DNA of 32,000 nucleotides, from contig JAZLLF010000021.1 of assembly GCA_045598005.1 (NCBI GenBank), forward strand, positions 19,952 through 51,951. The letters are read 5' to 3'. Numbering within the stretch: position 1 is the first letter of the stretch; each line of letters begins with the position of its first letter. This stretch comes from Saccharofermentans sp. (GTDB taxonomy: Bacteria; Bacillota; Clostridia; Saccharofermentanales; Saccharofermentanaceae). The notes below the pieces were generated by a model. That model ran no database searches. It saw nothing but the letters and a program-made list of their open reading frames with translations, and was not told where the DNA came from. Positions 1 to 32,000 of this stretch are shown piece after piece. Position numbers and translations under genes: made by a program.

Positions 1-1
1 T

Positions 2-712
2 TGTAAAGATCTTCAGAATCCAAGAGAATTTGGTTTTCCAAGATGGCATATAAAGGATATTACTTACTATACTGAGTCCTTTGAGACTGTTTATATAAGT
101 GCTCCTGCTAATTTTAACGTTTATGTTAATGACGTTCTTCTTGATGAGTTTTATGTCTGTTCAGATGAAGTAAAACCATCAGATGAAAGTTACGTTGCTG
201 AGTATAATACTATGCCTGGAATACATGATTTCTATGTAGCTGATCTTTATCTTGAGCCAGAGGTTCGAATTACAGATATGTATGACCAGGAAGTTGAAGT
301 TTTCTATGACGAAAGCAGAGATATTTACTCTACAGGATATACAGATCAGCATCCTGAAAGAGAAGAAATAGAAGAGTTTGCGATTAATTACACAATTACT
401 TTTGCAAATGTTATTTCGAGAGATGAGAGACTTCAGAATCTGGAGCCTTATTTCCCTGAAGGAAGTCAGCTTTATGACTCCATAAGCCGTAATACTGCAC
501 TTCTTTACTTCATGGGTCATTCTTCTACTACTATTGAGAACGAGGAAGTAAGAGAGTTTATCGCTTATTCTGAAGATGTTATTTATATTGAAGTATATAT
601 CGAGCAGCATATGACAGTTGGTTATAACGAGATTCAGGTTGTGCCAACAAATGCACGTATTTATCTTGTAAGAATTGATGGGGAATGGAAGGTTGCTTCC
701 ATGCGATTCTAA
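2..712 (+). CDS. hypothetical protein, 5'-truncated by the window edge
   Basis: The frame of tracked ORF 212..712 stays open back to base 2 (I translated it and found no stop), so the gene starts upstream of the window. Stop is TAA at 710-712. No motif I recognise. Confidence 0.5.
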   Translation, partial: CKDLQNPREFGFPRWHIKDITYYTESFETVYISAPANFNVYVNDVLLDEFYVCSDEVKPSDESYVAEYNTMPGIHDFYVADLYLEPEVRITDMYDQEVEVFYDESRDIYSTGYTDQHPEREEIEEFAINYTITFANVISRDERLQNLEPYFPEGSQLYDSISRNTALLYFMGHSSTTIENEEVREFIAYSEDVIYIEVYIEQHMTVGYNEIQVVPTNARIYLVRIDGEWKVASMRF

Positions 713-726
713 GGAAAAAGTTATAG

Positions 727-1800
727 GTGAAAAAAGTGGAAATTCCGGTAATTATTCCTGCATATGAGCCTGACTATCAGCTGATTGAATTACTTGAGAC
801 TTTAGTCGATGGAAAGAAGAAAATCATTCTTGTAAATGATGGCAGCTCATCAGATTATGACGACATTTTTAAAGAAAGTAGTGCCCTGATTGCACCTTCG
901 GGTGGAGTCCTTCTTACTCATGAAGTTAATCGTGGTAAGGGAAGAGCACTTAAGACAGCATTTGATTATGTAATTAATAACATCCCTGATGCTATTGGTG
1001 TTGTTACGGCTGATTCTGATGGCCAGCATACTGTTGAGTGCATAAATAAGGTTACAGATGAATTCATTAATCACCCTGACTGCCTGATTCTCGGTGTCAG
1101 AAATTTTGATGGTGACGATATTCCATGGAAGAGTAAGTTTGGAAACAAACTTACAATGAAAGTCATGAAATTTGTTTCAGGTCTTAGTATAAGCGATACC
1201 CAGACTGGGTTAAGAGCCATACCGCTTTCTTTCATGAAGGAACTTTTAAATGTCGGAGGAGACCGCTTCGAGTTTGAGACCGAAATGCTTCTTGAGACAA
1301 GAGACAGATACGATATAAGAGAAGTGACGATTCTTACAATTTACGAGTCAAAGGAGAATCACCAGACTCACTTTAATCCTATCAGGGATTCAATCAAGAT
1401 ATATAAGATTCTTGGAAGACAGTTTATGAGATATATTCTTGCTTCTGGAAGTTCATTTGTACTTGATATCCTTCTGTTTTGGATTTTCTGCAAAGTATTT
1501 AAAGATTTAAGTGGTTACATTTTTATCTCGACTGTGCTTTCTAGAATATTCTCTTCTATTTTTAATTTTGCAGTTAACTACAAAAAGGTATTTAAAAGCA
1601 GCGAAAGCGTTTTGAAATCAGCTGTAAAATATTTCTGTCTTGTAATTATTCAGATGAGTTTAAGTGCTGTTCTTGTTCATCTTGGAGTAAAACTTACAAG
1701 CGGTAATGAAGTACTTATTAAAGTAATAGTTGATACTGTGTTATTCTTTATTAGCTTTAAGGTTCAGCAAAGACTTGTTTTCGCGAAGGGAAAAAGGTGA
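727..1800 (+). CDS. family 2 glycosyltransferase with C-terminal GtrA-like membrane domain
   Basis: GT-A/GT2 hallmarks VIIPAYEPD, VNDGSSSDY and TADSDGQH (DxD-like), followed by about four hydrophobic helices (SSFVLDILLFWIF..., VLFFISF) as in GtrA-type domains. Start is GTG 727; in-frame GTG 736 has a better SD (AGGTGA 725-730). Confidence 0.8.
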   Translation: MKKVEIPVIIPAYEPDYQLIELLETLVDGKKKIILVNDGSSSDYDDIFKESSALIAPSGGVLLTHEVNRGKGRALKTAFDYVINNIPDAIGVVTADSDGQHTVECINKVTDEFINHPDCLILGVRNFDGDDIPWKSKFGNKLTMKVMKFVSGLSISDTQTGLRAIPLSFMKELLNVGGDRFEFETEMLLETRDRYDIREVTILTIYESKENHQTHFNPIRDSIKIYKILGRQFMRYILASGSSFVLDILLFWIFCKVFKDLSGYIFISTVLSRIFSSIFNFAVNYKKVFKSSESVLKSAVKYFCLVIIQMSLSAVLVHLGVKLTSGNEVLIKVIVDTVLFFISFKVQQRLVFAKGKR

Positions 1801-1804
1801 AGAG

Positions 1805-2746
1805 ATGTTTTATAAATTTGGTGACAGCGTTATTGAGCAGAAGAAGTATTCTCCTAATAAGAACGGGCTTACTGCAGGCTATGTAAAATACGACGAGCTT
1901 GTATCTCTTGCAGATAAGCTTAAATTTGATAAATCTACAGTAGATTCATGTGAGAGTACCAGTACTATCTTCAGATCTGGAATCGAGATTTACGATGACT
2001 ATACTTTTACTGAACTTAAGGTAATTGATCCTGTTCATCAGGAAGGTGACGATAATACAGATTATCTTGCACTTTATTTTAAGCGCGATACTTTGATTGT
2101 AGTTGATGTTGAGGATACGGATTTATCTACAAAGAATAAGTTTGAGCGTGCACTTAAAAGATTCTCATCTTCTACAATGAACCTTGAGAAGTTAACTTAT
2201 GCATTCTTTGACGAACTTCTTTCGAAGGATGTTGGATATATTGAGAAGCTTGGTATTCAGGTGTCTGATATAGAGGAAAGTATTCTCGATGGAACTCCTG
2301 ACGATGACATCAATGCTACTCTTCTTAAGATGAAGCGTAAGCTTTTGGAGATGCATAACTACTATGAGCAGTGCCTTGATATTTTTGAGACACTTGATGC
2401 AAATGAGAACGATATCTTCGAGACAGATTCTCTTATGTACATTGCAAATATCACTCAGAGAGTAACCAGACTTCGTGAGGATGTTGATTCTATTAATAAT
2501 GCGGTTGTTCATTTGCAGGATGCATATTCAGCTTATCTTGATAAGAAAATGAATAATACAATGAAGTACCTTACTGTCCTTTCAACAATCTTTTTCCCAC
2601 TTACAATTATTGTAGGCTGGTATGGAATGAACTTTATTCATATGCCTGAGTTTAACTGGCAGTTTGGATACATTTATGTAATTGGTCTTTCGCTTCTGAC
2701 AATTGTTATTGTTGCATTGATTGCCAGATGGAAAAAGTGGTTTTAA
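1805..2746 (+). CDS. corA: CorA-family Mg2+/Co2+ transporter
   Basis: Signature GWYGMNF (GMN motif) between two C-terminal TM helices, with an acidic cytoplasmic N-domain. ATG 1805 follows AAGGTGA and removes the overlap that the tracked 1730 start creates with the upstream gene. Confidence 0.85.
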   Translation: MFYKFGDSVIEQKKYSPNKNGLTAGYVKYDELVSLADKLKFDKSTVDSCESTSTIFRSGIEIYDDYTFTELKVIDPVHQEGDDNTDYLALYFKRDTLIVVDVEDTDLSTKNKFERALKRFSSSTMNLEKLTYAFFDELLSKDVGYIEKLGIQVSDIEESILDGTPDDDINATLLKMKRKLLEMHNYYEQCLDIFETLDANENDIFETDSLMYIANITQRVTRLREDVDSINNAVVHLQDAYSAYLDKKMNNTMKYLTVLSTIFFPLTIIVGWYGMNFIHMPEFNWQFGYIYVIGLSLLTIVIVALIARWKKWF

Positions 2747-2751
2747 CTAAA

Positions 2752-4107
2752 TCAGCTTCTAGTTAAGTCCTTAACCCACTTATACTTTTTGAAGTGGTAC
2801 ATAACCCACGGAATCTTTCCACATTCATCAAGGCATGTGCATGAGAATACAACAAGTACAGGCCAGTGGAATACAAATGCGCCCAAAGCAGCAAGTGGAA
2901 TTGCAATAAGCCACATTGCTACAACGAGGCTGTACATATCAAAGAGTGTGTCGCCTCCTGCTGCAAATACACCATTAATTACGATTGTATTTACGCATCT
3001 TCCAATCATGTAAAATGCCATGATTACAAGCATCCAGAGAAGGTAAAACTCCGCCTTCTCAGACAGCTTCATGTACATAAGAATGAATGGAATAAGAAGA
3101 ATCATAAGAATAGTAGAGCCAAAGCCAACAAGGAATGAGAGTGACTTAAGTCTTGTGCCGTAAACTTTACCAAGTTCAAGATTACCAACGCCAAGTTCAT
3201 TTCCTACGATAATTCCACCAGCGCTACAGATACCGTTACATACGCAGCATAAAACATCACGAACTACACCTGCTACAGCATTTGCAGCAGTGGCATCAGA
3301 GCCCATATGTCCCATGATTGCTGTGTAGGATGTAAATCCGATACTCCACAAAAGACATCCTCCAAGAAGTGGCATCATGCACTTAAGAAAATCCTTATGA
3401 ATAAGTCCTTCGTGAACAAAAATATCCTTTATAGAAGGAAGTACGTAAGTCTTACGAAGTGACAAAATAAATGCGAGAATAAGTTCAACCGTTCTCGAAA
3501 GAAGTGTAGCGATAGCGGCACCTTTTGCATACATTGGCTCTAATCCAAAAAGGCCAAAGATAAAAATTCCGTTGAAAATAATATTAAGTACAACAGCAAC
3601 AGAACTTACAACAGCACTTGTTTTTGCATGATTCGTTACCTTCATCATTGATAGGAGGCACTGCGAAAATCCAGTCATAATATATGACCAGCCAGCAATC
3701 TTAAGATACTCTGTACCGATTGCATTAAGGTTAGGATCATTTGTAAAAAGGGTCATGAGCTTATCCGGAATAAGCACACACCCAACAGCTGTAAGAATGG
3801 AAATTACAGCTATATAAATAACTCCAAGACCAAATACGTCTTTAAGTCTCTTGTTATCCTTCTTGCCAAAATACTGTGCACCAAGAATCATAAGAGTACT
3901 TGTTGCACAGGAGATAATCATGTTCTGAATAAACTGCACTTGTGTTGCAAGTGATACGGCCCCCATCTGATCCTGGGAAATTCTTCCAAGCATTGCTGAG
4001 TCAGCAACTGCTACAAGTGAGAGAAGAAGTCCTTGTAGAGCAATAGGCAAAGTAAGTTTCCAAAGCTTTTTATAAAAATCTTTATCTTCGAAGAGTTTAA
4101 TTGTCAT
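2752..4107 (-). CDS. MATE family efflux transporter
   Basis: 451 aa and about 12 hydrophobic segments. N-terminus (LWKLTLPIALQGLL..., ADSAMLGR) and overall pattern are typical of MATE/NorM-like exporters. Confidence 0.85.
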   Translation of the reverse strand: MTIKLFEDKDFYKKLWKLTLPIALQGLLLSLVAVADSAMLGRISQDQMGAVSLATQVQFIQNMIISCATSTLMILGAQYFGKKDNKRLKDVFGLGVIYIAVISILTAVGCVLIPDKLMTLFTNDPNLNAIGTEYLKIAGWSYIMTGFSQCLLSMMKVTNHAKTSAVVSSVAVVLNIIFNGIFIFGLFGLEPMYAKGAAIATLLSRTVELILAFILSLRKTYVLPSIKDIFVHEGLIHKDFLKCMMPLLGGCLLWSIGFTSYTAIMGHMGSDATAANAVAGVVRDVLCCVCNGICSAGGIIVGNELGVGNLELGKVYGTRLKSLSFLVGFGSTILMILLIPFILMYMKLSEKAEFYLLWMLVIMAFYMIGRCVNTIVINGVFAAGGDTLFDMYSLVVAMWLIAIPLAALGAFVFHWPVLVVFSCTCLDECGKIPWVMYHFKKYKWVKDLTRS

Positions 4108-4230
4108 TATGAATACCCCAACATTTTTCTTCCACGTGTATTCATACTAACATTTTACATGTGCCATGAATTATAGATATGTTGTTAATATGTTGAATTC
4201 ATTGCAGAATTTGAAATTAGATGTTGAATT

Positions 4231-4249
4231 ATTATCCTTAGAGGATAAT
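4231..4249. promoter_or_regulatory. perfect 7-bp inverted repeat ATTATCC-N5-GGATAAT in the divergent MATE intergenic region (candidate operator)
   Basis: Read directly: attatcc (4231-4237), ttaga, ggataat (4243-4249). It overlaps a GATAAT -10-like hexamer (4244-4249). ATGTTG(A/T)(A/T)TT repeats lie at about 4179, 4190 and 4221. Confidence 0.3.
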
Positions 4250-4298
4250 CATTAATAACTGATGTATGAATTAAGTGAAAGAAGTAAAAGAACAGGTA

Positions 4299-5621
4299 AT
4301 GGATAAGAACAGACTTAAAAAACTGATACTTCCACTTTTTATGGAGCAGCTTCTTGCTGTTACTGTAGGTTTTGCGGATACACTTATGGTGTCTACAGCA
4401 GGTGAAGCCGCAGTATCAGGAGTGGCACTTGTTGATACCATAAATCTTCTTGTTATACAGGTGATGGCAGCTTTTGCCTCAGGTGGTATTGTCGTAATAA
4501 GCCAGTATATAGGTGAGAAGAACGACAGTAATGCTCGTAATGCCTGTAGGCACTTAGAGATTCTAATAAACACCTTTTCGATATTTGTGATGGGAATTTT
4601 CCTTGTTTTTGGACATCCTATCCTTAAGACGCTGTTTGGAAAAATTGAAGATGATGTTATGTCAGCGGCATATATTTATATGCTTATTACTTCTGTTTCC
4701 TTTGTTTTCTGGGGAATTTATTCTTCTGGCGCTGCGATTTTAAGATGTCAGGAAAACACCAAAACTTCCATGAAGGTAAGTGTTTTTATGAATCTTTTAA
4801 ATGTGGCCTTAAATGCCATTTTTGTGTTTGGTTTTAAGATGGGAGTAATGGGTGTTGCAATAGCGACATTAATAAGCAGGGCAGCAGCTGGAACAATAAT
4901 GAAGTATATAATTGTGTCTTCAAAGAATAATCTTCGTACCTGGGGTGATAAATCTCTTAAACTTTCATCTTCCATGATGAGAAGAATTCTTGGCATGGGC
5001 GTTCCAAGTGGAATTGAGAATGGAATGTTCCATGTAGGTAAACTCGTTCTTACAAGTGTTATTGCAACTTTGGGAACAACCGCAATTGCCGCTAATTCAA
5101 TTGCTTATCAGATTATTGAGTTTCCAAATATTCCTGGAAATACCATAGGCCTTGCCCTTGTTGTAATTGTAGGTCAGGACATTGGTGCTGGATTTAAGGA
5201 AAAAGCAGTTTCAGATACAAAATATCTAATAAAGTTTGCTTATATTTGCGACTGGATTTGTAAAATCGCGTTATTTTTCCTAGCTCCAGTAATTGTATCT
5301 GCATTTAATCTGTCTTCAGATGCTGTAAGTATTGCCGTTCTTGTTTTAAGATGTTTCTCAATCGCGTCACTTCCTATCTGGCCACTTAGTTTTACAATGC
5401 CAAGTGCATTAAGAGGAGCTGGAGATGTGCGTTATTCAATGATTGCAAGTATTATTTCCATGTGGATTGGAAGAGTTCTTGTGAGTTATATTCTCATTAC
5501 TGTATTTAATCTTGGAATTCTTGGAGTCTGGATTGGAATGTTTGTTGACTGGTACGGAAGAGGCATCAGTTATTTAATCCGTTTTAAGTCTTCCAAGTGG
5601 CTTAATAAGAAAGCAGTCTGA
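4299..5621 (+). CDS. MATE family efflux transporter
   Basis: Polytopic; N-terminus MDKNRLKKLILPLFMEQLL...ADTLMVS is MATE-like. The tracked GTG 4275 start is possible, but ATG 4299 gives the canonical N-terminus. Divergent from the other MATE gene. Confidence 0.8.
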   Translation: MDKNRLKKLILPLFMEQLLAVTVGFADTLMVSTAGEAAVSGVALVDTINLLVIQVMAAFASGGIVVISQYIGEKNDSNARNACRHLEILINTFSIFVMGIFLVFGHPILKTLFGKIEDDVMSAAYIYMLITSVSFVFWGIYSSGAAILRCQENTKTSMKVSVFMNLLNVALNAIFVFGFKMGVMGVAIATLISRAAAGTIMKYIIVSSKNNLRTWGDKSLKLSSSMMRRILGMGVPSGIENGMFHVGKLVLTSVIATLGTTAIAANSIAYQIIEFPNIPGNTIGLALVVIVGQDIGAGFKEKAVSDTKYLIKFAYICDWICKIALFFLAPVIVSAFNLSSDAVSIAVLVLRCFSIASLPIWPLSFTMPSALRGAGDVRYSMIASIISMWIGRVLVSYILITVFNLGILGVWIGMFVDWYGRGISYLIRFKSSKWLNKKAV

Positions 5622-5638
5622 TATAGGAGATTATTGTT

Positions 5639-6247
5639 ATGAAATATGTTGCTTTAACATTCGATGACGGTCCATCTAATATTACTTCGAAGGTTCTTGA
5701 TATTTTGGAAGAGAGAGGTATCGTTGGCTCTTTTTTCCTAATTGGCGATCATATTACGGTTGATACAAAAGAGGTAATTGAAAGGCAGATTAAAATGGGG
5801 TGTGAGCTTTGTAATCACTCCCTTACACATAATGACATGACATGCTTTGACGGTGAGATTATTTCTCTCGAAATAGAGGAAACCACAAGACGTATTGAAG
5901 CTTATGCAGGCGTTACGCCTAAGTTTTTTAGGCCTCCATTTATTTCTGTTAATGACACTATGTATGAGAATATTGATCTTCCATTTATCTGTGGTGTTGA
6001 TAGTCTTGACTGGGATTATAAGGTTAGTGCTGAAGAGAGAGTTAACAACATTATGAACGGTGTAAAAGATGGTGCAATTATTCTTATGCATGATTTTACT
6101 GATAACCAGAATACACTTGATGCACTTCCTATTGTTATCGATAAGCTTAAGGAGCAGGATTATAAATTTGTTACTGTAAGTGAGCTTTTTGAGATTAAAA
6201 ATGTTAATCCATGTAAGCCTAATTATATCTGGACTTATGTTGAGTAA
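5639..6247 (+). CDS. polysaccharide deacetylase (NodB homology / CE4 family)
   Basis: CE4 motifs in order: ALTFDDGP, HSLTH, FRPPF, ILMHD. Confidence 0.85.
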   Translation: MKYVALTFDDGPSNITSKVLDILEERGIVGSFFLIGDHITVDTKEVIERQIKMGCELCNHSLTHNDMTCFDGEIISLEIEETTRRIEAYAGVTPKFFRPPFISVNDTMYENIDLPFICGVDSLDWDYKVSAEERVNNIMNGVKDGAIILMHDFTDNQNTLDALPIVIDKLKEQDYKFVTVSELFEIKNVNPCKPNYIWTYVE

Positions 6248-6259
6248 AGGAGAGAACCA

Positions 6260-6673
6260 ATGATTAAAAAATTAATGCATGATCCGCTTTTCCTTGCGCA
6301 GAAGTCAGTTGCAGCAACGAAGGAAGATAGACAAGTAATAACAGATCTTCAGGATACTTTGAAATCACTTCGTGGTGAGTGCATTGGTATGGCTGCCAAT
6401 ATGATTGGCGTTAAGAAAAACATAATCATTGCCACAATTGGATTTACCAACATGATTCTTGTAAACCCTATAATCGTGTCAAAAGAGGGCCAATATGAAA
6501 CAGAAGAAGGGTGCTTGTCTCTTCTTGGTGGTCCACGTCCATGTACAAGATATCGCACAATAGAAGTTGAGTATATGGATGAGAAATTCCGCAGTCAGAA
6601 GAGAATTTTTACTGGTCTTTCTGCTCAGATTATCCAGCATGAAGTTGACCATACTATGGGAATATTAATCTAG
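6260..6673 (+). CDS. def: peptide deformylase (short form)
   Basis: Three PDF motifs: GMAANMIGV (motif 1, with Q replaced by M), EGCLS (motif 2), QHEVDH (HExxH, motif 3). Confidence 0.85.
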   Translation: MIKKLMHDPLFLAQKSVAATKEDRQVITDLQDTLKSLRGECIGMAANMIGVKKNIIIATIGFTNMILVNPIIVSKEGQYETEEGCLSLLGGPRPCTRYRTIEVEYMDEKFRSQKRIFTGLSAQIIQHEVDHTMGILI

Positions 6674-6687
6674 AATTCAAAGTGTTT

Positions 6688-6720
6688 GACCCCACAGGAT
6701 TTTTTCCTGCGGGGTCTTTA
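6688..6720 (+). terminator. rho-independent terminator after def
   Basis: GACCCCACAGG - attttt t loop - CCTGCGGGGTC (11-bp stem with one A:C mismatch), followed by TTTA. Confidence 0.6.
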
Positions 6721-6746
6721 GATGTTGGAAATAATTGAGATATAAT
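6717..6746 (+). promoter_or_regulatory. candidate sigma-A promoter of the large cluster (-35 TTTAGA, 18-nt spacer, -10 TATAAT)
   Basis: TATAAT at 6741-6746 and TTTAGA at 6717-6722. Downstream are RBS GGGAGG at 6766-6771 and ATG at 6780. Confidence 0.4.
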
Positions 6747-6779
6747 AGTAGAAGGGCACATCTTTGGGAGGTTTGTTTT

Positions 6780-8435
6780 ATGGATTACAATCAGGGAACC
6801 ATTACTAGAAGACTTGAGTCAGTTCGTGAGAATCTGGGTGAAGAATTTGGAGCTTTTTGTACTCAGTTTGAGATGAATAAGAAGCTTGATAAGCTTAATC
6901 GTTCAAGAGGCACTTCTGTATATAGTGAAAATCTTGGAAATCTTATGGATCTCCTCGATGTTTTGAAGATTGATTTTGATGACAGTCGCGAGGATTATGA
7001 TTATTACGACAAGCTTGTAAGAAATATTGAATTCCCTGAACTTACTGATCTTGAAGAGAAGATGATTTATAAACTCTACAAGATCTATGAAGAGTACCCA
7101 CTCCCTGAAGAATATATGCTCCGAATTGTAAATCGTCTTTCAAAGCCAGAGGATAACTGGCAGGACGATACATTAAGACTTCGTATTCTGAAGCAGTTCA
7201 TTAAGTATGGGAATTATCTTTACGATGCTGAGGCTGGTGGTAAGGGTTTTATTAAGAAGTACGTAAAGGCAAAGATTGGAAAGATTTCTTCCAAGAATGA
7301 GCTTGAAGATATTCTTGATAATGTTGATGATGCTATCTTTGATGTTCTTTCTGGTGGAACAAAGGATCAGAAGGAATTTTCTGGTACATATGGTCTTTTG
7401 AAAATTTGTGATGATTTGGCATCAGGTCAGTTCAGAATGGGTGGTGCTACAAAGAAGAATCTTTACCTTTTTGCTATCTGCTATGGAATGACATTCTATA
7501 TTGGTAAGGATGGCGATTCACAGATTATCGATTACAAGACTGATATCGAGAAGAATCTTTTCCGTGATTACTATGTAAATAATCTCATGAGATTTTTGAC
7601 TAATTCTTATAAGGAGAACCGTAATAGCTTCGAGAAGGAGCCAAACGGTCTTGGAATTAACTATAAGAATTTTGCTGAGATGATTTATATTTACTATCTT
7701 GCAAAGCCTGACAGTGAGATGTCTCCAGCTGAGAAAATTAAGTGCGCAACAGAGATGATTAACAGAATCAAGGATAAGGCGTATAAGAGTGGTCTTGAGA
7801 AGAAGAATCCTGCAACTTTGTATCTTAAGGATATGTTCTGTGACGATATTCTTATGAAGTCATCTGAAGATTTTGAAGAGTACATCACTACTTATTATGA
7901 CTGTGATACTTACATTGTTTATAACGGTAAGAGCGGAAACAAGGTAAGTGAAATGCAGGTTTCAACAGGTCAGAATACTGCTTTCGAGTGCTTTAAGGAG
8001 CTTATTGAAGAGATTGAGGATGAAGTTTCTGTTGAAGATATTTCATATGTGTCATGGATTGAAGATTTGAAGATTGATGCTTATGAGAAATATAAGGCGA
8101 AGTATCCTGATATTGATAAAGAGAAGTTCGAAGAGTTCCTTGCTCTCATTTTTGAGATGGACAGAACTGTCGATATTAAGGAGAAAATTGAAGAGATTAA
8201 CACTTCCAAGGAAGTATCAAGAACAGCTATTGTTGTAGCTTCCTACCATCTTTTCAATTTAAGAAGAGAAGATGACGACACAAGAAGCATTGCAACTTTT
8301 ACTGAAATTTTTGATGAGTTTGCTTCTGAAGCAAACGTTGTACTTAATAATTGTGCTTACCAGCAACTTAACTGTAAGAATATTTTTGATGTGTTAATTG
8401 TATTCTCAATTTATGTAAGTCAGTACGTAGATTAA
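6780..8435 (+). CDS. hypothetical acidic protein (551 aa), first gene of the cluster
   Basis: Long ORF. ATG 6780 lies 8 nt after GGGAGG; the tracked TTG 6735 start would overlap the -10 box. D/E/K-rich, no TM segment, no motif I can name. Confidence 0.6.
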   Translation: MDYNQGTITRRLESVRENLGEEFGAFCTQFEMNKKLDKLNRSRGTSVYSENLGNLMDLLDVLKIDFDDSREDYDYYDKLVRNIEFPELTDLEEKMIYKLYKIYEEYPLPEEYMLRIVNRLSKPEDNWQDDTLRLRILKQFIKYGNYLYDAEAGGKGFIKKYVKAKIGKISSKNELEDILDNVDDAIFDVLSGGTKDQKEFSGTYGLLKICDDLASGQFRMGGATKKNLYLFAICYGMTFYIGKDGDSQIIDYKTDIEKNLFRDYYVNNLMRFLTNSYKENRNSFEKEPNGLGINYKNFAEMIYIYYLAKPDSEMSPAEKIKCATEMINRIKDKAYKSGLEKKNPATLYLKDMFCDDILMKSSEDFEEYITTYYDCDTYIVYNGKSGNKVSEMQVSTGQNTAFECFKELIEEIEDEVSVEDISYVSWIEDLKIDAYEKYKAKYPDIDKEKFEEFLALIFEMDRTVDIKEKIEEINTSKEVSRTAIVVASYHLFNLRREDDDTRSIATFTEIFDEFASEANVVLNNCAYQQLNCKNIFDVLIVFSIYVSQYVD

Positions 8436-8458
8436 TTTAAAGGAATTGTTGTTAAGAA

Positions 8459-9145
8459 GTGGTACACGAATTTACATTTATTGGAAAGCATCACAGAGAG
8501 AATAATATGGGTGCTCAGGATTATACCTGTTTTGAAGAAGGTCCAAGATATCTGGTAACAGTTCTTGCTGACGGTGTTTCAACGTGCCCGAATTCTTACG
8601 AGGGAGCAAAGGTCTGCTGCGAAGCTTTGAAAGCAATTTTCTTCGCGAAAGCAGAATATTTCTTTGAATTCGACGAAGAGAAAATAAAGGATCTTGCAAT
8701 GTCACATGTCCTTTATGAACTTCGAAAGTATGTTGAATTAAATGGTGGAAAACTTGAAGATTATTCAAGTACTCTTGCAGGAGTTCTTTACGACAAGAAG
8801 GAAGAGCGCTATATAACTTTAAGTGTTGGCGACAGTTTAATTATCGGCTCAGGCTTTGGTAAATGTGAGACTTTGTCCATGCCTTATGATTCAACTTCTG
8901 GCTGTCCTGTTACTACAACAAATAATGTTTTGGAAGTTACAGAAGTTAAGATTTCAGACTCAGCCAATTTTGAGTCAATTACTATTTTTACTGATGGTGC
9001 ATGGAGAGAACTCTATAATCGTAACAGCATGAAGAAGAATATTGAGATTTCTCTTATTAATGGCGATTTGAAAAATATCGAAGATTCATTAATAGAATGC
9101 GAGCCTTTTGATGACAGCAGTTTTATAACTGCCATCTTGGTATAA
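8459..9145 (+). CDS. PP2C-family Ser/Thr protein phosphatase
   Basis: PP2C motif order: GKHHRENNMGAQDY (R..N.D), VLADGVS (DG metal site), SVGDSLI (GDS), IFTDGAW, FDDSSFITAILV (terminal DD). GTG 8459 is the first possible start after an in-frame TAA; ATG 8507 is an alternative. Confidence 0.75.
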   Translation: MVHEFTFIGKHHRENNMGAQDYTCFEEGPRYLVTVLADGVSTCPNSYEGAKVCCEALKAIFFAKAEYFFEFDEEKIKDLAMSHVLYELRKYVELNGGKLEDYSSTLAGVLYDKKEERYITLSVGDSLIIGSGFGKCETLSMPYDSTSGCPVTTTNNVLEVTEVKISDSANFESITIFTDGAWRELYNRNSMKKNIEISLINGDLKNIEDSLIECEPFDDSSFITAILV

Positions 9146-9158
9146 GGTCGGAGGATTT

Positions 9159-12100
9159 ATGAAGGAGCGCACATACATTAAAAATGAGATTCTTCTTTGT
9201 AGTCTTATCGATGGTGAGAAATCACGTAAGAAGTTCCGAATAGTTAAGAAAATCGGCGATGGTGCTATGGCAGTTGCCTATGAGGCATATAGCGATGGTA
9301 CCAGTGGTTTTGGTGTGCTTCATGAGTTTTATCCAAAGGACAGTATTATTTTAACAAGAAGATCTGATAACCAGCTTGTTGTTACAGATGGTTTTGATGA
9401 AGCTATTAATAGACTTGAAAGAGATAAAGAGAAGTATGTTTCATCTTATCTGAAGCTTGCTGAAGTTATACGTAATAATCCTGATAATAATCTGTCAGTT
9501 CATCTTCCTGTTTTTGAGATTTACTATGGTTGTGATGAAGATAAAAACATAATTGGAACTACATATATCTGGACTCCTGAACAAAAACTCGAGACTTATG
9601 AGAAAGTATGTCAGGATATTCATAGACACCCAAGTTCTTCACCAGAATTTAAACTTGTATCTGCTCTTAAGGCGATTGAGTCACTTGCTGAAGCCACACT
9701 CGATCTTCATATGGCAGGATTTATCCATCGTGACATTAAGCCTTCTAATTTTGGTTTCACATTGTCTCACGATACTATCAAGACAGACAGTTTTAAACTT
9801 TTTGATATCGACAGTATGTGTCGATCAATTCAAAGACGTGTTGATTATGTTGTTGTTTCTGAAGGTTTTACTGAGCCGGAAATGAGAGCATCAATACCTC
9901 AGAGACCAAGTGTTCAGACAGATATTTATTCAATTGGAGCGACACTTTTTTATTCAATAATTATTACACCTGAAACTAAGGCAACAGACTATAGATACAG
10001 TGATGATTACTATGACAGAATTGATGAACTTGTGGCATCTTCAAGTCTTATTTCATCAAGTGAGTCTAATTCACATCCGAAGTTAAGACATATTCTTGCG
10101 AAGATTTTGAAGAAATCTCTTGCAAAAAGAAGTGCCAGATATGAGAAGTGTGAAGATTTAATCGAGGATATTAAGACAGCCATTTACTATGCTCTTCCAG
10201 GTGAGCTTTCATCAAGAAACAAGAGAGGGGTAAAGGTTATTTACGATGACGTTAAGTCTGAATTTGATAAATTCTCAATCAAGAATTCATCGATGGTTCT
10301 TATAAATCATCTTTATGAGGTTCCATTTTACAGAAGCCTTGATAAGTCAATGGAAGATATTAATATTCTTGTGGTTGGCCTTGGAAATTATGGTCAGAAG
10401 TTTATTGATATCTGCCTTCAGGCAGGTCAGATGATCGGAAAGAGAATTCGAATTACAGCGGTTTCTTCTGATGCTCTCGACAGCAGAATTTATCTTGAAG
10501 AACGTCCTGAACTTGAGAATTTCTTCAATATAGATGGCAGAAATCCAGCGCCTGATTCTTATGGTGATATTAACTTTGTAACTTATAATTTCGATCCTGA
10601 TAATTACGATGCGAATCCAAAAGCAGTAAGAAAGAATACTGAGAGTTTTGTCACTGGTTTTAAGGATACGTTTGTTTATGCTTTTATTGCTCTTGGAAAC
10701 GATGAGATTAATAGTGCTGCTTCAAGAGGAATAAACAAGGCATACGATAAACTTGGAAAAGAAATCACAATTTCTTATGTAAACGAGAAGAAGGAAGATA
10801 TAGGTCTTATTAACGACAGGAAGAATATCTTTGCTGTTAATATTAATGCGCCACTTAAGAGCTTCAGATATAACGATGAGATTGAGAGAATGGGCTTTAA
10901 TATGCATCTTCTCTGGGAAAAGAATCTCAATGTGGATTTCAGAGAAGTATATAAGGCATATAACGATTTATATAACCATACTTCATGCGTATGTGGTGTT
11001 CTGGCACTTAAATATAAGTTGTTCAGCATTGGAATCAATCTCGATGAATTAAGTTTTGAAGAAGCTTCCGAGAAGTTCCTTTCTGAAGATGTTTCAGATG
11101 AACTGATTTATCTTGAGCACAGAAGATGGGTAACTGAAAAGATTTGTGCCGGATGGTCAAAGCGTCCTGTGGAGATGGCTTTCAACGGAGCTACAAGAGA
11201 CAAGAAACTTAAAAACCATATCTGTATTGTAAAGAGCGACAGTAACCAGAACCTTAAGCGTAATTTTACTGATAAGGGGCTTCGTACCTGGGATGAGGCT
11301 ACGGATGAAGAACTTAATACTCTTGATGAGCTCGATAGAATGTCCGTTGAGCTTCATAGAGGATATGTAAAAAAAGCTAAGGCAATTGATGTGTCAGGAC
11401 TTTTGAGCGGACATTTGTATACAAAAATGTATTCTCTCATTGAGTCTGACAAAGATGCTCTTGCAGCATTTCAGGAGTGGTTTTCCTGCGTAAAGGAGAT
11501 CTGCATTGATCTTCCTGAGAATGCTGCGCGTAAAATTAAGTTATACAGAAGCCTCAAAGATGCTTTTGTTATGGCAGCGAATAATTCTTATGTAGAGTCT
11601 CTCGTTAATGAGTTTAATAAGGCAGTTGAGCCAATTCTTCTCAGCCGTGAGTATCGCGATTTCAAGCAGGATGATACGGTAATGATTATGAATACTCCGT
11701 TCATTCTTACTTTTACAGAGAAGACAACGCTTGCCATTCCATATGAGTTTAATGATAAATCTCAGGTGTTCGATAATATATCTGCACCATGTATGGTTAA
11801 TCCAAACAGAATTGTATATTTTGTTCTGATTGAGAAGAATGAAGATATTCCAAGTTTCCGCGAGACACTTAACGGAACTATCAGCTTTATGAAGAAGAAA
11901 AACATAACATCTTCCATAGATCTGTTTATCGCTTATGACAAAACAAACGGATTTAATTTAAATCGTGCTTTTGAGAAGGCAGTTATTGAAGATGGTTATG
12001 GTCTTATTAAGAGCGTAAAGAGATTCCCTTATTCTGATATTGATTCTGTTCTTACTGAAATCAGAAAGTATATTGATAAGCGTAAATCTGGCAGAAACCA

Positions 12101-13259
12101 GCTGGCAATTGAGAAGAATAATACCAAGCTTTCTGGTTTGTTCAGGGATACAGGCATTTATAGTTCATATGCTTCTTACTATTTTGATTCTTTCAATATG
12201 GTTTTTGAAGATTTAAACGGTGCAGACTTTTTGAAATATATTTCAAAGCGTCCACATTTTACTATTTCTGAAGCTTTGTCCTTCAGACGTGCATCAAATA
12301 TTAAGAGCAACCATCCGGAATTTTATAACGATTATAAAGATCTCTGGAAGATGTATAGTAAACACCGCTCCTCCTGGATTGAGCTCAACAGTATTCTTGC
12401 TTCTTATTCTGATGTTAATGATGTAATTGTAACTTTTAATCTTGATGATTATTCAGCTTCAAAGGCAGATAATTTTGCATACATTGTTCCTCAGTACTGT
12501 TCACGAAATCTTGTAAGACTTCTTGTAAAACTTAAAAGAGCCGGGGTAATTTCAAAGGAAAGCAGCGTAACCGGATATACCAGTGATTCCTGCCATGTAA
12601 ATATCGTTGGCGACATTAAGCTTAAGGCAAAATTCGATGTAATTTTTGCGAACTGCTACTGCTTTGCAATAGATAACATGCTTAACGTAAAGAAGATTTC
12701 CGATAGTAAGGTGTCAGTGATTTACGATGATCTTTCTGTAAGAAACCTCGATATTTCTTCCTGCGAAAGCAAGATCATGCTGATTCTTAAGTACCTTGAG
12801 GAGAAGAGTTATATTAACTGTCTTAATGCTGAAGATAATAAGAAAGTAAGTTTTACTTATTCCACATCAGTCATTAAGAGATTCCTTAAAGATTCTGATG
12901 CCATGCTTCAGATCTATACATACCATAGCGTTAAGGAATTAACGAGTGTGGACGATATCTTAAGCAGTTACGAACTTAAATCAAGAAGTGATGATCCTTT
13001 AAGAGAAATCGATCTTGTAATAACAAAAGGTTTCAGAATGGTATTTGTTGAGTGTAAATCCGAAGGTGTATCGGAGGAAGAGGTACTTAACAAACTGAAT
13101 ACTCTTGTTCAAAGCGTTGGTACAAACGCAACCGCAGTTCTTATTACTGATGGTAAGGTTAAGAAGGGACTAAAGAGCGATACGGTTATTATTTCGAAGA
13201 AGGACGAGATTAATAGTATCAGTAGTACACTTATGAAGATTATTAATAGTGAATACTGA
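9159..13259 (+). CDS. multidomain Ser/Thr protein kinase fused to a Rossmann-like/RyR-like module and a Card1/Can2-like CARF + PD-(D/E)xK nuclease-like module
   Basis: Hanks-type kinase motifs: G-loop IGDGAMAVAY, catalytic loop HRDIKPSN (H190-D192, nt 9726-9734), DID for DFG, TEPE for APE, DIYSIGATLF. Downstream motifs: GLGNYG and EHRRW..GW. C-terminus has EID(1285)-x12-E(1298)CK(1300). GGAGGA lies just upstream of the ATG. Confidence 0.85.
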   Translation: MKERTYIKNEILLCSLIDGEKSRKKFRIVKKIGDGAMAVAYEAYSDGTSGFGVLHEFYPKDSIILTRRSDNQLVVTDGFDEAINRLERDKEKYVSSYLKLAEVIRNNPDNNLSVHLPVFEIYYGCDEDKNIIGTTYIWTPEQKLETYEKVCQDIHRHPSSSPEFKLVSALKAIESLAEATLDLHMAGFIHRDIKPSNFGFTLSHDTIKTDSFKLFDIDSMCRSIQRRVDYVVVSEGFTEPEMRASIPQRPSVQTDIYSIGATLFYSIIITPETKATDYRYSDDYYDRIDELVASSSLISSSESNSHPKLRHILAKILKKSLAKRSARYEKCEDLIEDIKTAIYYALPGELSSRNKRGVKVIYDDVKSEFDKFSIKNSSMVLINHLYEVPFYRSLDKSMEDINILVVGLGNYGQKFIDICLQAGQMIGKRIRITAVSSDALDSRIYLEERPELENFFNIDGRNPAPDSYGDINFVTYNFDPDNYDANPKAVRKNTESFVTGFKDTFVYAFIALGNDEINSAASRGINKAYDKLGKEITISYVNEKKEDIGLINDRKNIFAVNINAPLKSFRYNDEIERMGFNMHLLWEKNLNVDFREVYKAYNDLYNHTSCVCGVLALKYKLFSIGINLDELSFEEASEKFLSEDVSDELIYLEHRRWVTEKICAGWSKRPVEMAFNGATRDKKLKNHICIVKSDSNQNLKRNFTDKGLRTWDEATDEELNTLDELDRMSVELHRGYVKKAKAIDVSGLLSGHLYTKMYSLIESDKDALAAFQEWFSCVKEICIDLPENAARKIKLYRSLKDAFVMAANNSYVESLVNEFNKAVEPILLSREYRDFKQDDTVMIMNTPFILTFTEKTTLAIPYEFNDKSQVFDNISAPCMVNPNRIVYFVLIEKNEDIPSFRETLNGTISFMKKKNITSSIDLFIAYDKTNGFNLNRAFEKAVIEDGYGLIKSVKRFPYSDIDSVLTEIRKYIDKRKSGRNQLAIEKNNTKLSGLFRDTGIYSSYASYYFDSFNMVFEDLNGADFLKYISKRPHFTISEALSFRRASNIKSNHPEFYNDYKDLWKMYSKHRSSWIELNSILASYSDVNDVIVTFNLDDYSASKADNFAYIVPQYCSRNLVRLLVKLKRAGVISKESSVTGYTSDSCHVNIVGDIKLKAKFDVIFANCYCFAIDNMLNVKKISDSKVSVIYDDLSVRNLDISSCESKIMLILKYLEEKSYINCLNAEDNKKVSFTYSTSVIKRFLKDSDAMLQIYTYHSVKELTSVDDILSSYELKSRSDDPLREIDLVITKGFRMVFVECKSEGVSEEEVLNKLNTLVQSVGTNATAVLITDGKVKKGLKSDTVIISKKDEINSISSTLMKIINSEY
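10350..11240 (+). other. domain: Rossmann-like (VVGLGNYG) + RyR-like (LEHRRWVTEKICAGW...KNHICIV) module inside the kinase gene
   Basis: By eye it aligns block by block with residues ~312-616 of the next-but-one gene: INILVVGLGNYGQ / ISVIINGLDNYGS; FIALGNDEIN / FTSLGSDTAN; YLEHRRW / RIEHDRW. Confidence 0.6.
11725..13259 (+). other. domain: DUF1887/Card1-Can2-like region (CARF-like Rossmann, wHTH-like segments, PD-(D/E)xK core)
   Basis: The C-terminal stretch QIYTYHSVKE...REIDLVITKGFRMVFVECKSEG...LNKLNTLVQSVGTNATAVLIT matches my recollection of the DUF1887 nuclease consensus (E.D-x(n)-ECK, then a conserved G and a hydrophobic strand). Confidence 0.5.
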
Positions 13260-13290
13260 TAATTAGTCTCCCCCTTAATGGAAGTAAACA

Positions 13291-13626
13291 ATGCAGGCGG
13301 ATAATATACACATGGAGAAGAATATGAATAGTAATATACTTAATAACGGTTATGAACCATTACCAGAAGATATTTCGGATGTAGTTCTTCCAAAAGAACT
13401 GGAAGAGTTAACAGAGATTATTGCAAAAAATGTTCACGAAGTATGGTCACAGGGCAGAATTGATGATGGCTGGGTTTACGGCGAAGAACGTGATACAGAA
13501 AAGAAGACAACGCCATGTCTCGTACCATATGAAGAATTATCAGAAGAAGAAAAAGATTTTGACAGAAGAACAGCGATGAACACACTGAAGTTCATTATTA
13601 AAGCAGGGTTTAAAATTACCAAGTAA
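13291..13626 (+). CDS. stand-alone RyR (ryanodine-receptor repeat, PF02026-like) domain protein
   Basis: LTEIIAKNVHEVWSQGRIDDGWVYGEERDTEKKTTPCLVPYEELSEEEKDFDRRTAMNTLKFIIKAGFKI matches the RyR-domain pattern (HE.W...GW.YG...K..P.LVPYeELse.eK..DR). Alternative start is ATG 13324, preceded by GGAG. Confidence 0.75.
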   Translation: MQADNIHMEKNMNSNILNNGYEPLPEDISDVVLPKELEELTEIIAKNVHEVWSQGRIDDGWVYGEERDTEKKTTPCLVPYEELSEEEKDFDRRTAMNTLKFIIKAGFKITK

Positions 13627-13640
13627 CGAGGTTTTATTAT

Positions 13641-15491
13641 ATGTGGATTATTAGTTTTATTATTTCGTTGTTGATTATTGTTGCCGGCATATCATTTGCT
13701 GCACTTTATCGTAAAAACGATAAATGTAAATCACACTTTAATCTTACAAGTATTCTGATTTGCACTGTATTTATTTCCTCAGCATGCTTGTTTTTTCCTG
13801 TATACAGATTAAGTATCGAAGGTTCAAATATTCCTGCAATCAAGGCAGCACTTATGTCCCTTCATAATTCAATTAGACTTTTTGTCGTAGATGGTGATTT
13901 CCAGTTTTTATTTGATTTTAAAGACCAGATTACTCCATCAATCCTTCCATTTTATGAGATTCTTGTCATTATCGAGTTTATTGTAGCTCCAATCCTGACT
14001 TTCAGCTTTGTGCTTTCATTTTTTAAGGATCTTCAGGCTAATATGGATCTCTTTTTCAGTGGAAAGAGAGATGCTTATGTGTTCTCAGAACTTAATGAGC
14101 GTTCAATTCTTCTTGCAGAGGATATCTACAGAACAAAGAAGAATCCACTTATCGTTTTTACTGATGTTTTCGAGACTGAAGGTGAAGAATATTACGAGCT
14201 TTCAAAGCGCGTTAACATGATTGATGGTCTTTGTTTCCGCAAGGATATTACAAAGTTTAAGTTTAAAAAGTACAAGAATGATTCAGAGCATGAACTCATG
14301 TTCTTCCTTTGTTCTGACAACACTACTGATAACAAAGAGAGTATTGAGCAGTTCATTAAGCTTGATGAAAAGTACCGTGATTATGTAAATTGTTCACTTT
14401 ACTATTTCTCTTCAACTTCAGATAGTAATCTTGTTAACAGAACACTTGATGAGGCTTATGGAGAAGCACGTAAACTTAAGGTTTACAGAGTAAATGAATC
14501 AGTTCAGCTCGTTTATAACTACCTTTATGAATCTGGTATCAATCTTTATAAGGAAGCTTATGAAGAGAACGGTATGAAGAAGATTAGTGTAATTATTAAC
14601 GGACTTGATAATTACGGTTCTGAACTTCTCAAAGGACTTATCTGGTTCCTTCGAATGAAGGGTTACGATTATGAGATAAACTGCTTTGATTCGAATTTCG
14701 ATGCAGAAGATAAAATGAGACGTGAAATGCCTGAAGTTTTCCTTTGTAATGAGGGCAAGAATGAGCATGATCCGGACGTTCGTTACAATTTGAAGATTTA
14801 TCCTGATACTAATTTTGATTCAGTTCATTATGTAGACAGAATTAAGAGCATCTCAAATCCAACATTTGTATTTACAAGTCTTGGTTCAGATACTGCAAAC
14901 ATCGAACTTTCTACATATATTAAGAGAATAATCGACAGAGAATTCATTACACACGATAAAGAACCTGATACCTGCAGATTTGTTACAATTGTAAAGAATT
15001 CAACTGAGAAGGAACTTCTCAAACTTGTTGTTTACAAAGATGAGGAGAAGGATGGCAAGAAGATACGAAAAGAAATCAGATGCCTTCCTGAGAACTTCGA
15101 ACTTATTGGTGATTACAGCACACTTTATTCTTATAACTTTGTCACAATGAGTAAAATTGCAGCAGCAGGTCTTGAAAGACATCACATCTGGGGTGGTAAA
15201 GATCACCAGTATTACGGTAACGAATACAACTATAAATCATCCATCTCTTCTGCAATTCATATCAGACTTCGAAAGGAACTTAACATTCCTGGTGCAAACG
15301 TTAATCCAAAGGAGAGAACTCCTGAAGAGAAAGATACAATTTGCAGAATCGAGCATGACAGATGGAGTGCCTATACAAGAACAAATGGTTTTATCTATAA
15401 CAAGAAAAAATATACCAGCCTGAAGCTCCATAACTGTCTTATTCCTTTTGATGAGCTTGATGACAAGAATAAGGACAACGATAATGTTTGA
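13641..15491 (+). CDS. polytopic membrane protein with cytoplasmic Rossmann-like + RyR-like module
   Basis: Three to four N-terminal TM helices (WIISFIISLLIIVAGISFAAL, LTSILICTVFISSACLFFPVY, ILVIIEFIVAPILTFSFVLSFF). C-terminal half holds GLDNYG and IEHDRW(571-575)...NGFIY...LHNCLIPFDELDDKNK, paralogous to the kinase middle region. Confidence 0.7.
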   Translation: MWIISFIISLLIIVAGISFAALYRKNDKCKSHFNLTSILICTVFISSACLFFPVYRLSIEGSNIPAIKAALMSLHNSIRLFVVDGDFQFLFDFKDQITPSILPFYEILVIIEFIVAPILTFSFVLSFFKDLQANMDLFFSGKRDAYVFSELNERSILLAEDIYRTKKNPLIVFTDVFETEGEEYYELSKRVNMIDGLCFRKDITKFKFKKYKNDSEHELMFFLCSDNTTDNKESIEQFIKLDEKYRDYVNCSLYYFSSTSDSNLVNRTLDEAYGEARKLKVYRVNESVQLVYNYLYESGINLYKEAYEENGMKKISVIINGLDNYGSELLKGLIWFLRMKGYDYEINCFDSNFDAEDKMRREMPEVFLCNEGKNEHDPDVRYNLKIYPDTNFDSVHYVDRIKSISNPTFVFTSLGSDTANIELSTYIKRIIDREFITHDKEPDTCRFVTIVKNSTEKELLKLVVYKDEEKDGKKIRKEIRCLPENFELIGDYSTLYSYNFVTMSKIAAAGLERHHIWGGKDHQYYGNEYNYKSSISSAIHIRLRKELNIPGANVNPKERTPEEKDTICRIEHDRWSAYTRTNGFIYNKKKYTSLKLHNCLIPFDELDDKNKDNDNV

Positions 15492-15525
15492 TAAATAATC
15501 AGACAGAATTATTATTCAGAGTTGT

Positions 15526-15590
15526 AAAAAATACATGTGAATGAAAAGTTTTTATGAACTTTTCCCCCCGCATGTATTTTTCTATTATTT
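15526..15590 (+). terminator. compound rho-independent terminator after the membrane RyR gene
   Basis: Outer arms AAAAAATACATG (15526-15537) and CATGTATTTTT (15571-15581) enclose an inner hairpin GAAAAGT-ttttatga-ACTTTTC, followed by a T-rich run. Confidence 0.55.
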
Positions 15591-15635
15591 TAAATATTAT
15601 TATAAACGGGGGATTTTTATTTTGAGGGGTACTAT

Positions 15636-17147
15636 ATGTCTTATCGTAAAAACTTGATTTGCTCTATTGCATTGATGATTATCTGCTCTGTTCTTGTATC
15701 ATGTGCAGGCACTCTTAATACCAAACTCGACAGAGATGGTAATCCTATTGATGAGAGTTCTGAAAGTATAACTTCAGAATCTGAAACATCTGAGACTACT
15801 TCTAGTACTACTACTTCAGAGACTACAACCAGCACTTCTGAATCTACTACTGAAACCAGTGAAACGTCAGAAACTTCTGAACCTGAAGATCCTACCCCAA
15901 CACCTATAGATCCAAATAATCTGCCTGAATACTATAATCTTGTGGAACTTGGATATACTCCACCAGTAGAAAATCAAAGTGCATATGGTTCATGTCAGAG
16001 TGAAACATTTACAACAATTATGGAAAGCCGACTTCTTGTTCAGGGAATACAGTCTGATATTTCAGAGTGGGCATTTTTCCATTGTCTGAATCACTATGGA
16101 TTCCATTATAGCTATGTTGGTGAGTCATCTCTGATAGCAGATGGTTATGCAGCTATTATTCCTGAATCTGCTGCTCCATATCCTGATGATTTTGTTTATG
16201 GTGATCGTACTGAAGGATATGTTCTTCCTGATCAGTATGTAAATCACCAGGATTATTCTGTAACAGATATTTATTACTTATCTGATGAATACATGAGTAA
16301 TGATGAGATTATTGAAGTAGCAAAGACATGGCTTTATAGAAACTATGCACTTGGTGCAAGTTTTGATTTCAGCGAAGAAGCATTTGATTTATATATGTCT
16401 TCTGATCAGCAGTCTTACTACTGCACAGATTCTCACAGAACGATTAATCATATGATGACTATCGTTGGATATGATGACAATTATCCAAAGGAGAATTTTA
16501 AGAGCACTCCATCACGCGATGGTGCTTTTCTTGTTCAGAATAGCTGGGGTACTGATTATTGGAATGGAACTGGCTTCTTCTGGATTTCTTATGATGACGC
16601 AATGATGTCAGACTTTGATCTGTTTACAGTAGAGGTTGTTTCAGGTGACAGTTACGACTATGTGGATTATTACGATGTAAATGCTCACTGGTCAGACTAT
16701 ACAGCTTCACTTAGTTCTTCATCTTCAACATGTGGAATTAAATTTCATGCGGATAATGCGCTTGATCTTGATGCAGTTGGAATTTATACAACAGTTCCAA
16801 ATGAGAGTTTTCAAGTTTATCTTGATGTATCTGGAAATATGGAACAGACAGTTCTTGTTGCTGAAGGAACAAGGCAGGATCGTGGTTTTTATCGTATTGA
16901 ACTGAATGATGTGTACCATATTGATGCAGGGACAGATTATTCGTTTGTAATTGTATACACGGGTCAGGTTGGTGAATATCTTATCCCTATGGACTGGATT
17001 TTTACTGCCAGTGCTGCATCTGATTTAACAATTGGTAGAACTTCGGGTGTAACTTTCGTATATATGAATGGTTCCTGGAGAGATATTACTTCTCTTGGTG
17101 ATCAGTACGGTAATATCTGTTTCAAAGTTTATGGACACAGGTCTTAA
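15636..17147 (+). CDS. secreted lipoprotein, papain-like (C1 family) cysteine peptidase with Ser/Thr/Glu-rich linker
   Basis: Lipobox LVSC (Cys23) after a basic/hydrophobic N-terminus. C1 catalytic blocks: QSAYGSCQSETF (Cys), NHMMTIVGYDD (His), VQNSWGTDYWNGTGFFWISYD (Asn-Ser-Trp-Gly). Confidence 0.75.
   Translation: MSYRKNLICSIALMIICSVLVSCAGTLNTKLDRDGNPIDESSESITSESETSETTSSTTTSETTTSTSESTTETSETSETSEPEDPTPTPIDPNNLPEYYNLVELGYTPPVENQSAYGSCQSETFTTIMESRLLVQGIQSDISEWAFFHCLNHYGFHYSYVGESSLIADGYAAIIPESAAPYPDDFVYGDRTEGYVLPDQYVNHQDYSVTDIYYLSDEYMSNDEIIEVAKTWLYRNYALGASFDFSEEAFDLYMSSDQQSYYCTDSHRTINHMMTIVGYDDNYPKENFKSTPSRDGAFLVQNSWGTDYWNGTGFFWISYDDAMMSDFDLFTVEVVSGDSYDYVDYYDVNAHWSDYTASLSSSSSTCGIKFHADNALDLDAVGIYTTVPNESFQVYLDVSGNMEQTVLVAEGTRQDRGFYRIELNDVYHIDAGTDYSFVIVYTGQVGEYLIPMDWIFTASAASDLTIGRTSGVTFVYMNGSWRDITSLGDQYGNICFKVYGHRS
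15753..15905 (+). repeat. coding low-complexity S/T/E(P) linker (imperfect GAAAC(N)TCTGA-type DNA repeats)
   Basis: Translates as ESSESITSESETSETTSSTTTSETTTSTSESTTETSETSETSEPEDPTPTP, lying between the lipobox and the peptidase domain. Confidence 0.6.
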
Positions 17148-17174
17148 GTGATATTAATTTTGGGTGAGATTTTT

Positions 17175-19319
17175 ATGAGAAAGTTTAAGGATATTTGTTT
17201 AAAAACTGTAGCGAGTCTGATTTCTGCTTTTATAGGATTGTCCGTTTATTCTGGAGTGTCAGGTAATTTTGTTGCTGCAGATCCAGTTGACACTATTTCA
17301 CGTGCTATTAATGTTGTTTATGATGATTCTGACAGCATGTATTTTTGTGGTGGTACTGAAGGATATGATGTAGATACATGGTGCCAGGCCAAGTATTCAA
17401 TGGAAGTATTTGCTGCCATGCTTGGCGCAAATGATACCATGAATATTTATTACATGAGTGATTATGACGAATCTGAATCTGCACCTGCAAGAATCAGTAT
17501 TTCAGGTAGTGATGATGTATCTGAAAATATTTCAAAGATTCATAATGAGACAACTACACCTGGTGGAACATCCTTGAATTCAATCCGTAAGGCTTGCTCT
17601 GATCTTGAATCAGCATCTGCTGATGAGAAGTGGCTTGTTGTTCTTACTGACGGTGTAATTGATGATAATCCTGTTTCTACCACTTTTGTAAATGAGTATT
17701 TCCATGGAAAATCAGATGATATAACTGTTTTGTTCCTTGCTATTGGTGAGTATTCAAGAACAATTATGACAGAACCTAATTATGGTATTTATAGTTTCCT
17801 TGCTAATTCAAACGATGAGATTTTCGATTATGTAATGCTTATGTGTAACTGGATCTATAGTGCCAATACACTTGATGTAAATGTTTCTACAGGTGAGTTT
17901 TCCACAGATCTTCCTTTGAAGCAGGTAATTGTATTTGCTCAGGGTGAAGATGTAACAGTTAACGGTATCGGTGCTTTGGAGCCTGACAGAGATGTTCAGA
18001 TTAATTATAGTGAATGTGATGCTGTAACACGTGATAATGAACCTGATACTTCACTTCACGGTACTGTTGCAACATTTATAAGTTCATTTGATCCAGGCAC
18101 ATATACTATTGATGCTACAAATGCTGAAACACTTCAGGTTTACTTTGTTCCTGATGTGGATATTATGGTTTCATTTACTGATACAAATGGAAATTCTGTT
18201 ATTAATGCTTCTGAACTTGAAGCAGGTTACTATAATTATGAGATTTCTCTTGTAAGAGGTGGGACTAACGAAGTAATTACTAATTCGACACTTCTTGGAG
18301 AACTTGCTTATTCTGTTAATGTGACAATCGGAGATTATGCAATCAGATATAATGATCCATCAGGCTCTATTCAGCTTGCAGGTGGAGACACTGAACTTGA
18401 GTTCCGTGTTAAGTTTTTGGGCTACAGCCAGGTGTCTTTGACTCATTCATACGTTGTAAATGTTCCTGAGGTTGTTTCTGGTAACAGCACTATTACTTTC
18501 GAAGTTGTTGATAATCCTGTTTTTGATGTGTCTTCAGAGGGCATTACTACAGGCGAAGGAATTAAGATTCATGCACTTATCAATGGACGTGAATTTACTC
18601 AGAGTGAATGGGATTTCCTGGATGTTCCAGTTATTACTTTTGGTAATGATGTAAATAACTTAAAACTTACTCCAACTATGCTTACTAAGAGTGACGAATT
18701 AGGAATTTTTGTTCTTGTTCCAACACTTGATGGTGAGCCTTCTTCATCATCTTATAAGGAATTAACTTATTCTATTTCAATTTCACAAAGTGCAGGTGAA
18801 CTTCAGACCTGGGAAGGCTCAATGGAAGGAAAGATTGAGTTTAATGATTTAAGAAGCTTTGGCGATCGTAATACCAGAGCAATCATCACTACTGTAGTTA
18901 TTGTTCTTTTGTTAGCATTTGCCATGCTTTATATGCCTTTTATTAAGCATTACATGCCAGGCATGAGTAAGTATCCTAGAATTAATATTTCCAACTATGC
19001 TACAGGTTCAGATTCTATTTCAAAGGGCGAAGTAACTATTGATATTTTGAGTACTATCCTTCCTGTTGTTCCTCAGAAGGGTAATATTTCCTTTATTCCA
19101 AGTTCAGTACCAATTCCATCTTTCAGAGTTAAAGCTGTTGGTAATGGCAGAATGGAAATCGAGAACGTAAAGGATTTTGCAAAGTATAATATTAGTGTCG
19201 GATCAAAGAATCTCGCTGAAGAAGTTAGAGAAAATGAGGGCGTAAAGGTAACATTAGGAGCTTCAACTACAATTGATACTGTATATAGGAAGACAGATTA
19301 TACTTGTGTTTTGAAGTAA
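17175..19319 (+). CDS. vWA-domain membrane protein, paralogue 1 (signal peptide - vWA/MIDAS - beta-rich region - TM - cytoplasmic tail)
   Basis: N-terminal signal MRKFKDICLKTVASLISAFIGLSVYSGV. MIDAS D50-D-S52-D-S54 (nt 17322-17336), GGTSLNS and VVLTDG. TM AIITTVVIVLLLAFAMLYMPFI (~18879-18945), then a ~125-aa tail. ATG 17175 follows GGGTGAG. Confidence 0.8.
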   Translation: MRKFKDICLKTVASLISAFIGLSVYSGVSGNFVAADPVDTISRAINVVYDDSDSMYFCGGTEGYDVDTWCQAKYSMEVFAAMLGANDTMNIYYMSDYDESESAPARISISGSDDVSENISKIHNETTTPGGTSLNSIRKACSDLESASADEKWLVVLTDGVIDDNPVSTTFVNEYFHGKSDDITVLFLAIGEYSRTIMTEPNYGIYSFLANSNDEIFDYVMLMCNWIYSANTLDVNVSTGEFSTDLPLKQVIVFAQGEDVTVNGIGALEPDRDVQINYSECDAVTRDNEPDTSLHGTVATFISSFDPGTYTIDATNAETLQVYFVPDVDIMVSFTDTNGNSVINASELEAGYYNYEISLVRGGTNEVITNSTLLGELAYSVNVTIGDYAIRYNDPSGSIQLAGGDTELEFRVKFLGYSQVSLTHSYVVNVPEVVSGNSTITFEVVDNPVFDVSSEGITTGEGIKIHALINGREFTQSEWDFLDVPVITFGNDVNNLKLTPTMLTKSDELGIFVLVPTLDGEPSSSSYKELTYSISISQSAGELQTWEGSMEGKIEFNDLRSFGDRNTRAIITTVVIVLLLAFAMLYMPFIKHYMPGMSKYPRINISNYATGSDSISKGEVTIDILSTILPVVPQKGNISFIPSSVPIPSFRVKAVGNGRMEIENVKDFAKYNISVGSKNLAEEVRENEGVKVTLGASTTIDTVYRKTDYTCVLK

Positions 19320-19324
19320 ATATC

Positions 19325-21541
19325 ATGCGTAAAATCAAAGAATCATTTGTAAAAGTAACTATCTTTATTTTGACAGTAGCAGTTTTGTTTCCAGCTTTTT
19401 TGGGAATAACTGCTACGCCTGTACTTGCCGATTCCGGAAATGGCATTAACAGAGTAATTAATGTCGTATTTGATGATTCCGGAAGTATGTATTACGATGA
19501 TTTTTCCATTACATCTCTTAAAAGATGGAGTCAGGCGTTATATTCATTGGAAGTATTTGCAGCAATGCTTGGACCAAACGATACAATGAATGTCTATATG
19601 ATGAGTGATTTCAGTCCTTATAGCAGTACTGACTTAAGCGAAAGTGCTATCGCTGCATTATCCGGTCCTAACTTTGTTCTTCATGGTTCTTCAAGCAGCG
19701 AAACTAACATTCAGACAATACACAGATTTACAAGTTACAGTAATGGTACTCCTTTTACTACAGTTCGTAAGGCGTTATATGATCTTGAGCATACTTCTGC
19801 TGATGATAAGTGGCTTGTTGTACTTACAGATGGTACTTTTCAGGAAAATGGTGGCGATTATCTTGAGCAGTCAAGAGTTGACCAGTATATTCAGGATAAA
19901 TCAGATGATGTAAAAGTATGTTGCCTTGCTCTTGCAGATGGTACATTGAATCTTCCAACTCAGGTTGAGAGCCAGAACATCTTTTCAAGTGAAGCTAATT
20001 CAGGCCATGAGATTCTTGTAAAAATTACAGATATTATTTCAAGAGTTTTTAATTTGAATAAACTTCAGATTAATAATGATGCTGTCTCTTTTAATCTTCC
20101 TATGTCAGAGCTTATCGTATTTGCTCAGGGAAGTAATGTTAATATTGGAAATATTACAGATTCTTCCGGAGGAAACTATTCAGGGCAACAGGTTGATGTC
20201 AGCTATCGAGCTGAAAGTAATTCAACGAGATATCCTGAAGCTCCAACTGATGATACCCTGAGAGGCTGTGTTTCAGTTTGCAGAGGTGATTTTGTACCTG
20301 GTACTTATAATATTGATGTTTCAGGCGCAGATACTGTAGAAGTTTTCTATAAGCCAAATATTGATATTCTTATAACTGCAGAAGATCAGAATGGAAATGT
20401 ATATATAGCAGATTCAAGTGTTCCTTCTGGCCAGTACACAATTACATATACTCTTGTAAAGGGTGGAACAACTGAGCCAATTGAGGATACTTCACTTATT
20501 GATCCGATTAACTATACTGCAACTATTGATGGTAATACATTTCAAAATGGTGATACCGTTCAGTTGGAAGAAGGCGATCATGCAATTGTTGTAGAAGGTC
20601 GTTATCTGGAAATTAACAGAATTACAGCTGAAGTTAATTTGACATGTAACCTTACAGCAGTTCCTGTTACTTTCGAAGTTTCTTCTTCAGATCCATATGA
20701 AATTGGCGCAGATTCTGTAGATACATCAAATCCAATAACTGTTCATGCCAAAATTGACGGAAGGGAGTTTACTCCTGAGGAATGGGCAGCTATGGGAATT
20801 CCTGAGGTTACACTCACAAAGAATGCCAGCAAGTATAAGCTTGTTAATCCTTCAATAGTTAAGACTGATGATGTTGGATATTTCGAAGTGTATTTTGAAG
20901 TTAAGGGTGCGCCTGCTGATGCTCTTTATACTGAGGCTTTATTCCAGCTTTCATACTCTGAACAGTGTGTTGAGGGCGAGCTTTGGGAAGGTTCTTTTGA
21001 AGGAACTATTGAATTTGACGATGAGAGATCTTGGTACGACAGATATAAGGATAAGATTCTTCTTGCAATCATTATTGCAGTTATTCTTCTTATTATTTTG
21101 ATGTATATGCCATTTGTTAAGCATTATCTTCCAAAGATGAAGAAGTATCCTACAATTGAAATTGAGAACAGAGCGTTGTTCAAAAATTCAACTTCAAAGG
21201 GATCAGTTAAGAAAGATATACTTACAACAATCCTTCCACTTGTACCACAGACAGGTACAATTACGTACATACCTAAGACTTCAGCTGTACCAAAAACTGC
21301 TCCTTTACGTGTAAGAGCTGTAGGTAACGGCAGGATGATAATAACAAACCAGTCTGTATTCGAGCAGAAGGGATGTCCTGTATCCTTTAGTGGCCGTTCA
21401 CTTATCAAAGATGAGTTTGATGAAGAAGGTACACCTAACAGGAAGCGAAAGCCAAAACCATATATGATGTCAGCAGGAACAGTAATTGAAGTAGATTATG
21501 CAAAGAAAAGGGAATACTATTCCTGTTGTCCTAGAAGATAA
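19325..21541 (+). CDS. vWA-domain membrane protein, paralogue 2
   Basis: Same architecture as paralogue 1. Signal peptide ends ...PVLA/DS. MIDAS VVFDDSGSMY, NGTPFTT, VVLTDG. TM ILLAIIIAVILLIILMYMPFV. Tail ends YYSCCPRR. ATG 19325 chosen over tracked TTG 19304 by analogy with paralogue 1 (MRK...). Confidence 0.8.
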   Translation: MRKIKESFVKVTIFILTVAVLFPAFLGITATPVLADSGNGINRVINVVFDDSGSMYYDDFSITSLKRWSQALYSLEVFAAMLGPNDTMNVYMMSDFSPYSSTDLSESAIAALSGPNFVLHGSSSSETNIQTIHRFTSYSNGTPFTTVRKALYDLEHTSADDKWLVVLTDGTFQENGGDYLEQSRVDQYIQDKSDDVKVCCLALADGTLNLPTQVESQNIFSSEANSGHEILVKITDIISRVFNLNKLQINNDAVSFNLPMSELIVFAQGSNVNIGNITDSSGGNYSGQQVDVSYRAESNSTRYPEAPTDDTLRGCVSVCRGDFVPGTYNIDVSGADTVEVFYKPNIDILITAEDQNGNVYIADSSVPSGQYTITYTLVKGGTTEPIEDTSLIDPINYTATIDGNTFQNGDTVQLEEGDHAIVVEGRYLEINRITAEVNLTCNLTAVPVTFEVSSSDPYEIGADSVDTSNPITVHAKIDGREFTPEEWAAMGIPEVTLTKNASKYKLVNPSIVKTDDVGYFEVYFEVKGAPADALYTEALFQLSYSEQCVEGELWEGSFEGTIEFDDERSWYDRYKDKILLAIIIAVILLIILMYMPFVKHYLPKMKKYPTIEIENRALFKNSTSKGSVKKDILTTILPLVPQTGTITYIPKTSAVPKTAPLRVRAVGNGRMIITNQSVFEQKGCPVSFSGRSLIKDEFDEEGTPNRKRKPKPYMMSAGTVIEVDYAKKREYYSCCPRR

Positions 21542-21547
21542 GTTATA

Positions 21548-21580
21548 GCACCAGATTCAGTAATGGGTCTGGTGTTTTGC
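21548..21580 (+). terminator. rho-independent terminator between vWA paralogues 2 and 3
   Basis: CACCAGA (21549-21555), a 12-nt loop, TCTGGTG (21568-21574), then TTTT (21575-21578). Confidence 0.6.
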
Positions 21581-21687
21581 TTCCCCCTGAAATTGTTAGA
21601 TTTCTTTTTGCGCTAATATGTAGATACAAAAACAGGCATTTGCATGATTTGTTTAATTATTATTTACATTTAAAGTGGTTTTTCAAA

Positions 21688-21715
21688 GAAAACAGGAGCC
21701 TGAATTTTGTATAAT
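21688..21715 (+). promoter_or_regulatory. candidate promoter for vWA paralogue 3 / tubulin-like operon (TG-TATAAT)
   Basis: TGTATAAT at 21708-21715, about 65 nt upstream of ATG 21779. The -35 is weak (GAAAACA region). A similar module (AAAACAGG...TTTGTTTAAT) sits at 21628-21657. Confidence 0.3.
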
Positions 21716-21778
21716 TATTTACTGAGGATATATGTGTAATTATATTTTGTATCTTCATCAGGGAGCAGAGGGAACTTT

Positions 21779-24016
21779 ATGAACTATTCAGTATCTATTA
21801 ATCGTAAAAAATGTGCAGCACTGTTTGTTGTACTTATTTATACATTGATTTCTTTTGTCTGCATTACTATTCCTGCGGAAGATGTATTGGCAGTTCGTAC
21901 AGAACCAAATCGTGTGATTAATGTCGTATATGATGATTCCGGTAGTATGTACATTAATACTAATCGTTGGAGTCAGGCTCTTTATTCATTGGAAGTATTT
22001 GCTGCGATGCTTGGCGATAACGATACAATGAACGTTTATTACATGAGTAATTATTCAACAAACTCAGATACATTTGATTATACTGGTGATGTTTCTGGTT
22101 ATGAAGGTCCATCTCTTGTGCTTCATGGAAGCAGTGGAGCAGAGAATAATGTAGCTGCTGTTCATAACAGAATTACTCAGAATGCTACAGGTACTCCTTG
22201 GGCAGCTGTAAGAAAGGCTCAGTATGATCTTGAGAATACATCAGCAGATGAGAAGTGGCTTGTAATTCTTACTGATGGTGCTTTCGAAGATGGAAGTATT
22301 CCTGTTTCAGATATGGACATGTATTTGAATCAGAAGTCAGATGATATTAGTGTTGTCTGTCTTGCTCTTGCAAATGTATCATCAACTCCTACAAACAATG
22401 AGGCAAATAATATTTATGTAGATACTGTTTCTGGATCAGAAAGTATTTTAAGTAAGATTACAGATGTAATTACAAGAGTATTTAATTCAAATAAGCTTCC
22501 AAATATTAGTAATAATAGTGTTTCTTTTGGACTTCCAATGAGTGAACTCATTGTATTTGCACAGGGTGCAGATGTTGAGATTAATGGAATTTCTGATTCA
22601 AATGGAAATTCATATTCAGCACGTCCAGTAGATGTAATCCATAGAGACGATTCGAATGCGGCTAACTATCGAAATGCTACTACAGATACTTCTCTTAAAG
22701 GTCAGCTTGCTATTTTCCGTGGCGATTTTAATCCAGGTACATATAATTTTGATGTTACTGGAGCTCAGACACTTGAAGTATTCTATAAGCCAAATGTTGA
22801 GATTATGGCTTTCCTTACTGATCCTGTAACAGGTGAAGAGATACCTGCAGATTCAGCTATTTATCCAGGTACATACACAGTTGAGTTTGTATTTGTTAAG
22901 GCTGGTACAACAGAGAAGGTTGAAGATATTTCACTTATTGAGCCAGTTGAATATTATGCAACATTCGATGGAAATACAGAGATTTCAAGTGGTGATACTG
23001 TTGAGATTGATATAGGTAATCACTCAATTCATGCTGAAGCGAGATTCCTTGACTATAACGTAGTAGAGACAGATATTGATGTTGTTTGTACTGCTGAACC
23101 AACAAACACTCCAACACCTACACCTGAAGGTTCTGTAATACCAGTAACTTTTGAGGTTATCAGTAGTGATGATTATGTGGTAAGCGAAGATTCAGTTGAT
23201 ACTTCAGAGCCAATTATAGTTCATGCTCTTCTTGATGGAAGAGAGTTCACATCTGAAGAGTGGGCACTCATGACAGAACCGGAAATTGAGCTTACAACTA
23301 ATGCCAGAAAGTATAAGCTTACAAATCCTCAAATTACAAAGCTCGATACAATTGGAGATTTTGAAGTAACATTTGAAGTTAATGGCGCTCCAGCAGATGA
23401 CACTTATGATTCAGCAGTATTTAGTCTTACATATCGTCAGGAAATTGATGAATGGACTACATGGGCAGGCGATTATGAAGGCGATATTAATTTTAGCGAT
23501 GATCGTTCGTGGTTAGAAAGATATAAAGATAAGTTAATTGCTGGCATAATTATCGGTCTTGCAGCTCTTCTCATTCTTTTATATATGCCATTCATTAAGC
23601 ATTATCTTCCTAAGATGAAGAAGTACCCAACTGTTGAGATTGATGATCGCGCTATTTTTAAACAGTCGACTTCAAAGGGAGCAGTCAAGAAAGATATATT
23701 AACTACAATTCTTCCTTTGATTCCACAGACAGGAACAATTAATTATCTTCCATCGACTGCGTCAGTTCCAAAGACAGCCCCTCTTAAAGTTAAGGCTGCT
23801 GGTGGCGGAAAGATGATAATTACAAATCAGTCAGTATTTGAACAGAAGGACTGTCCTGTAACGTTCAGTGGACGCACACTTGTGAAAGATGATTTTGATG
23901 TAGATAACACAAAGAAGAAGCGTAAATCGAAGCCATATTATCTTACAGGTGGCACAGTGATTGAAGTTGATCATACGAAGAAGAAGATAACATATTCATG
24001 TTGTCCAAAAAGATAA
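21779..24016 (+). CDS. vWA-domain membrane protein, paralogue 3
   Basis: Very similar to paralogue 2: NRVINVVYDDSGSMY, RWSQALYSLEVFAAMLG, WLVILTDG. It has an extra TNTPTPTPEG linker. TM LIAGIIIGLAALLILLYMPFI. Tail ends TYSCCPKR. RBS is GAGGGA. Confidence 0.8.
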   Translation: MNYSVSINRKKCAALFVVLIYTLISFVCITIPAEDVLAVRTEPNRVINVVYDDSGSMYINTNRWSQALYSLEVFAAMLGDNDTMNVYYMSNYSTNSDTFDYTGDVSGYEGPSLVLHGSSGAENNVAAVHNRITQNATGTPWAAVRKAQYDLENTSADEKWLVILTDGAFEDGSIPVSDMDMYLNQKSDDISVVCLALANVSSTPTNNEANNIYVDTVSGSESILSKITDVITRVFNSNKLPNISNNSVSFGLPMSELIVFAQGADVEINGISDSNGNSYSARPVDVIHRDDSNAANYRNATTDTSLKGQLAIFRGDFNPGTYNFDVTGAQTLEVFYKPNVEIMAFLTDPVTGEEIPADSAIYPGTYTVEFVFVKAGTTEKVEDISLIEPVEYYATFDGNTEISSGDTVEIDIGNHSIHAEARFLDYNVVETDIDVVCTAEPTNTPTPTPEGSVIPVTFEVISSDDYVVSEDSVDTSEPIIVHALLDGREFTSEEWALMTEPEIELTTNARKYKLTNPQITKLDTIGDFEVTFEVNGAPADDTYDSAVFSLTYRQEIDEWTTWAGDYEGDINFSDDRSWLERYKDKLIAGIIIGLAALLILLYMPFIKHYLPKMKKYPTVEIDDRAIFKQSTSKGAVKKDILTTILPLIPQTGTINYLPSTASVPKTAPLKVKAAGGGKMIITNQSVFEQKDCPVTFSGRTLVKDDFDVDNTKKKRKSKPYYLTGGTVIEVDHTKKKITYSCCPKR

Positions 24017-24056
24017 ATAAAAACAATTTAATTCATATAAACTAAGGAGGCAGTTT

Positions 24057-27000
24057 ATGAACGCACCAACACTATTGATCGGTCTGGGTGGTACAGGAAG
24101 CAAGATTATTTCAAAAGTATCTGCAATGGTATCTCCAGAGGAGAGAAACAATATCTCATTTGCTGTATTTGATACAGATATTAATGAGCTACGTGTAATT
24201 CAGGAAACACATCCATTTATTAAGACAATTCAGACATCTACACGTCAGGCTGTAGGTGAGTATCTTAATATTGATACACATGCCAGAGATACATGGTTCC
24301 CAGTTAATGGAATTCTTAATGGTAAGGCTCTTTCAGAGGGAGCTGGACAGGTAAGATCTATTTCAAGACTTGCTCTTGAGACTGCAATCAGATCAGGTAA
24401 GATGGAGCCACTTCATGAGGCTGTTCAGGAGCTTTATAAGGTTGAGGAAGATAAGCAGGAGCAGGCTTTAAGAGTTGTAATTGTAAGTTCTCTTGCTGGT
24501 GGTACTGGTTCAGGACTTATTCTTCCAGTAGCTTTATATGTTAGAAATTATCTTAAGACTCACTTCCGTTTGAGCGCTAACATTACACGTGGTTTCTTTA
24601 TTCTTCCAGAAGTATTCTATGGTGTAATTAAGGGACCAACAGAGAGAAATAATCTTAAGGCAAATGCTTATGCTGCAATCAGAGAGCTTGATGCATTCCT
24701 TATGAAGAATGACGATACTCTCCACGAGAGATATAAGGATTCAGTTGCTATTCACTTCCCTAAGGTAGCTTCTGAAGGTTATGAAGAGTATGACGTAAGA
24801 CCTTATGATTTCTGCTTCCTCTTTGATGCTCAGAACGCTGAAGGTGGAAAGCTCAATTCATTTGATCAGTATTTGGATCACGCCGCTAACTGTATCTACG
24901 CTCAGTCAATTGGACCTATGAATAAGCGTAGTAACTCTTCTGAGGATAATACAATCCGTAAGCTTGCTAAGGAGCATGGCCGTAACAGATATGCTGGTGC
25001 TGGTGTATCTATGCTTGTATATCCATTTGAAGACATTAAGAAGCTCTTTGCTCTTAAGTGGGCTAAGCAGAGTGTTTCTTCTTTGTGGCTTAAGTACGAT
25101 AACCTCTATAAGGAGTACGTAAAGGACAGAGCTTCTCTTCGTGAGGAGGGTCTTTCAATTGGTGATAACCAGACACTTGCAGAGTACTATGTAAGTCAGG
25201 TTGAGTCTGATAATGCTGCTGATGTACCTTTTGCAAGAGCAATCTATGTTGCATCTGGTAACTACCGTAATGGTGTTACACGTGAGACAGATAAGTGGGA
25301 TATGTACGTTGCTGAACTTATGAATAAGATTGGTGAGGACATTTCTTCTACTGCTTCAAGCCTTGATTCACGTGCAAGAGACGTTAGATCACGTATTAAT
25401 GAGCTTGGTCAGGATAAGGACTGGTCAACATTTATTACTGTTTATAACGATATGCAGGAGTACGCGCTCCTTTCAGAGCAGTATGTAACAAATGTTTCTC
25501 AGACAATTGCACATTCACTTTTCAGAGGATCACATACAAGTGGTGCTAATAACTGCGAGCAGCCATATAAGCTTGAGTACTATATCGCTCCAGAAGGAAA
25601 GTACATGCATCCAAACGCTGCAAGATATCTCCTTATCAAGATTCTTGAGCGCATGAAGGAAACAAAGATGTCTGTAGAGCAGGGCAAGGTAAAGAGCAAG
25701 AAGTTCTTTGAGACATTCGAAAAGAATACTTTCGATGATACAAAGACAGATGCTGAGGAGACAGTTGATGATCTCGCTAGAAGAAAGAAGTCTCTTAATA
25801 CTAAGGCTGATATGACTCAGATGGCAGATGACTTCTCTAACTACCTTACAATTGTTAAAAAGTATCAGGCACAGTGTGCTCAGGATTACGTACTCATGAA
25901 GGGTATCGAATATATTGAAACACTTATCAATTCTTATGAGCAGTTCTTTATGTCTTTCGAGAGCAAGGTTGAAGGCATGGATAAGGAAATTGCAAATATT
26001 TATAAGAAGTATAGTGATACTAAGGGTACAACTGTAAGATACGTATCTGCCAGCAAGGATTGCCTTGATAAGATGTACGAAAAGAAGCCTTACACAGGTG
26101 GTGTTGTTTCTATCGATTCAAAGCTTGCACAGACAATTTATGATCAGGTTCTTGAGTATTCACTCTTAAGAGAGAAGCCAAATGCTAACAGATACTTCAA
26201 TAAGCTCTTCGATGATGGCATTATTGGATACTTCGAGGATAGCGTTATGAACAGCTACGGTGCTGAACTTGATATTGATGCTATTACTGCTTTGCAGAAC
26301 GAAGCTGATTATATTGGTGGTTTTGATGATGCTGATGATGCTGATAAGCTCATTATTCAGTATGTTAAGAAGGTAATCGAGGATACAAGAAAGCTTGCTT
26401 GTCCATTTATTGAGAGACCTCTTGGTGAGACAACAGATCCAATTAACTCATGTACATTTAATAAGTCACTTAAGCCTGATAAGGGTGATGAGTCACCTAT
26501 CTCACAGATTATCAGAAGTGAACTTCTTGATTACGGCGGAGAGGCTGATGAGGATGTACCAAGAAAGATGATTATGTTCTATTCTTCTTTCTATGGTTTG
26601 AGAGCTAATGATCTTAGTAAGTTTGCTCCACCTGAGAAGACAGAAACATATAACAGAACTGGCGGTGAATACTTCAAGGCTTACTTCGATCTTATTCAGG
26701 GAATCCACCCATCTTCACAGAAGAGTAAGGGAATTTCTCCACACTGTGATCGTTGGTGGCATATCATTACAAAGATGCCAGATCTTGATGAAGAGAATCA
26801 GGCTAAGCAGGAGTATGATATCTATTCTGCATTCTTCTGGGCTTTCTACTACAGATTTGTAAGCCTTAAGAGTGAGAATAATAAGCAGATTTATAAGTTC
26901 TCAAAGCTCCTTCTTGATATGGATGATGACACTCTTATCGTTTCTAACGGTACAGATTGTGACAAGTTCTACGAGGTTCTTGACGCTATTGCTATCTATC

Positions 27001-27515
27001 CAGAGCTTACAGCTAAGATTCTTAGTAAGGTAAATAGTGATCTTGCTGACGATATTGATGAAGGTGTATCACTTGAGGAATCTTATTTCATGACTCAGCT
27101 TGCTAACTTTGAGATTGATGAGCCACTTCTTGGTGCCAAGGAGACAAAGTCTCATTGTATCTTTGATATTCCACTTCTTATGAAGAAGTCAGCTACACCT
27201 GACATCTATTACGAAGAGGATGTTGTAAACATGCTGAAGGTTTCAATCCAGGAGATTAAGCGTTATATTTCTAACTTCTGTTCTCCAAGTGATTTACCTG
27301 TAGCTGTAAAGACAGTTATCCTTGATCAGTTCGCTAAGCATCTTGAGTCACTTAAGATTGAAGCTAAGTCAAACAAGCTTGTTTATACAGAGCCACTCTT
27401 CGAGAAGACATGTGATGTTATTTATAACGCACTTTATGAGATCGATTGTAAGAGAGATGCTCGTAAGATTTATGAGACAATGCAGAATCTTAAGAGACAG
27501 TCAGCACAGGACTAA
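24057..27515 (+). CDS. giant tubulin/FtsZ-superfamily GTPase-like protein (Pfam Tubulin_2-like, from memory)
   Basis: N-terminal LLIGLGGTGSKI (T1-like G-rich loop, nt 24081-24101), FAVFDTD (compare FtsZ NTD) and SSLAGGTGSGLILP (tubulin signature GGGTGSG-like, A147-G153, nt 24495-24515). About 900 further residues have no TM. Strong RBS AAGGAGG. Confidence 0.75.
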   Translation: MNAPTLLIGLGGTGSKIISKVSAMVSPEERNNISFAVFDTDINELRVIQETHPFIKTIQTSTRQAVGEYLNIDTHARDTWFPVNGILNGKALSEGAGQVRSISRLALETAIRSGKMEPLHEAVQELYKVEEDKQEQALRVVIVSSLAGGTGSGLILPVALYVRNYLKTHFRLSANITRGFFILPEVFYGVIKGPTERNNLKANAYAAIRELDAFLMKNDDTLHERYKDSVAIHFPKVASEGYEEYDVRPYDFCFLFDAQNAEGGKLNSFDQYLDHAANCIYAQSIGPMNKRSNSSEDNTIRKLAKEHGRNRYAGAGVSMLVYPFEDIKKLFALKWAKQSVSSLWLKYDNLYKEYVKDRASLREEGLSIGDNQTLAEYYVSQVESDNAADVPFARAIYVASGNYRNGVTRETDKWDMYVAELMNKIGEDISSTASSLDSRARDVRSRINELGQDKDWSTFITVYNDMQEYALLSEQYVTNVSQTIAHSLFRGSHTSGANNCEQPYKLEYYIAPEGKYMHPNAARYLLIKILERMKETKMSVEQGKVKSKKFFETFEKNTFDDTKTDAEETVDDLARRKKSLNTKADMTQMADDFSNYLTIVKKYQAQCAQDYVLMKGIEYIETLINSYEQFFMSFESKVEGMDKEIANIYKKYSDTKGTTVRYVSASKDCLDKMYEKKPYTGGVVSIDSKLAQTIYDQVLEYSLLREKPNANRYFNKLFDDGIIGYFEDSVMNSYGAELDIDAITALQNEADYIGGFDDADDADKLIIQYVKKVIEDTRKLACPFIERPLGETTDPINSCTFNKSLKPDKGDESPISQIIRSELLDYGGEADEDVPRKMIMFYSSFYGLRANDLSKFAPPEKTETYNRTGGEYFKAYFDLIQGIHPSSQKSKGISPHCDRWWHIITKMPDLDEENQAKQEYDIYSAFFWAFYYRFVSLKSENNKQIYKFSKLLLDMDDDTLIVSNGTDCDKFYEVLDAIAIYPELTAKILSKVNSDLADDIDEGVSLEESYFMTQLANFEIDEPLLGAKETKSHCIFDIPLLMKKSATPDIYYEEDVVNMLKVSIQEIKRYISNFCSPSDLPVAVKTVILDQFAKHLESLKIEAKSNKLVYTEPLFEKTCDVIYNALYEIDCKRDARKIYETMQNLKRQSAQD

Positions 27516-27552
27516 TAACTAACTTTAAAAAATAATAATCGGAGGTGAAGGC

Positions 27553-29511
27553 ATGTATTCTGTACTTATTCAGAATCAGAGAACAATGGATTTGTTTAAT
27601 GATTTCCAGCCATTGTTTTCTGAAGCATTAAATGATGACAGAATAGGTGTATGTAAGTGGTTTGAAAATGGAACCACTATTGACACAGCACTTCCTGAAA
27701 TTAGAGATTTAACTGATGATAAAGAGGAATGGCGTGCCATTATCGTTAATGTTGTTGACGATAATGGTGTGTCCAGTTTCTCTTCAAGTGCGATTAATCC
27801 ATTTGATTTTGACATTAATAAGCTTCCTGATGACGGAGAAGATCATGACAATGATCCCGTTATTGAAAGTCCTGTTCCGCTAATTAGACTTACACATATG
27901 CTTGGTGGTTTCCCTGAGTTTGATGTTCGTTATGAAACTAAGGTAAAGCATGAGCATGGTAAGGCTGACAGAGATATTTATGTTGTGAAGGATTGTCCTG
28001 TTCGTGAGGCAACTCATGAGAAACTTGTTCGTAAATACAGATATAGTGGTAAGGCGCCTTCTTCTATTATTCTTGTAACAGTAAGAGAAAAACTCGAAGA
28101 GAACAGACATACTCTTAGTAAGCATTGGCTTAATCATATGGAATCTGATGCAGATGAGTTCTGGAAGCGTAATATGTATCCACATATTTGCCGTTTCCTT
28201 GTTTTTGATAAAGAAGACTCAGGACCAGTTCAGAAGGATGCTGATGATTTCAGATTCTGGTCATCGGTTGCTCTTCTTGCAACAAACGACATTGATGCAG
28301 GCGTTTTGCAGGCATATCGTCTTTATAATTTGAACGCTAGAATTAATCGTTCAAATATGGAAGAGTTTTTGCAGAATTACACAGACCGACTTCGTGATGC
28401 AAAGCGTGCTTTCGAGTATCAGATTAAAAGCGATATTAAGAATATGGTTTCCAAAGAGGAGACTTTGCCAGAAGATATTGAGATTAAGGTTCCTGTAGCA
28501 ATTAAGGTTCCCAAAATTGATGATATTGAGATTAAGTCCAAGTCTCTTCCTTTTCTTGCGGATAGCAGCAATATGGATATTCGCGTATGGAATGAGAGAA
28601 CTTCAAGAGCTGAAACTAATATGGCGAAGGCTGTTAAGGAAGCAGAAAGAACACTTGATCGTACTGTAAACAGAATGAGAAGTTCACTTGAGTATGATAA
28701 AGATGCTGTTGAGCCACTTAATAAGTATCAGGAAGAGGATCTTTCTGATCTTATCAGCAAGATTTATGCCAATATCGTAGATGTTCAGGGTCAGCTTCCT
28801 TCAAAGGATATTAACGAGGATAAAGAATTAAACAGGACATCAGAAAATGTACGTGAGTTCCTTAAGTCTCGTATAACAAAATCTGCTGCCGGTTTTACAC
28901 TTAGTGTTGTTGCTGGTCTTATGGTTTTATCTTTTATTCCTGCAATTATCTATTTCTTTGTTGATAAGAGGGGTTTCCCAGAGGTAGTTGGACTTACTTT
29001 CCTTTGCTCACTTCTTTTTGTTGCTCTTTGCGCTTTTATTGTTGTTCTTATTCAGAAACTTAAGTTGAAAGAACTTTTAAAAGCATATAATGAACAACTT
29101 AAACTTAAAATCAATAAGATGATGGGTAATGCAAGTATTTACTCTGAATATATTTCAAGTATTGCATCTCATACCAGAGGCAAGACTTATCTTGAGCATT
29201 CTTCAAATATTAAAACACTTGGAGATGATGTTCATAGCACTAAATATAAGCATATTACTGCTATTAACGCTCTTCTTAACAAGGTTAAAAAGTGGAATAA
29301 CGCATACCATCTTAAGGTTGATTTTGCTGCGGCACGACCTAATTACATGATAGAAGTTGATTCTTCTGTTAAGCCATCTGAAAACAGACTTTATCAGTTT
29401 GATTTTGGTAAGACATATTCAGTTGAAATTAATGATTCAGGTATGAATATTGAGGCACCTTTTAACTTTGTAAGTAACTTAGATATTGAAAGGGAGGAAC
29501 TGTATGGATAA
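27553..29511 (+). CDS. hypothetical protein with charged, probably helical region and C-proximal TM hairpin
   Basis: RBS GGAGGTGA. Two hydrophobic helices (AAGFTLSVVAGLMVLSFIPAIIYFFV and VVGLTFLCSLLFVALCAFIVVLIQ) sit about 200 aa from the C-terminus. A charged, heptad-like stretch precedes them. No motif recognised. Confidence 0.65.
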   Translation: MYSVLIQNQRTMDLFNDFQPLFSEALNDDRIGVCKWFENGTTIDTALPEIRDLTDDKEEWRAIIVNVVDDNGVSSFSSSAINPFDFDINKLPDDGEDHDNDPVIESPVPLIRLTHMLGGFPEFDVRYETKVKHEHGKADRDIYVVKDCPVREATHEKLVRKYRYSGKAPSSIILVTVREKLEENRHTLSKHWLNHMESDADEFWKRNMYPHICRFLVFDKEDSGPVQKDADDFRFWSSVALLATNDIDAGVLQAYRLYNLNARINRSNMEEFLQNYTDRLRDAKRAFEYQIKSDIKNMVSKEETLPEDIEIKVPVAIKVPKIDDIEIKSKSLPFLADSSNMDIRVWNERTSRAETNMAKAVKEAERTLDRTVNRMRSSLEYDKDAVEPLNKYQEEDLSDLISKIYANIVDVQGQLPSKDINEDKELNRTSENVREFLKSRITKSAAGFTLSVVAGLMVLSFIPAIIYFFVDKRGFPEVVGLTFLCSLLFVALCAFIVVLIQKLKLKELLKAYNEQLKLKINKMMGNASIYSEYISSIASHTRGKTYLEHSSNIKTLGDDVHSTKYKHITAINALLNKVKKWNNAYHLKVDFAAARPNYMIEVDSSVKPSENRLYQFDFGKTYSVEINDSGMNIEAPFNFVSNLDIEREELYG

Positions 29512-32000
29512 CGCACGTTATGTGTTAACAGTTCTATTAGTTATAACGGCAATTAATCTGCTTTTAAGTTTGCTTCAGAACCTTATTAACGGAAGAAAAC
29601 TTAGAAGAGTTCGCCATGTCCCACTTATCCCGGGATCTTTTGTTCTGGCTGCTGCTGGCTGTGGATTAATGATTTATTACTATGAGAAATTATTTGCAAT
29701 TTATAATGAACTCGCAATTCTTCGAGGCATTATAAATGCAGATATTGTAGTAATTAATATTGTGCTGCTTGCAGCTTTTGTTCTTGTGAAACTAATCGTA
29801 AGACCTATAGTTGTAGCACTTTGTAAAGATGAGTCACTTCTTGAGAAGTTTTCTTATGGTTTCTACTGGTTTGATGATTTTTATGGCGAGTGGTTCCTCA
29901 TGGAGAAGTGGGTTAAATTCAGGAAGTTTTTCCTGACTGTTTATATCGCTTCAATTGTTGCTGGAAGCATTGTTATTTCAATCACAATGATTAAGGGACC
30001 ATATTCAAAGCTCTATTTCCTTTCTGTTCCTGCGGTTATGATGATCGTTCTTGGAGAGATGTATGGTTATATTAACGGCCAGACTAAGGAAGAGTTTGAG
30101 CACAGCATTATGGGTGATAACTCTGTTTCAAAGAGAATTCACAATTATTTCAAGCTACGTCCAGTATTAGAGAAAATTTTTGAAGAACCACTTATCTCTG
30201 CAAATAGTGGTAATGAATTTGTTGGAAGAGAAACACCAGTCGATCTTATGAAGGAGATGGCAGAATCTGAAGACAAGATCGATAAGGTTGTTGCTGACTT
30301 TTTCCAGATTAATGACAGATATAAGAATGCGGAAGTTGATTATTTTGATGCAACAAGAAAGATGATGCACAGACAAAATATCATCTTCAACAATCCTTTC
30401 TATAAGGATCTTGAGACATATATAACACTTCCACTTTCTGCTTCACTTCTTTCAAAGAAGAATGTTGTTGTGCTTTGTGGACGCCAGTCTGTTGCAGAAG
30501 ATGTTAAAGAGTGGCTCCATAATCTTTTGGCTGGTTACAGCCATATTGATAGTCTCTGGCGAGTTGGTTTCTTCAGCGAGCAGGATCCTTCTTTTGAGGT
30601 AGGAATTCTTACATTTACTCAGATTTATGATAAGAACGTTCTTAATGTTAATAAGGAATTCTTAAAGCAGGCGGATTTCTGTCTTATTATTGAGCCTTCA
30701 GTAATGCTTAATACAAGTCAGGTTGCATTAAGTATTCTTGGTAATGAGATGGCTACAAATGGTAAGCCAGTTTATTGCGTTTGTGACAGAAGTTCGGATG
30801 GTCTTGTTGATACATTATCCCATGTATTGAGATCAGAATTTGTAGAAGTAGTTGCTATGCCAGTTCCTCGCTGCAGTTATACAGGTATGACCTGGGATGC
30901 TGATGGTGACTTTAAGCGTCAGGAGTTGTTTGACAAGCAGACACGTTATCTCGGTAATGGTGTTGAACTTGCTGCTGTTGCTGTTCGTAATCAGGTTTCA
31001 AGTGCAAGATGGTACAGTGAATCCAAGATTCCACTTCGTGATGTTAAGTGGATTACAGGTCAGAGTTATGCAACTATCTGCCGTTATATGAACACGCCTG
31101 TACAGCAGACAAGTATCTATGACAAAATTGAATTTATTCCAAATCTTTGGAGTGCTTCACAGGAGAAAGAGCAGTTTATTATTGTTGAAGATGAGTTCTG
31201 TAATCTTTATAGCATGATGAGAGTATTCCTCTCACGTGGTACAGATCAGTCATTCATTAATGTTATGTCAGAGAATTACCTCTTACGTGACTATATGCGT
31301 TGTAATAAGCAGCTTTTCATTGCTAATCCACATGCAGTTCCATCTTTTGTTCCAGATTATGCAAAGACAGAGCGTAATACTCTCCTTAAGCTCCTTATTA
31401 TGATGTCTATGCATCAGGTTAGCGAAAGCGAAATCGCTGCCGAATTCCGCCTTGCAGGAATTGATGATTCCGATATTCCTACAAAGCTTTCTGAACTTTT
31501 ACGCACATATACATTTGCATCCGATAAGATTATCAAGCCTACTAATGAGAAAAGTGAGATTGATGAACTTGGAATCTTCACAACAAATTTTTACAGCATT
31601 TCTGATGAAGATTTTGATAGTAACTTTGAGGATACACTCAAAAACGCTTATTACGTTATTGAGGATGAAGTTGATGAGAAGAGTTATATCGATGCCAAGT
31701 TATTCAGTCATGTAACACAGACTATCCTTCCAGGCCAGTATGTGACTTATGACGGTAAGTACTACGTTGCAAAATATGTAGCACCTTCAAGTGGAGTAAT
31801 TTTGAGAAGACCTTCTGATCTCTTTGAAGGACGTAAGTACTATAGACAGATCCGTAAGTATAACATTCTCAAGGCTGCACCAGATATGACACCTGTTTTT
31901 GAAGGTGTTTATTCTGATGACAGAGTTGTGTCATGTAAGACAATTACAGATATTGAATATGCAGTATATAAGACAGATTTCTCTGTTGATACAACTGGAT
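29504..32000 (+). CDS. large polytopic membrane protein, 3'-truncated by the window edge (>832 aa)
   Basis: Absent from the ORF track because no stop is reached. I translated 29504-31999 codon by codon and found no stop. AGGGAGG at 29491-29497 lies 6 nt before the ATG, and ATG 29504 overlaps the upstream stop (ATGGATAA). N-terminal ~190 aa hold 4-5 hydrophobic helices; the rest is soluble with no motif recognised. Confidence 0.7.
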   Translation, partial: MDNARYVLTVLLVITAINLLLSLLQNLINGRKLRRVRHVPLIPGSFVLAAAGCGLMIYYYEKLFAIYNELAILRGIINADIVVINIVLLAAFVLVKLIVRPIVVALCKDESLLEKFSYGFYWFDDFYGEWFLMEKWVKFRKFFLTVYIASIVAGSIVISITMIKGPYSKLYFLSVPAVMMIVLGEMYGYINGQTKEEFEHSIMGDNSVSKRIHNYFKLRPVLEKIFEEPLISANSGNEFVGRETPVDLMKEMAESEDKIDKVVADFFQINDRYKNAEVDYFDATRKMMHRQNIIFNNPFYKDLETYITLPLSASLLSKKNVVVLCGRQSVAEDVKEWLHNLLAGYSHIDSLWRVGFFSEQDPSFEVGILTFTQIYDKNVLNVNKEFLKQADFCLIIEPSVMLNTSQVALSILGNEMATNGKPVYCVCDRSSDGLVDTLSHVLRSEFVEVVAMPVPRCSYTGMTWDADGDFKRQELFDKQTRYLGNGVELAAVAVRNQVSSARWYSESKIPLRDVKWITGQSYATICRYMNTPVQQTSIYDKIEFIPNLWSASQEKEQFIIVEDEFCNLYSMMRVFLSRGTDQSFINVMSENYLLRDYMRCNKQLFIANPHAVPSFVPDYAKTERNTLLKLLIMMSMHQVSESEIAAEFRLAGIDDSDIPTKLSELLRTYTFASDKIIKPTNEKSEIDELGIFTTNFYSISDEDFDSNFEDTLKNAYYVIEDEVDEKSYIDAKLFSHVTQTILPGQYVTYDGKYYVAKYVAPSSGVILRRPSDLFEGRKYYRQIRKYNILKAAPDMTPVFEGVYSDDRVVSCKTITDIEYAVYKTDFSVDTTG

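What the first reader, a model, noticed from the sequence alone, without database searches (positions are those of the whole stretch)
6717..32000. About 25 kb co-directional cluster: PP2C + kinase switch, three surface vWA proteins, giant tubulin-like GTPase, RyR modules and a nuclease-like effector - candidate undescribed membrane-spanning system
The cluster starts immediately after a terminator and a promoter-like site. Twelve genes run on one strand with gaps of about 10-40 bp or overlaps, interrupted only by two internal terminators. The predicted parts fall into three groups.
- Extracytoplasmic: a C1 peptidase lipoprotein and three vWA/MIDAS ectodomains.
- Membrane: five proteins with TM segments.
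- Cytoplasmic: PP2C, a Hanks-type kinase, RyR-like domains, a tubulin/FtsZ-like GTPase and a PD-(D/E)xK nuclease-like domain.
The vWA + PP2C + kinase core recalls the TerY-P triad defined by comparative genomics of Ter systems, which I recall being listed as an anti-phage system in defence catalogues. I know of no characterised system that joins this core to a tubulin-like GTPase, RyR modules, a Card1-like module and a secreted peptidase. Two hypotheses fit. One is a conflict/abortive-infection system in which surface vWA sensors signal through phosphorylation and GTPase assembly to a nuclease. The other is an integrin-like surface-to-cytoskeleton apparatus.
Basis: partly seen in the sequence, partly recalled or inferred. 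Interest (0 to 1): 0.88.

Follow-up and report, generated by a model that had tools for sequence, protein, structure and literature searches.

The report
Two unrelated gene cassettes side by side
The 25-kb "single system" is two independently mobile gene cassettes that happen to be adjacent: a tubulin-like/vWA membrane cassette predicted in 2010 but never tested, and an apparently undescribed kinase-nuclease cassette with RyR-type nucleotide-binding domains that sits next to TIR immune genes in other genomes.

Summary
The gene map and nearly all domain calls are correct. The reading as one 12-gene system is not supported.

**Structure.** Strong terminator hairpins split the cluster into three units: g1-g5, g6-g8 and g9-g12.

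**Module A (g1-g5).**
- It encodes an unknown all-alpha protein, PP2C, a kinase fused to a Card1-type nuclease, a RyR protein and a TM-RyR protein.
- It recurs as a unit in 7 other distinct loci. None of them has the tubulin cassette.
- The five more distant loci all have TIR or TIR-like genes directly adjacent.

**Module B (g9-g12).**
- It encodes vWA, the FtsZl1 tubulin-like GTPase, B5 and B12.
- It recurs in this order in 80 metagenome loci. None has any g1-g6 homologue upstream.
- It is the "vWA/FtsZl1 operon" of Makarova & Koonin (2010), which is still uncharacterised experimentally.

**Extras here.** g6-g8 add a surface C1 peptidase and two further vWA paralogues.

**TerY-P.** This is not TerY-P. 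The PP2C-kinase pair and the vWA genes belong to different modules, and no PADLOC model matched beyond generic kinase and nuclease models.

**Most interesting lead.** Two 2026 preprints show that phage RyR domains bind cyclic ADP-ribose signals made by TIR enzymes. Module A may therefore be a new TIR-linked signalling system.

The parts
6688..6716 (+). Intrinsic terminator of the upstream deformylase gene; left border of the island
   Evidence: Hairpin with dG -21.5 and z -6.4, followed by a U-run.
6717..6746 (+). Promoter-like site (TTTAGA-18-TATAAT)
   Evidence: Matches 10 of 12 consensus positions. The scan overall was no better than shuffles, so this is weak evidence.
6780..8435 (+). g1, module A: conserved 551-aa all-alpha protein of unknown function
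   Evidence: No Pfam, NCBIfam or PADLOC hit. It has 443 representatives (50%-identity clusters) at E<=1e-10. AF2 model has pLDDT 82 and pTM 0.80, with no Foldseek match below E 1 in PDB or BFVD. It is the first gene of module A in all 8 loci (for six of them; gene order, length and lack of Pfam hits for L171-L174).
8459..9145 (+). g2, module A: PP2C-type phosphatase
   Evidence: PF13672, E 6e-17. A homologue lies between g1 and the kinase in every module-A locus.
9159..13259 (+). g3, module A: 1366-aa protein with Hanks-type kinase (about 128-345), a Rossmann-like GxGxxG region, a tentative RyR-like motif (654-703), and a C-terminal Card1-type PD-(D/E)xK nuclease (about 1248-1340)
   Evidence: Pkinase and Card1_endonuc match. 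PADLOC CARF_PDDEXK models match only the nuclease part. HRDIKPSN, the FDI Asp and D...ECK are conserved. The beta3 Lys is His in this protein. The RyR-like motif scores hhalign E 0.074.
13291..13626 (+). g4, module A: stand-alone RyR (Repeat12) domain protein
   Evidence: PF02026, E 7e-33. The H49-x-x-W52 ligand motif is invariant in the family. Homologues are present in 6 of the 8 loci (for four of them; Pfam RyR in L171/172).
13641..15491 (+). g5, module A variable slot: 3-TM protein with a cytoplasmic Rossmann-like region and a C-terminal RyR-like domain
   Evidence: TM segments found. RyR E 2.5e-5 in Pfam and 4e-9 against the g4-family HMM. Orthologues in L005 and L167.
15527..15581 (+). 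Terminator hairpin ending module A
   Evidence: dG -21.8, z -8.9, U-run.
15636..17147 (+). g6: surface lipoprotein with papain-family (C1) peptidase and lectin-like domain; found only in this locus
   Evidence: PF00112 E 4.5e-12 and PF18560 E 6e-15. Lipobox LVSC and the GSC / H / NSW catalytic motifs were read from the sequence. No homologue in any of 80+ related loci.
17175..19319 (+). g7: extra vWA receptor paralogue (35% identical to g9)
   Evidence: Layout is signal peptide, MIDAS DDSDS, one TM at 578-596, and a conserved cytoplasmic tail.
19325..21541 (+). g8: extra vWA receptor paralogue (54% identical to g9)
21547..21576 (+). Terminator hairpin after g8
   Evidence: dG -18.4, z -5.5, U-run.
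21779..24016 (+). g9, module B gene 1: surface vWA/MIDAS protein with beta-rich ectodomain, one TM (586-604) and a conserved cytoplasmic tail of about 140 aa
   Evidence: The family is present directly upstream of FtsZl1 in 75 of 80 loci. vWA support comes.
24057..27515 (+). g10, module B gene 2: FtsZl1 / Tubulin_2 GTPase with a long helical C-terminal part
   Evidence: PF13809, E 4.5e-60. GLGGTGSK and AGGTGSG are invariant. Foldseek matches S. aureus FtsZ with probability 1.0 but E 0.1-0.2. Defined as a family in PMC2875224.
27553..29511 (+). g11, module B gene 3: 'B5' family protein, with a cytoplasmic N-domain, 2 TM and a C-domain; fold unknown
   Evidence: Follows FtsZl1 in 63 of 80 loci. 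No convincing Pfam match (two sub-cutoff hits only), no PADLOC hit and no PDB sequence hit.
29504..32000 (+). g12, module B gene 4 (cut by the window end): 'B12' family protein with 4-5 N-terminal TM and a large cytoplasmic region. Full-length relatives end in a Zn-ribbon plus an HExxH...E zincin
   Evidence: 51-53% identical to the first 832 aa of 1429-1441-aa proteins. The C-terminal CxxC...CxxC and HELTH motifs are seen in L001. [quoted passage not shown]

Best explanation
The region is a composite accessory island of three transcription units, built from two cassettes that move independently.

**Module A (g1-g5).** I read it as a nucleotide-signal-controlled effector system.
- RyR/Repeat12 domains are present in g4, in the g5 C-terminus and, tentatively, in the middle of g3. 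I infer that they bind an adenine or ADP-ribose-type ligand.
- I infer that ligand binding controls the g3 output domains, the PD-(D/E)xK nuclease and the kinase.
- The PP2C would reverse phosphorylation and so act as a reset or threshold.
- g4 would buffer or degrade the signal.
- In sibling loci the gene slot next to the core holds TIR or TIR-like NADase genes, the known makers of cyclic ADP-ribose signals. In the window's subclade that slot holds the membrane TM-RyR protein g5 instead.

**Module B (g9-g12, continuing beyond the window).** This is the Clostridial subtype of the vWA/FtsZl1 cassette.
- A surface vWA/MIDAS receptor has a conserved cytoplasmic tail.
- I infer that the receptor couples an extracellular binding event to assembly of the tubulin-like GTPase g10 at the membrane, together with the TM proteins B5 and B12.
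- The zincin protease of B12, and in many relatives an FtsK-like ATPase, would be the output.

**g6-g8.** These add two more receptor paralogues and a surface cysteine peptidase to module B in this genome only.

**Shown versus inferred.** Gene content, modularity, the conserved motifs and the TIR neighbourhood are shown. Ligand identity, signalling direction, polymerisation and biological role are inferred. I favour conflict or defence for A. For B the role is an open accessory or mobile function.
For: **Modularity.**
- Module A recurs in L005, L167, L006, L168, L169/170, L171/172 and L173/174, with g1-PP2C-kinase always in this order.
- The order vWA>FtsZl1>B5>B12 holds in L001-L004, L176 and 80 metagenome loci.
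- There is no cross-occurrence between the two. L171-L174 were not in the tblastn; their gene and Pfam tables show no module B.
- Terminator hairpins fall exactly at the module borders.

**Module A.**
- g4 is a strong RyR match and g5 a significant one.
- H654, W657 and H687 are invariant in the g3 family.
- The nuclease motif D...ECK is conserved.
- TIR or DUF4062 genes are directly adjacent in all 5 loci of the 40%-identity clade.
- Two 2026 preprints show that phage RyR domains bind or cleave 2'/3'cADPR through the HxxW, H/K and D residues (PMC13232231; 10.64898/2026.06.04.730250).

**Module B.**
- Described by Makarova & Koonin 2010.
- The MIDAS residues and the cytoplasmic-tail residues are conserved.
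- An integrase lies next to the cassette in 11 loci, and the flanks vary widely.
Against: **Module A.**
- The window's module A has no TIR gene.
- Its kinase lacks the canonical beta3 lysine (His55). The two closest relatives have Arg there and have lost the nuclease motif. This subclade may therefore work differently or be decaying.
- The RyR-like assignment inside g3 is weak (hhalign E 0.074, probability under 1%).
- g4 has Thr where the phage proteins have the second ligand His.
- TIR or DUF4062 neighbours could be independent single-gene defence systems in a defence island. DUF4062 alone is the Swarozyc system.
- Only 8 distinct module-A loci were sampled.

**Module B.**
- Its flanks are mostly housekeeping genes, with no clear defence-island signal.
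- FtsZl1 lacks a recognisable T7 loop, and its GTPase domain modelled poorly. Polymerisation is therefore unproven.

**Linkage.** Physical adjacency in this genome could still reflect a functional link that sampling elsewhere cannot exclude.
Confidence: 0.72

Rival explanations
1. First reader's model. All twelve genes form one membrane-spanning system. Surface vWA sensors signal through the PP2C/kinase switch and GTPase assembly to the Card1-like nuclease.
For: All genes are co-directional and tightly packed in one island that begins right after a terminator. Kinases are noted as frequent partners of FtsZl1 operons in other lineages (PMC2875224).
Against: None of 80 FtsZl1 loci carries any g1-g6 homologue, and none of 7 other distinct module-A loci carries module B. 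Strong terminators separate the units. Module A pairs elsewhere with TIR genes, not vWA.
Confidence: 0.08
2. Module B is a housekeeping-like membrane-remodelling or surface-to-cytoskeleton (integrin-like adhesion) apparatus rather than a conflict system. This is the original Makarova-Koonin proposal.
For: The architecture fits: surface vWA with a cytoplasmic tail, a tubulin-like GTPase and polytopic membrane partners. The flanks are mostly housekeeping genes, and there are no PADLOC hits. The proposal is made.
Against: Distribution is patchy and the chromosomal contexts are unrelated. An integrase is adjacent in 11 of 80 loci and in the closest relative. Some loci have TIR, transglutaminase or TPR neighbours. 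Related tubulin-vWA-GTPase systems were re-read as conflict systems by Kaur et al. 2020 (PMC7159879).
Confidence: 0.3
3. Module A is carried by mobile elements as a counter-defence or regulatory module. Its RyR proteins would sponge host TIR signals, as phage RyDEP and RyR-Tad do, rather than act as receptors of a defence system.
For: Phage RyR-domain proteins are sponges or glycosidases for cADPR signals. Several module-A loci lie on mobilisable elements carrying Mob_Pre, primase, TraG and ClpP.
Against: The module encodes a large kinase-nuclease effector and a PP2C, which a sponge would not need. TIR genes are co-directional and immediately adjacent to it. No relatives were found in IMG/VR viral contigs.
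Confidence: 0.15

Closest known systems
vWA/FtsZl1 predicted operon (Makarova & Koonin 2010, Biol Direct 5:33). Clostridial subtype vWA-FtsZl1-B5-B12, listed for Ruminococcus lactaris and 'Bacteroides' capillosus.
   Same: Gene order, protein sizes and families are the same for g9-g12. There is a Tubulin_2 GTPase with the GGGTGSG loop and a helical C-terminus. The vWA has an intact MIDAS. B5 is a TM protein. B12 is a TM protein that ends in a Zn-ribbon plus zincin in full-length relatives.
   Different: This locus has three vWA paralogues instead of one, plus a surface C1 peptidase lipoprotein (g6). Neither feature appears in any of about 85 related loci. Many close relatives carry an FtsK-like ATPase and a small conserved ORF after B12 that the 2010 tables do not list. 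The window ends before that position. No experimental work on the family was found.
GAP1-N2 GTPase-centric tubulin/vWA conflict systems (Kaur, Burroughs, Iyer, Aravind 2020, eLife 9:e52696)
   Same: Tubulin-family proteins are combined with extracellular, membrane-anchored vWA proteins in Firmicutes and are interpreted as conflict systems.
   Different: No GAP1-type P-loop GTPase, no second tubulin gene and no FNIII-repeat protein was detected here. B5 and B12 take their place.
TerY-P (vWA TerY + PP2C + Ser/Thr kinase; Gao et al. 2020 defence catalogue; recalled from the finding and my own knowledge)
   Same: A PP2C phosphatase and a Hanks-type kinase are encoded side by side, and vWA proteins are nearby.
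   Different: The vWA genes are extracytoplasmic receptors that belong to a different cassette and transcription unit. Module-A relatives never carry a vWA gene. No PADLOC model other than generic kinase (PD-T4-6, MkoA, mad6) and CARF-nuclease models matched.
Thoeris and other TIR-signal systems, and the phage RyR-domain proteins RyDEP / RyR-Tad that bind or cleave 2'/3'cADPR (PMC13232231; bioRxiv 10.64898/2026.06.04.730250)
   Same: Module A contains PF02026 RyR domains with the HxxW ligand motif. In five sibling loci it is flanked by TIR or TIR-like genes. It carries a nuclease of the kind used as a signal-activated effector.
   Different: There is no ThsA-type SLOG or Macro effector and no TIR gene in the window. 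The RyR domains here are host- or MGE-encoded and fused or linked to a kinase-nuclease, not free phage sponges. Ligand binding is untested.
Card1/Can2 CARF-nuclease effectors of type III CRISPR
   Same: The C-terminal PD-(D/E)xK domain matches PF09002 and the PADLOC CARF_PDDEXK models, and the D...ExK motif is conserved.
   Different: No CARF domain was detected; the matches cover only the nuclease. There is no CRISPR context. The domain is fused to a kinase and other regions.

Membership tests
vWA/FtsZl1 operon (Makarova & Koonin 2010) | FtsZl1 protein: N-terminal FtsZ/tubulin-like GTP-binding domain with a GGGTG(S/T)G loop, then coiled-coil and alpha-helical C-terminal regions | tested here: met
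   PF13809, E 4.5e-60. AGGTGSG and GLGGTGSK are invariant. The model has a long helical C-terminal part, and the N-terminal domain matches FtsZ with Foldseek probability 1.0 but E 0.1-0.2.
vWA/FtsZl1 operon (Makarova & Koonin 2010) | Adjacent gene for a vWA protein with an intact MIDAS (DxSxS), often membrane-associated | tested here: met
   g9 lies directly upstream of g10. D52, S54, S56, T139 and D166 are invariant or nearly so. VWA and VWA_2 are the top recurring Pfam hits in the family. Signal peptide and TM found.
vWA/FtsZl1 operon (Makarova & Koonin 2010) | Clostridial subtype: B5 (about 660-680 aa) and B12 (about 1420 aa, TM + Zn finger + zincin) genes follow FtsZl1 | tested here: met
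   g11 and g12 are homologous to the genes in that position in all related loci. The L134-type loci reproduce the R. lactaris gene lengths listed in supplement 5. The Zn-ribbon and HExxH are seen in full-length relatives. The C-terminus of g12 itself lies outside the window.
vWA/FtsZl1 operon (Makarova & Koonin 2010) | GTP-dependent assembly or membrane remodelling | not testable with these tools
   No T7 loop is recognisable in the family. The GTPase domain was modelled poorly.
TerY-P | vWA (TerY-like), PP2C phosphatase and Ser/Thr kinase conserved together as one three-gene unit | tested here: not met
   PP2C and kinase recur in 8 loci without any vWA gene. The vWA gene recurs in 75 loci without PP2C or kinase. 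Terminators lie between them.
TerY-P | Match to the catalogue's profile models | tested here: not met
   The PADLOC scan of g1-g12 gave only generic kinase and CARF_PDDEXK hits for g3, a marginal PDC-M21C hit for g2 (E 0.002) and a marginal kinase-model hit for g6 (E 0.002). Caveat: I did not verify which TerY-P models the library holds.
GAP1-N2 tubulin/vWA conflict systems (Kaur et al. 2020) | A GAP1-N2 TRAFAC GTPase as the core, with two tubulin genes in the Firmicutes versions | tested here: not met
   No P-loop GTPase domain in any of g1-g12, and a single Tubulin_2 gene.
Thoeris-type TIR signalling system | TIR-domain signal synthase encoded in the system | tested here: not met
   No TIR hit in the window. 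TIR or DUF4062 genes are adjacent in five sibling loci.
Thoeris-type TIR signalling system | Effector activated by a cADPR-type signal through a dedicated sensor domain | not testable with these tools
   RyR domains are candidate sensors by analogy with RyDEP and RyR-Tad. No binding data exist.
RyR / Repeat12 domain (PF02026) | Profile match and the ligand-contact residues (HxxW, second His/Lys, Lys/Asp) | tested here: met
   g4 scores 113 bits and has H49, W52, K72, K88 and D91, but Thr74 in place of the second His. The g5 C-terminus has EHDRW...LHNC, with E 4e-9 against the g4 family. The g3 654-703 motif is only tentative.
Card1/Can2 CARF nucleases | PD-(D/E)xK nuclease domain PF09002 | tested here: met
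   28.6 bits (cut-off 26.4) for g3 1200-1366. D1285, E1298 and K1300 are conserved.
Card1/Can2 CARF nucleases | N-terminal CARF sensor domain and type III CRISPR association | tested here: not met
   The PADLOC CARF_PDDEXK alignments cover only the nuclease part. No CARF Pfam hit in the segments scanned. No CRISPR genes in the window.
Hanks-type Ser/Thr kinase (active) | Catalytic loop HRDxKxxN, metal-binding Asp and beta3 Lys | tested here: inconclusive
   HRDIKPSN and the FDI Asp are invariant. The beta3 position is Lys in 12 of 15 family members, but His in the window protein and Arg in its two closest relatives.

The most novel reading that the evidence does not exclude
Module A defines a new class of TIR-linked immune signalling system.
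- Host-encoded RyR/Repeat12 domains would be the receptors, and the buffer, for cyclic ADP-ribose-type signals.
- They would control a combined kinase and PD-(D/E)xK nuclease effector, with a PP2C reset.
- The window's subclade has replaced the TIR partner with a membrane-anchored RyR protein.
- It has also landed next to an expanded FtsZl1 receptor cassette, possibly wiring envelope events to the same output.
Probability: 0.25. Interest if true: 0.8.

Novelty: new variant of a known kind. Interest (0 to 1): 0.58.

Why it matters
**Module B.** FtsZl1 is among the most divergent branches of the tubulin/FtsZ superfamily. It has had no experimental study since its prediction in 2010. A compact four- or five-gene cassette from gut Clostridia gives a tractable entry point. 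The parts to work with are the surface vWA receptors, conserved cytoplasmic tails, a zincin-bearing membrane protein and often an FtsK-like ATPase.

**Module A.** It is timely. In 2026 the RyR Repeat12 fold was shown to bind TIR-made cyclic ADP-ribose signals in phage anti-defence proteins. Here the same domain is embedded in a conserved bacterial operon with a nuclease-kinase effector and, in relatives, TIR genes. That suggests the host side of that arms race. It also suggests a possible ancestral function for the domain found in animal ryanodine receptors. The g1 family alone has more than 440 diverged clusters and no annotation.

Tried and rejected
- **Genome scan wasted.** The single genome-contig scan used the kinase alignment. 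The HRDIKPSN pattern pulled in generic kinases from unrelated phyla, and no orthologue was recovered.
- **Source contig not retrievable.** Exact-sequence look-ups of the window's own proteins found no contig. The source record and the rest of g12 could not be retrieved.
- **A false lead.** The 1152-aa and 662-aa genes after the RyR gene in L006 have the same lengths as g10 and g11 but are unrelated. They encode a TIR-STAND-like protein and an unknown protein.
- **g1 fold.** The AF2 model is confident, but there is no structural or sequence match in PDB or BFVD.
- **PDB profile searches.** Searches for the vWA and B5 families found nothing.
- **FtsZl1 model.** The N-terminal domain is too poorly modelled for more than a weak FtsZ match.
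- **Type VII secretion idea.** An FtsK-like ATPase plus a small helical protein suggested a T7SS-like apparatus. There is no WXG100 or other T7SS family hit. Rejected.
- **B13.** The B13 gene of the R. lactaris-type loci is not a vWA paralogue.
- **Other collections.** No relatives in viral contigs. Plasmid hits are only distant FtsZl1 proteins.
- **Consensus scan.** The promoter/terminator consensus scan was uninformative.

Full report
**Observation.** The window is about 36% G+C throughout. From 6.7 kb to its end it carries twelve + strand genes.

Spacers are 5-40 bp or overlaps, except for gaps of 144 bp (g5/g6) and 237 bp (g8/g9). Strong hairpins followed by U-runs lie after the upstream deformylase gene and in the two long gaps:
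- 6688-6716: dG -21.5, z -6.4.
- 15527-15581: dG -21.8, z -8.9.
- 21547-21576: dG -18.4, z -5.5.

The generic promoter/terminator scan was no better than shuffles.

Pfam confirms these calls:

| Gene | Family | Score |
|---|---|---|
| g2 | PP2C_2 | E 6e-17 |
| g3 | Pkinase | E 5e-11 |
| g3 C-terminus | Card1_endonuc | 28.6 bits when scanned alone |
| g4 | RyR | E 7e-33 |
| g5 C-terminus | RyR (weak) | E 2.5e-5 in Pfam; E 4e-9 against a g4-family HMM |
| g6 | Peptidase_C1 + Lectin_like | E 4.5e-12 and 6e-15 |
| g10 | Tubulin_2 | E 4.5e-60 |

The three 'vWA' proteins do not reach Pfam thresholds themselves. VWA and VWA_2 are nevertheless the top recurring families among 23 homologues, and the MIDAS residues are invariant or nearly so.

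g1 starts at ATG 6780 behind a GGGAGG site. g12 is truncated by the window end.

**Two modules, not one system.** I took the tubulin-like protein and the kinase separately into the protein collection and read the contigs that encode their relatives.

*Tubulin side.* The relatives at 63-65% identity sit in vWA (one copy, about 700 aa) - FtsZl1 - 650-aa TM protein - 1430-aa TM protein - FtsK_SpoIIIE-like ATPase. Upstream genes are unrelated: TIR genes and a methyltransferase, a phage integrase with S24 and Y-polymerase genes, or an integrase with TetR.

A metagenome scan with an FtsZl1 alignment returned 80 loci at 41-64% identity.
- By tblastn and ORF clustering, the order vWA>FtsZl1>B5>B12 holds wherever sequence is available.
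- Family counts are 75 loci for vWA, 80 for FtsZl1, 63 for B5 and 61 for B12.
- An FtsK-like gene follows in 19 loci.
- None has a hit to g1-g6. Of these loci, 36 have at least 4 kb and 19 have at least 7.5 kb upstream of the vWA gene.

*Kinase side.* The kinase family (about 1390 aa, 37-51% identity) always lies in g1-like - PP2C - kinase. This is followed by a small RyR protein, a g5-like TM-RyR protein, or both, and then variable genes. None of these 7 further distinct loci has the tubulin cassette. The tblastn check with the window proteins covered five of the seven. For L171/172 and L173/174 the absence rests on the called genes and their precomputed Pfam hits.

The module borders coincide with the terminators. 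The 25-kb cluster is therefore module A (g1-g5), an insertion unique to this locus (g6-g8) and module B (g9-g12...).

**Module B is already on record as a prediction.** Makarova & Koonin (2010, PMC2875224) defined the FtsZl1 family, now Pfam Tubulin_2.
- They described 'vWA/FtsZl1 operons' with membrane proteins, and in some lineages kinases, and proposed membrane remodelling.
- One group of my metagenome loci reproduces the R. lactaris gene lengths, including the two upstream genes.
- A full-length B12 relative shows the CxxC...CxxC ribbon and an HELTH...EG gluzincin motif at its C-terminus.
- They also note that FtsZl1 has no recognisable T6-T7 region, so filament formation is uncertain.

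My AF2 model of g10 was poor in the GTPase domain (pLDDT 70.5, pTM 0.46). It gave only a weak, though specific, FtsZ match.

Kaur et al. (2020, PMC7159879) re-read a different tubulin/vWA subtype, built around GAP1-N2 GTPases, as conflict systems. No such GTPase is present here.

I found no experimental paper on the family.

The flanks of module B are heterogeneous and mostly housekeeping: aconitase, permeases, sulfite reductase, chaperonin. Integrases occur in 11 loci, with occasional TIR-WD40, transglutaminase or TPR genes. It behaves as a mobile accessory cassette, but a defence role is not established. No PADLOC model matches it, except that the optional FtsK-like ATPase resembles mad8 and SspH ATPases.

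**What is special about module B here.** g7 and g8 are paralogues of g9, at 35% and 54% identity. All three share one layout:
- a signal peptide;
- a MIDAS vWA domain;
- a beta-rich ectodomain;
- one TM segment;
- a conserved cytoplasmic tail.

They are preceded by g6, a lipoprotein with a papain-family peptidase and a lectin-like domain. Apart from frameshift-split copies, the related loci each show a single vWA gene, and none has a g6 homologue. I read g6-g8 as a local expansion of the receptor end of the cassette.

**Module A.**
- *g1.* This family is large and unannotated, with 443 50%-identity clusters at E<=1e-10. It gives a confident all-alpha model with no structural neighbour.
- *g3 kinase.* It has an invariant HRDIKPSN loop and metal-binding Asp. 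In the window protein the beta3 lysine is His, and in its two closest relatives it is Arg.
- *g3 nuclease.* The C-terminal D...ECK motif is conserved. The same two relatives have lost it.
- *RyR domains.* g4 is a textbook RyR (Repeat12) domain with the HxxW motif. g5 ends in a related domain. The middle of g3 has an invariant EH-x-x-W...H-x-C motif that aligns to the same positions, but only at hhalign E 0.074.
- *Neighbouring slot.* In all five loci of the 40%-identity clade, the slot next to the core holds TIR or TIR-like genes. These are a TIR-STAND-like protein, several small TIR proteins, a ThsB-like TIR with TPR, DUF4062-TPR together with an upstream TIR and a NUDIX gene, and TIR-NB-ARC with two TIRs. 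Several of these loci lie on mobilisable elements.
- *Published function of the domain.* Two 2026 preprints show that phage RyR-domain proteins bind or hydrolyse the Thoeris signals 2'/3'cADPR using these very residues (PMC13232231; 10.64898/2026.06.04.730250). Neither describes bacterial operons of this kind.

I therefore propose that module A is a signal-controlled kinase/nuclease effector system with RyR domains as nucleotide sensors or buffers and PP2C as reset.

Caveats:
- The window variant has no TIR gene and a non-canonical kinase.
- The TIR neighbours could be independent defence genes. DUF4062 alone is the Swarozyc system.
- Only 8 loci were sampled, because my one genome-wide scan was wasted on generic kinases.

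**Comparison with TerY-P.** The vWA domains are extracytoplasmic. No defence-catalogue model matched beyond generic kinase and CARF-nuclease ones. It is not a TerY-P member.

**Verdict.** The single-system interpretation is not.

Module B is a new variant, with an expanded receptor end, of a known but untested predicted system. Module A is, as far as this library shows, an undescribed cassette whose RyR-TIR-nuclease logic is now directly testable. Neither module was found in viral contigs.

Noticed in passing
window 9159-13259 (g3), residue 55: The kinase beta3 lysine (VLKEF in 12 of 15 family members) is His in the window protein and Arg in its two closest relatives. Those two relatives have also lost the nuclease ExK motif. 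The TM-RyR subclade may carry a pseudokinase or be decaying.
   Followed up: partly
L001 23264-23456; L003, L096, L112, L114, L165, L176, just after the FtsK-like gene: A conserved small ORF (about 90 aa, MAYADEQSYEEMI.ALQ...) follows the FtsK-like ATPase of module B in many relatives. It has no Pfam match, including WXG100. The window ends before this position.
   Followed up: partly
L001 19729-23235 and 19 of 80 metagenome loci: A soluble 1170-aa FtsK_SpoIIIE-like ATPase with an N-terminal coiled coil is an optional fifth gene of the FtsZl1 cassette. It resembles the mad8 and SspH ATPase domains in PADLOC. It is not listed in the 2010 neighbourhood tables.
   Followed up: partly
L171/L172 5468-7488 and 14636-19032: One module-A locus is flanked by a NUDIX gene and a TIR gene upstream, and by a DUF4062 (TIR-like NADase)-TPR gene and a Peptidase_M3 gene downstream. 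It lies next to an Eco47II-type restriction-modification pair, which is a defence-island-like context.
   Followed up: no
window 6780-8435 (g1): This is a large unannotated protein family (443 diverged clusters) with a confident all-alpha predicted fold that has no match in PDB or BFVD. It is always the first gene of module A.
   Followed up: yes
window 727-6673: Upstream genes look like ordinary housekeeping: a GT2 glycosyltransferase with GtrA TM domain, a CorA Mg2+ channel, a polysaccharide deacetylase and a peptide deformylase. There are also two divergent membrane proteins of about 450 aa (2752-4107 minus strand; 4275-5621 plus strand) that I did not scan. By eye they look like MATE-type transporters.
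   Followed up: partly
window 17148 and 19304 (listed ORF starts of g7 and g8): The mechanical ORF starts (GTG 17148, TTG 19304) are probably too far upstream. Met10 (17175) and Met8 (19325) precede typical signal peptides and remove the apparent g7/g8 overlap.
   Followed up: no
L148 20845-23037; L133 19685-20926 (after B12 in the roughly 50%-identity FtsZl1 group): In some relatives the genes after B12 are a transglutaminase-like protein and a TIR-beta-propeller protein. This could be a separate neighbouring conflict system or an alternative output for the cassette.
   Followed up: no

Follow-up and report, generated by a model that had tools for sequence, protein, structure and literature searches.

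A divergent Card1/Can2-type nuclease module fused to a Ser/Thr kinase in a candidate conflict cassette of Saccharofermentans sp.

The window, i.e., the whole 32,000-nucleotide stretch of Saccharofermentans sp. DNA that was analyzed, carries a compact cassette on its forward strand, preceded by genes for MatE, polysaccharide deacetylase, and peptide deformylase. The cassette genes are spaced by 13–31 bp, and the largest is an intact open reading frame encoding a protein of 1366 residues (hereafter the big protein). The genes and the domains of the big protein are as follows.

6735..8435, forward: unk570, 566 aa, first cassette gene, 41% identical to the gene in the same position in locus L001
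8459..9145, forward: PP2C-type Ser/Thr phosphatase, 228 aa (Pfam PP2C_2, E 5.7e-17)
9159..13259, forward: the big protein, 1366 aa
9159..10208, forward: Ser/Thr protein kinase domain, residues 1–350 (Pfam Pkinase, E 4.6e-11)
10341..10868, forward: Rossmann-like domain with a GxGxxG motif, residues ~395–570 (conserved motif, confident model)
10869..11723, forward: helical region with an RyR-like motif, E653-H654-R-R-W657 ... H687 ... D723 (invariant residues, hhalign)
11724..12218, forward: CARF-like Rossmannoid domain, residues 856–1020 (model, Foldseek)
12219..12899, forward: linker with two helix+beta-hairpin (winged-helix-like) units, residues 1021–1247 (secondary structure of the model)
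12900..13259, forward: Card1/Can2-type PD-(D/E)xK nuclease domain, residues 1248–1366 (PF09002, PADLOC, hhalign)
13291..13626, forward: small RyR-domain protein, 111 aa (Pfam RyR, E 6.6e-33)
13641..15491, forward: 616-aa protein, a paralogue of the middle region of the big protein (RyR E 2.5e-5, hhalign)

The big protein is a Ser/Thr kinase fused to an autonomous core that comprises the Rossmann-like domain, the RyR-like helical region, the CARF-like domain, and the nuclease. The C-terminal half of this core, residues 856–1366, is a divergent but genuine Card1/Can2/VC1899 (DUF1887) module, in the order CARF-like Rossmannoid domain, linker with two helix+hairpin units, and PD-(D/E)xK nuclease. 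An earlier note on this DNA had proposed a Card1/Can2-type CARF and nuclease here. The strings it quoted all lie at the residues it had assigned to them (E1283-I-D1285, LVITKGFRMVFV, E1298-C-K1300, and QIYTYHSVKE at 1251–1260, together with LNKLNTLVQSVGTNATAVLIT, LVRLLVKLKRAGVISKES, LILKYLEEKSYINCL, and TTLAIPYEF at 856–864), while residue 856 begins at base 11724 and not at 11725, from which translation runs into 30 stops. The structure model of residues 856–1366 is of high confidence (pLDDT 85.8), and its top Foldseek matches are VC1899, Can2, Card1, and Cdn1 (E 1e-15 to 1e-11), which bears out the proposed likeness at the level of structure. Over approximately 500 columns, the model aligns with Can2, Card1, and VC1899 as whole chains, and the target-normalised TM-scores reach 0.69 at most. 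The resemblance of the C-terminal third to Card1/Can2 exceeds chance.

Sequence-profile support is confined to the nuclease half of the module. Residues 1248–1333 match Pfam Card1_endonuc (PF09002), the family named in the earlier note, with an E-value of 2.5e-5, yet the score of 24.3 bits narrowly misses the gathering score of 26.4; all 13 tested C-terminal fragments from family members match this family (best 1.1e-11). The PADLOC model CARF4--CARF_PDDEXK is matched at E 8.4e-10, and hhalign aligns the nuclease and the preceding helix+hairpin unit to the Can2 family profile with 95% probability (E 2e-8). The D1285/E1298/K1300 triad proposed earlier is correct but incomplete, as the full active-site motif is E..ExD..ExK, occupied in the window copy as follows.

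12909-12911, forward: Q1251, first catalytic position
13005-13007, forward: E1283, motif position
13011-13013, forward: D1285, motif position
13050-13052, forward: E1298, motif position
13056-13058, forward: K1300, motif position

By hhalign, these positions correspond to SthCan2 E243, E276, D278, E291, and K293, and the equivalents of those Can2 catalytic positions are essential in TbrCan2 (PMC10783487). Among 120 full-length homologues, D1285 is found in 113, E1298 in 111, and K1300 in 110 (92–94%), so the triad is conserved, as the earlier note had supposed, and the motif is kept in 85–95% of diverse representatives. The first catalytic residue is Glu in 113 of the 120 homologues and Gln in the window copy.

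Fold and domain order, rather than sequence, suggest a CARF-type identity for residues 856–1020. The model contains the expected beta-alpha-beta arrangement (strands 856–861, 884–891, and 919–927), its beta-alpha pattern closes with a hairpin, and weak Foldseek matches were obtained to structures whose sole common domain is CARF, namely Cam1 (probability 0.97) and Csm6. To this extent, the earlier reading of the stretch as a CARF sensor holds, but it found no counterpart in sequence. The Card1 CARF family PF23400, which is present in Can2 relatives, was not matched in any tested member, even at E<=5; alignment of the Rossmann part to the Can2 CARF was not significant (hhalign, P=0.064); and the cA4-binding signature (S19, T42, NxTGGTK, and Y118) was not found. 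In the Can2 CARF, N93, T95, G97, T98, K99, and Y118 are invariant and S19 almost invariant, with T42 as a further cA4 contact, but these contact residues have no conserved counterpart here. For these reasons, gating of the nuclease by cyclic oligoadenylate is unlikely. The domain has conserved residues of its own (P861, F871, N873, P882, E985, N987, and S992), and P861, F871, N873, E985, and N987 are kept at 90% or more among close homologues; pocket residues are not assignable because two alignment registers are possible. The conserved loop residues follow beta-strands, the place of ligand binding in Rossmannoid sensors. As for the linker, the two stretches formerly described as wHTH-like each consist of a long helix (1112–1127 and 1200–1215) followed by a beta-hairpin, but HTH families gave no match on either (best 1/34 members at E 0.064), and only the second unit (about 1200–1235) aligns by hhalign to Can2, at residues 205–235.

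In the middle region, the G407-x-G409-N-Y-G412 motif of the Rossmann-like domain is conserved, and the domain shows weak Sacchrp_dh_NADP matches in 19 of 34 members and one TrkA_N match. A homologous stretch makes up the C-terminal half of the 616-aa neighbor. That protein has N-terminal hydrophobic segments (putatively transmembrane, judging from sequence), a Rossmann-like part, and an RyR-like C-terminus (residues 565–614, Pfam RyR E 2.5e-5, under the gathering score) and aligns to family residues 394–691 (hhalign E 2e-6). For the helical region, neither a direct Pfam RyR match nor, at E<0.001, a PDB structure of similar fold was found. Its RyR-like assignment is indirect, through hhalign against small RyR proteins (P 0.012) and a transitive link via the 616-aa protein, to whose Pfam-RyR-matching part it aligns. 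Nevertheless, H654, W657, H687, and D723 are invariant in all 149 family sequences and kept in at least 97% of 125 representatives (50% identity clusters). In RyR-domain proteins, H, W, H, and D residues mediate the binding or cleavage of cyclic ADP-ribose signals (PMC13232231), and the invariant motif suggests a ligand of the adenine-nucleotide or ADP-ribose type. Phage RyDEP (PF02026) has the H-x-x-W and D positions in common with the 111-aa neighbor and the internal motif; tentatively, H687 corresponds to RyDEP H100, a position occupied by Thr in the small protein. RyDEP is a phage counter-defense protein, whereas the RyR domains described here are encoded in a host cassette, and the internal one, unlike that of the 111-aa neighbor, lies below Pfam thresholds.

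The kinase domain contains the conserved H190-R-D192, N197, and D216, whereas the ATP-binding Lys (K55 in 113 of 120 homologues) is replaced by His in the window copy (bases 9321-9323). It shares a Hanks-type Ser/Thr kinase domain with the anti-phage kinases PD-T4-6, the MkoA model, MADS Mad6, and BREX PglW. The best PADLOC and NCBIfam kinase matches (PD-T4-6, 2e-15; MkoA, 7e-13; MAD6, 2.4e-9) never extend past the kinase domain, and their scores are far under the family cut-offs (MAD6, 36 bits vs 460), so the match is at the domain level only. Beyond the kinase and nuclease domains, the sole PADLOC match is weak and falls on PP2C (PDC-M21C, E 0.0023).

Overall, the best explanation, which we hold with moderate confidence, is that a Card1/Can2-type module in the core serves a conflict-cassette effector with a gated nuclease. 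The window copy itself belongs to a subclade of five members (the window, P0002/L006, P0003/L004, P0039, and P0053) in which, as judged from the residues present, both catalytic centers are eroding (H55 in the kinase and Q1251 in the nuclease of the window copy): K55 is replaced by His or Arg in all five, and four of them have a disrupted nuclease motif. That the window copy is an active nuclease is doubtful because of Q1251, the missing family residues Q1307 and Y1310, and the loss of D1285/K1300 or E1298/K1300 in its nearest relatives; it also lacks the ~14-residue QRxRG insert. The big protein of this subclade might then be a pseudokinase and pseudonuclease acting as a sensor or scaffold, with the output shifted to the membrane-anchored 616-aa Rossmann-RyR paralogue, whose orthologues, among the loci examined, lie 3' of the big gene in no others than the window, L004, and L006. 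This proposal remains tentative and on the improbable side, since the window copy retains E1283, D1285, E1298, K1300, the HRD motif, N197, and D216, metal ligation is still possible with Gln, WNK kinases are active without the canonical Lys, and profile searches of the PADLOC/Pfam type found no effector domain in the 616-aa protein.

The preferred reading of a gated nuclease draws further on the composition of the cassette. In its kinase form, the order is a ~570-aa protein, the PP2C phosphatase, the big protein, and often the small RyR-domain protein. With a custom HMM, unk570, which has no relative in Pfam, NCBIfam, PADLOC, or PDB, was found as the immediate upstream neighbor in almost every related locus with sufficient flank; the PP2C gene lies immediately 5' of the kinase gene in most related loci (gap of 13 bp here), and some two thirds have the small RyR gene next to the big one. 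Kinases are likewise paired with an adjacent PP2C phosphatase in TerY-P triads, although a vWA (TerY) partner is missing from the cassette core. A kinase with an adjacent PP2C phosphatase is also described for the KKP module (PMC11341870). Kinase-less natural variants begin exactly at the domain boundary, and 18 of 19 keep the nuclease motif intact; their cassettes consist of a TPR protein, the core, an RyR protein, and then a 133-aa protein, without unk570. The core is usually accompanied by an RyR-domain protein of ~95 aa. Control by phosphorylation only, in which kinase autophosphorylation and PP2C switch the nuclease, the ~570-aa partner is a phage sensor or kinase regulator, and the CARF-like domain is a ligand-free dimerization platform as in Can2, would account for the missing cA4-binding signature and CARF sequence similarity. 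It would also suit the joint gain and loss of the kinase, PP2C, and ~570-aa protein and the cassette's lack of a conserved signal-making enzyme. We regard it as unlikely: the kinase-less variants retain the CARF-like domain and nuclease, so both must be controllable without phosphorylation, and neither the strongly conserved loop residues of the CARF-like domain nor the invariant H/W/H/D set favors it.

The distribution of the family likewise agrees with a conflict-cassette effector. The family is large (345 matches in one search, 380 representatives at E<=1e-30 in another) and occurs in gut and rumen bacteria; among 185,579 species representatives, it was found in 29 species-level genomes from three distant groups (Clostridia, Synergistales/Synergistaceae, and Sphaerochaetaceae). 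Counting against such a role, the family was not found in the plasmid and phage collections searched. No published description of the cassette was found. In L001 and L005, the cassette adjoins Mob_Pre, TraG, and resolvase genes and TIR-domain genes, the latter being near only 4 of 35 loci. A housekeeping signaling kinase of Clostridia, with a nuclease-like tail acting in DNA repair or regulation outside any mobile-element conflict, would fit the ordinary genes ahead of the cassette but is highly improbable given the patchy distribution, variable neighborhoods, exchangeable input modules, and repeatedly lost active sites, which are hallmarks of accessory conflict systems.

The closest structural relative of the module is VC1899 of Vibrio cholerae (PDB 1xmx), the founding DUF1887 protein and an orphan CARF-nuclease (Foldseek E 9.9e-16, 500 aligned columns, target-normalised TM-score 0.61). 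Both have the same domain order, the ExD..ExK nuclease core, and no CRISPR link. However, VC1899 stands alone as a 380-residue protein, whereas the window module has ~510 residues with an extra helix+hairpin unit, is fused to kinase, Rossmann-like, and RyR-like domains within a PP2C/RyR cassette, and resembles VC1899 in sequence only in the nuclease half. The CARF pocket of VC1899 lacks cA4-binding residues, and cA4 does not activate the protein (PMC7969007). Can2, Card1, and Cdn1 are ancillary CARF-PD-(D/E)xK nucleases of type III CRISPR systems (PF23400+PF09002, 'CARF4' in PADLOC). They share with the window protein the whole-chain fold (E ~1e-12), the catalytic pentad, and the 95% hhalign match, but the window protein has Gln for the first catalytic Glu, lacks PF23400, NxTGGTK, S19, T42, and Y118, and carries the module inside a 1366-aa multidomain kinase. 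No cyclase or CD-NTase was found in the window, as the earlier note had observed, nor any Cas10; cas genes and CRISPR arrays were found neither in the window nor in the four annotated loci. It is therefore scarcely credible that the protein is an ancillary nuclease of a classical type III CRISPR system, fed with cyclic oligoadenylate by a Cas10 from another part of the genome, despite the likeness to cA4-bound Can2, Card1, and Cdn1 and the PADLOC CARF4--CARF_PDDEXK matches, in view of the unmatched PF23400 and cA4 residues, these CRISPR-free loci, and the unresponsiveness of VC1899.

Collectively, the favored explanation is a sporadically distributed cassette that is probably anti-phage, whose mode of action we infer, with the nuclease as its effector. 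The nuclease would be dimeric, like Can2, kept off in the resting cell and freed by an input, which in the kinase form would be phosphorylation reversed by PP2C. RNase L and Ire1 similarly fuse a kinase or pseudokinase to a dimerization-dependent nuclease, and RNase L also uses an oligoadenylate messenger; this likeness is one of logic, an analogy and not membership, as their nuclease (KEN domain) and sensor domains show no homology to the PD-(D/E)xK domain or sensors of the window protein. The core may bind an adenine-containing nucleotide (of the NAD/ADP-ribose type, not cyclic oligoadenylate) in the invariant RyR-like pocket, the CARF-like pocket, or both, and the small RyR protein, which is retained with the kinase-less variants, would buffer or destroy the ligand. 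From its context, an abortive-infection output of the window protein may reasonably be expected. Since ~8% of family members have independently lost the nuclease site, nuclease activity is not indispensable to the family, and with both catalytic centers apparently eroding in its subclade, the window copy may act mainly as a sensor or scaffold.

Residues 856–1366 of the big protein, the 1366-residue product of an intact ORF (9159..13259, + strand), have the homology and the fold of a Card1/Can2/VC1899 module. The earlier note had begun this segment, which is the one under study, at base 11725, one base out of frame; codon 856 begins at 11724. Its peptide strings and residue numbers all agree with the translated ORF. 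A homology search with the big protein returned 345 proteins. The top 120, almost without exception full length, share 36–51% identity with it, and most of them carry both PF00069 and PF09002. With the C-terminal 511 residues, an exhaustive profile search gave 1393 cluster representatives at E ≤ 0.001; at E ≤ 1e-30, 380 remained. No family match was found by tblastn in plasmid and phage collections, and, leaving aside the published CARF census (Makarova et al. 2020), no description of a kinase–DUF1887 fusion was found in the searchable literature.

The nuclease assignment is supported by several profiles. Pfam PF09002 (Card1_endonuc) matches residues 1248–1333 of the big protein with an E-value of 2.5e-5 and 24.3 bits, slightly under the gathering score of 26.4; in the family, all 13 C-terminal fragments tested are matched, as are 25 of 34 full-length members, with a best E-value of about 1e-11. 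The PADLOC CARF4--CARF_PDDEXK models match the C-terminus with a best E-value of 8.4e-10, covering the nuclease part only (profile positions ~245–330 of 364). For comparison with Can2, the SthCan2 sequence was pieced together from an OCR-damaged synthetic gene (supplement of PMC7969007) and used as a search query, and a Can2 profile was made from an alignment of 50 Can2 relatives. In hhalign, the family matches this profile with 95% probability and an E-value of about 2e-8, in a region that takes in the second helix+hairpin unit and all of the nuclease, and E243, E276, D278, E291, and K293 of Can2 correspond to family positions 1251, 1283, 1285, 1298, and 1300. In the PDB, a single-sequence phmmer search with residues 856–1366 gave no match, the matches of the full-length alignment profile were dominated by kinases, and the C-terminal profile found only a 28-residue stretch of Can2 (8bao, E 0.0047) and, weakly, caspase-3 p12 (E ~0.02, residues ~1063–1128). 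The caspase matches are taken to be fortuitous: both the fold model and hhalign assign these residues to a Can2-like helical linker. Two fragments of 8bao, used as seeds for a homology search, yielded no candidates.

The active site is conserved across the family. The triad D1285/E1298/K1300 proposed in the earlier note is right but incomplete: it aligns with D278, E291, and K293 of Can2, and this mapping together with the mutants of TbrCan2, which has the motif E-ExD-...-K and whose DNase activity is abolished by alanine at Glu304, Asp343, or Lys369 (PMC10783487), gives the full motif as E..ExD..ExK. The proposed triad stands in the 120-sequence alignment, D1285 being kept in 113 sequences, E1298 in 111, and K1300 in 110. 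Each position of the catalytic motif is kept in 92–94% of the 120 homologues and in 84–95% of 125 divergent representatives, and H1256, D1266, and T1289 are invariant in the former. The window copy reads Q1251-E1283-D1285-E1298-K1300, i.e., four of the five motif positions; position 1251 (bases 12909–12911) is Glu in 113 of the 120. It also has Glu and Leu in place of the family's Q1307 and Y1310, and lacks an insert of ~14 residues that terminates in QRxRG.

An AlphaFold2 model of residues 800–1366, built as a monomer like all models here and based on 67 homologues, has a mean pLDDT of 85.8 and a pTM of 0.77. It begins with a Rossmann-type β/α domain (strands 856–861, 884–891, 919–927, 950–958, and 981–986, then a hairpin at 1006–1020), followed by a helical stretch, two helix+hairpin units (helices 1112–1127 and 1200–1215), and a nuclease core of α-β-β-β-α-β order at residues 1248–1345. 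Each main match in a Foldseek search of the PDB spans ~500 aligned columns.

Main Foldseek matches of the C-terminal model (E-value; target-normalised TM-score)
VC1899 (1xmx): E 9.9e-16; 0.61
Can2 (8bao, 7bdv, 8q3y-8q44): E 1e-12 to 1e-9; up to 0.69
Cdn1 (9u49; 8z4i weaker): E 1.7e-12; 0.55
Card1 (6xl1, 6wxw): E 3.4e-12 and 1.5e-11; about 0.5

Proteins sharing only the CARF domain matched weakly (Cam1 8t64_B, probability 0.97, E 0.013; also Csm6). PF09002, hhalign (95%), and Foldseek (E 1e-15) all bear out the C-terminal third as a Card1/Can2-type nuclease. In addition, TM-scores of 0.60–0.69 on targets of 341–380 residues are higher than the ~200-residue nuclease half could give by itself, which argues that the modeled Rossmann domain superposes in the same Can2/VC1899 frame. 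The confident model and the Foldseek alignments show a Rossmannoid CARF fold ahead of the nuclease, with the parts laid out as in Card1, Can2, and VC1899.

For the suggested CARF-type sensor, the support comes from fold and arrangement; no sequence method detects a CARF domain. PF23400 (Card1-type CARF), present in every Can2 relative retrieved for comparison, matches none of 13 family members at E ≤ 5; PADLOC CARF4 profiles match family members in the nuclease half and leave the CARF half unmatched; and hhalign of residues 850–1035 against the Can2 CARF domain gives a P-value of 0.064 and a probability of 0.9%. A greedy alignment anchored on the nuclease produces a different register, with zero confidence in the CARF-like part. 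In this register, the best-conserved loop of the family, FAvE985-K-N987-x-T-x-L-S992, lies opposite the invariant LN93-V-T-G-G-T-K99 of Can2, and Y1007-x-F-D-S lies opposite I-Y118-V-D-S. Since its confidence is nil, the two registers are inseparable without coordinates. In the Can2 alignment, N93, T95, G97, T98, K99, and Y118 never vary and S19 hardly does; S19, T42, K99, and Y118 contact cA4 in Can2 and Can1 (PMC7969007). Under either register, the cA4-contacting S19, T42, K99 (in NxTGGTK), and Y118 have no identical conserved counterpart in the family. VC1899, the best structural match, likewise lacks the cA4-binding signature; it has no link to CRISPR, its pocket is acidic and hydrophobic, and cA4 does not activate it (PMC7969007). 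In the CARF-like domain, a distinct set of loop residues just after the β-strands is strongly conserved (P861, F871, N873, P882, E985, N987, and S992), and therefore a pocket with a chemistry other than cA4 binding is plausible. No cas gene, CRISPR array, or cyclase lies within 10 kb of the gene at four homologous loci (L001, L002, L004, and L005). In the window, where the earlier note had seen no cyclase, the searches likewise found no cyclase, cas gene, CRISPR array, or Rfam element. The activating ligand is thus probably not a cyclic oligoadenylate.

The N-terminal part of the big protein matches the Pfam protein kinase domain (residues 128–326, E 4.6e-11), and H190-R-D192, N197, and D216 are present in the window copy and at least 95% conserved. 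Position 55, which a weak match (E 0.36) aligns to the VAIK lysine of PpkA, is K in 113 of 120 sequences, R in four, and H in the window only (bases 9321–9323). All five members of the window's subclade, i.e., the window protein, P0002 (locus L006), P0003 (locus L004), P0039, and P0053, have R or H at this position. The D/E/K positions of the nuclease are lost in about 10 of the 120 homologues, among them the window's nearest relatives P0002 (D1285A, K1300N) and P0003 (E1298K, K1300L); the nuclease motif is broken in P0002, P0003, P0039, and P0053, and the window has Q1251. This correlated loss at position 55 and in the nuclease site suggests that catalysis is reduced or lost in the window's lineage. 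Annotation by domain names alone would thus overstate the abilities of the window copy. The window, L004, and L006 also share an extra Rossmann-RyR paralogue of 593–651 residues (616 in the window) with N-terminal hydrophobic segments.

The middle region, residues 340–860, was modeled with a pLDDT of 88.5, and Foldseek found no match in the PDB at E < 0.001, the top one being Csm6 (E 0.026). It comprises a GxGxxG Rossmann-like domain, with weak Sacchrp_dh_NADP matches in 19 of 34 members, and a helical region bearing E653-H654-R-R-W657...H687...D723. Residues H654, W657, H687, and D723 are invariant in 149 of 149 sequences, which makes them more conserved than the nuclease motif, and they are kept in at least 97% of the 125 divergent representatives. 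Phage RyR-domain proteins bind or hydrolyse 2′/3′-cADPR via H75, W78, H100, and D117 (2026 preprint, PMC13232231). Pfam RyR (PF02026) does not match the internal segment ~640–735 at E ≤ 1. The segment is tied to RyR by hhalign against 22 small cassette RyR proteins (P 0.012) and by a transitive link: residues 308–601 of the 616-residue neighbour are homologous to residues 394–691 of the big protein (hhalign E 2e-6), and the matching part of the neighbour is recognised by Pfam RyR at E 2.5e-5. An RyR-like nature of the segment is accordingly put forward as a supported lead from profile comparison, rather than as demonstrated RyR membership. The middle module also appears as a separate, apparently membrane-anchored protein, the 616-residue neighbour. 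Candidate HEPN motifs at R577..H583 and H733-R734 were dropped, having neither profile nor fold support.

The gene is part of a cassette, which in the window consists of the following genes.

6735-8435, + strand: ~570-residue partner (566 residues), without assigned family
8459-9145, + strand: PP2C
9159-13259, + strand: kinase/nuclease big protein
13291-13626, + strand: small RyR protein (Pfam RyR PF02026, E 6.6e-33, 113 bits; cut-off 27.4)
13641-15491, + strand: 616-residue paralogue, with N-terminal hydrophobic segments

These genes (6735–15491) are separated by gaps of 13–31 bp and followed by a 144-bp gap with a promoter-like site before 15636. The order partner–PP2C–kinase/nuclease–RyR recurs in four distinct, fully annotated homologous loci. 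In a locus scan limited to a single genome for each species, 29 loci were recovered; the MAGs bearing them are from rumen and gut and belong to Lachnospiraceae, Oscillospiraceae, Ruminococcus, Oribacterium, Saccharofermentans, Synergistales, and Sphaerochaetaceae. According to HMMs built on the cassette genes, nearly all loci have the ~570-residue gene upstream, most have PP2C, and about two thirds have the small RyR gene as a direct neighbour. The ~570-residue partner has no Pfam, NCBIfam, or PDB relative, vWA included.

The surroundings of the cassette vary. RyR copy number and fusions differ between loci: L013 has two small RyR genes in tandem (7375–8081), and L008 has, upstream of the cassette, a 1151-residue protein with an RyR-like part (764–4801, E 1e-30). 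At L001 and L005, the cassette is found amid Mob_Pre, resolvase, TraG, and several TIR genes. TIR_2-domain genes stand directly beside it at L005 (14474–22095), L001 (14555–18013), L024 (14234–19182), and L010 (854–3890); two of the four at L005, in a mobile-element context (Mob_Pre, TraG), are fusions, with methyltransferase domains in one case and an FtsK domain in the other. A TIR partnership as a core feature was rejected, with TIR-domain genes nearby in only 4 of 35 loci. The upstream border of the window cassette is ordinary chromosomal context, with divergent MatE efflux genes (2752–4107, − strand; 4275–5621, + strand), then a polysaccharide deacetylase and a peptide deformylase, and with no integrase or tRNA there.

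Further genes lie downstream of the cassette in the window.

15636-17147, same strand as the cassette: papain-like C1 peptidase with a lectin-like domain
17148-19319, 19304-21541, and 21779-24016: three tandem paralogues of 723, 745, and 745 residues
24057-27515, same strand: 1152-residue Tubulin_2 protein (PF13809, E 4.5e-60)
27553-29511, same strand: 652-residue protein with hydrophobic segments
~29483-32000, same strand: open frame of at least 830 codons, running off the window end

The tandem paralogues match each other in phmmer at E-values of 1e-115 to 1e-260 and have no significant Pfam match, the best being a weak VWA_2 match (E 0.041) in the second; the first (723 residues) resembles a TIR-containing ORF adjoining the L010 cassette (8e-20). 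The peptidase, Tubulin_2, 652-residue, and open-frame genes were not found near the cassette in other loci. Together with the tandem paralogues, these downstream genes may form a separate large system.

The cassette also occurs in a kinase-less form. Of 147 representatives, about 14 lack the kinase and are 1006–1060 residues long; their initial Met precedes the Rossmann-like domain by a few residues (profile position ~362–378). Among 19 shorter proteins (974–1121 residues), the full E-ExD-ExK motif is kept in 18 and H..H..D in all 19. The kinase-less cassette consists of a TPR protein of ~891 residues overlapping the start of the core, the core itself, an RyR protein of 95 residues, and a 133-residue protein, with neither PP2C nor the ~570-residue gene; examples with cores of 1054–1070 residues are L035 (5333–11931), L036 (1123–7721), and L029 (5764–12320). 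These observed variants of the cassette show that the Rossmann/RyR-like/CARF-like/nuclease core and the small RyR protein are an autonomous unit, and that the kinase, PP2C, and ~570-residue protein are one exchangeable input set.

From this organization we infer a conflict or anti-phage system in which the nuclease would be the effector, presumably acting as a dimer and gated by phosphorylation with PP2C and/or by an adenine-nucleotide ligand. The cassette differs from the TerY-P triad (vWA, PP2C, and Ser/Thr kinase) in lacking a TerY-like vWA third partner. Card1/Can2-type nucleases are known as stand-alone effectors activated by cyclic oligoadenylate from type III CRISPR systems. Here, such a module resides within a much larger protein with three more putative sensing or regulatory domains and is used outside CRISPR, in a widespread gut and rumen cassette. 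As far as the searched literature goes, a Card1/Can2/VC1899-type nuclease module in this multidomain and operonic setting is new.

A more specific and rather improbable proposal is that the cassette is a new nucleotide-signaling immune module, combining RyR-like sensing, a Can2-type nuclease, a small RyR off-switch, and an exchangeable second input. In the big protein, an ADP-ribose-type or other adenine-nucleotide signal would be sensed by the RyR-like pocket, and perhaps also by the CARF-like one, and would switch on the Can2-type nuclease. The off-switch would be the small host-encoded RyR protein, working either as a sponge or as a glycosidase, similar to ring nucleases for cOA, and the second input would come from the kinase with PP2C or else from the TPR protein. 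If true, the bacterial cassette would parallel RNase L and Ire1 in its logic and would give prokaryotic RyR domains their first role on the side of the host rather than the phage.

The cassette ties host-encoded RyR domains to a nuclease effector, the RyR domains of phages being ones that bind or cleave cADPR (PMC13232231). It is also a natural experiment, in which one effector is wired either to the kinase, PP2C, and unknown protein or to a TPR protein, and it may supply a function for the orphan VC1899-like branch of the nuclease family.

Follow-up and report, generated by a model that had tools for sequence, protein, structure and literature searches.

Three neighbouring genes in a 32,000-nucleotide stretch of DNA from Saccharofermentans sp. 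(the window) encode similar vWA proteins and are followed by the gene of a cytoskeletal-type GTPase. This locus raises the question of what kind of membrane protein these genes specify, to which system it belongs, and what its triplication may mean. An initial annotation, made from the sequence, had described three ORFs of 714, 738 and 745 aa in tandem, and our analysis bears out both their positions and their lengths:

17175..19319, + strand: vWA paralogue 1 (P1), 714 aa, the most diverged copy (ORF from ATG; NJ tree)
19325..21541, + strand: vWA paralogue 2 (P2), 738 aa (ORF from ATG; the copy modelled with AlphaFold2)
21542..21778, no strand: intergenic gap of 237 bp between P2 and P3 (sequence inspection)
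21779..24016, + strand: vWA paralogue 3 (P3), 745 aa, adjoining FtsZl1 (ORF from ATG)

Three tandem paralogues with a common layout

P1, P2 and P3 are co-directional, paralogous neighbours whose frames are intact over >2.1 kb each. The open frame of P1 begins slightly upstream of its ATG, at GTG 17148, and P2 can also be read from TTG 19304, the start adopted in the database protein P0001. The 237-bp gap is the sole sizeable gap within the array; it contains a weak hairpin with a T-rich tail behind it and precedes the strong Shine-Dalgarno of P3, while the ribosome-binding sites of P1 and P2 are weak compared with those of P3 and the downstream genes. Conserved blocks were located in the paralogues (RWSQALYSLEVFAAMLG, MSELIVFAQG and F.PGTY..D..GA.T.EVFYKPN). 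The earlier description of P2 and P3 as near-identical holds for short blocks only, the overall identity of this pair being 57%; P1 is 36–37% identical to either. The three copies do not differ in the MIDAS, the TM helix or the juxtamembrane motif, nor at 42 positions of the C-terminus.

All of them are built alike: behind a signal peptide or anchor come a divergent vWA domain and three Ig-like domains, then one TM helix and a cytoplasmic domain. In P2 these parts are placed as follows:

19325..19432, + strand: residues 1–36, basic n-region, hydrophobic helix and VLA↓D (hydropathy; AlphaFold2 model)
19442..20059, + strand: residues 40–245, divergent vWA domain with MIDAS (model, Foldseek, MIDAS motif)
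20060..21028, + strand: residues 246–568, all-beta stalk (AlphaFold2 model, Foldseek)
21032..21112, + strand: residues 570–596, single TM helix (hydropathy; AlphaFold2 model)
21113..21538, + strand: residues 597–738, juxtamembrane motif F.KHYLPK.KKYP, then beta-rich cytoplasmic domain (model, family searches)

Each paralogue begins with a hydrophobic segment of ~19 residues that is preceded by 3–4 K/R and followed by an inferred cleavage site (VAA↓D in P1, VLA↓D in P2, VLA↓V in P3), and a single further TM segment lies at about 570–600. The P2 model starts with a helix (2–25) and a disordered stretch (27–39), and residues 1–36 are a signal peptide or N-terminal anchor. The middle part (545–555 aa, the ectodomain) is acidic (net charge –51 to –63), whereas the post-TM segment is basic. 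Because the N-terminal K/R, the acidic ectodomain and the basic tail agree, hydropathy and charge predict that the vWA domain lies outside the cell.

The MIDAS is complete in all three copies, as first annotated. DDS[GD]S occupies positions 50–54 in P1 and P2 and 52–56 in P3, the middle motif GT[PS] is found in every copy, and LTDG is at 157, 167 and 164 in P1, P2 and P3, respectively (the P1 residues are DDSDS, GGTS and LTDG). Conservation extends to orthologues: across the 45 sequences of a family alignment, D50, S52, S54, T142 and D169 (P2 numbering) do not vary. Sequence models recognise the domain poorly. Pfam reports VWA_2 for P2 at E=0.04 and no vWA match for P1 and P3, E-values of 0.01 or less were obtained for just 4 of the 45 family members, and when the PDB was searched with a vWA-only profile, TRAP (E=0.67) was the sole match. 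The AlphaFold2 model of full-length P2 (pLDDT 85.8) has alternating beta/alpha elements over residues 43–241, and its best Foldseek matches in the PDB bear vWA domains (SpaC, 6m48, E=1.9e-10; 4fx5; Sec23/24; TFIIH p44), followed by Ig-like arrays. We therefore take the domain to be a divergent vWA, an assignment that is not significant by sequence and rests on the AlphaFold model, Foldseek and the MIDAS motif. The stalk, which matched PrgB Ig-like domains, cadherin, SiiE and the LdtMt2 Ig-like domain, can be divided on the model into three putative Ig-like domains (about 246–345, 346–443 and 444–568).

The layout from signal peptide to TM helix that the initial annotation had proposed thus fits the model and the fold matches; its short cytoplasmic tail does not. 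This part measures 127–142 aa and is modelled as a confidently folded, beta-rich domain (pLDDT 88.9, pTM 0.82). Juxtamembrane Y594, K599, P603 and P609 are invariant in the 45-sequence alignment. A search of 1.84 billion representatives found the domain restricted to the C-terminus of the vWA family (83 cluster representatives), and no fold relatives were matched in the PDB or BFVD.

The paralogues belong to a four-gene cassette

Downstream of P3 the window contains three further genes:

24057..27515, + strand: FtsZl1, Tubulin_2-family GTPase, 1152 aa (Pfam PF13809, E=4.5e-60)
27553..29511, + strand: B5-type protein, 652 aa (kept in 63/80 loci; no Pfam family)
29504..32000, + strand: B12-type large membrane protein, N-terminal 832 aa, ending at the window edge (kept in 61/80 loci)

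We compared 80 species loci by tblastn and ORF clustering and found the order vWA, FtsZl1, B5, B12 to be constant and on a single strand. The vWA gene is present in all 80, Tubulin_2 in 71, B5 in 63 and B12 in 61, and absences of cassette genes coincide with contigs that end early. FtsZl1, the immediate downstream neighbour of the vWA gene in 71 of the 80 loci, has GGTGS motifs at residues 11 and 148, and its Tubulin_2 match places it in the tubulin/FtsZ superfamily, in keeping with the cytoskeletal-type GTPase annotated earlier. B5 has ~440 soluble residues at its N-terminus, then a TM hairpin (452–470, 482–500) and ~150 residues at its C-terminus, and corresponds to RUMLAC_01527 by order and length. 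B12 is 51% identical to an orthologue of 1429 aa (L002:17482-21771) that has HELTH (at 1307) and CxxC motifs near its C-terminus; the B12 of Makarova & Koonin is a zincin with a Zn finger (PMC2875224).

The vWA family comprises at least 402 proteins at at least 330 species loci, chiefly in genomes of gut and rumen Clostridia. The cassette is patchily distributed (Clostridia, Erysipelotrichaceae, Myxococcota, Actinobacteria, Treponema) and its genomic contexts vary. The proteins encoded upstream vary widely (113 proteins with 123 Pfam families), and we therefore regard the cassette as self-contained. In the window it is adjoined by a PP2C and by a 1366-aa kinase fused to a Card1-like PD-(D/E)xK nuclease; this kinase matches the PADLOC models PD-T4-6, MkoA and CARF_PDDEXK. 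The gene directly upstream encodes a secreted papain-like peptidase with a lectin-like domain.

Comparison with known systems

The linkage of the vWA gene to a cytoskeletal-type GTPase gene is already published and not new: the cassette was listed in 2010 by Makarova & Koonin with the gene order vWA/FtsZl1 (supplementary file 5, PMC2875224). Their operons, e.g. R. lactaris RUMLAC_01529-01526 (732, 1136, 678 and 1418 aa) and B. anthracis BA_3638/BA_3637, for which the same order and lengths are listed, are likened here by gene order and length to the window, with which they share sizes of ~700 aa for vWA, ~1140 for FtsZl1, about 650–680 for B5 and ~1400 for B12. The vWA proteins of these operons likewise have a signal peptide or a TM segment. 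Most FtsZl1-linked vWA members have an intact MIDAS according to these authors, as do the window copies. The window differs in its three tandem vWA genes, versus one copy in the sampled loci. Membrane remodelling, the function put forward for the cassette, is a prediction (PMC2875224), and we found no experiments on any cassette member in the literature searched.

The GAP1-N2 GTPase-centric systems of Firmicutes and Actinobacteria likewise place a tubulin-superfamily gene beside an extracellular-vWA membrane protein, and some variants include a kinase and PP2C (Kaur, Burroughs, Iyer & Aravind 2020, PMC7159879). In contrast to them, the window cassette is without a GAP1/DO-type GTPase, an FNIII-repeat protein and a second tubulin gene, and has B5 and B12 instead. 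SpaC of L. rhamnosus GG (PDB 6m48) joins an extracellular MIDAS-bearing vWA to Ig-like beta-sandwich domains, as the window proteins appear to do, at ~10% sequence identity. Unlike SpaC, the window proteins have a TM helix, a cytoplasmic domain and linkage to cytoplasmic partners; they are without sortase anchoring, and a motif scan found no LPXTG sorting signal in them.

The proteins had also been compared with integrin alpha-I-domain receptors. Their predicted layout is formally alike (an extracellular MIDAS vWA, a stalk, one TM and a cytoplasmic part near a cytoskeletal-superfamily protein), but the beta-propeller, the alpha-beta heterodimer and the NPxY or GFFKR tail motif of integrins were not found. 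Anthrax-toxin receptors ANTXR1/2 consist of a signal peptide, vWA, Ig-like domain, TM and actin-linked tail, and are presumably the closer analogue in domain order. In the window proteins, as opposed to integrins and ANTXR, the tail is a folded domain without a matched fold, and the partner belongs to the tubulin superfamily rather than being actin or talin. No homology to integrins or ANTXR is shown beyond the vWA superfamily, and the integrin comparison is a formal analogy only.

The triplication is old and lineage-specific

No second vWA copy was found in the 80 other species loci. A tandem copy would be detectable in the 56 loci with >2.3 kb of upstream sequence and occurs in none (0/56); the triplication is therefore lineage-specific. 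It is also old, since the NJ tree supports (P1,(P2,P3)) with 99% bootstrap for the three copies together (100% for P2 and P3) and dS is about 1.2, a saturated value. The vWA family itself is widespread. As dS is uniform along the gene, the copies have not been homogenised by gene conversion. dN/dS between the paralogues is about 0.15–0.5 (all <1, at saturated dS), which indicates continued purifying selection on the copies; there is no sign of positive selection among them.

Divergence was said to be concentrated in the ectodomains. This is true of P2 and P3 (54% identity in the ectodomain versus 72% in the cytoplasmic part; dN 0.43 versus 0.19) and barely of P1 (dN to the others 0.66–0.67 versus 0.59–0.60). 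We used single-copy orthologues of species pairs with 50–60% FtsZl1 identity as a baseline of expected divergence. Against it, the window copies are less identical in the vWA domain (44–48% versus 56±6%) and in Ig2 (31–38% versus 47±8%), are as expected in Ig3 and are about 1 SD lower in the cytoplasmic domain. The excess in the ectodomain is about 2 SD, with dS saturated. That divergence is greatest in the vWA and second Ig-like domains suggests that the copies may bind a broader set of ligands or divide it among themselves; a loosening of constraint once the gene had been duplicated would account for these values equally well.

Proposed role and alternatives

We consider it reasonably likely that the four-gene cassette, itself self-contained, has a membrane-anchored vWA subunit of which P1–P3 are paralogous copies, with a predicted role as sensor or adhesin. 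The MIDAS would bind an acidic group on a ligand outside the cell, which is probably a protein or material of the cell envelope. Through the TM helix and cytoplasmic domain this event may be passed to FtsZl1, B5 (a putative cytoplasmic protein with a TM hairpin) and B12 (multi-TM, with a terminal zincin-type HExxH domain) on the cytoplasmic side of the membrane, as gene order suggests. Output would come from GTP-dependent FtsZl1 assembly and the B12 peptidase and could be membrane remodelling, a stress response or an immune response; coupling might also run inside-out, as adhesin clustering. The receptor gene would have been duplicated twice, long ago, in this lineage, so that three receptor copies would feed one common cytoplasmic machinery.

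A surface-surveillance immune or conflict system, in which the vWA-Ig sensors respond to damage of the envelope or to components of phage and other invaders, FtsZl1 is an NTP-dependent assembly switch, the B12 zincin is the effector and triplication reflects an arms race, would narrow the biological role within this explanation rather than oppose it. We regard it as rather doubtful. Related tubulin-domain and extracellular-vWA systems of Firmicutes and Actinobacteria are read as conflict systems (Kaur et al. 2020, PMC7159879), the cassette is patchy across taxa in variable contexts, WYL/WCX regulators lie upstream (5/113 neighbouring proteins), and PP2C and the kinase-nuclease with its PADLOC matches adjoin the cassette in the window. 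However, PADLOC has no model that fits a protein of the cassette (0/4), no GAP1-type GTPase or P-loop motif was found in the cassette, dN/dS is <1, and there were no plasmid matches and a single match to an unverified 'phage' contig. Moreover, single-copy orthologues are most alike in the distal ectodomain (~56–61% identity), the reverse of the pattern expected from a sensor in an arms race. Plain surface adhesins for host mucus, collagen, glycan or other cells, akin to the vWA tip adhesins of Gram-positive pili, would explain the best structural match (the pilus adhesin SpaC), the intact MIDAS and acidic ectodomain, the mainly gut and rumen Clostridia that carry the family, and the secreted peptidase with a lectin-like domain directly upstream. 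FtsZl1, B5 and B12 would then merely position, cluster or process them, and the copies would be three specificities of a gut or rumen organism. We think this unlikely: an LPXTG signal is lacking, a passive adhesin needs neither a conserved folded cytoplasmic domain nor an invariant juxtamembrane motif, and the gene stays strictly linked to those of three cytoplasmic or membrane proteins in different phyla, even in non-host-associated Myxococcota and Nanopelagicales, which points to a machine rather than to an adhesin for a particular host.

That two copies are redundant and drift under relaxed constraint, with P3 alone working with the machinery, seems less likely still. P3 is the window copy nearest to single-copy orthologues in every ectodomain part and has the strong Shine-Dalgarno that P1 and P2 lack, the 237-bp gap sets it apart from P2, and relaxed selection is compatible with the excess divergence of P1 and P2. 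Yet three frames have stayed intact despite dS of about 1.2, all copies agree in the MIDAS, in the TM helix and juxtamembrane motif, and at 42 C-terminal positions, and dN/dS of about 0.15–0.5 denotes purifying selection. Many prokaryotic vWA domains do act inside the cell (Kaur et al. 2020), and with an inverted topology the vWA would bind peptides of cytoplasmic partners, as in MoxR-vWA and TerY systems. This is highly improbable given the N-terminal K/R, hydrophobic segment and V-x-A site, the strongly acidic middle part, the basic segment after the second TM helix, and an Ig-like stalk and SpaC-like match typical of extracytoplasmic proteins. Signal peptides were also present in 3/3 FtsZl1-linked vWA proteins checked by Makarova & Koonin's reviewer, including B. 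thuringiensis BT9727_3336.

Overall, the window holds a triplicated putative receptor gene within a cassette catalogued in 2010, the function of which is predicted; the vWA gene of at least 70 other bacterial species is single and lies just before the tubulin-like GTPase.

A tandem triplication within an FtsZl1 cassette

The window has a GC content of ~36% and its genes lie nearly all on the + strand. Three consecutive vWA genes (P1, P2 and P3) are followed by the gene of a Tubulin_2-family GTPase, FtsZl1, and by genes of the types termed B5 and B12.

vWA genes and downstream cassette genes of the window
17175-19319, + strand: P1, 714 aa from ATG
19325-21541, + strand: P2, 738 aa from ATG
21779-24016, + strand: P3, 745 aa from ATG
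24057-27515, co-directional, starting 41 nt after P3: FtsZl1 (Tubulin_2, PF13809; E=4.5e-60), with two GGTGS motifs
Directly after FtsZl1: B5-type protein, 652 aa, no Pfam family, soluble over a long N-terminal part, then a TM hairpin at 452-500
29504-32000, + strand: N-terminal part (at least 832 aa) of a B12-type protein, overlapping the B5 stop by 8 nt and running off the window end

The initial annotation had described three consecutive paralogous vWA ORFs, and coordinates, lengths and a full-length alignment all agree with this; the sequence blocks it quoted are all found in the paralogues. In the full-length alignment P2 and P3 share 57% identity and P1 is 36-37% identical to each, while the closest relative outside the source contig reaches at most 42%. 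We conclude that these genes are the receptor or adhesin subunit of the vWA-FtsZl1-B5-B12 cassette, present as a tandem triplication. The triplication is old and lineage-specific; the cassette itself was already catalogued and is still uncharacterised.

The sole sizeable intergenic gap within the array (21542-21778, 237 bp) holds a weak hairpin, ACCAGA...TCTGGT, and then GTTTTG. Strong Shine-Dalgarno sequences are found at P3, FtsZl1, B5 and B12, and P1 and P2 are without one; P3 and the downstream genes may represent the ancestral transcription unit. A promoter scan returned 61 hits against 61.0 expected from shuffling, with no signal above chance.

Topology and predicted structure of the paralogues

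Hydropathy analysis gives exactly two hydrophobic segments in each paralogue. The first is N-terminal, with 3-4 K/R residues ahead of it and VAA/D, VLA/D or VLA/V behind it (the slash marks the inferred cleavage point); after the second, at ~570-600, comes a stretch rich in K/R. The middle part of 545-555 aa has a net charge of -51 to -63, and the tail of 127-142 aa is basic. Because of this charge pattern and the positive-inside rule, the middle part is placed outside the cytoplasm and the tail within it. An AlphaFold2 model of P2 (input alignment of 45 sequences, mean pLDDT 85.8) divides the protein as follows.

Predicted domains of P2 (AlphaFold2 model, P2 residue numbers)
2-25: helix
27-39: disordered linker
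43-241: alternating beta/alpha domain, pLDDT ~90
245-566: all-beta region, divided here into three Ig-like domains (Ig1, Ig2, Ig3)
570-592: TM helix
610-738: beta-rich C-terminal domain

When this model was compared with the PDB by Foldseek, vWA-containing structures ranked first (SpaC 6m48, E=1.9e-10; 4fx5; Sec23/24; TFIIH p44), and Ig-like arrays came next (PrgB, cadherins, SiiE, LdtMt2). The central beta-sheet and flanking helices of a vWA fold are present by both model and Foldseek. The MIDAS (DxSxS...T...D), which had been described as complete, is indeed so and is kept in orthologues: D50, S52, S54, T142 and D169 are invariant in 45/45 homologues and in all three paralogues.

By sequence the vWA signal lies near the detection limit. 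P2 matches Pfam VWA_2 with E=0.04 (15 bits, cut-off 27), the Pfam vWA models have no match in P1 or P3, and four of the 45 family members match VWA_2 at E≤0.01 (best 3e-4). Pfam, NCBIfam and PADLOC scans of P1-P3 returned nothing significant. Sequence searches of the PDB with the single protein, a full-length profile and a vWA-only profile found nothing at E≤0.1; the only match of the vWA-only profile was the vWA domain of TRAP (E=0.67), in which the MIDAS T and LTDG align in register. NCBI names one homologue "VWA domain-containing protein", and the literature places the vWA family in COG2304 (PMC2875224). The assignment therefore rests on structure prediction, the MIDAS motif and COG2304, not on a significant HMM match. 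On these grounds residues 43-241 are a predicted vWA domain, which would sit outside the cell on an Ig-like stalk.

A family-specific cytoplasmic domain

The short cytoplasmic tail of the initial annotation has to be replaced by a domain of 127-142 aa that is predicted to be folded (pLDDT 88.9 and pTM 0.82 when modelled alone). Foldseek searches with this domain against the PDB and BFVD gave no match at E<0.08 (best E 0.13 and 0.086). An FHA domain was considered as its fold and rejected (Foldseek rank 19, probability 0.28). Among 1.84 billion representatives the domain has 83 matches, solely at the C-terminus of the same vWA family, in proteins of ~600-980 aa or in short fragments. Directly after the TM helix lies the juxtamembrane consensus GY.PF.K.YLPK.LKK.P, where conservation within the cytoplasmic part is highest; Y594, K599, P603 and P609 show no variation in the family alignment. 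This family-specific domain, together with the invariant juxtamembrane motif, is likely the coupling point.

Conservation of the cassette and its surroundings

The FtsZl1 family, now Pfam Tubulin_2, was defined by Makarova and Koonin in 2010, with a prediction of membrane remodelling; by their account a vWA protein is encoded in most FtsZl1 operons, and it frequently has a signal peptide or TM segments as well as an intact MIDAS (PMC2875224). Their R. lactaris example comprises RUMLAC_01529 (vWA, 732 aa), 01528 (FtsZl1, 1136 aa), 01527 ("B5", 678 aa) and 01526 ("B12", a membrane zincin with a Zn finger, 1418 aa), and B. anthracis has BA_3638 (vWA, 730 aa) and BA_3637 (FtsZl1, 1156 aa) (PMC2875224). 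The order and lengths of B5 and B12 equal those in supplementary file 5 of PMC2875224, a match by order and length. The arrangement in the supplementary files is identical, whereas the window differs by its three vWA copies. The window part of B12 aligns over 821 residues, with 51% identity, to a 1429-aa orthologue of Lachnoclostridium sp. An131 (L002:17482-21771), in which HELTH and CxxC motifs lie close to the C-terminus.

When species-representative genomes were scanned, a relative proved to be encoded at 330 loci, of which 80 were kept. They are mostly from Clostridia, and also from Erysipelotrichaceae, Myxococcota, "Proteobacteria" MAGs, Actinobacteria and Treponema. According to tblastn and all-against-all ORF clustering, the vWA gene is present in 80 loci, Tubulin_2 in 71, the 650-aa protein in 63 and the 1400-aa protein in 61; the four genes are co-directional and gene absences coincide with contig ends. 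The adjacency of co-directional vWA and Tubulin_2 genes seen in the window recurs in 71/80 loci. The four-gene cassette is a minimal, self-contained version of the FtsZl1 system.

No conserved partner outside the cassette was found among the upstream neighbours of the sampled loci: the two nearest upstream genes at 60-odd loci (113 proteins) represent 123 different Pfam families. The commonest upstream family, WCX/WYL-domain regulators, accounts for just 5/113 proteins (alignment A6). The window carries the following genes upstream of P1.

Upstream genes of the window
6735-8435: 566-aa ORF without family, ahead of PP2C
8459-13259, + strand: PP2C phosphatase (228 aa), then a 1366-aa Ser/Thr kinase whose C-terminus matches a Card1-like PD-(D/E)xK endonuclease (PADLOC models PD-T4-6, MkoA and CARF_PDDEXK matched)
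13291-15491, + strand: 111-aa stand-alone RyR-domain protein (E=6.6e-33), then a 616-aa protein that has three TM segments at its N-terminus and matches RyR weakly at its C-terminus
15636-17147, + strand: 503-aa predicted lipoprotein (LVSC lipobox, S/T/E-rich linker) with a papain-family C1 peptidase (E=4.5e-12) and a lectin-like domain (E=6e-15), ending 1 nt before the P1 open frame

The PP2C and kinase-nuclease pair is a candidate defence or signalling module. Like the 566-aa protein, the papain-like lipoprotein and the 111-aa RyR protein, it occurs in 0/80 loci. At 2/80 loci (L006:7499-9274 and L046:7994-9772) a homologue of the 616-aa protein (30-32% identity) is encoded upstream of the vWA gene, and this RyR-domain gene may be an occasional accessory gene. 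A defence-island context was rejected on the heterogeneity of the upstream neighbours, and a mobile-element origin on the lack of any plasmid match and on a phage match that is uninformative. The latter, the sole match in the phage collection, is L081 (MT836542.1, 'UNVERIFIED: Bacteriophage sp.', 9794 bp, human-faecal, unannotated), in which a vWA gene (27-29% identity) precedes an FtsZl1 gene (52% identity); the contig is probably bacterial and misfiled as phage.

Age and divergence of the three copies

A second vWA copy was found in 0/80 sampled loci, 56 of which have >2.3 kb upstream, enough to reveal a tandem copy. Five loci (L025, L048, L050, L070 and L071) instead encode a longer single protein with an extra stalk repeat, such as P0003 (967 aa). 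These long orthologues of 820-980 aa result from repetition of the membrane-proximal stalk part within one protein; in their lineages the stalk varies by domain, not gene, duplication. P1-P3 form a clade in the NJ tree with 99% bootstrap support (P2+P3, 100%), values to which long-branch attraction may contribute. Synonymous divergence is saturated (dS ~1.2), which makes the duplications old, and since it is uniform along the genes, gene conversion was rejected as the cause of the conserved cytoplasmic, 3' part.

Divergence had been thought to be concentrated in the ectodomains. We found this for P2-P3 (dN 0.43 in the ectodomain versus 0.19 in the cytoplasmic part; identity 54% versus 72%) but hardly for P1 against P2 or P3, where dN is nearly even (0.66-0.67 versus 0.59-0.60). 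Single-copy orthologues show the opposite pattern: vWA, Ig1 and Ig2 are best conserved (~47-61%), and Ig3 and the cytoplasmic domain least (28-40%). The pattern points to a conserved ligand, and to membrane-proximal and cytoplasmic contacts that co-evolve fast. Divergence was controlled for by limiting species pairs to those with 50-60% FtsZl1 identity.

Identity (%) by domain; z is the deviation of the window protein from the orthologue mean, in SD
vWA: orthologues 56±6; P1/P2/P3 45/44/48; z -1.9/-2.1/-1.4
Ig2: orthologues 47±8; P1/P2/P3 32/31/38; z -1.8/-2.0/-1.1
Ig3: orthologues 28±6; P1/P2/P3 28/26/25; z -0.0/-0.3/-0.5
Cytoplasmic domain: orthologues 34±5; P1/P2/P3 27/29/30; z -1.3/-1.0/-0.7

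Judged from these comparisons, the distal ectodomain diverged faster after duplication, with P3, beside FtsZl1, changed least. There is no evidence of positive selection, dN/dS being <1 throughout; an effect of ~2 SD at such ratios is therefore compatible with relaxed constraint as well as with sub- or neo-functionalisation in ligand binding.

Relation to known receptors and possible roles

The integrin-like layout proposed in the initial annotation stands as a formal layout only; the propeller, heterodimer partner, NPxY motif and short tail are all missing. The integrin alpha-I domain sits within the beta-propeller of the alpha subunit, whereas the window vWA domain is N-terminal and followed by Ig-like domains only, with no beta-propeller among the Foldseek matches of the P2 model. 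Integrins have a short talin/kindlin-binding tail (NPxY, GFFKR); the window proteins have the folded domain instead, NPx[YF] is found in none of the three tails, and the cytoskeletal protein encoded beside the array is a member of the tubulin superfamily. Anthrax-toxin receptors, which combine a signal peptide, a vWA domain, an Ig-like domain, a TM segment and an actin-linked tail, would be a closer formal analogue than integrins. SpaC/RrgA pilus adhesins carry an LPXTG sorting signal, whereas LPxTG occurs in 0/3 window proteins, whose cytoplasmic C-termini end in YSCCPRR, YSCCPKR or YTCVLK.

Comparative genomics revealed the FtsZl1 systems in 2010, and the literature searched assigns them no function or mechanism and holds no experimental study of any cassette member; in a 2023 survey Tubulin_2 proteins serve solely for tree rooting and are regarded as divergent FtsZ-like sequences of sparse distribution. 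The cassette could serve membrane remodelling, or it could organise adhesion. It could also act in surface surveillance or immunity, a role in whose favour stand its patchy distribution across taxa and, in the window, the neighbouring kinase-nuclease gene. Kaur et al. 2020 (PMC7159879) described related GTPase-centred systems of Firmicutes and Actinobacteria, in which tubulin-domain proteins occur with a membrane protein whose vWA domain is extracellular, and read them as conflict systems. However, the GAP1/TRAFAC-type GTPase with zinc ribbons of their GAP1-N2 systems was not found in the window cassette: the vWA, FtsZl1, B5 and N-terminal B12 proteins have no P-loop (G....GK[ST]), and Tubulin_2 is the only GTPase family detected with Pfam/NCBIfam, a search that very divergent GTPases could escape. 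Against an immune role, moreover, the cassette proteins scanned (vWA2, FtsZl1 and B5) matched no PADLOC-DB 2.0 model at E≤0.01, and it is the ectodomain that is conserved among single-copy orthologues.

As to mechanism, the MIDAS would bind an acidic ligand outside the cell, this binding would be coupled through the TM helix and the cytoplasmic domain to FtsZl1, B5 and B12 at the membrane, and the three receptors would share one output machinery. A bolder reading is a prokaryotic equivalent of integrin/ANTXR-type outside-in signalling, in which a metal-dependent vWA receptor would act through the TM helix and the new cytoplasmic domain to control FtsZl1 polymerisation directly at the membrane, in a lineage that expanded the receptor to three sharing one cytoskeletal output; this speculative scheme we consider rather unlikely. 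The locus offers a natural experiment, with one GTPase served by three receptors that have diverged vWA and Ig2 domains and conserved cytoplasmic parts. If the coupling is false, the array is merely a lineage-specific expansion of an uncharacterised surface protein; if it is true, the cassette would constitute a bacterial signalling axis from receptor to tubulin-like cytoskeleton.

Follow-up and report, generated by a model that had tools for sequence, protein, structure and literature searches.

Tubulin-like proteins of the FtsZl1 family were first described computationally by Makarova and Koonin (2010, Biol Direct 5:33), and their genomic context was reinterpreted by Kaur, Burroughs, Iyer and Aravind (2020, eLife 9:e52696). 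The supplement of the 2010 paper lists the gene order vWA, FtsZl1, B5 and B12, with Ruminococcus lactaris RUMLAC_01526-01530 and 'Bacteroides' capillosus BACCAP_04121-04124 as examples, and the names B5 and B12, the latter denoting a membrane zincin, come from Additional file 5 of that study. In FtsZl1 clades further away, the partners are GTPases, kinases or OmpA proteins (Makarova and Koonin 2010; Kaur et al. 2020). Our searches of the literature on the FtsZl1/Tubulin_2 family returned computational treatments only and no experimental study of any member, in agreement with the preliminary description of this DNA, which knew of no characterised member. The other systems with which the present locus has to be compared are type VII secretion systems (T7SS), of which published variants (T7SSc-e) contain vWA, Ser/Thr-kinase and PPM-phosphatase components (Garrett et al. 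2024).

We analysed a stretch of 32,000 nucleotides from Saccharofermentans sp., referred to as the window. An open reading frame at 24057..27515 (+), starting with ATG, encodes a protein of 1152 amino acids that almost certainly belongs to FtsZl1, the Pfam family Tubulin_2. Its translation contains IGLGGTGSK from residue 8, with the T1 loop GLGGTGS at residues 9-15, a DTD block at 39-41, a T3-like EGAGQVRSISRLA at 94-106, the T4 loop SLAGGTGSG at 145-153 and a T6-like FLFDAQN at 254-260. Within T4, AGGTGSG (147-153) is the tubulin signature with the first G replaced by A. The reading frame, the IGLGGTGSK, DTD and SLAGGTGSG motifs and this single substitution had all been reported correctly in the preliminary description, and the Pfam family that it had named was borne out, far beyond chance, when the profiles were run: PF13809 (Tubulin_2) matches residues 6-340 (24072..25076, +), the N-terminal tubulin/FtsZ-like GTPase domain, over profile positions 1-355 of 356 (E 4.5e-60; 204 bits versus a cut-off of 27), and PF00091 (Tubulin) gives a sub-threshold match to residues 136-214 (E 8.5e-5). 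The T1, DTD, T3 and T4 motifs are at least 90% conserved across 106 non-redundant homologues with 32-60% identity. Among 8000 candidates scored, 1488 were homologues at E<=1e-5, and 2503 representatives of 50%-identity clusters match at E<=1e-3; the nearest sequence cluster to the window protein shares at most 65% identity. The protein is almost certainly cytoplasmic, judging from the absence of a signal peptide and of any convincing transmembrane (TM) helix. It does not define a new family, since the family was published in 2010 (Makarova and Koonin), together with the exact gene order, of which the preliminary description had named the Pfam family only. [quoted passage not shown]

Membership of the tubulin/FtsZ superfamily, also claimed beforehand, is supported alike by the Pfam match, by structure prediction with Foldseek and by hhalign. 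For an AlphaFold2 (AF2) model of residues 1-420 (pLDDT 68, pTM 0.60), all 50 PDB matches listed by Foldseek were TubZ, FtsZ, CetZ or tubulin structures (probability 0.98-1.00, E down to 1.2e-5, TM-score by target length 0.22-0.47, identity 9-20%), and among these TubZ was the single best match of the N-terminal domain. The hhalign comparison gave 83.9% for FtsZ (E 7.7e-6), in an alignment that can be trusted between T1 and S5 only and that places the T1 and T4 loops onto those of FtsZ, and a lower 54% for beta-tubulin. The proposal that the spacing of these loops is closer to eukaryotic tubulin was not upheld, as TubZ and FtsZ, rather than tubulin, match best in structure; the distance between T1 and T4 is long because of family-specific inserts, which were noted already in 2010. 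We are thus nearly certain that residues ~1-340 form a divergent tubulin/FtsZ-fold GTPase domain, with T1, T3 and T4 nucleotide-binding loops that are predicted to be intact.

A candidate T7-like loop, GPMNKRSNSSEDN, lies at 24912..24950 (+; residues 286-298), immediately behind a long core helix (269-285) that is predicted from the AF2 secondary structure. Four of its residues, S294, E296, D297 and N298, are at least 90% conserved in the 106 homologues; the loop is modelled at pLDDT <50 and falls in the region beyond S5 where the hhalign alignment to FtsZ is unreliable, and we regard it as a T7 candidate only. Pfam searches found no FtsZ_C or Tubulin_C domain, and after residue ~307 AF2 predicts helices and one beta-hairpin only, in agreement with the 2010 description, according to which the canonical C-terminal beta-sheet domain is absent. 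Without this domain, and with T7 no more than a candidate, canonical head-to-tail polymerisation is uncertain. Fused behind the GTPase domain are, almost certainly, ~800 residues of family-specific helical and alpha/beta structure. The C-terminal ~770 amino acids (25197..27512, +) were modelled at pLDDT 82.3 as long coiled-coil-like helices of 40-70 residues and mixed alpha/beta modules, for which Foldseek found no relative in the PDB (best match E 0.31, probability <=0.23), and no sequence relative was found there either. The C-terminus had been called unique, but it is conserved over its full length across the family, down to about 27% identity.

Like FtsZ, TubZ, CetZ and tubulin, the window protein thus combines a Rossmann-like GTPase fold with T1/T3/T4 loops and a GGTGSG-type signature, but unlike them it has large inserts between T1 and T4, no FtsZ_C/Tubulin_C beta-sheet domain, a T7 loop that cannot be identified by alignment, and ~800 extra residues without structural relative. 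A conventional cytoskeletal role, either as an extra cell-division FtsZ paralogue or as a TubZ-like DNA-segregation motor of a mobile element, would agree with TubZ as best structural match and with the integrases that sometimes adjoin the gene cassette. However, the FtsZ_C and Tubulin_C domains are missing, there is no TubR-like or centromere partner, the FtsZl1 gene always lies between membrane-protein genes, FtsZl1 was absent from the viral contigs scanned and plasmids gave only distant relatives (<=30% identity), and FtsZl1 genomes usually also have a normal FtsZ (Makarova and Koonin 2010), which makes such a role highly improbable.

The gene had been described as flanked by a vWA gene with a membrane tail and by a pair of membrane-protein genes. 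Upstream there is indeed a tail-bearing vWA gene and downstream there are two overlapping membrane-protein genes, yet the vWA gene is the third of three tandem paralogues. This third paralogue (21779..24016, +; 745 aa; identified by paralogy and hydropathy) ends 41 nt upstream of the FtsZl1 gene and encodes, in order, a signal peptide, a vWA domain with the MIDAS motif DDSGS, a beta-rich region, a TM helix at 586-604 and a lysine-rich tail of ~140 amino acids that hydropathy places in the cytoplasm. Paralogue 1 (17148..19319, +; 723 aa) is 35% identical to it and has the same topology; paralogue 2 (19304..21541, +; 745 aa), the true start of which is probably an ATG at about 19325, is 54% identical, rising to 73% in the cytoplasmic tails. 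Pfam VWA_2 matches only paralogue 2 of the three, and faintly, DxSxS is present in 35 of 40 vWA family members, and Makarova and Koonin placed the orthologue of paralogue 3 in COG2304 (vWA). These features suggest that the vWA gene product is a surface protein of type I, with its MIDAS vWA domain outside the cell and its tail in the cytoplasm. B5 (27553..29511, +; 652 aa), in which Pfam found no known domain, has a soluble N-terminus of ~440 amino acids, two TM helices (452-500) and a soluble C-terminus, and is predicted to be a two-TM protein that is otherwise cytoplasmic. The start of B12 (29504..32000, +) overlaps the stop of B5 by 8 nt (ATGGATAA at 29504-29511), and the window end cuts the gene after the first 832 of about 1430 amino acids. 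Its N-terminus contains 4-5 TM helices, and orthologues carry CxxC..CxxC and a HExxH (HELTH) zincin motif near the C-terminus, which points to a polytopic membrane protein whose Zn-ribbon/zincin region is large and lies in the cytoplasm.

In related loci the vWA gene is always directly upstream of the tubulin-like gene and B5 follows it in every case. As far as the contigs reach, the order vWA-FtsZl1-B5-B12 is the same in 46 of 46 species-level genome loci retrieved and also in all metagenome loci examined, and this synteny shows that FtsZl1 occupies the second position in a conserved core of four genes. The surroundings of the cassette vary among gut and rumen Clostridia, with upstream neighbours that differ by locus (a TIR island, an AAA/FtsH gene, housekeeping genes, integrases). 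As the preliminary description suggested from this placement, FtsZl1 may assemble at the membrane in a GTP-dependent manner.

Since the window ends inside B12, the genes that follow were inferred by orthology, and the loci closest to the window (64-65% identity) carry an ATPase gene. An FtsK-like protein also comes from an NCBI contig of 60,395 nt, a length shared by the contig that carries the window protein. In 18 loci a full-length gene for an EccC/EssC-like ATPase of the FtsK family comes right after B12, and in all 17 ATPase loci with at least 700 nt downstream, two helical proteins of ~95 amino acids come next. Within the window's sub-clade, these post-core genes are mostly a few dozen bases apart or overlapping. 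The 2010 listing ends at B12, without the EssC-like ATPase, hairpin proteins or toxin-like genes; what is new here is the conservation of the order in 46 loci, and the EccC/EssC-like ATPase and small helical proteins beyond B12. The best PDB matches of the ATPase profile were the T7SS motors EccC (4nh0, 3e-17) and YukB (9qks, 1.5e-10), with further matches to EssC (5fv0/4lya, 1e-8) and EccC5 (4e-8), whereas the DNA translocase FtsK gave 9e-3 only. EccCa, EssC and EccCb were also the top NCBIfam matches, although far under the cut-off (82 versus 509 bits). The ATPase has one Walker A motif and one recognisable P-loop domain, no predicted TM helices and no detectable internal duplication, and every FtsK-like homologue with context that was looked up lies behind this cassette.

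One ~95-aa helical protein appears weakly EspC/WXG100-like. The best member of the small helical family c5 (~100 aa) scored 25.9 bits with Pfam T7SS_ESX_EspC (gathering score 23.5), a profile matched by 7 of 15 c5 members at E<=0.01. Matches to LXG and WXG100 were weaker (NCBIfam WXG100 at E 0.005-0.03 only), and EsxA in the PDB was found at E 0.05 amid mostly generic coiled-coil matches. The WxG motif is absent from the c5 members, the conserved turn being LGPH. The c5 domain also occurs at the N-terminus of proteins of 279-361 amino acids that have unrelated C-termini and no signal peptide. A nearby ORF matches the Pfam family 'Papain fold toxin 1, glutamine deamidase' at 2.8e-9, an ADPrib_exo_Tox ORF is present in one strain and missing from another, and small candidate immunity genes follow the toxin-like ORFs in orthologous loci. 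In 13 loci with more divergent cassettes the ATPase is lacking, with a transglutaminase-like gene instead in some, indicating that the four core genes have a function that does not require the ATPase.

Makarova and Koonin (2010) originally proposed a membrane-remodelling or vesicle-forming machine, in which polymers of FtsZl1, jointly with vWA and further membrane proteins, would deform the cytoplasmic membrane. This is the published proposal for the family, and it fits the polymerisation common to all characterised tubulin/FtsZ proteins and the membrane association of all cassette partners here. However, that association of the neighbours is its sole foundation, a reviewer of the 2010 paper already objected to it, and the elements of an FtsZ filament (C-terminal domain, clear T7) are not recognisable in FtsZl1. 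As it also accounts for neither the EssC-like ATPase and hairpin proteins nor the toxin-like genes and the zincin, we consider it improbable. The succession of core, ATPase, hairpin pair, hairpin-headed toxin-like proteins and immunity candidates leads us to propose instead, with a probability of about 0.4, that vWA-FtsZl1-B5-B12 and the ATPase, hairpin and toxin genes encode a type-VII-like effector-export apparatus, in which FtsZl1 would be a GTP-regulated cytoplasmic scaffold to which vWA surface proteins are attached. FtsZl1 would bind GTP and self-associate at the cytoplasmic face of the membrane, where the vWA tails could nucleate or position the assembly. It would scaffold or gate the membrane complex of B5 and B12 and also bring in the ATPase, which has no TM helix and would feed hairpin-tagged toxins to the channel, while the fast-evolving vWA ectodomains, triplicated in the window, may contact the cell wall or a target.

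Upstream of the vWA genes, a series of tightly packed genes on the same strand (6735..17147, +; annotated with Pfam and PADLOC) is possibly accessory to the cassette. It includes an unassigned 566-aa protein, followed by a PP2C phosphatase (8459-9145, +; Pfam), a 1366-aa protein in which domain mapping shows a Ser/Thr kinase, a Rossmann/RyR region and a Card1-like PD-(D/E)xK nuclease (9159-13259, +), a RyR protein (13291-13626, +; Pfam), a RyR protein with 4 TM helices (13641-15491, +) and a papain-like protein with a lectin-like domain, recognised as a lipoprotein by its lipobox (15636-17147, +). Besides the window, 8 loci have a relative of the TM-RyR protein next to the cassette (9 in all), and 2 loci have a CARF-nuclease there. 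A TerY-P triad of vWA, PP2C and Ser/Thr kinase was considered and rejected: PP2C and kinase are present at 8459-13259, but the vWA proteins are of the extracellular type-I form, the PADLOC models matched neither the vWA nor the PP2C proteins, and kinase and PP2C are missing from most orthologous loci.

Several of these neighbours bear on the main alternative, an intracellular conflict system (anti-phage, of abortive-infection type) in the sense of Kaur et al. (2020). Here the tubulin-like NTPase and vWA would form a regulated, threshold-setting assembly that, once triggered, recruits or activates linked effectors (TIR proteins, nucleases, channel-like TM proteins, peptidases), and the helical domain of ~100 amino acids would serve these effectors as an adaptor and would not tag them for secretion. 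Kaur et al. (2020) interpreted neighbourhoods of tubulin, vWA (including extracellular vWA with TM helices) and GTPase genes in Firmicutes and Actinobacteria as conflict systems. Typical defence genes recur next to the cassette in unrelated genomes, namely those for proteins with an N-terminal TIR domain and HD or LRR C-termini and for a CARF and PD-(D/E)xK nuclease (PADLOC 1.5e-32); the window kinase is fused to a Card1-like nuclease and has PD-T4-6/MkoA-like kinase matches, and the cassette is found in variable islands adjoining integrases. The TIR, CARF-nuclease and kinase-nuclease neighbours fit an intracellular defence reading equally well. Like the GAP1-N2 tubulin-vWA systems (Kaur et al. 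2020), the cassette encodes, in Firmicutes, a tubulin-domain protein that ends in a coiled-coil or alpha-helical part and a membrane protein with extracellular vWA, and it shares the kinase, PP2C and vWA themes, but it lacks the GAP1 and Zn-ribbon GTPase genes that define the published tubulin systems. No GAP1-like or GTPase domain was found in any window ORF, TRAFAC GTPases with Zn-ribbons included, nor among the recurrent gene clusters of the 46 related loci, and GAP1-N2 systems as described contain neither B5 nor B12 nor the EssC-like ATPase. Moreover, none of the PADLOC models hits the tubulin-like protein, vWA, B5 or B12, viral contigs yielded no relatives, protein-secretion motors are the nearest matches of the ATPase, and strain-variable toxin-like ORFs followed by immunity-like ORFs are the pattern of exported polymorphic toxins. 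We judge a conflict system unlikely, though the most probable of the alternatives.

The proposed export apparatus differs from type VII systems (T7SSb, T7SSc-j) in several respects. Unlike EssC and EccC, the cassette ATPase has neither TM helices nor FHA domains and does not show three recognisable P-loop domains, and the hairpin proteins lack WxG and match T7SS families weakly. YukD, EssB and EsaA are missing; Pfam found no YukD/EsaB-like gene among the called genes of the loci examined, and T7SSd is likewise without YukD (Garrett et al. 2024). The cassette also has a tubulin-like protein, which no described T7SS has, and the words 'tubulin' and 'FtsZ' are absent from Garrett et al. (2024) and Zhang et al. 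(2012). On the other hand, the ATPase of the orthologous loci has its nearest matches in EccC, EssC and YukB, the genes directly beside it encode a pair of helical-hairpin proteins of ~95 amino acids, and the toxin-like proteins of these loci join an N-terminal hairpin domain to variable C-termini, as type VII LXG toxins do. Finally, the cassette surface protein, with its signal peptide, beta-rich part and C-terminal TM helix, resembles TsdI, the signal-peptide/Ig-like/C-terminal-TM protein of T7SS variants (Garrett et al. 2024).

The open reading frame at 24057-27515 (+) comprises 1,152 codons from an ATG start, and its product carries the motifs IGLGGTGSK, DTD and SLAGGTGSG, which begin at residues 8, 39 and 145, respectively. 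The preliminary description had placed this protein in the tubulin/FtsZ superfamily because of such motifs, and a Pfam search bore this out, since the Tubulin_2 family (PF13809) matched residues 6-340 over the whole profile and far above chance (E 4.5e-60, 204 bits versus a cut-off of 27). With PF00091, the model for classical Tubulin/FtsZ GTPases, the match was sub-threshold and covered residues 136-214 only. The core call was right, but the family, named FtsZl1, and its gene cassette were published in 2010 by Makarova and Koonin. Judged by its sequence, which is at most 65% identical to known clusters, the tubulin-like protein is a fresh member of this known, uncharacterized family, and the full-length homologues listed for it are 53-65% identical. 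As many as 2,503 representatives of 50%-identity clusters matched the query at E<=1e-3, and 503 of these at E<=1e-30; FtsZl1 is large, and it ranks with the most divergent branches of the superfamily. The viral contigs searched held no relatives, and the plasmids searched gave distant N-domain matches alone, on megaplasmids. As the preliminary description had supposed, our literature searches found no experimental work on any FtsZl1/Tubulin_2 member, fifteen years after the family was first described, and a 2023 phylogeny used Tubulin_2 sequences solely as an outgroup.

The fold of the N-terminal domain was modeled with AlphaFold2 for residues 1-420, using 40 homologues (mean pLDDT 68, pTM 0.60), and its strand and helix order is that of the FtsZ N-domain with extra inserts. 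The structure comparison proposed in the preliminary description gave a uniform answer, as all 50 PDB matches listed by Foldseek for this model were TubZ, FtsZ, CetZ or tubulin (probability 0.98-1.00, E from 1.2e-5, TM-score by target length 0.22-0.47). With hhalign, a 246-member family profile matched a small FtsZ alignment with 83.9% probability (E 7.7e-6) and beta-tubulin with 54%, below the FtsZ score, the FtsZ and tubulin sequences used having been entered by hand. Confident columns against FtsZ were limited to T1, S2 (DTD/NTD), S3, T3 (EGAGQ/GAGAN), T4 and S5; past strand S5 the alignment with either FtsZ or tubulin was unreliable, which left T6, H7 and T7 without a sequence-based position. 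The family profile found no relative in the PDB, the lone match being a chance one to an antibody.

Conservation was scored over 106 non-redundant homologues that are 32-60% identical to the query. The nucleotide-binding loops are conserved, with GLGGxGS, DTD, EGAGQVRxISRLA and the GGTGSG core of the T4 signature at 90% or more, as is an S-x-E-D-N loop at residues 294-298, while N260 reaches at least 70%. This loop comes after a predicted long helix (269-285), as T7 comes after H7 in FtsZ, and from this secondary-structure order it is a candidate T7 equivalent. The conserved E/D of the loop would then be candidates for the catalytic acidic residue sought in T7; the assignment to T7 stays a candidate, as the model is not confident there. 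The tubulin-like spacing between T1 and T4 that had been pointed out earlier is better explained by family-specific inserts, noted already in 2010. Past approximately residue 307, the AlphaFold2 model consists of helices and one hairpin, and the C-terminal beta-sheet domain of FtsZ and tubulin is not present in it. The C-terminal ~770 residues were modeled confidently (pLDDT 82.3): very long helices are predicted first, and mixed alpha/beta modules after them. When the last 772 aa were compared with the PDB by Foldseek, nothing scored under E 0.3 (best E 0.31), and the family profile search found no sequence relative of this region in the PDB. The description of the last ~800 residues as unique did not hold, since the full-length architecture is kept in homologues down to ~27% identity.

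Directly before the tubulin-like gene lies the last of three tandem vWA genes (17148-19319, 19304-21541 and 21779-24016, all on the + strand), and the first and second paralogues are 35% and 54% identical to the third, respectively. Most related loci have a single vWA gene in the fetched flank, compared with the three copies at 17148-24016, and Ruminococcus lactaris has two, of ~735 aa. Inverted repeats were not found in the 237-nt gap between the second and third paralogues. All three paralogues begin with a signal-like segment. Next come the vWA region, whose MIDAS motif reads DDSGS, and a beta-rich region; a single TM helix at about residue 590 then leads into a lysine-rich tail, ~140 aa long and probably cytoplasmic. 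DxSxS occurs in 35 of 40 vWA-family members. Orthologues are ~45% identical in the vWA part and ~31% elsewhere, and this lower conservation than that of the tubulin-like protein (53-65%) fits surface exposure. The tail shows no special conservation across orthologues (~31% versus ~45% for the vWA domain) and is strongly conserved only between the second and third paralogues in the window (73% identity, ectodomain 53-56%).

Downstream of the tubulin-like gene are the two membrane-protein genes of the four-gene cassette. The product of B5 (27553-29511) is soluble over its N-terminal ~440 aa and has two TM helices. B12 starts at 29504, overlaps the B5 stop by 8 nt and continues beyond the window end; it has 4-5 N-terminal TM helices, and its orthologues of ~1,430 aa contain CxxC..CxxC and HELTH motifs near the C-terminus. 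Neither the B5 nor the B12 profile matched the PDB, the tubulin-like, vWA and B5 proteins were without a match in NCBIfam, and a PADLOC search of the cassette proteins found nothing. From the predicted topologies, the cassette mass is therefore mostly cytoplasmic, and the vWA proteins alone project outward. Across 13000-32000, promoter-like sites were no more frequent than in shuffled sequence, and the 18 terminator-like sites (shuffle mean 8.9, approximately twofold) were all intragenic; thus, the cassette genes are not separated by a terminator. The terminator scan also picked up, early in the B5 coding sequence (27731-27773), a seemingly perfect 20-bp stem closed by a 3-nt loop; it has no U-tract typical of terminators.

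The order vWA-FtsZl1-B5-B12 can already be found in Additional file 5 of Makarova and Koonin, for R. lactaris and 'Bacteroides' capillosus. On metagenome contigs with orthologues of 56-65% identity, this order is followed by genes for a ~1,160-aa FtsK_SpoIIIE protein and a ~92-aa product, and the upstream neighborhoods are mutually unrelated (a TIR-rich island, an AAA/FtsH-like gene, housekeeping genes and tyrosine integrases). A scan with a B12 alignment, using one genome per species, returned 46 loci, mostly from gut and rumen Lachnospiraceae, Oscillospiraceae and Ruminococcaceae, and also from Solobacterium, one Eggerthellaceae MAG and one Myxococcales MAG. The four-gene order was intact wherever the contig permits. 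A full-length FtsK-like gene directly follows B12 in 18 loci, is cut by the contig end in 2 and is represented by short ORFs in 7; the 13 loci that lack it are mostly more divergent cassettes, some with a transglutaminase-like gene instead. This transglutaminase-like protein (papain fold, ~410-570 aa) is encoded after B12 in seven of the related loci, which carry handles from L001 to L059 (L032, L033, L039, L046, L049, L051 and L055), all of them divergent cassettes without a full FtsK-like gene; L032 and L033 have, ahead of it, a ~200-aa ORF similar to the N-terminal part of the FtsK-like protein. B12 is cut short by the end of the window; since the nearest orthologous loci all carry the ATPase gene, the comparison suggests that the window's own locus continues into an ATPase module. 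The same is suggested by an FtsK-like protein (P0377) from an NCBI contig of 60,395 nt, as the contig of the window's tubulin-like protein has this length too. Of note, in L008 a 1,453-bp segment (6093-7545) with a tyrosine recombinase gene and 24-nt inverted-repeat ends (TTCGTGAAGTAAGTTCCTTGACGA / TCGTCAAGGAACTTACTTTACGAA) precedes the vWA gene by ~335 bp and has the opposite orientation in another assembly (compare L010, 98.4% identity), so that it looks like a phase-variation switch before the cassette; the window has no equivalent.

No TM helix is predicted in the FtsK-like protein, whose single Walker A motif lies at residue ~526. In the PDB, the best matches to its profile were motors of T7SS (T. 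curvata EccC 3e-17, B. subtilis YukB 1.5e-10, EssC 1e-8, EccC5 4e-8), and the DNA translocase FtsK scored just 9e-3. EccCa, EssC and EccCb were also the top NCBIfam matches, all far under the cut-off. The idea of three FtsK domains with an active middle one gained nothing from hhalign, by which an internal duplication was undetectable. Two small helical genes, c6 (~93 aa) and c5 (~100 aa), follow the ATPase gene in 17 of the 17 loci with enough downstream sequence. The central LGPH turn of c5 is invariant, and the best c5 member scored above the gathering score of Pfam T7SS_ESX_EspC (7 of 15 members at E<=0.01), with weaker LXG and WXG100 matches; other searches gave mainly coiled-coil noise (EsxA E 0.05, WXG100_ESAT6 0.005-0.03), and c5 and c6 matched each other with 45% probability only. 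The likeness of c5 to T7SS substrate families is thus weak. In addition, c5 domains form the N-terminal part of longer proteins (279-361 aa), which have no signal peptide and whose C-termini are mutually unrelated; in these C-termini, HEFGHNIDY, NGRHRILAA and SHHIP motifs were seen by eye. A neighboring ORF matched Pfam 'Papain fold toxin 1, glutamine deamidase' (2.8e-9) and has a small ORF after it. The collinear assemblies L058 and L059 differ around 14250-15140 by an insertion containing an ADP-ribosylating exotoxin-domain ORF and a 61-aa ORF, which is strain-level toxin-cassette variation; on one side of the insertion are the hairpin genes, and on the other is an EspC-like gene of 136 aa.

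Housekeeping genes occupy 1-6673 (GT2/GtrA glycosyltransferase, CorA, two divergently oriented MatE transporters, polysaccharide deacetylase and peptide deformylase), and a gene-dense island begins at 6735, with a GC content of ~36.5% that is uniform over both parts. After a PP2C phosphatase gene comes a gene (9159-13259) for a 1,366-aa multidomain protein with a Ser/Thr kinase (PADLOC: PD-T4-6/MkoA-like), a Rossmann-like GxGxxG region, a C-terminal Card1-like PD-(D/E)xK nuclease and a RyR-like segment homologous to TM-RyR proteins. One such TM-RyR protein of ~600 aa, with 3-4 N-terminal TM helices and a C-terminal RyR domain, is encoded at 13641-15491, and it is found beside the cassette, up- or downstream, in 8 other species-level loci (L016, L017, L021, L024, L031, L035, L042 and L055). 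The lipoprotein gene at 15636-17147 (lipobox LVSC, S/T/E-rich linker, papain-family C1 peptidase, lectin-like domain) ends immediately before the first vWA gene begins (17147/17148), an arrangement that suggests translational coupling. Proteins that start with a TIR domain and differ in their C-termini (HD, LRR or unknown) are encoded downstream of the cassette in L012, L015, L024, L031, L042, L055, L057 and L058, and upstream in L001. A CARF plus PD-(D/E)xK nuclease recurs in L004 and L019, and c7, a 2-TM protein of ~705 aa, recurs in 11 loci; hhalign ruled out that c7 is a divergent vWA paralogue. Kaur et al. (2020) reread Firmicutes and Actinobacteria neighborhoods of tubulin, vWA and GAP1/GTPase genes as NTP-dependent conflict systems. 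The recurring TIR, CARF-nuclease, kinase-nuclease and channel-like neighbors speak for an intracellular conflict or defense system of this kind, with c5 as an effector-adaptor domain, and although we consider it unlikely, it is the main rival to export. If correct, the cassette would belong to an unusual envelope-coupled immune system.

The reading that we prefer is export, with a probability of about 0.4. The FtsZl1 protein would bind GTP and self-associate below the membrane, where the vWA tails would position it; it would scaffold or gate a B5/B12 complex and recruit the soluble ATPase, and hairpin-tagged toxins would be exported by the resulting apparatus. More tentatively still, the cassette, the soluble EssC-like ATPase and the LGPH-hairpin proteins might together form an unrecognized type-VII-like secretion system of gut Clostridia, with the tubulin-superfamily GTPase as a core structural or regulatory subunit. 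Makarova and Koonin (2010) listed vWA proteins, protein kinases, a novel GTPase, OmpA-like and lineage-specific membrane proteins in FtsZl1 operons and proposed 'membrane remodelling'. We think a generic role of this sort improbable, and one in cell division or DNA segregation very improbable; the synteny turns the vague term into something concrete and genetically testable, namely EssC-like ATPase-driven export of hairpin-tagged toxins. Both export and defense are constrained by the four-gene core occurring without the ATPase in divergent cassettes and by the different partners in other FtsZl1 clades, and for these reasons the vWA-FtsZl1 pair may be a general regulated assembly platform with swappable output modules. 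If export is confirmed, this would be the first secretion apparatus known with a tubulin/FtsZ homologue and the first function assigned to the FtsZl1 family, and a tubulin-like GTPase would join the parts list of bacterial secretion systems. The carriers belong to the abundant Clostridia of gut and rumen, for whose community structure antagonism between bacteria matters.

As far as our searches show, the coupling of the FtsZl1 cassette to an EssC-like ATPase and toxin-like genes has not been described: no published link of FtsZl1/Tubulin_2 to T7SS or polymorphic toxins was found, and neither Garrett et al. (2024), on T7SS variants, nor Zhang et al. (2012), on polymorphic toxins, mentions tubulin or FtsZ. 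The downstream module of ATPase, hairpin and toxin-like genes has the same layout as polymorphic toxin loci served by T7SS. In addition, the T7SSc-e components reported by Garrett et al. (2024) include vWA, Ser/Thr-kinase and PPM-phosphatase proteins, and their TsdI is a signal-peptide/Ig-like/C-terminal-TM protein, which parallels the vWA proteins of the cassette and the PP2C and kinase genes upstream of it in the window.
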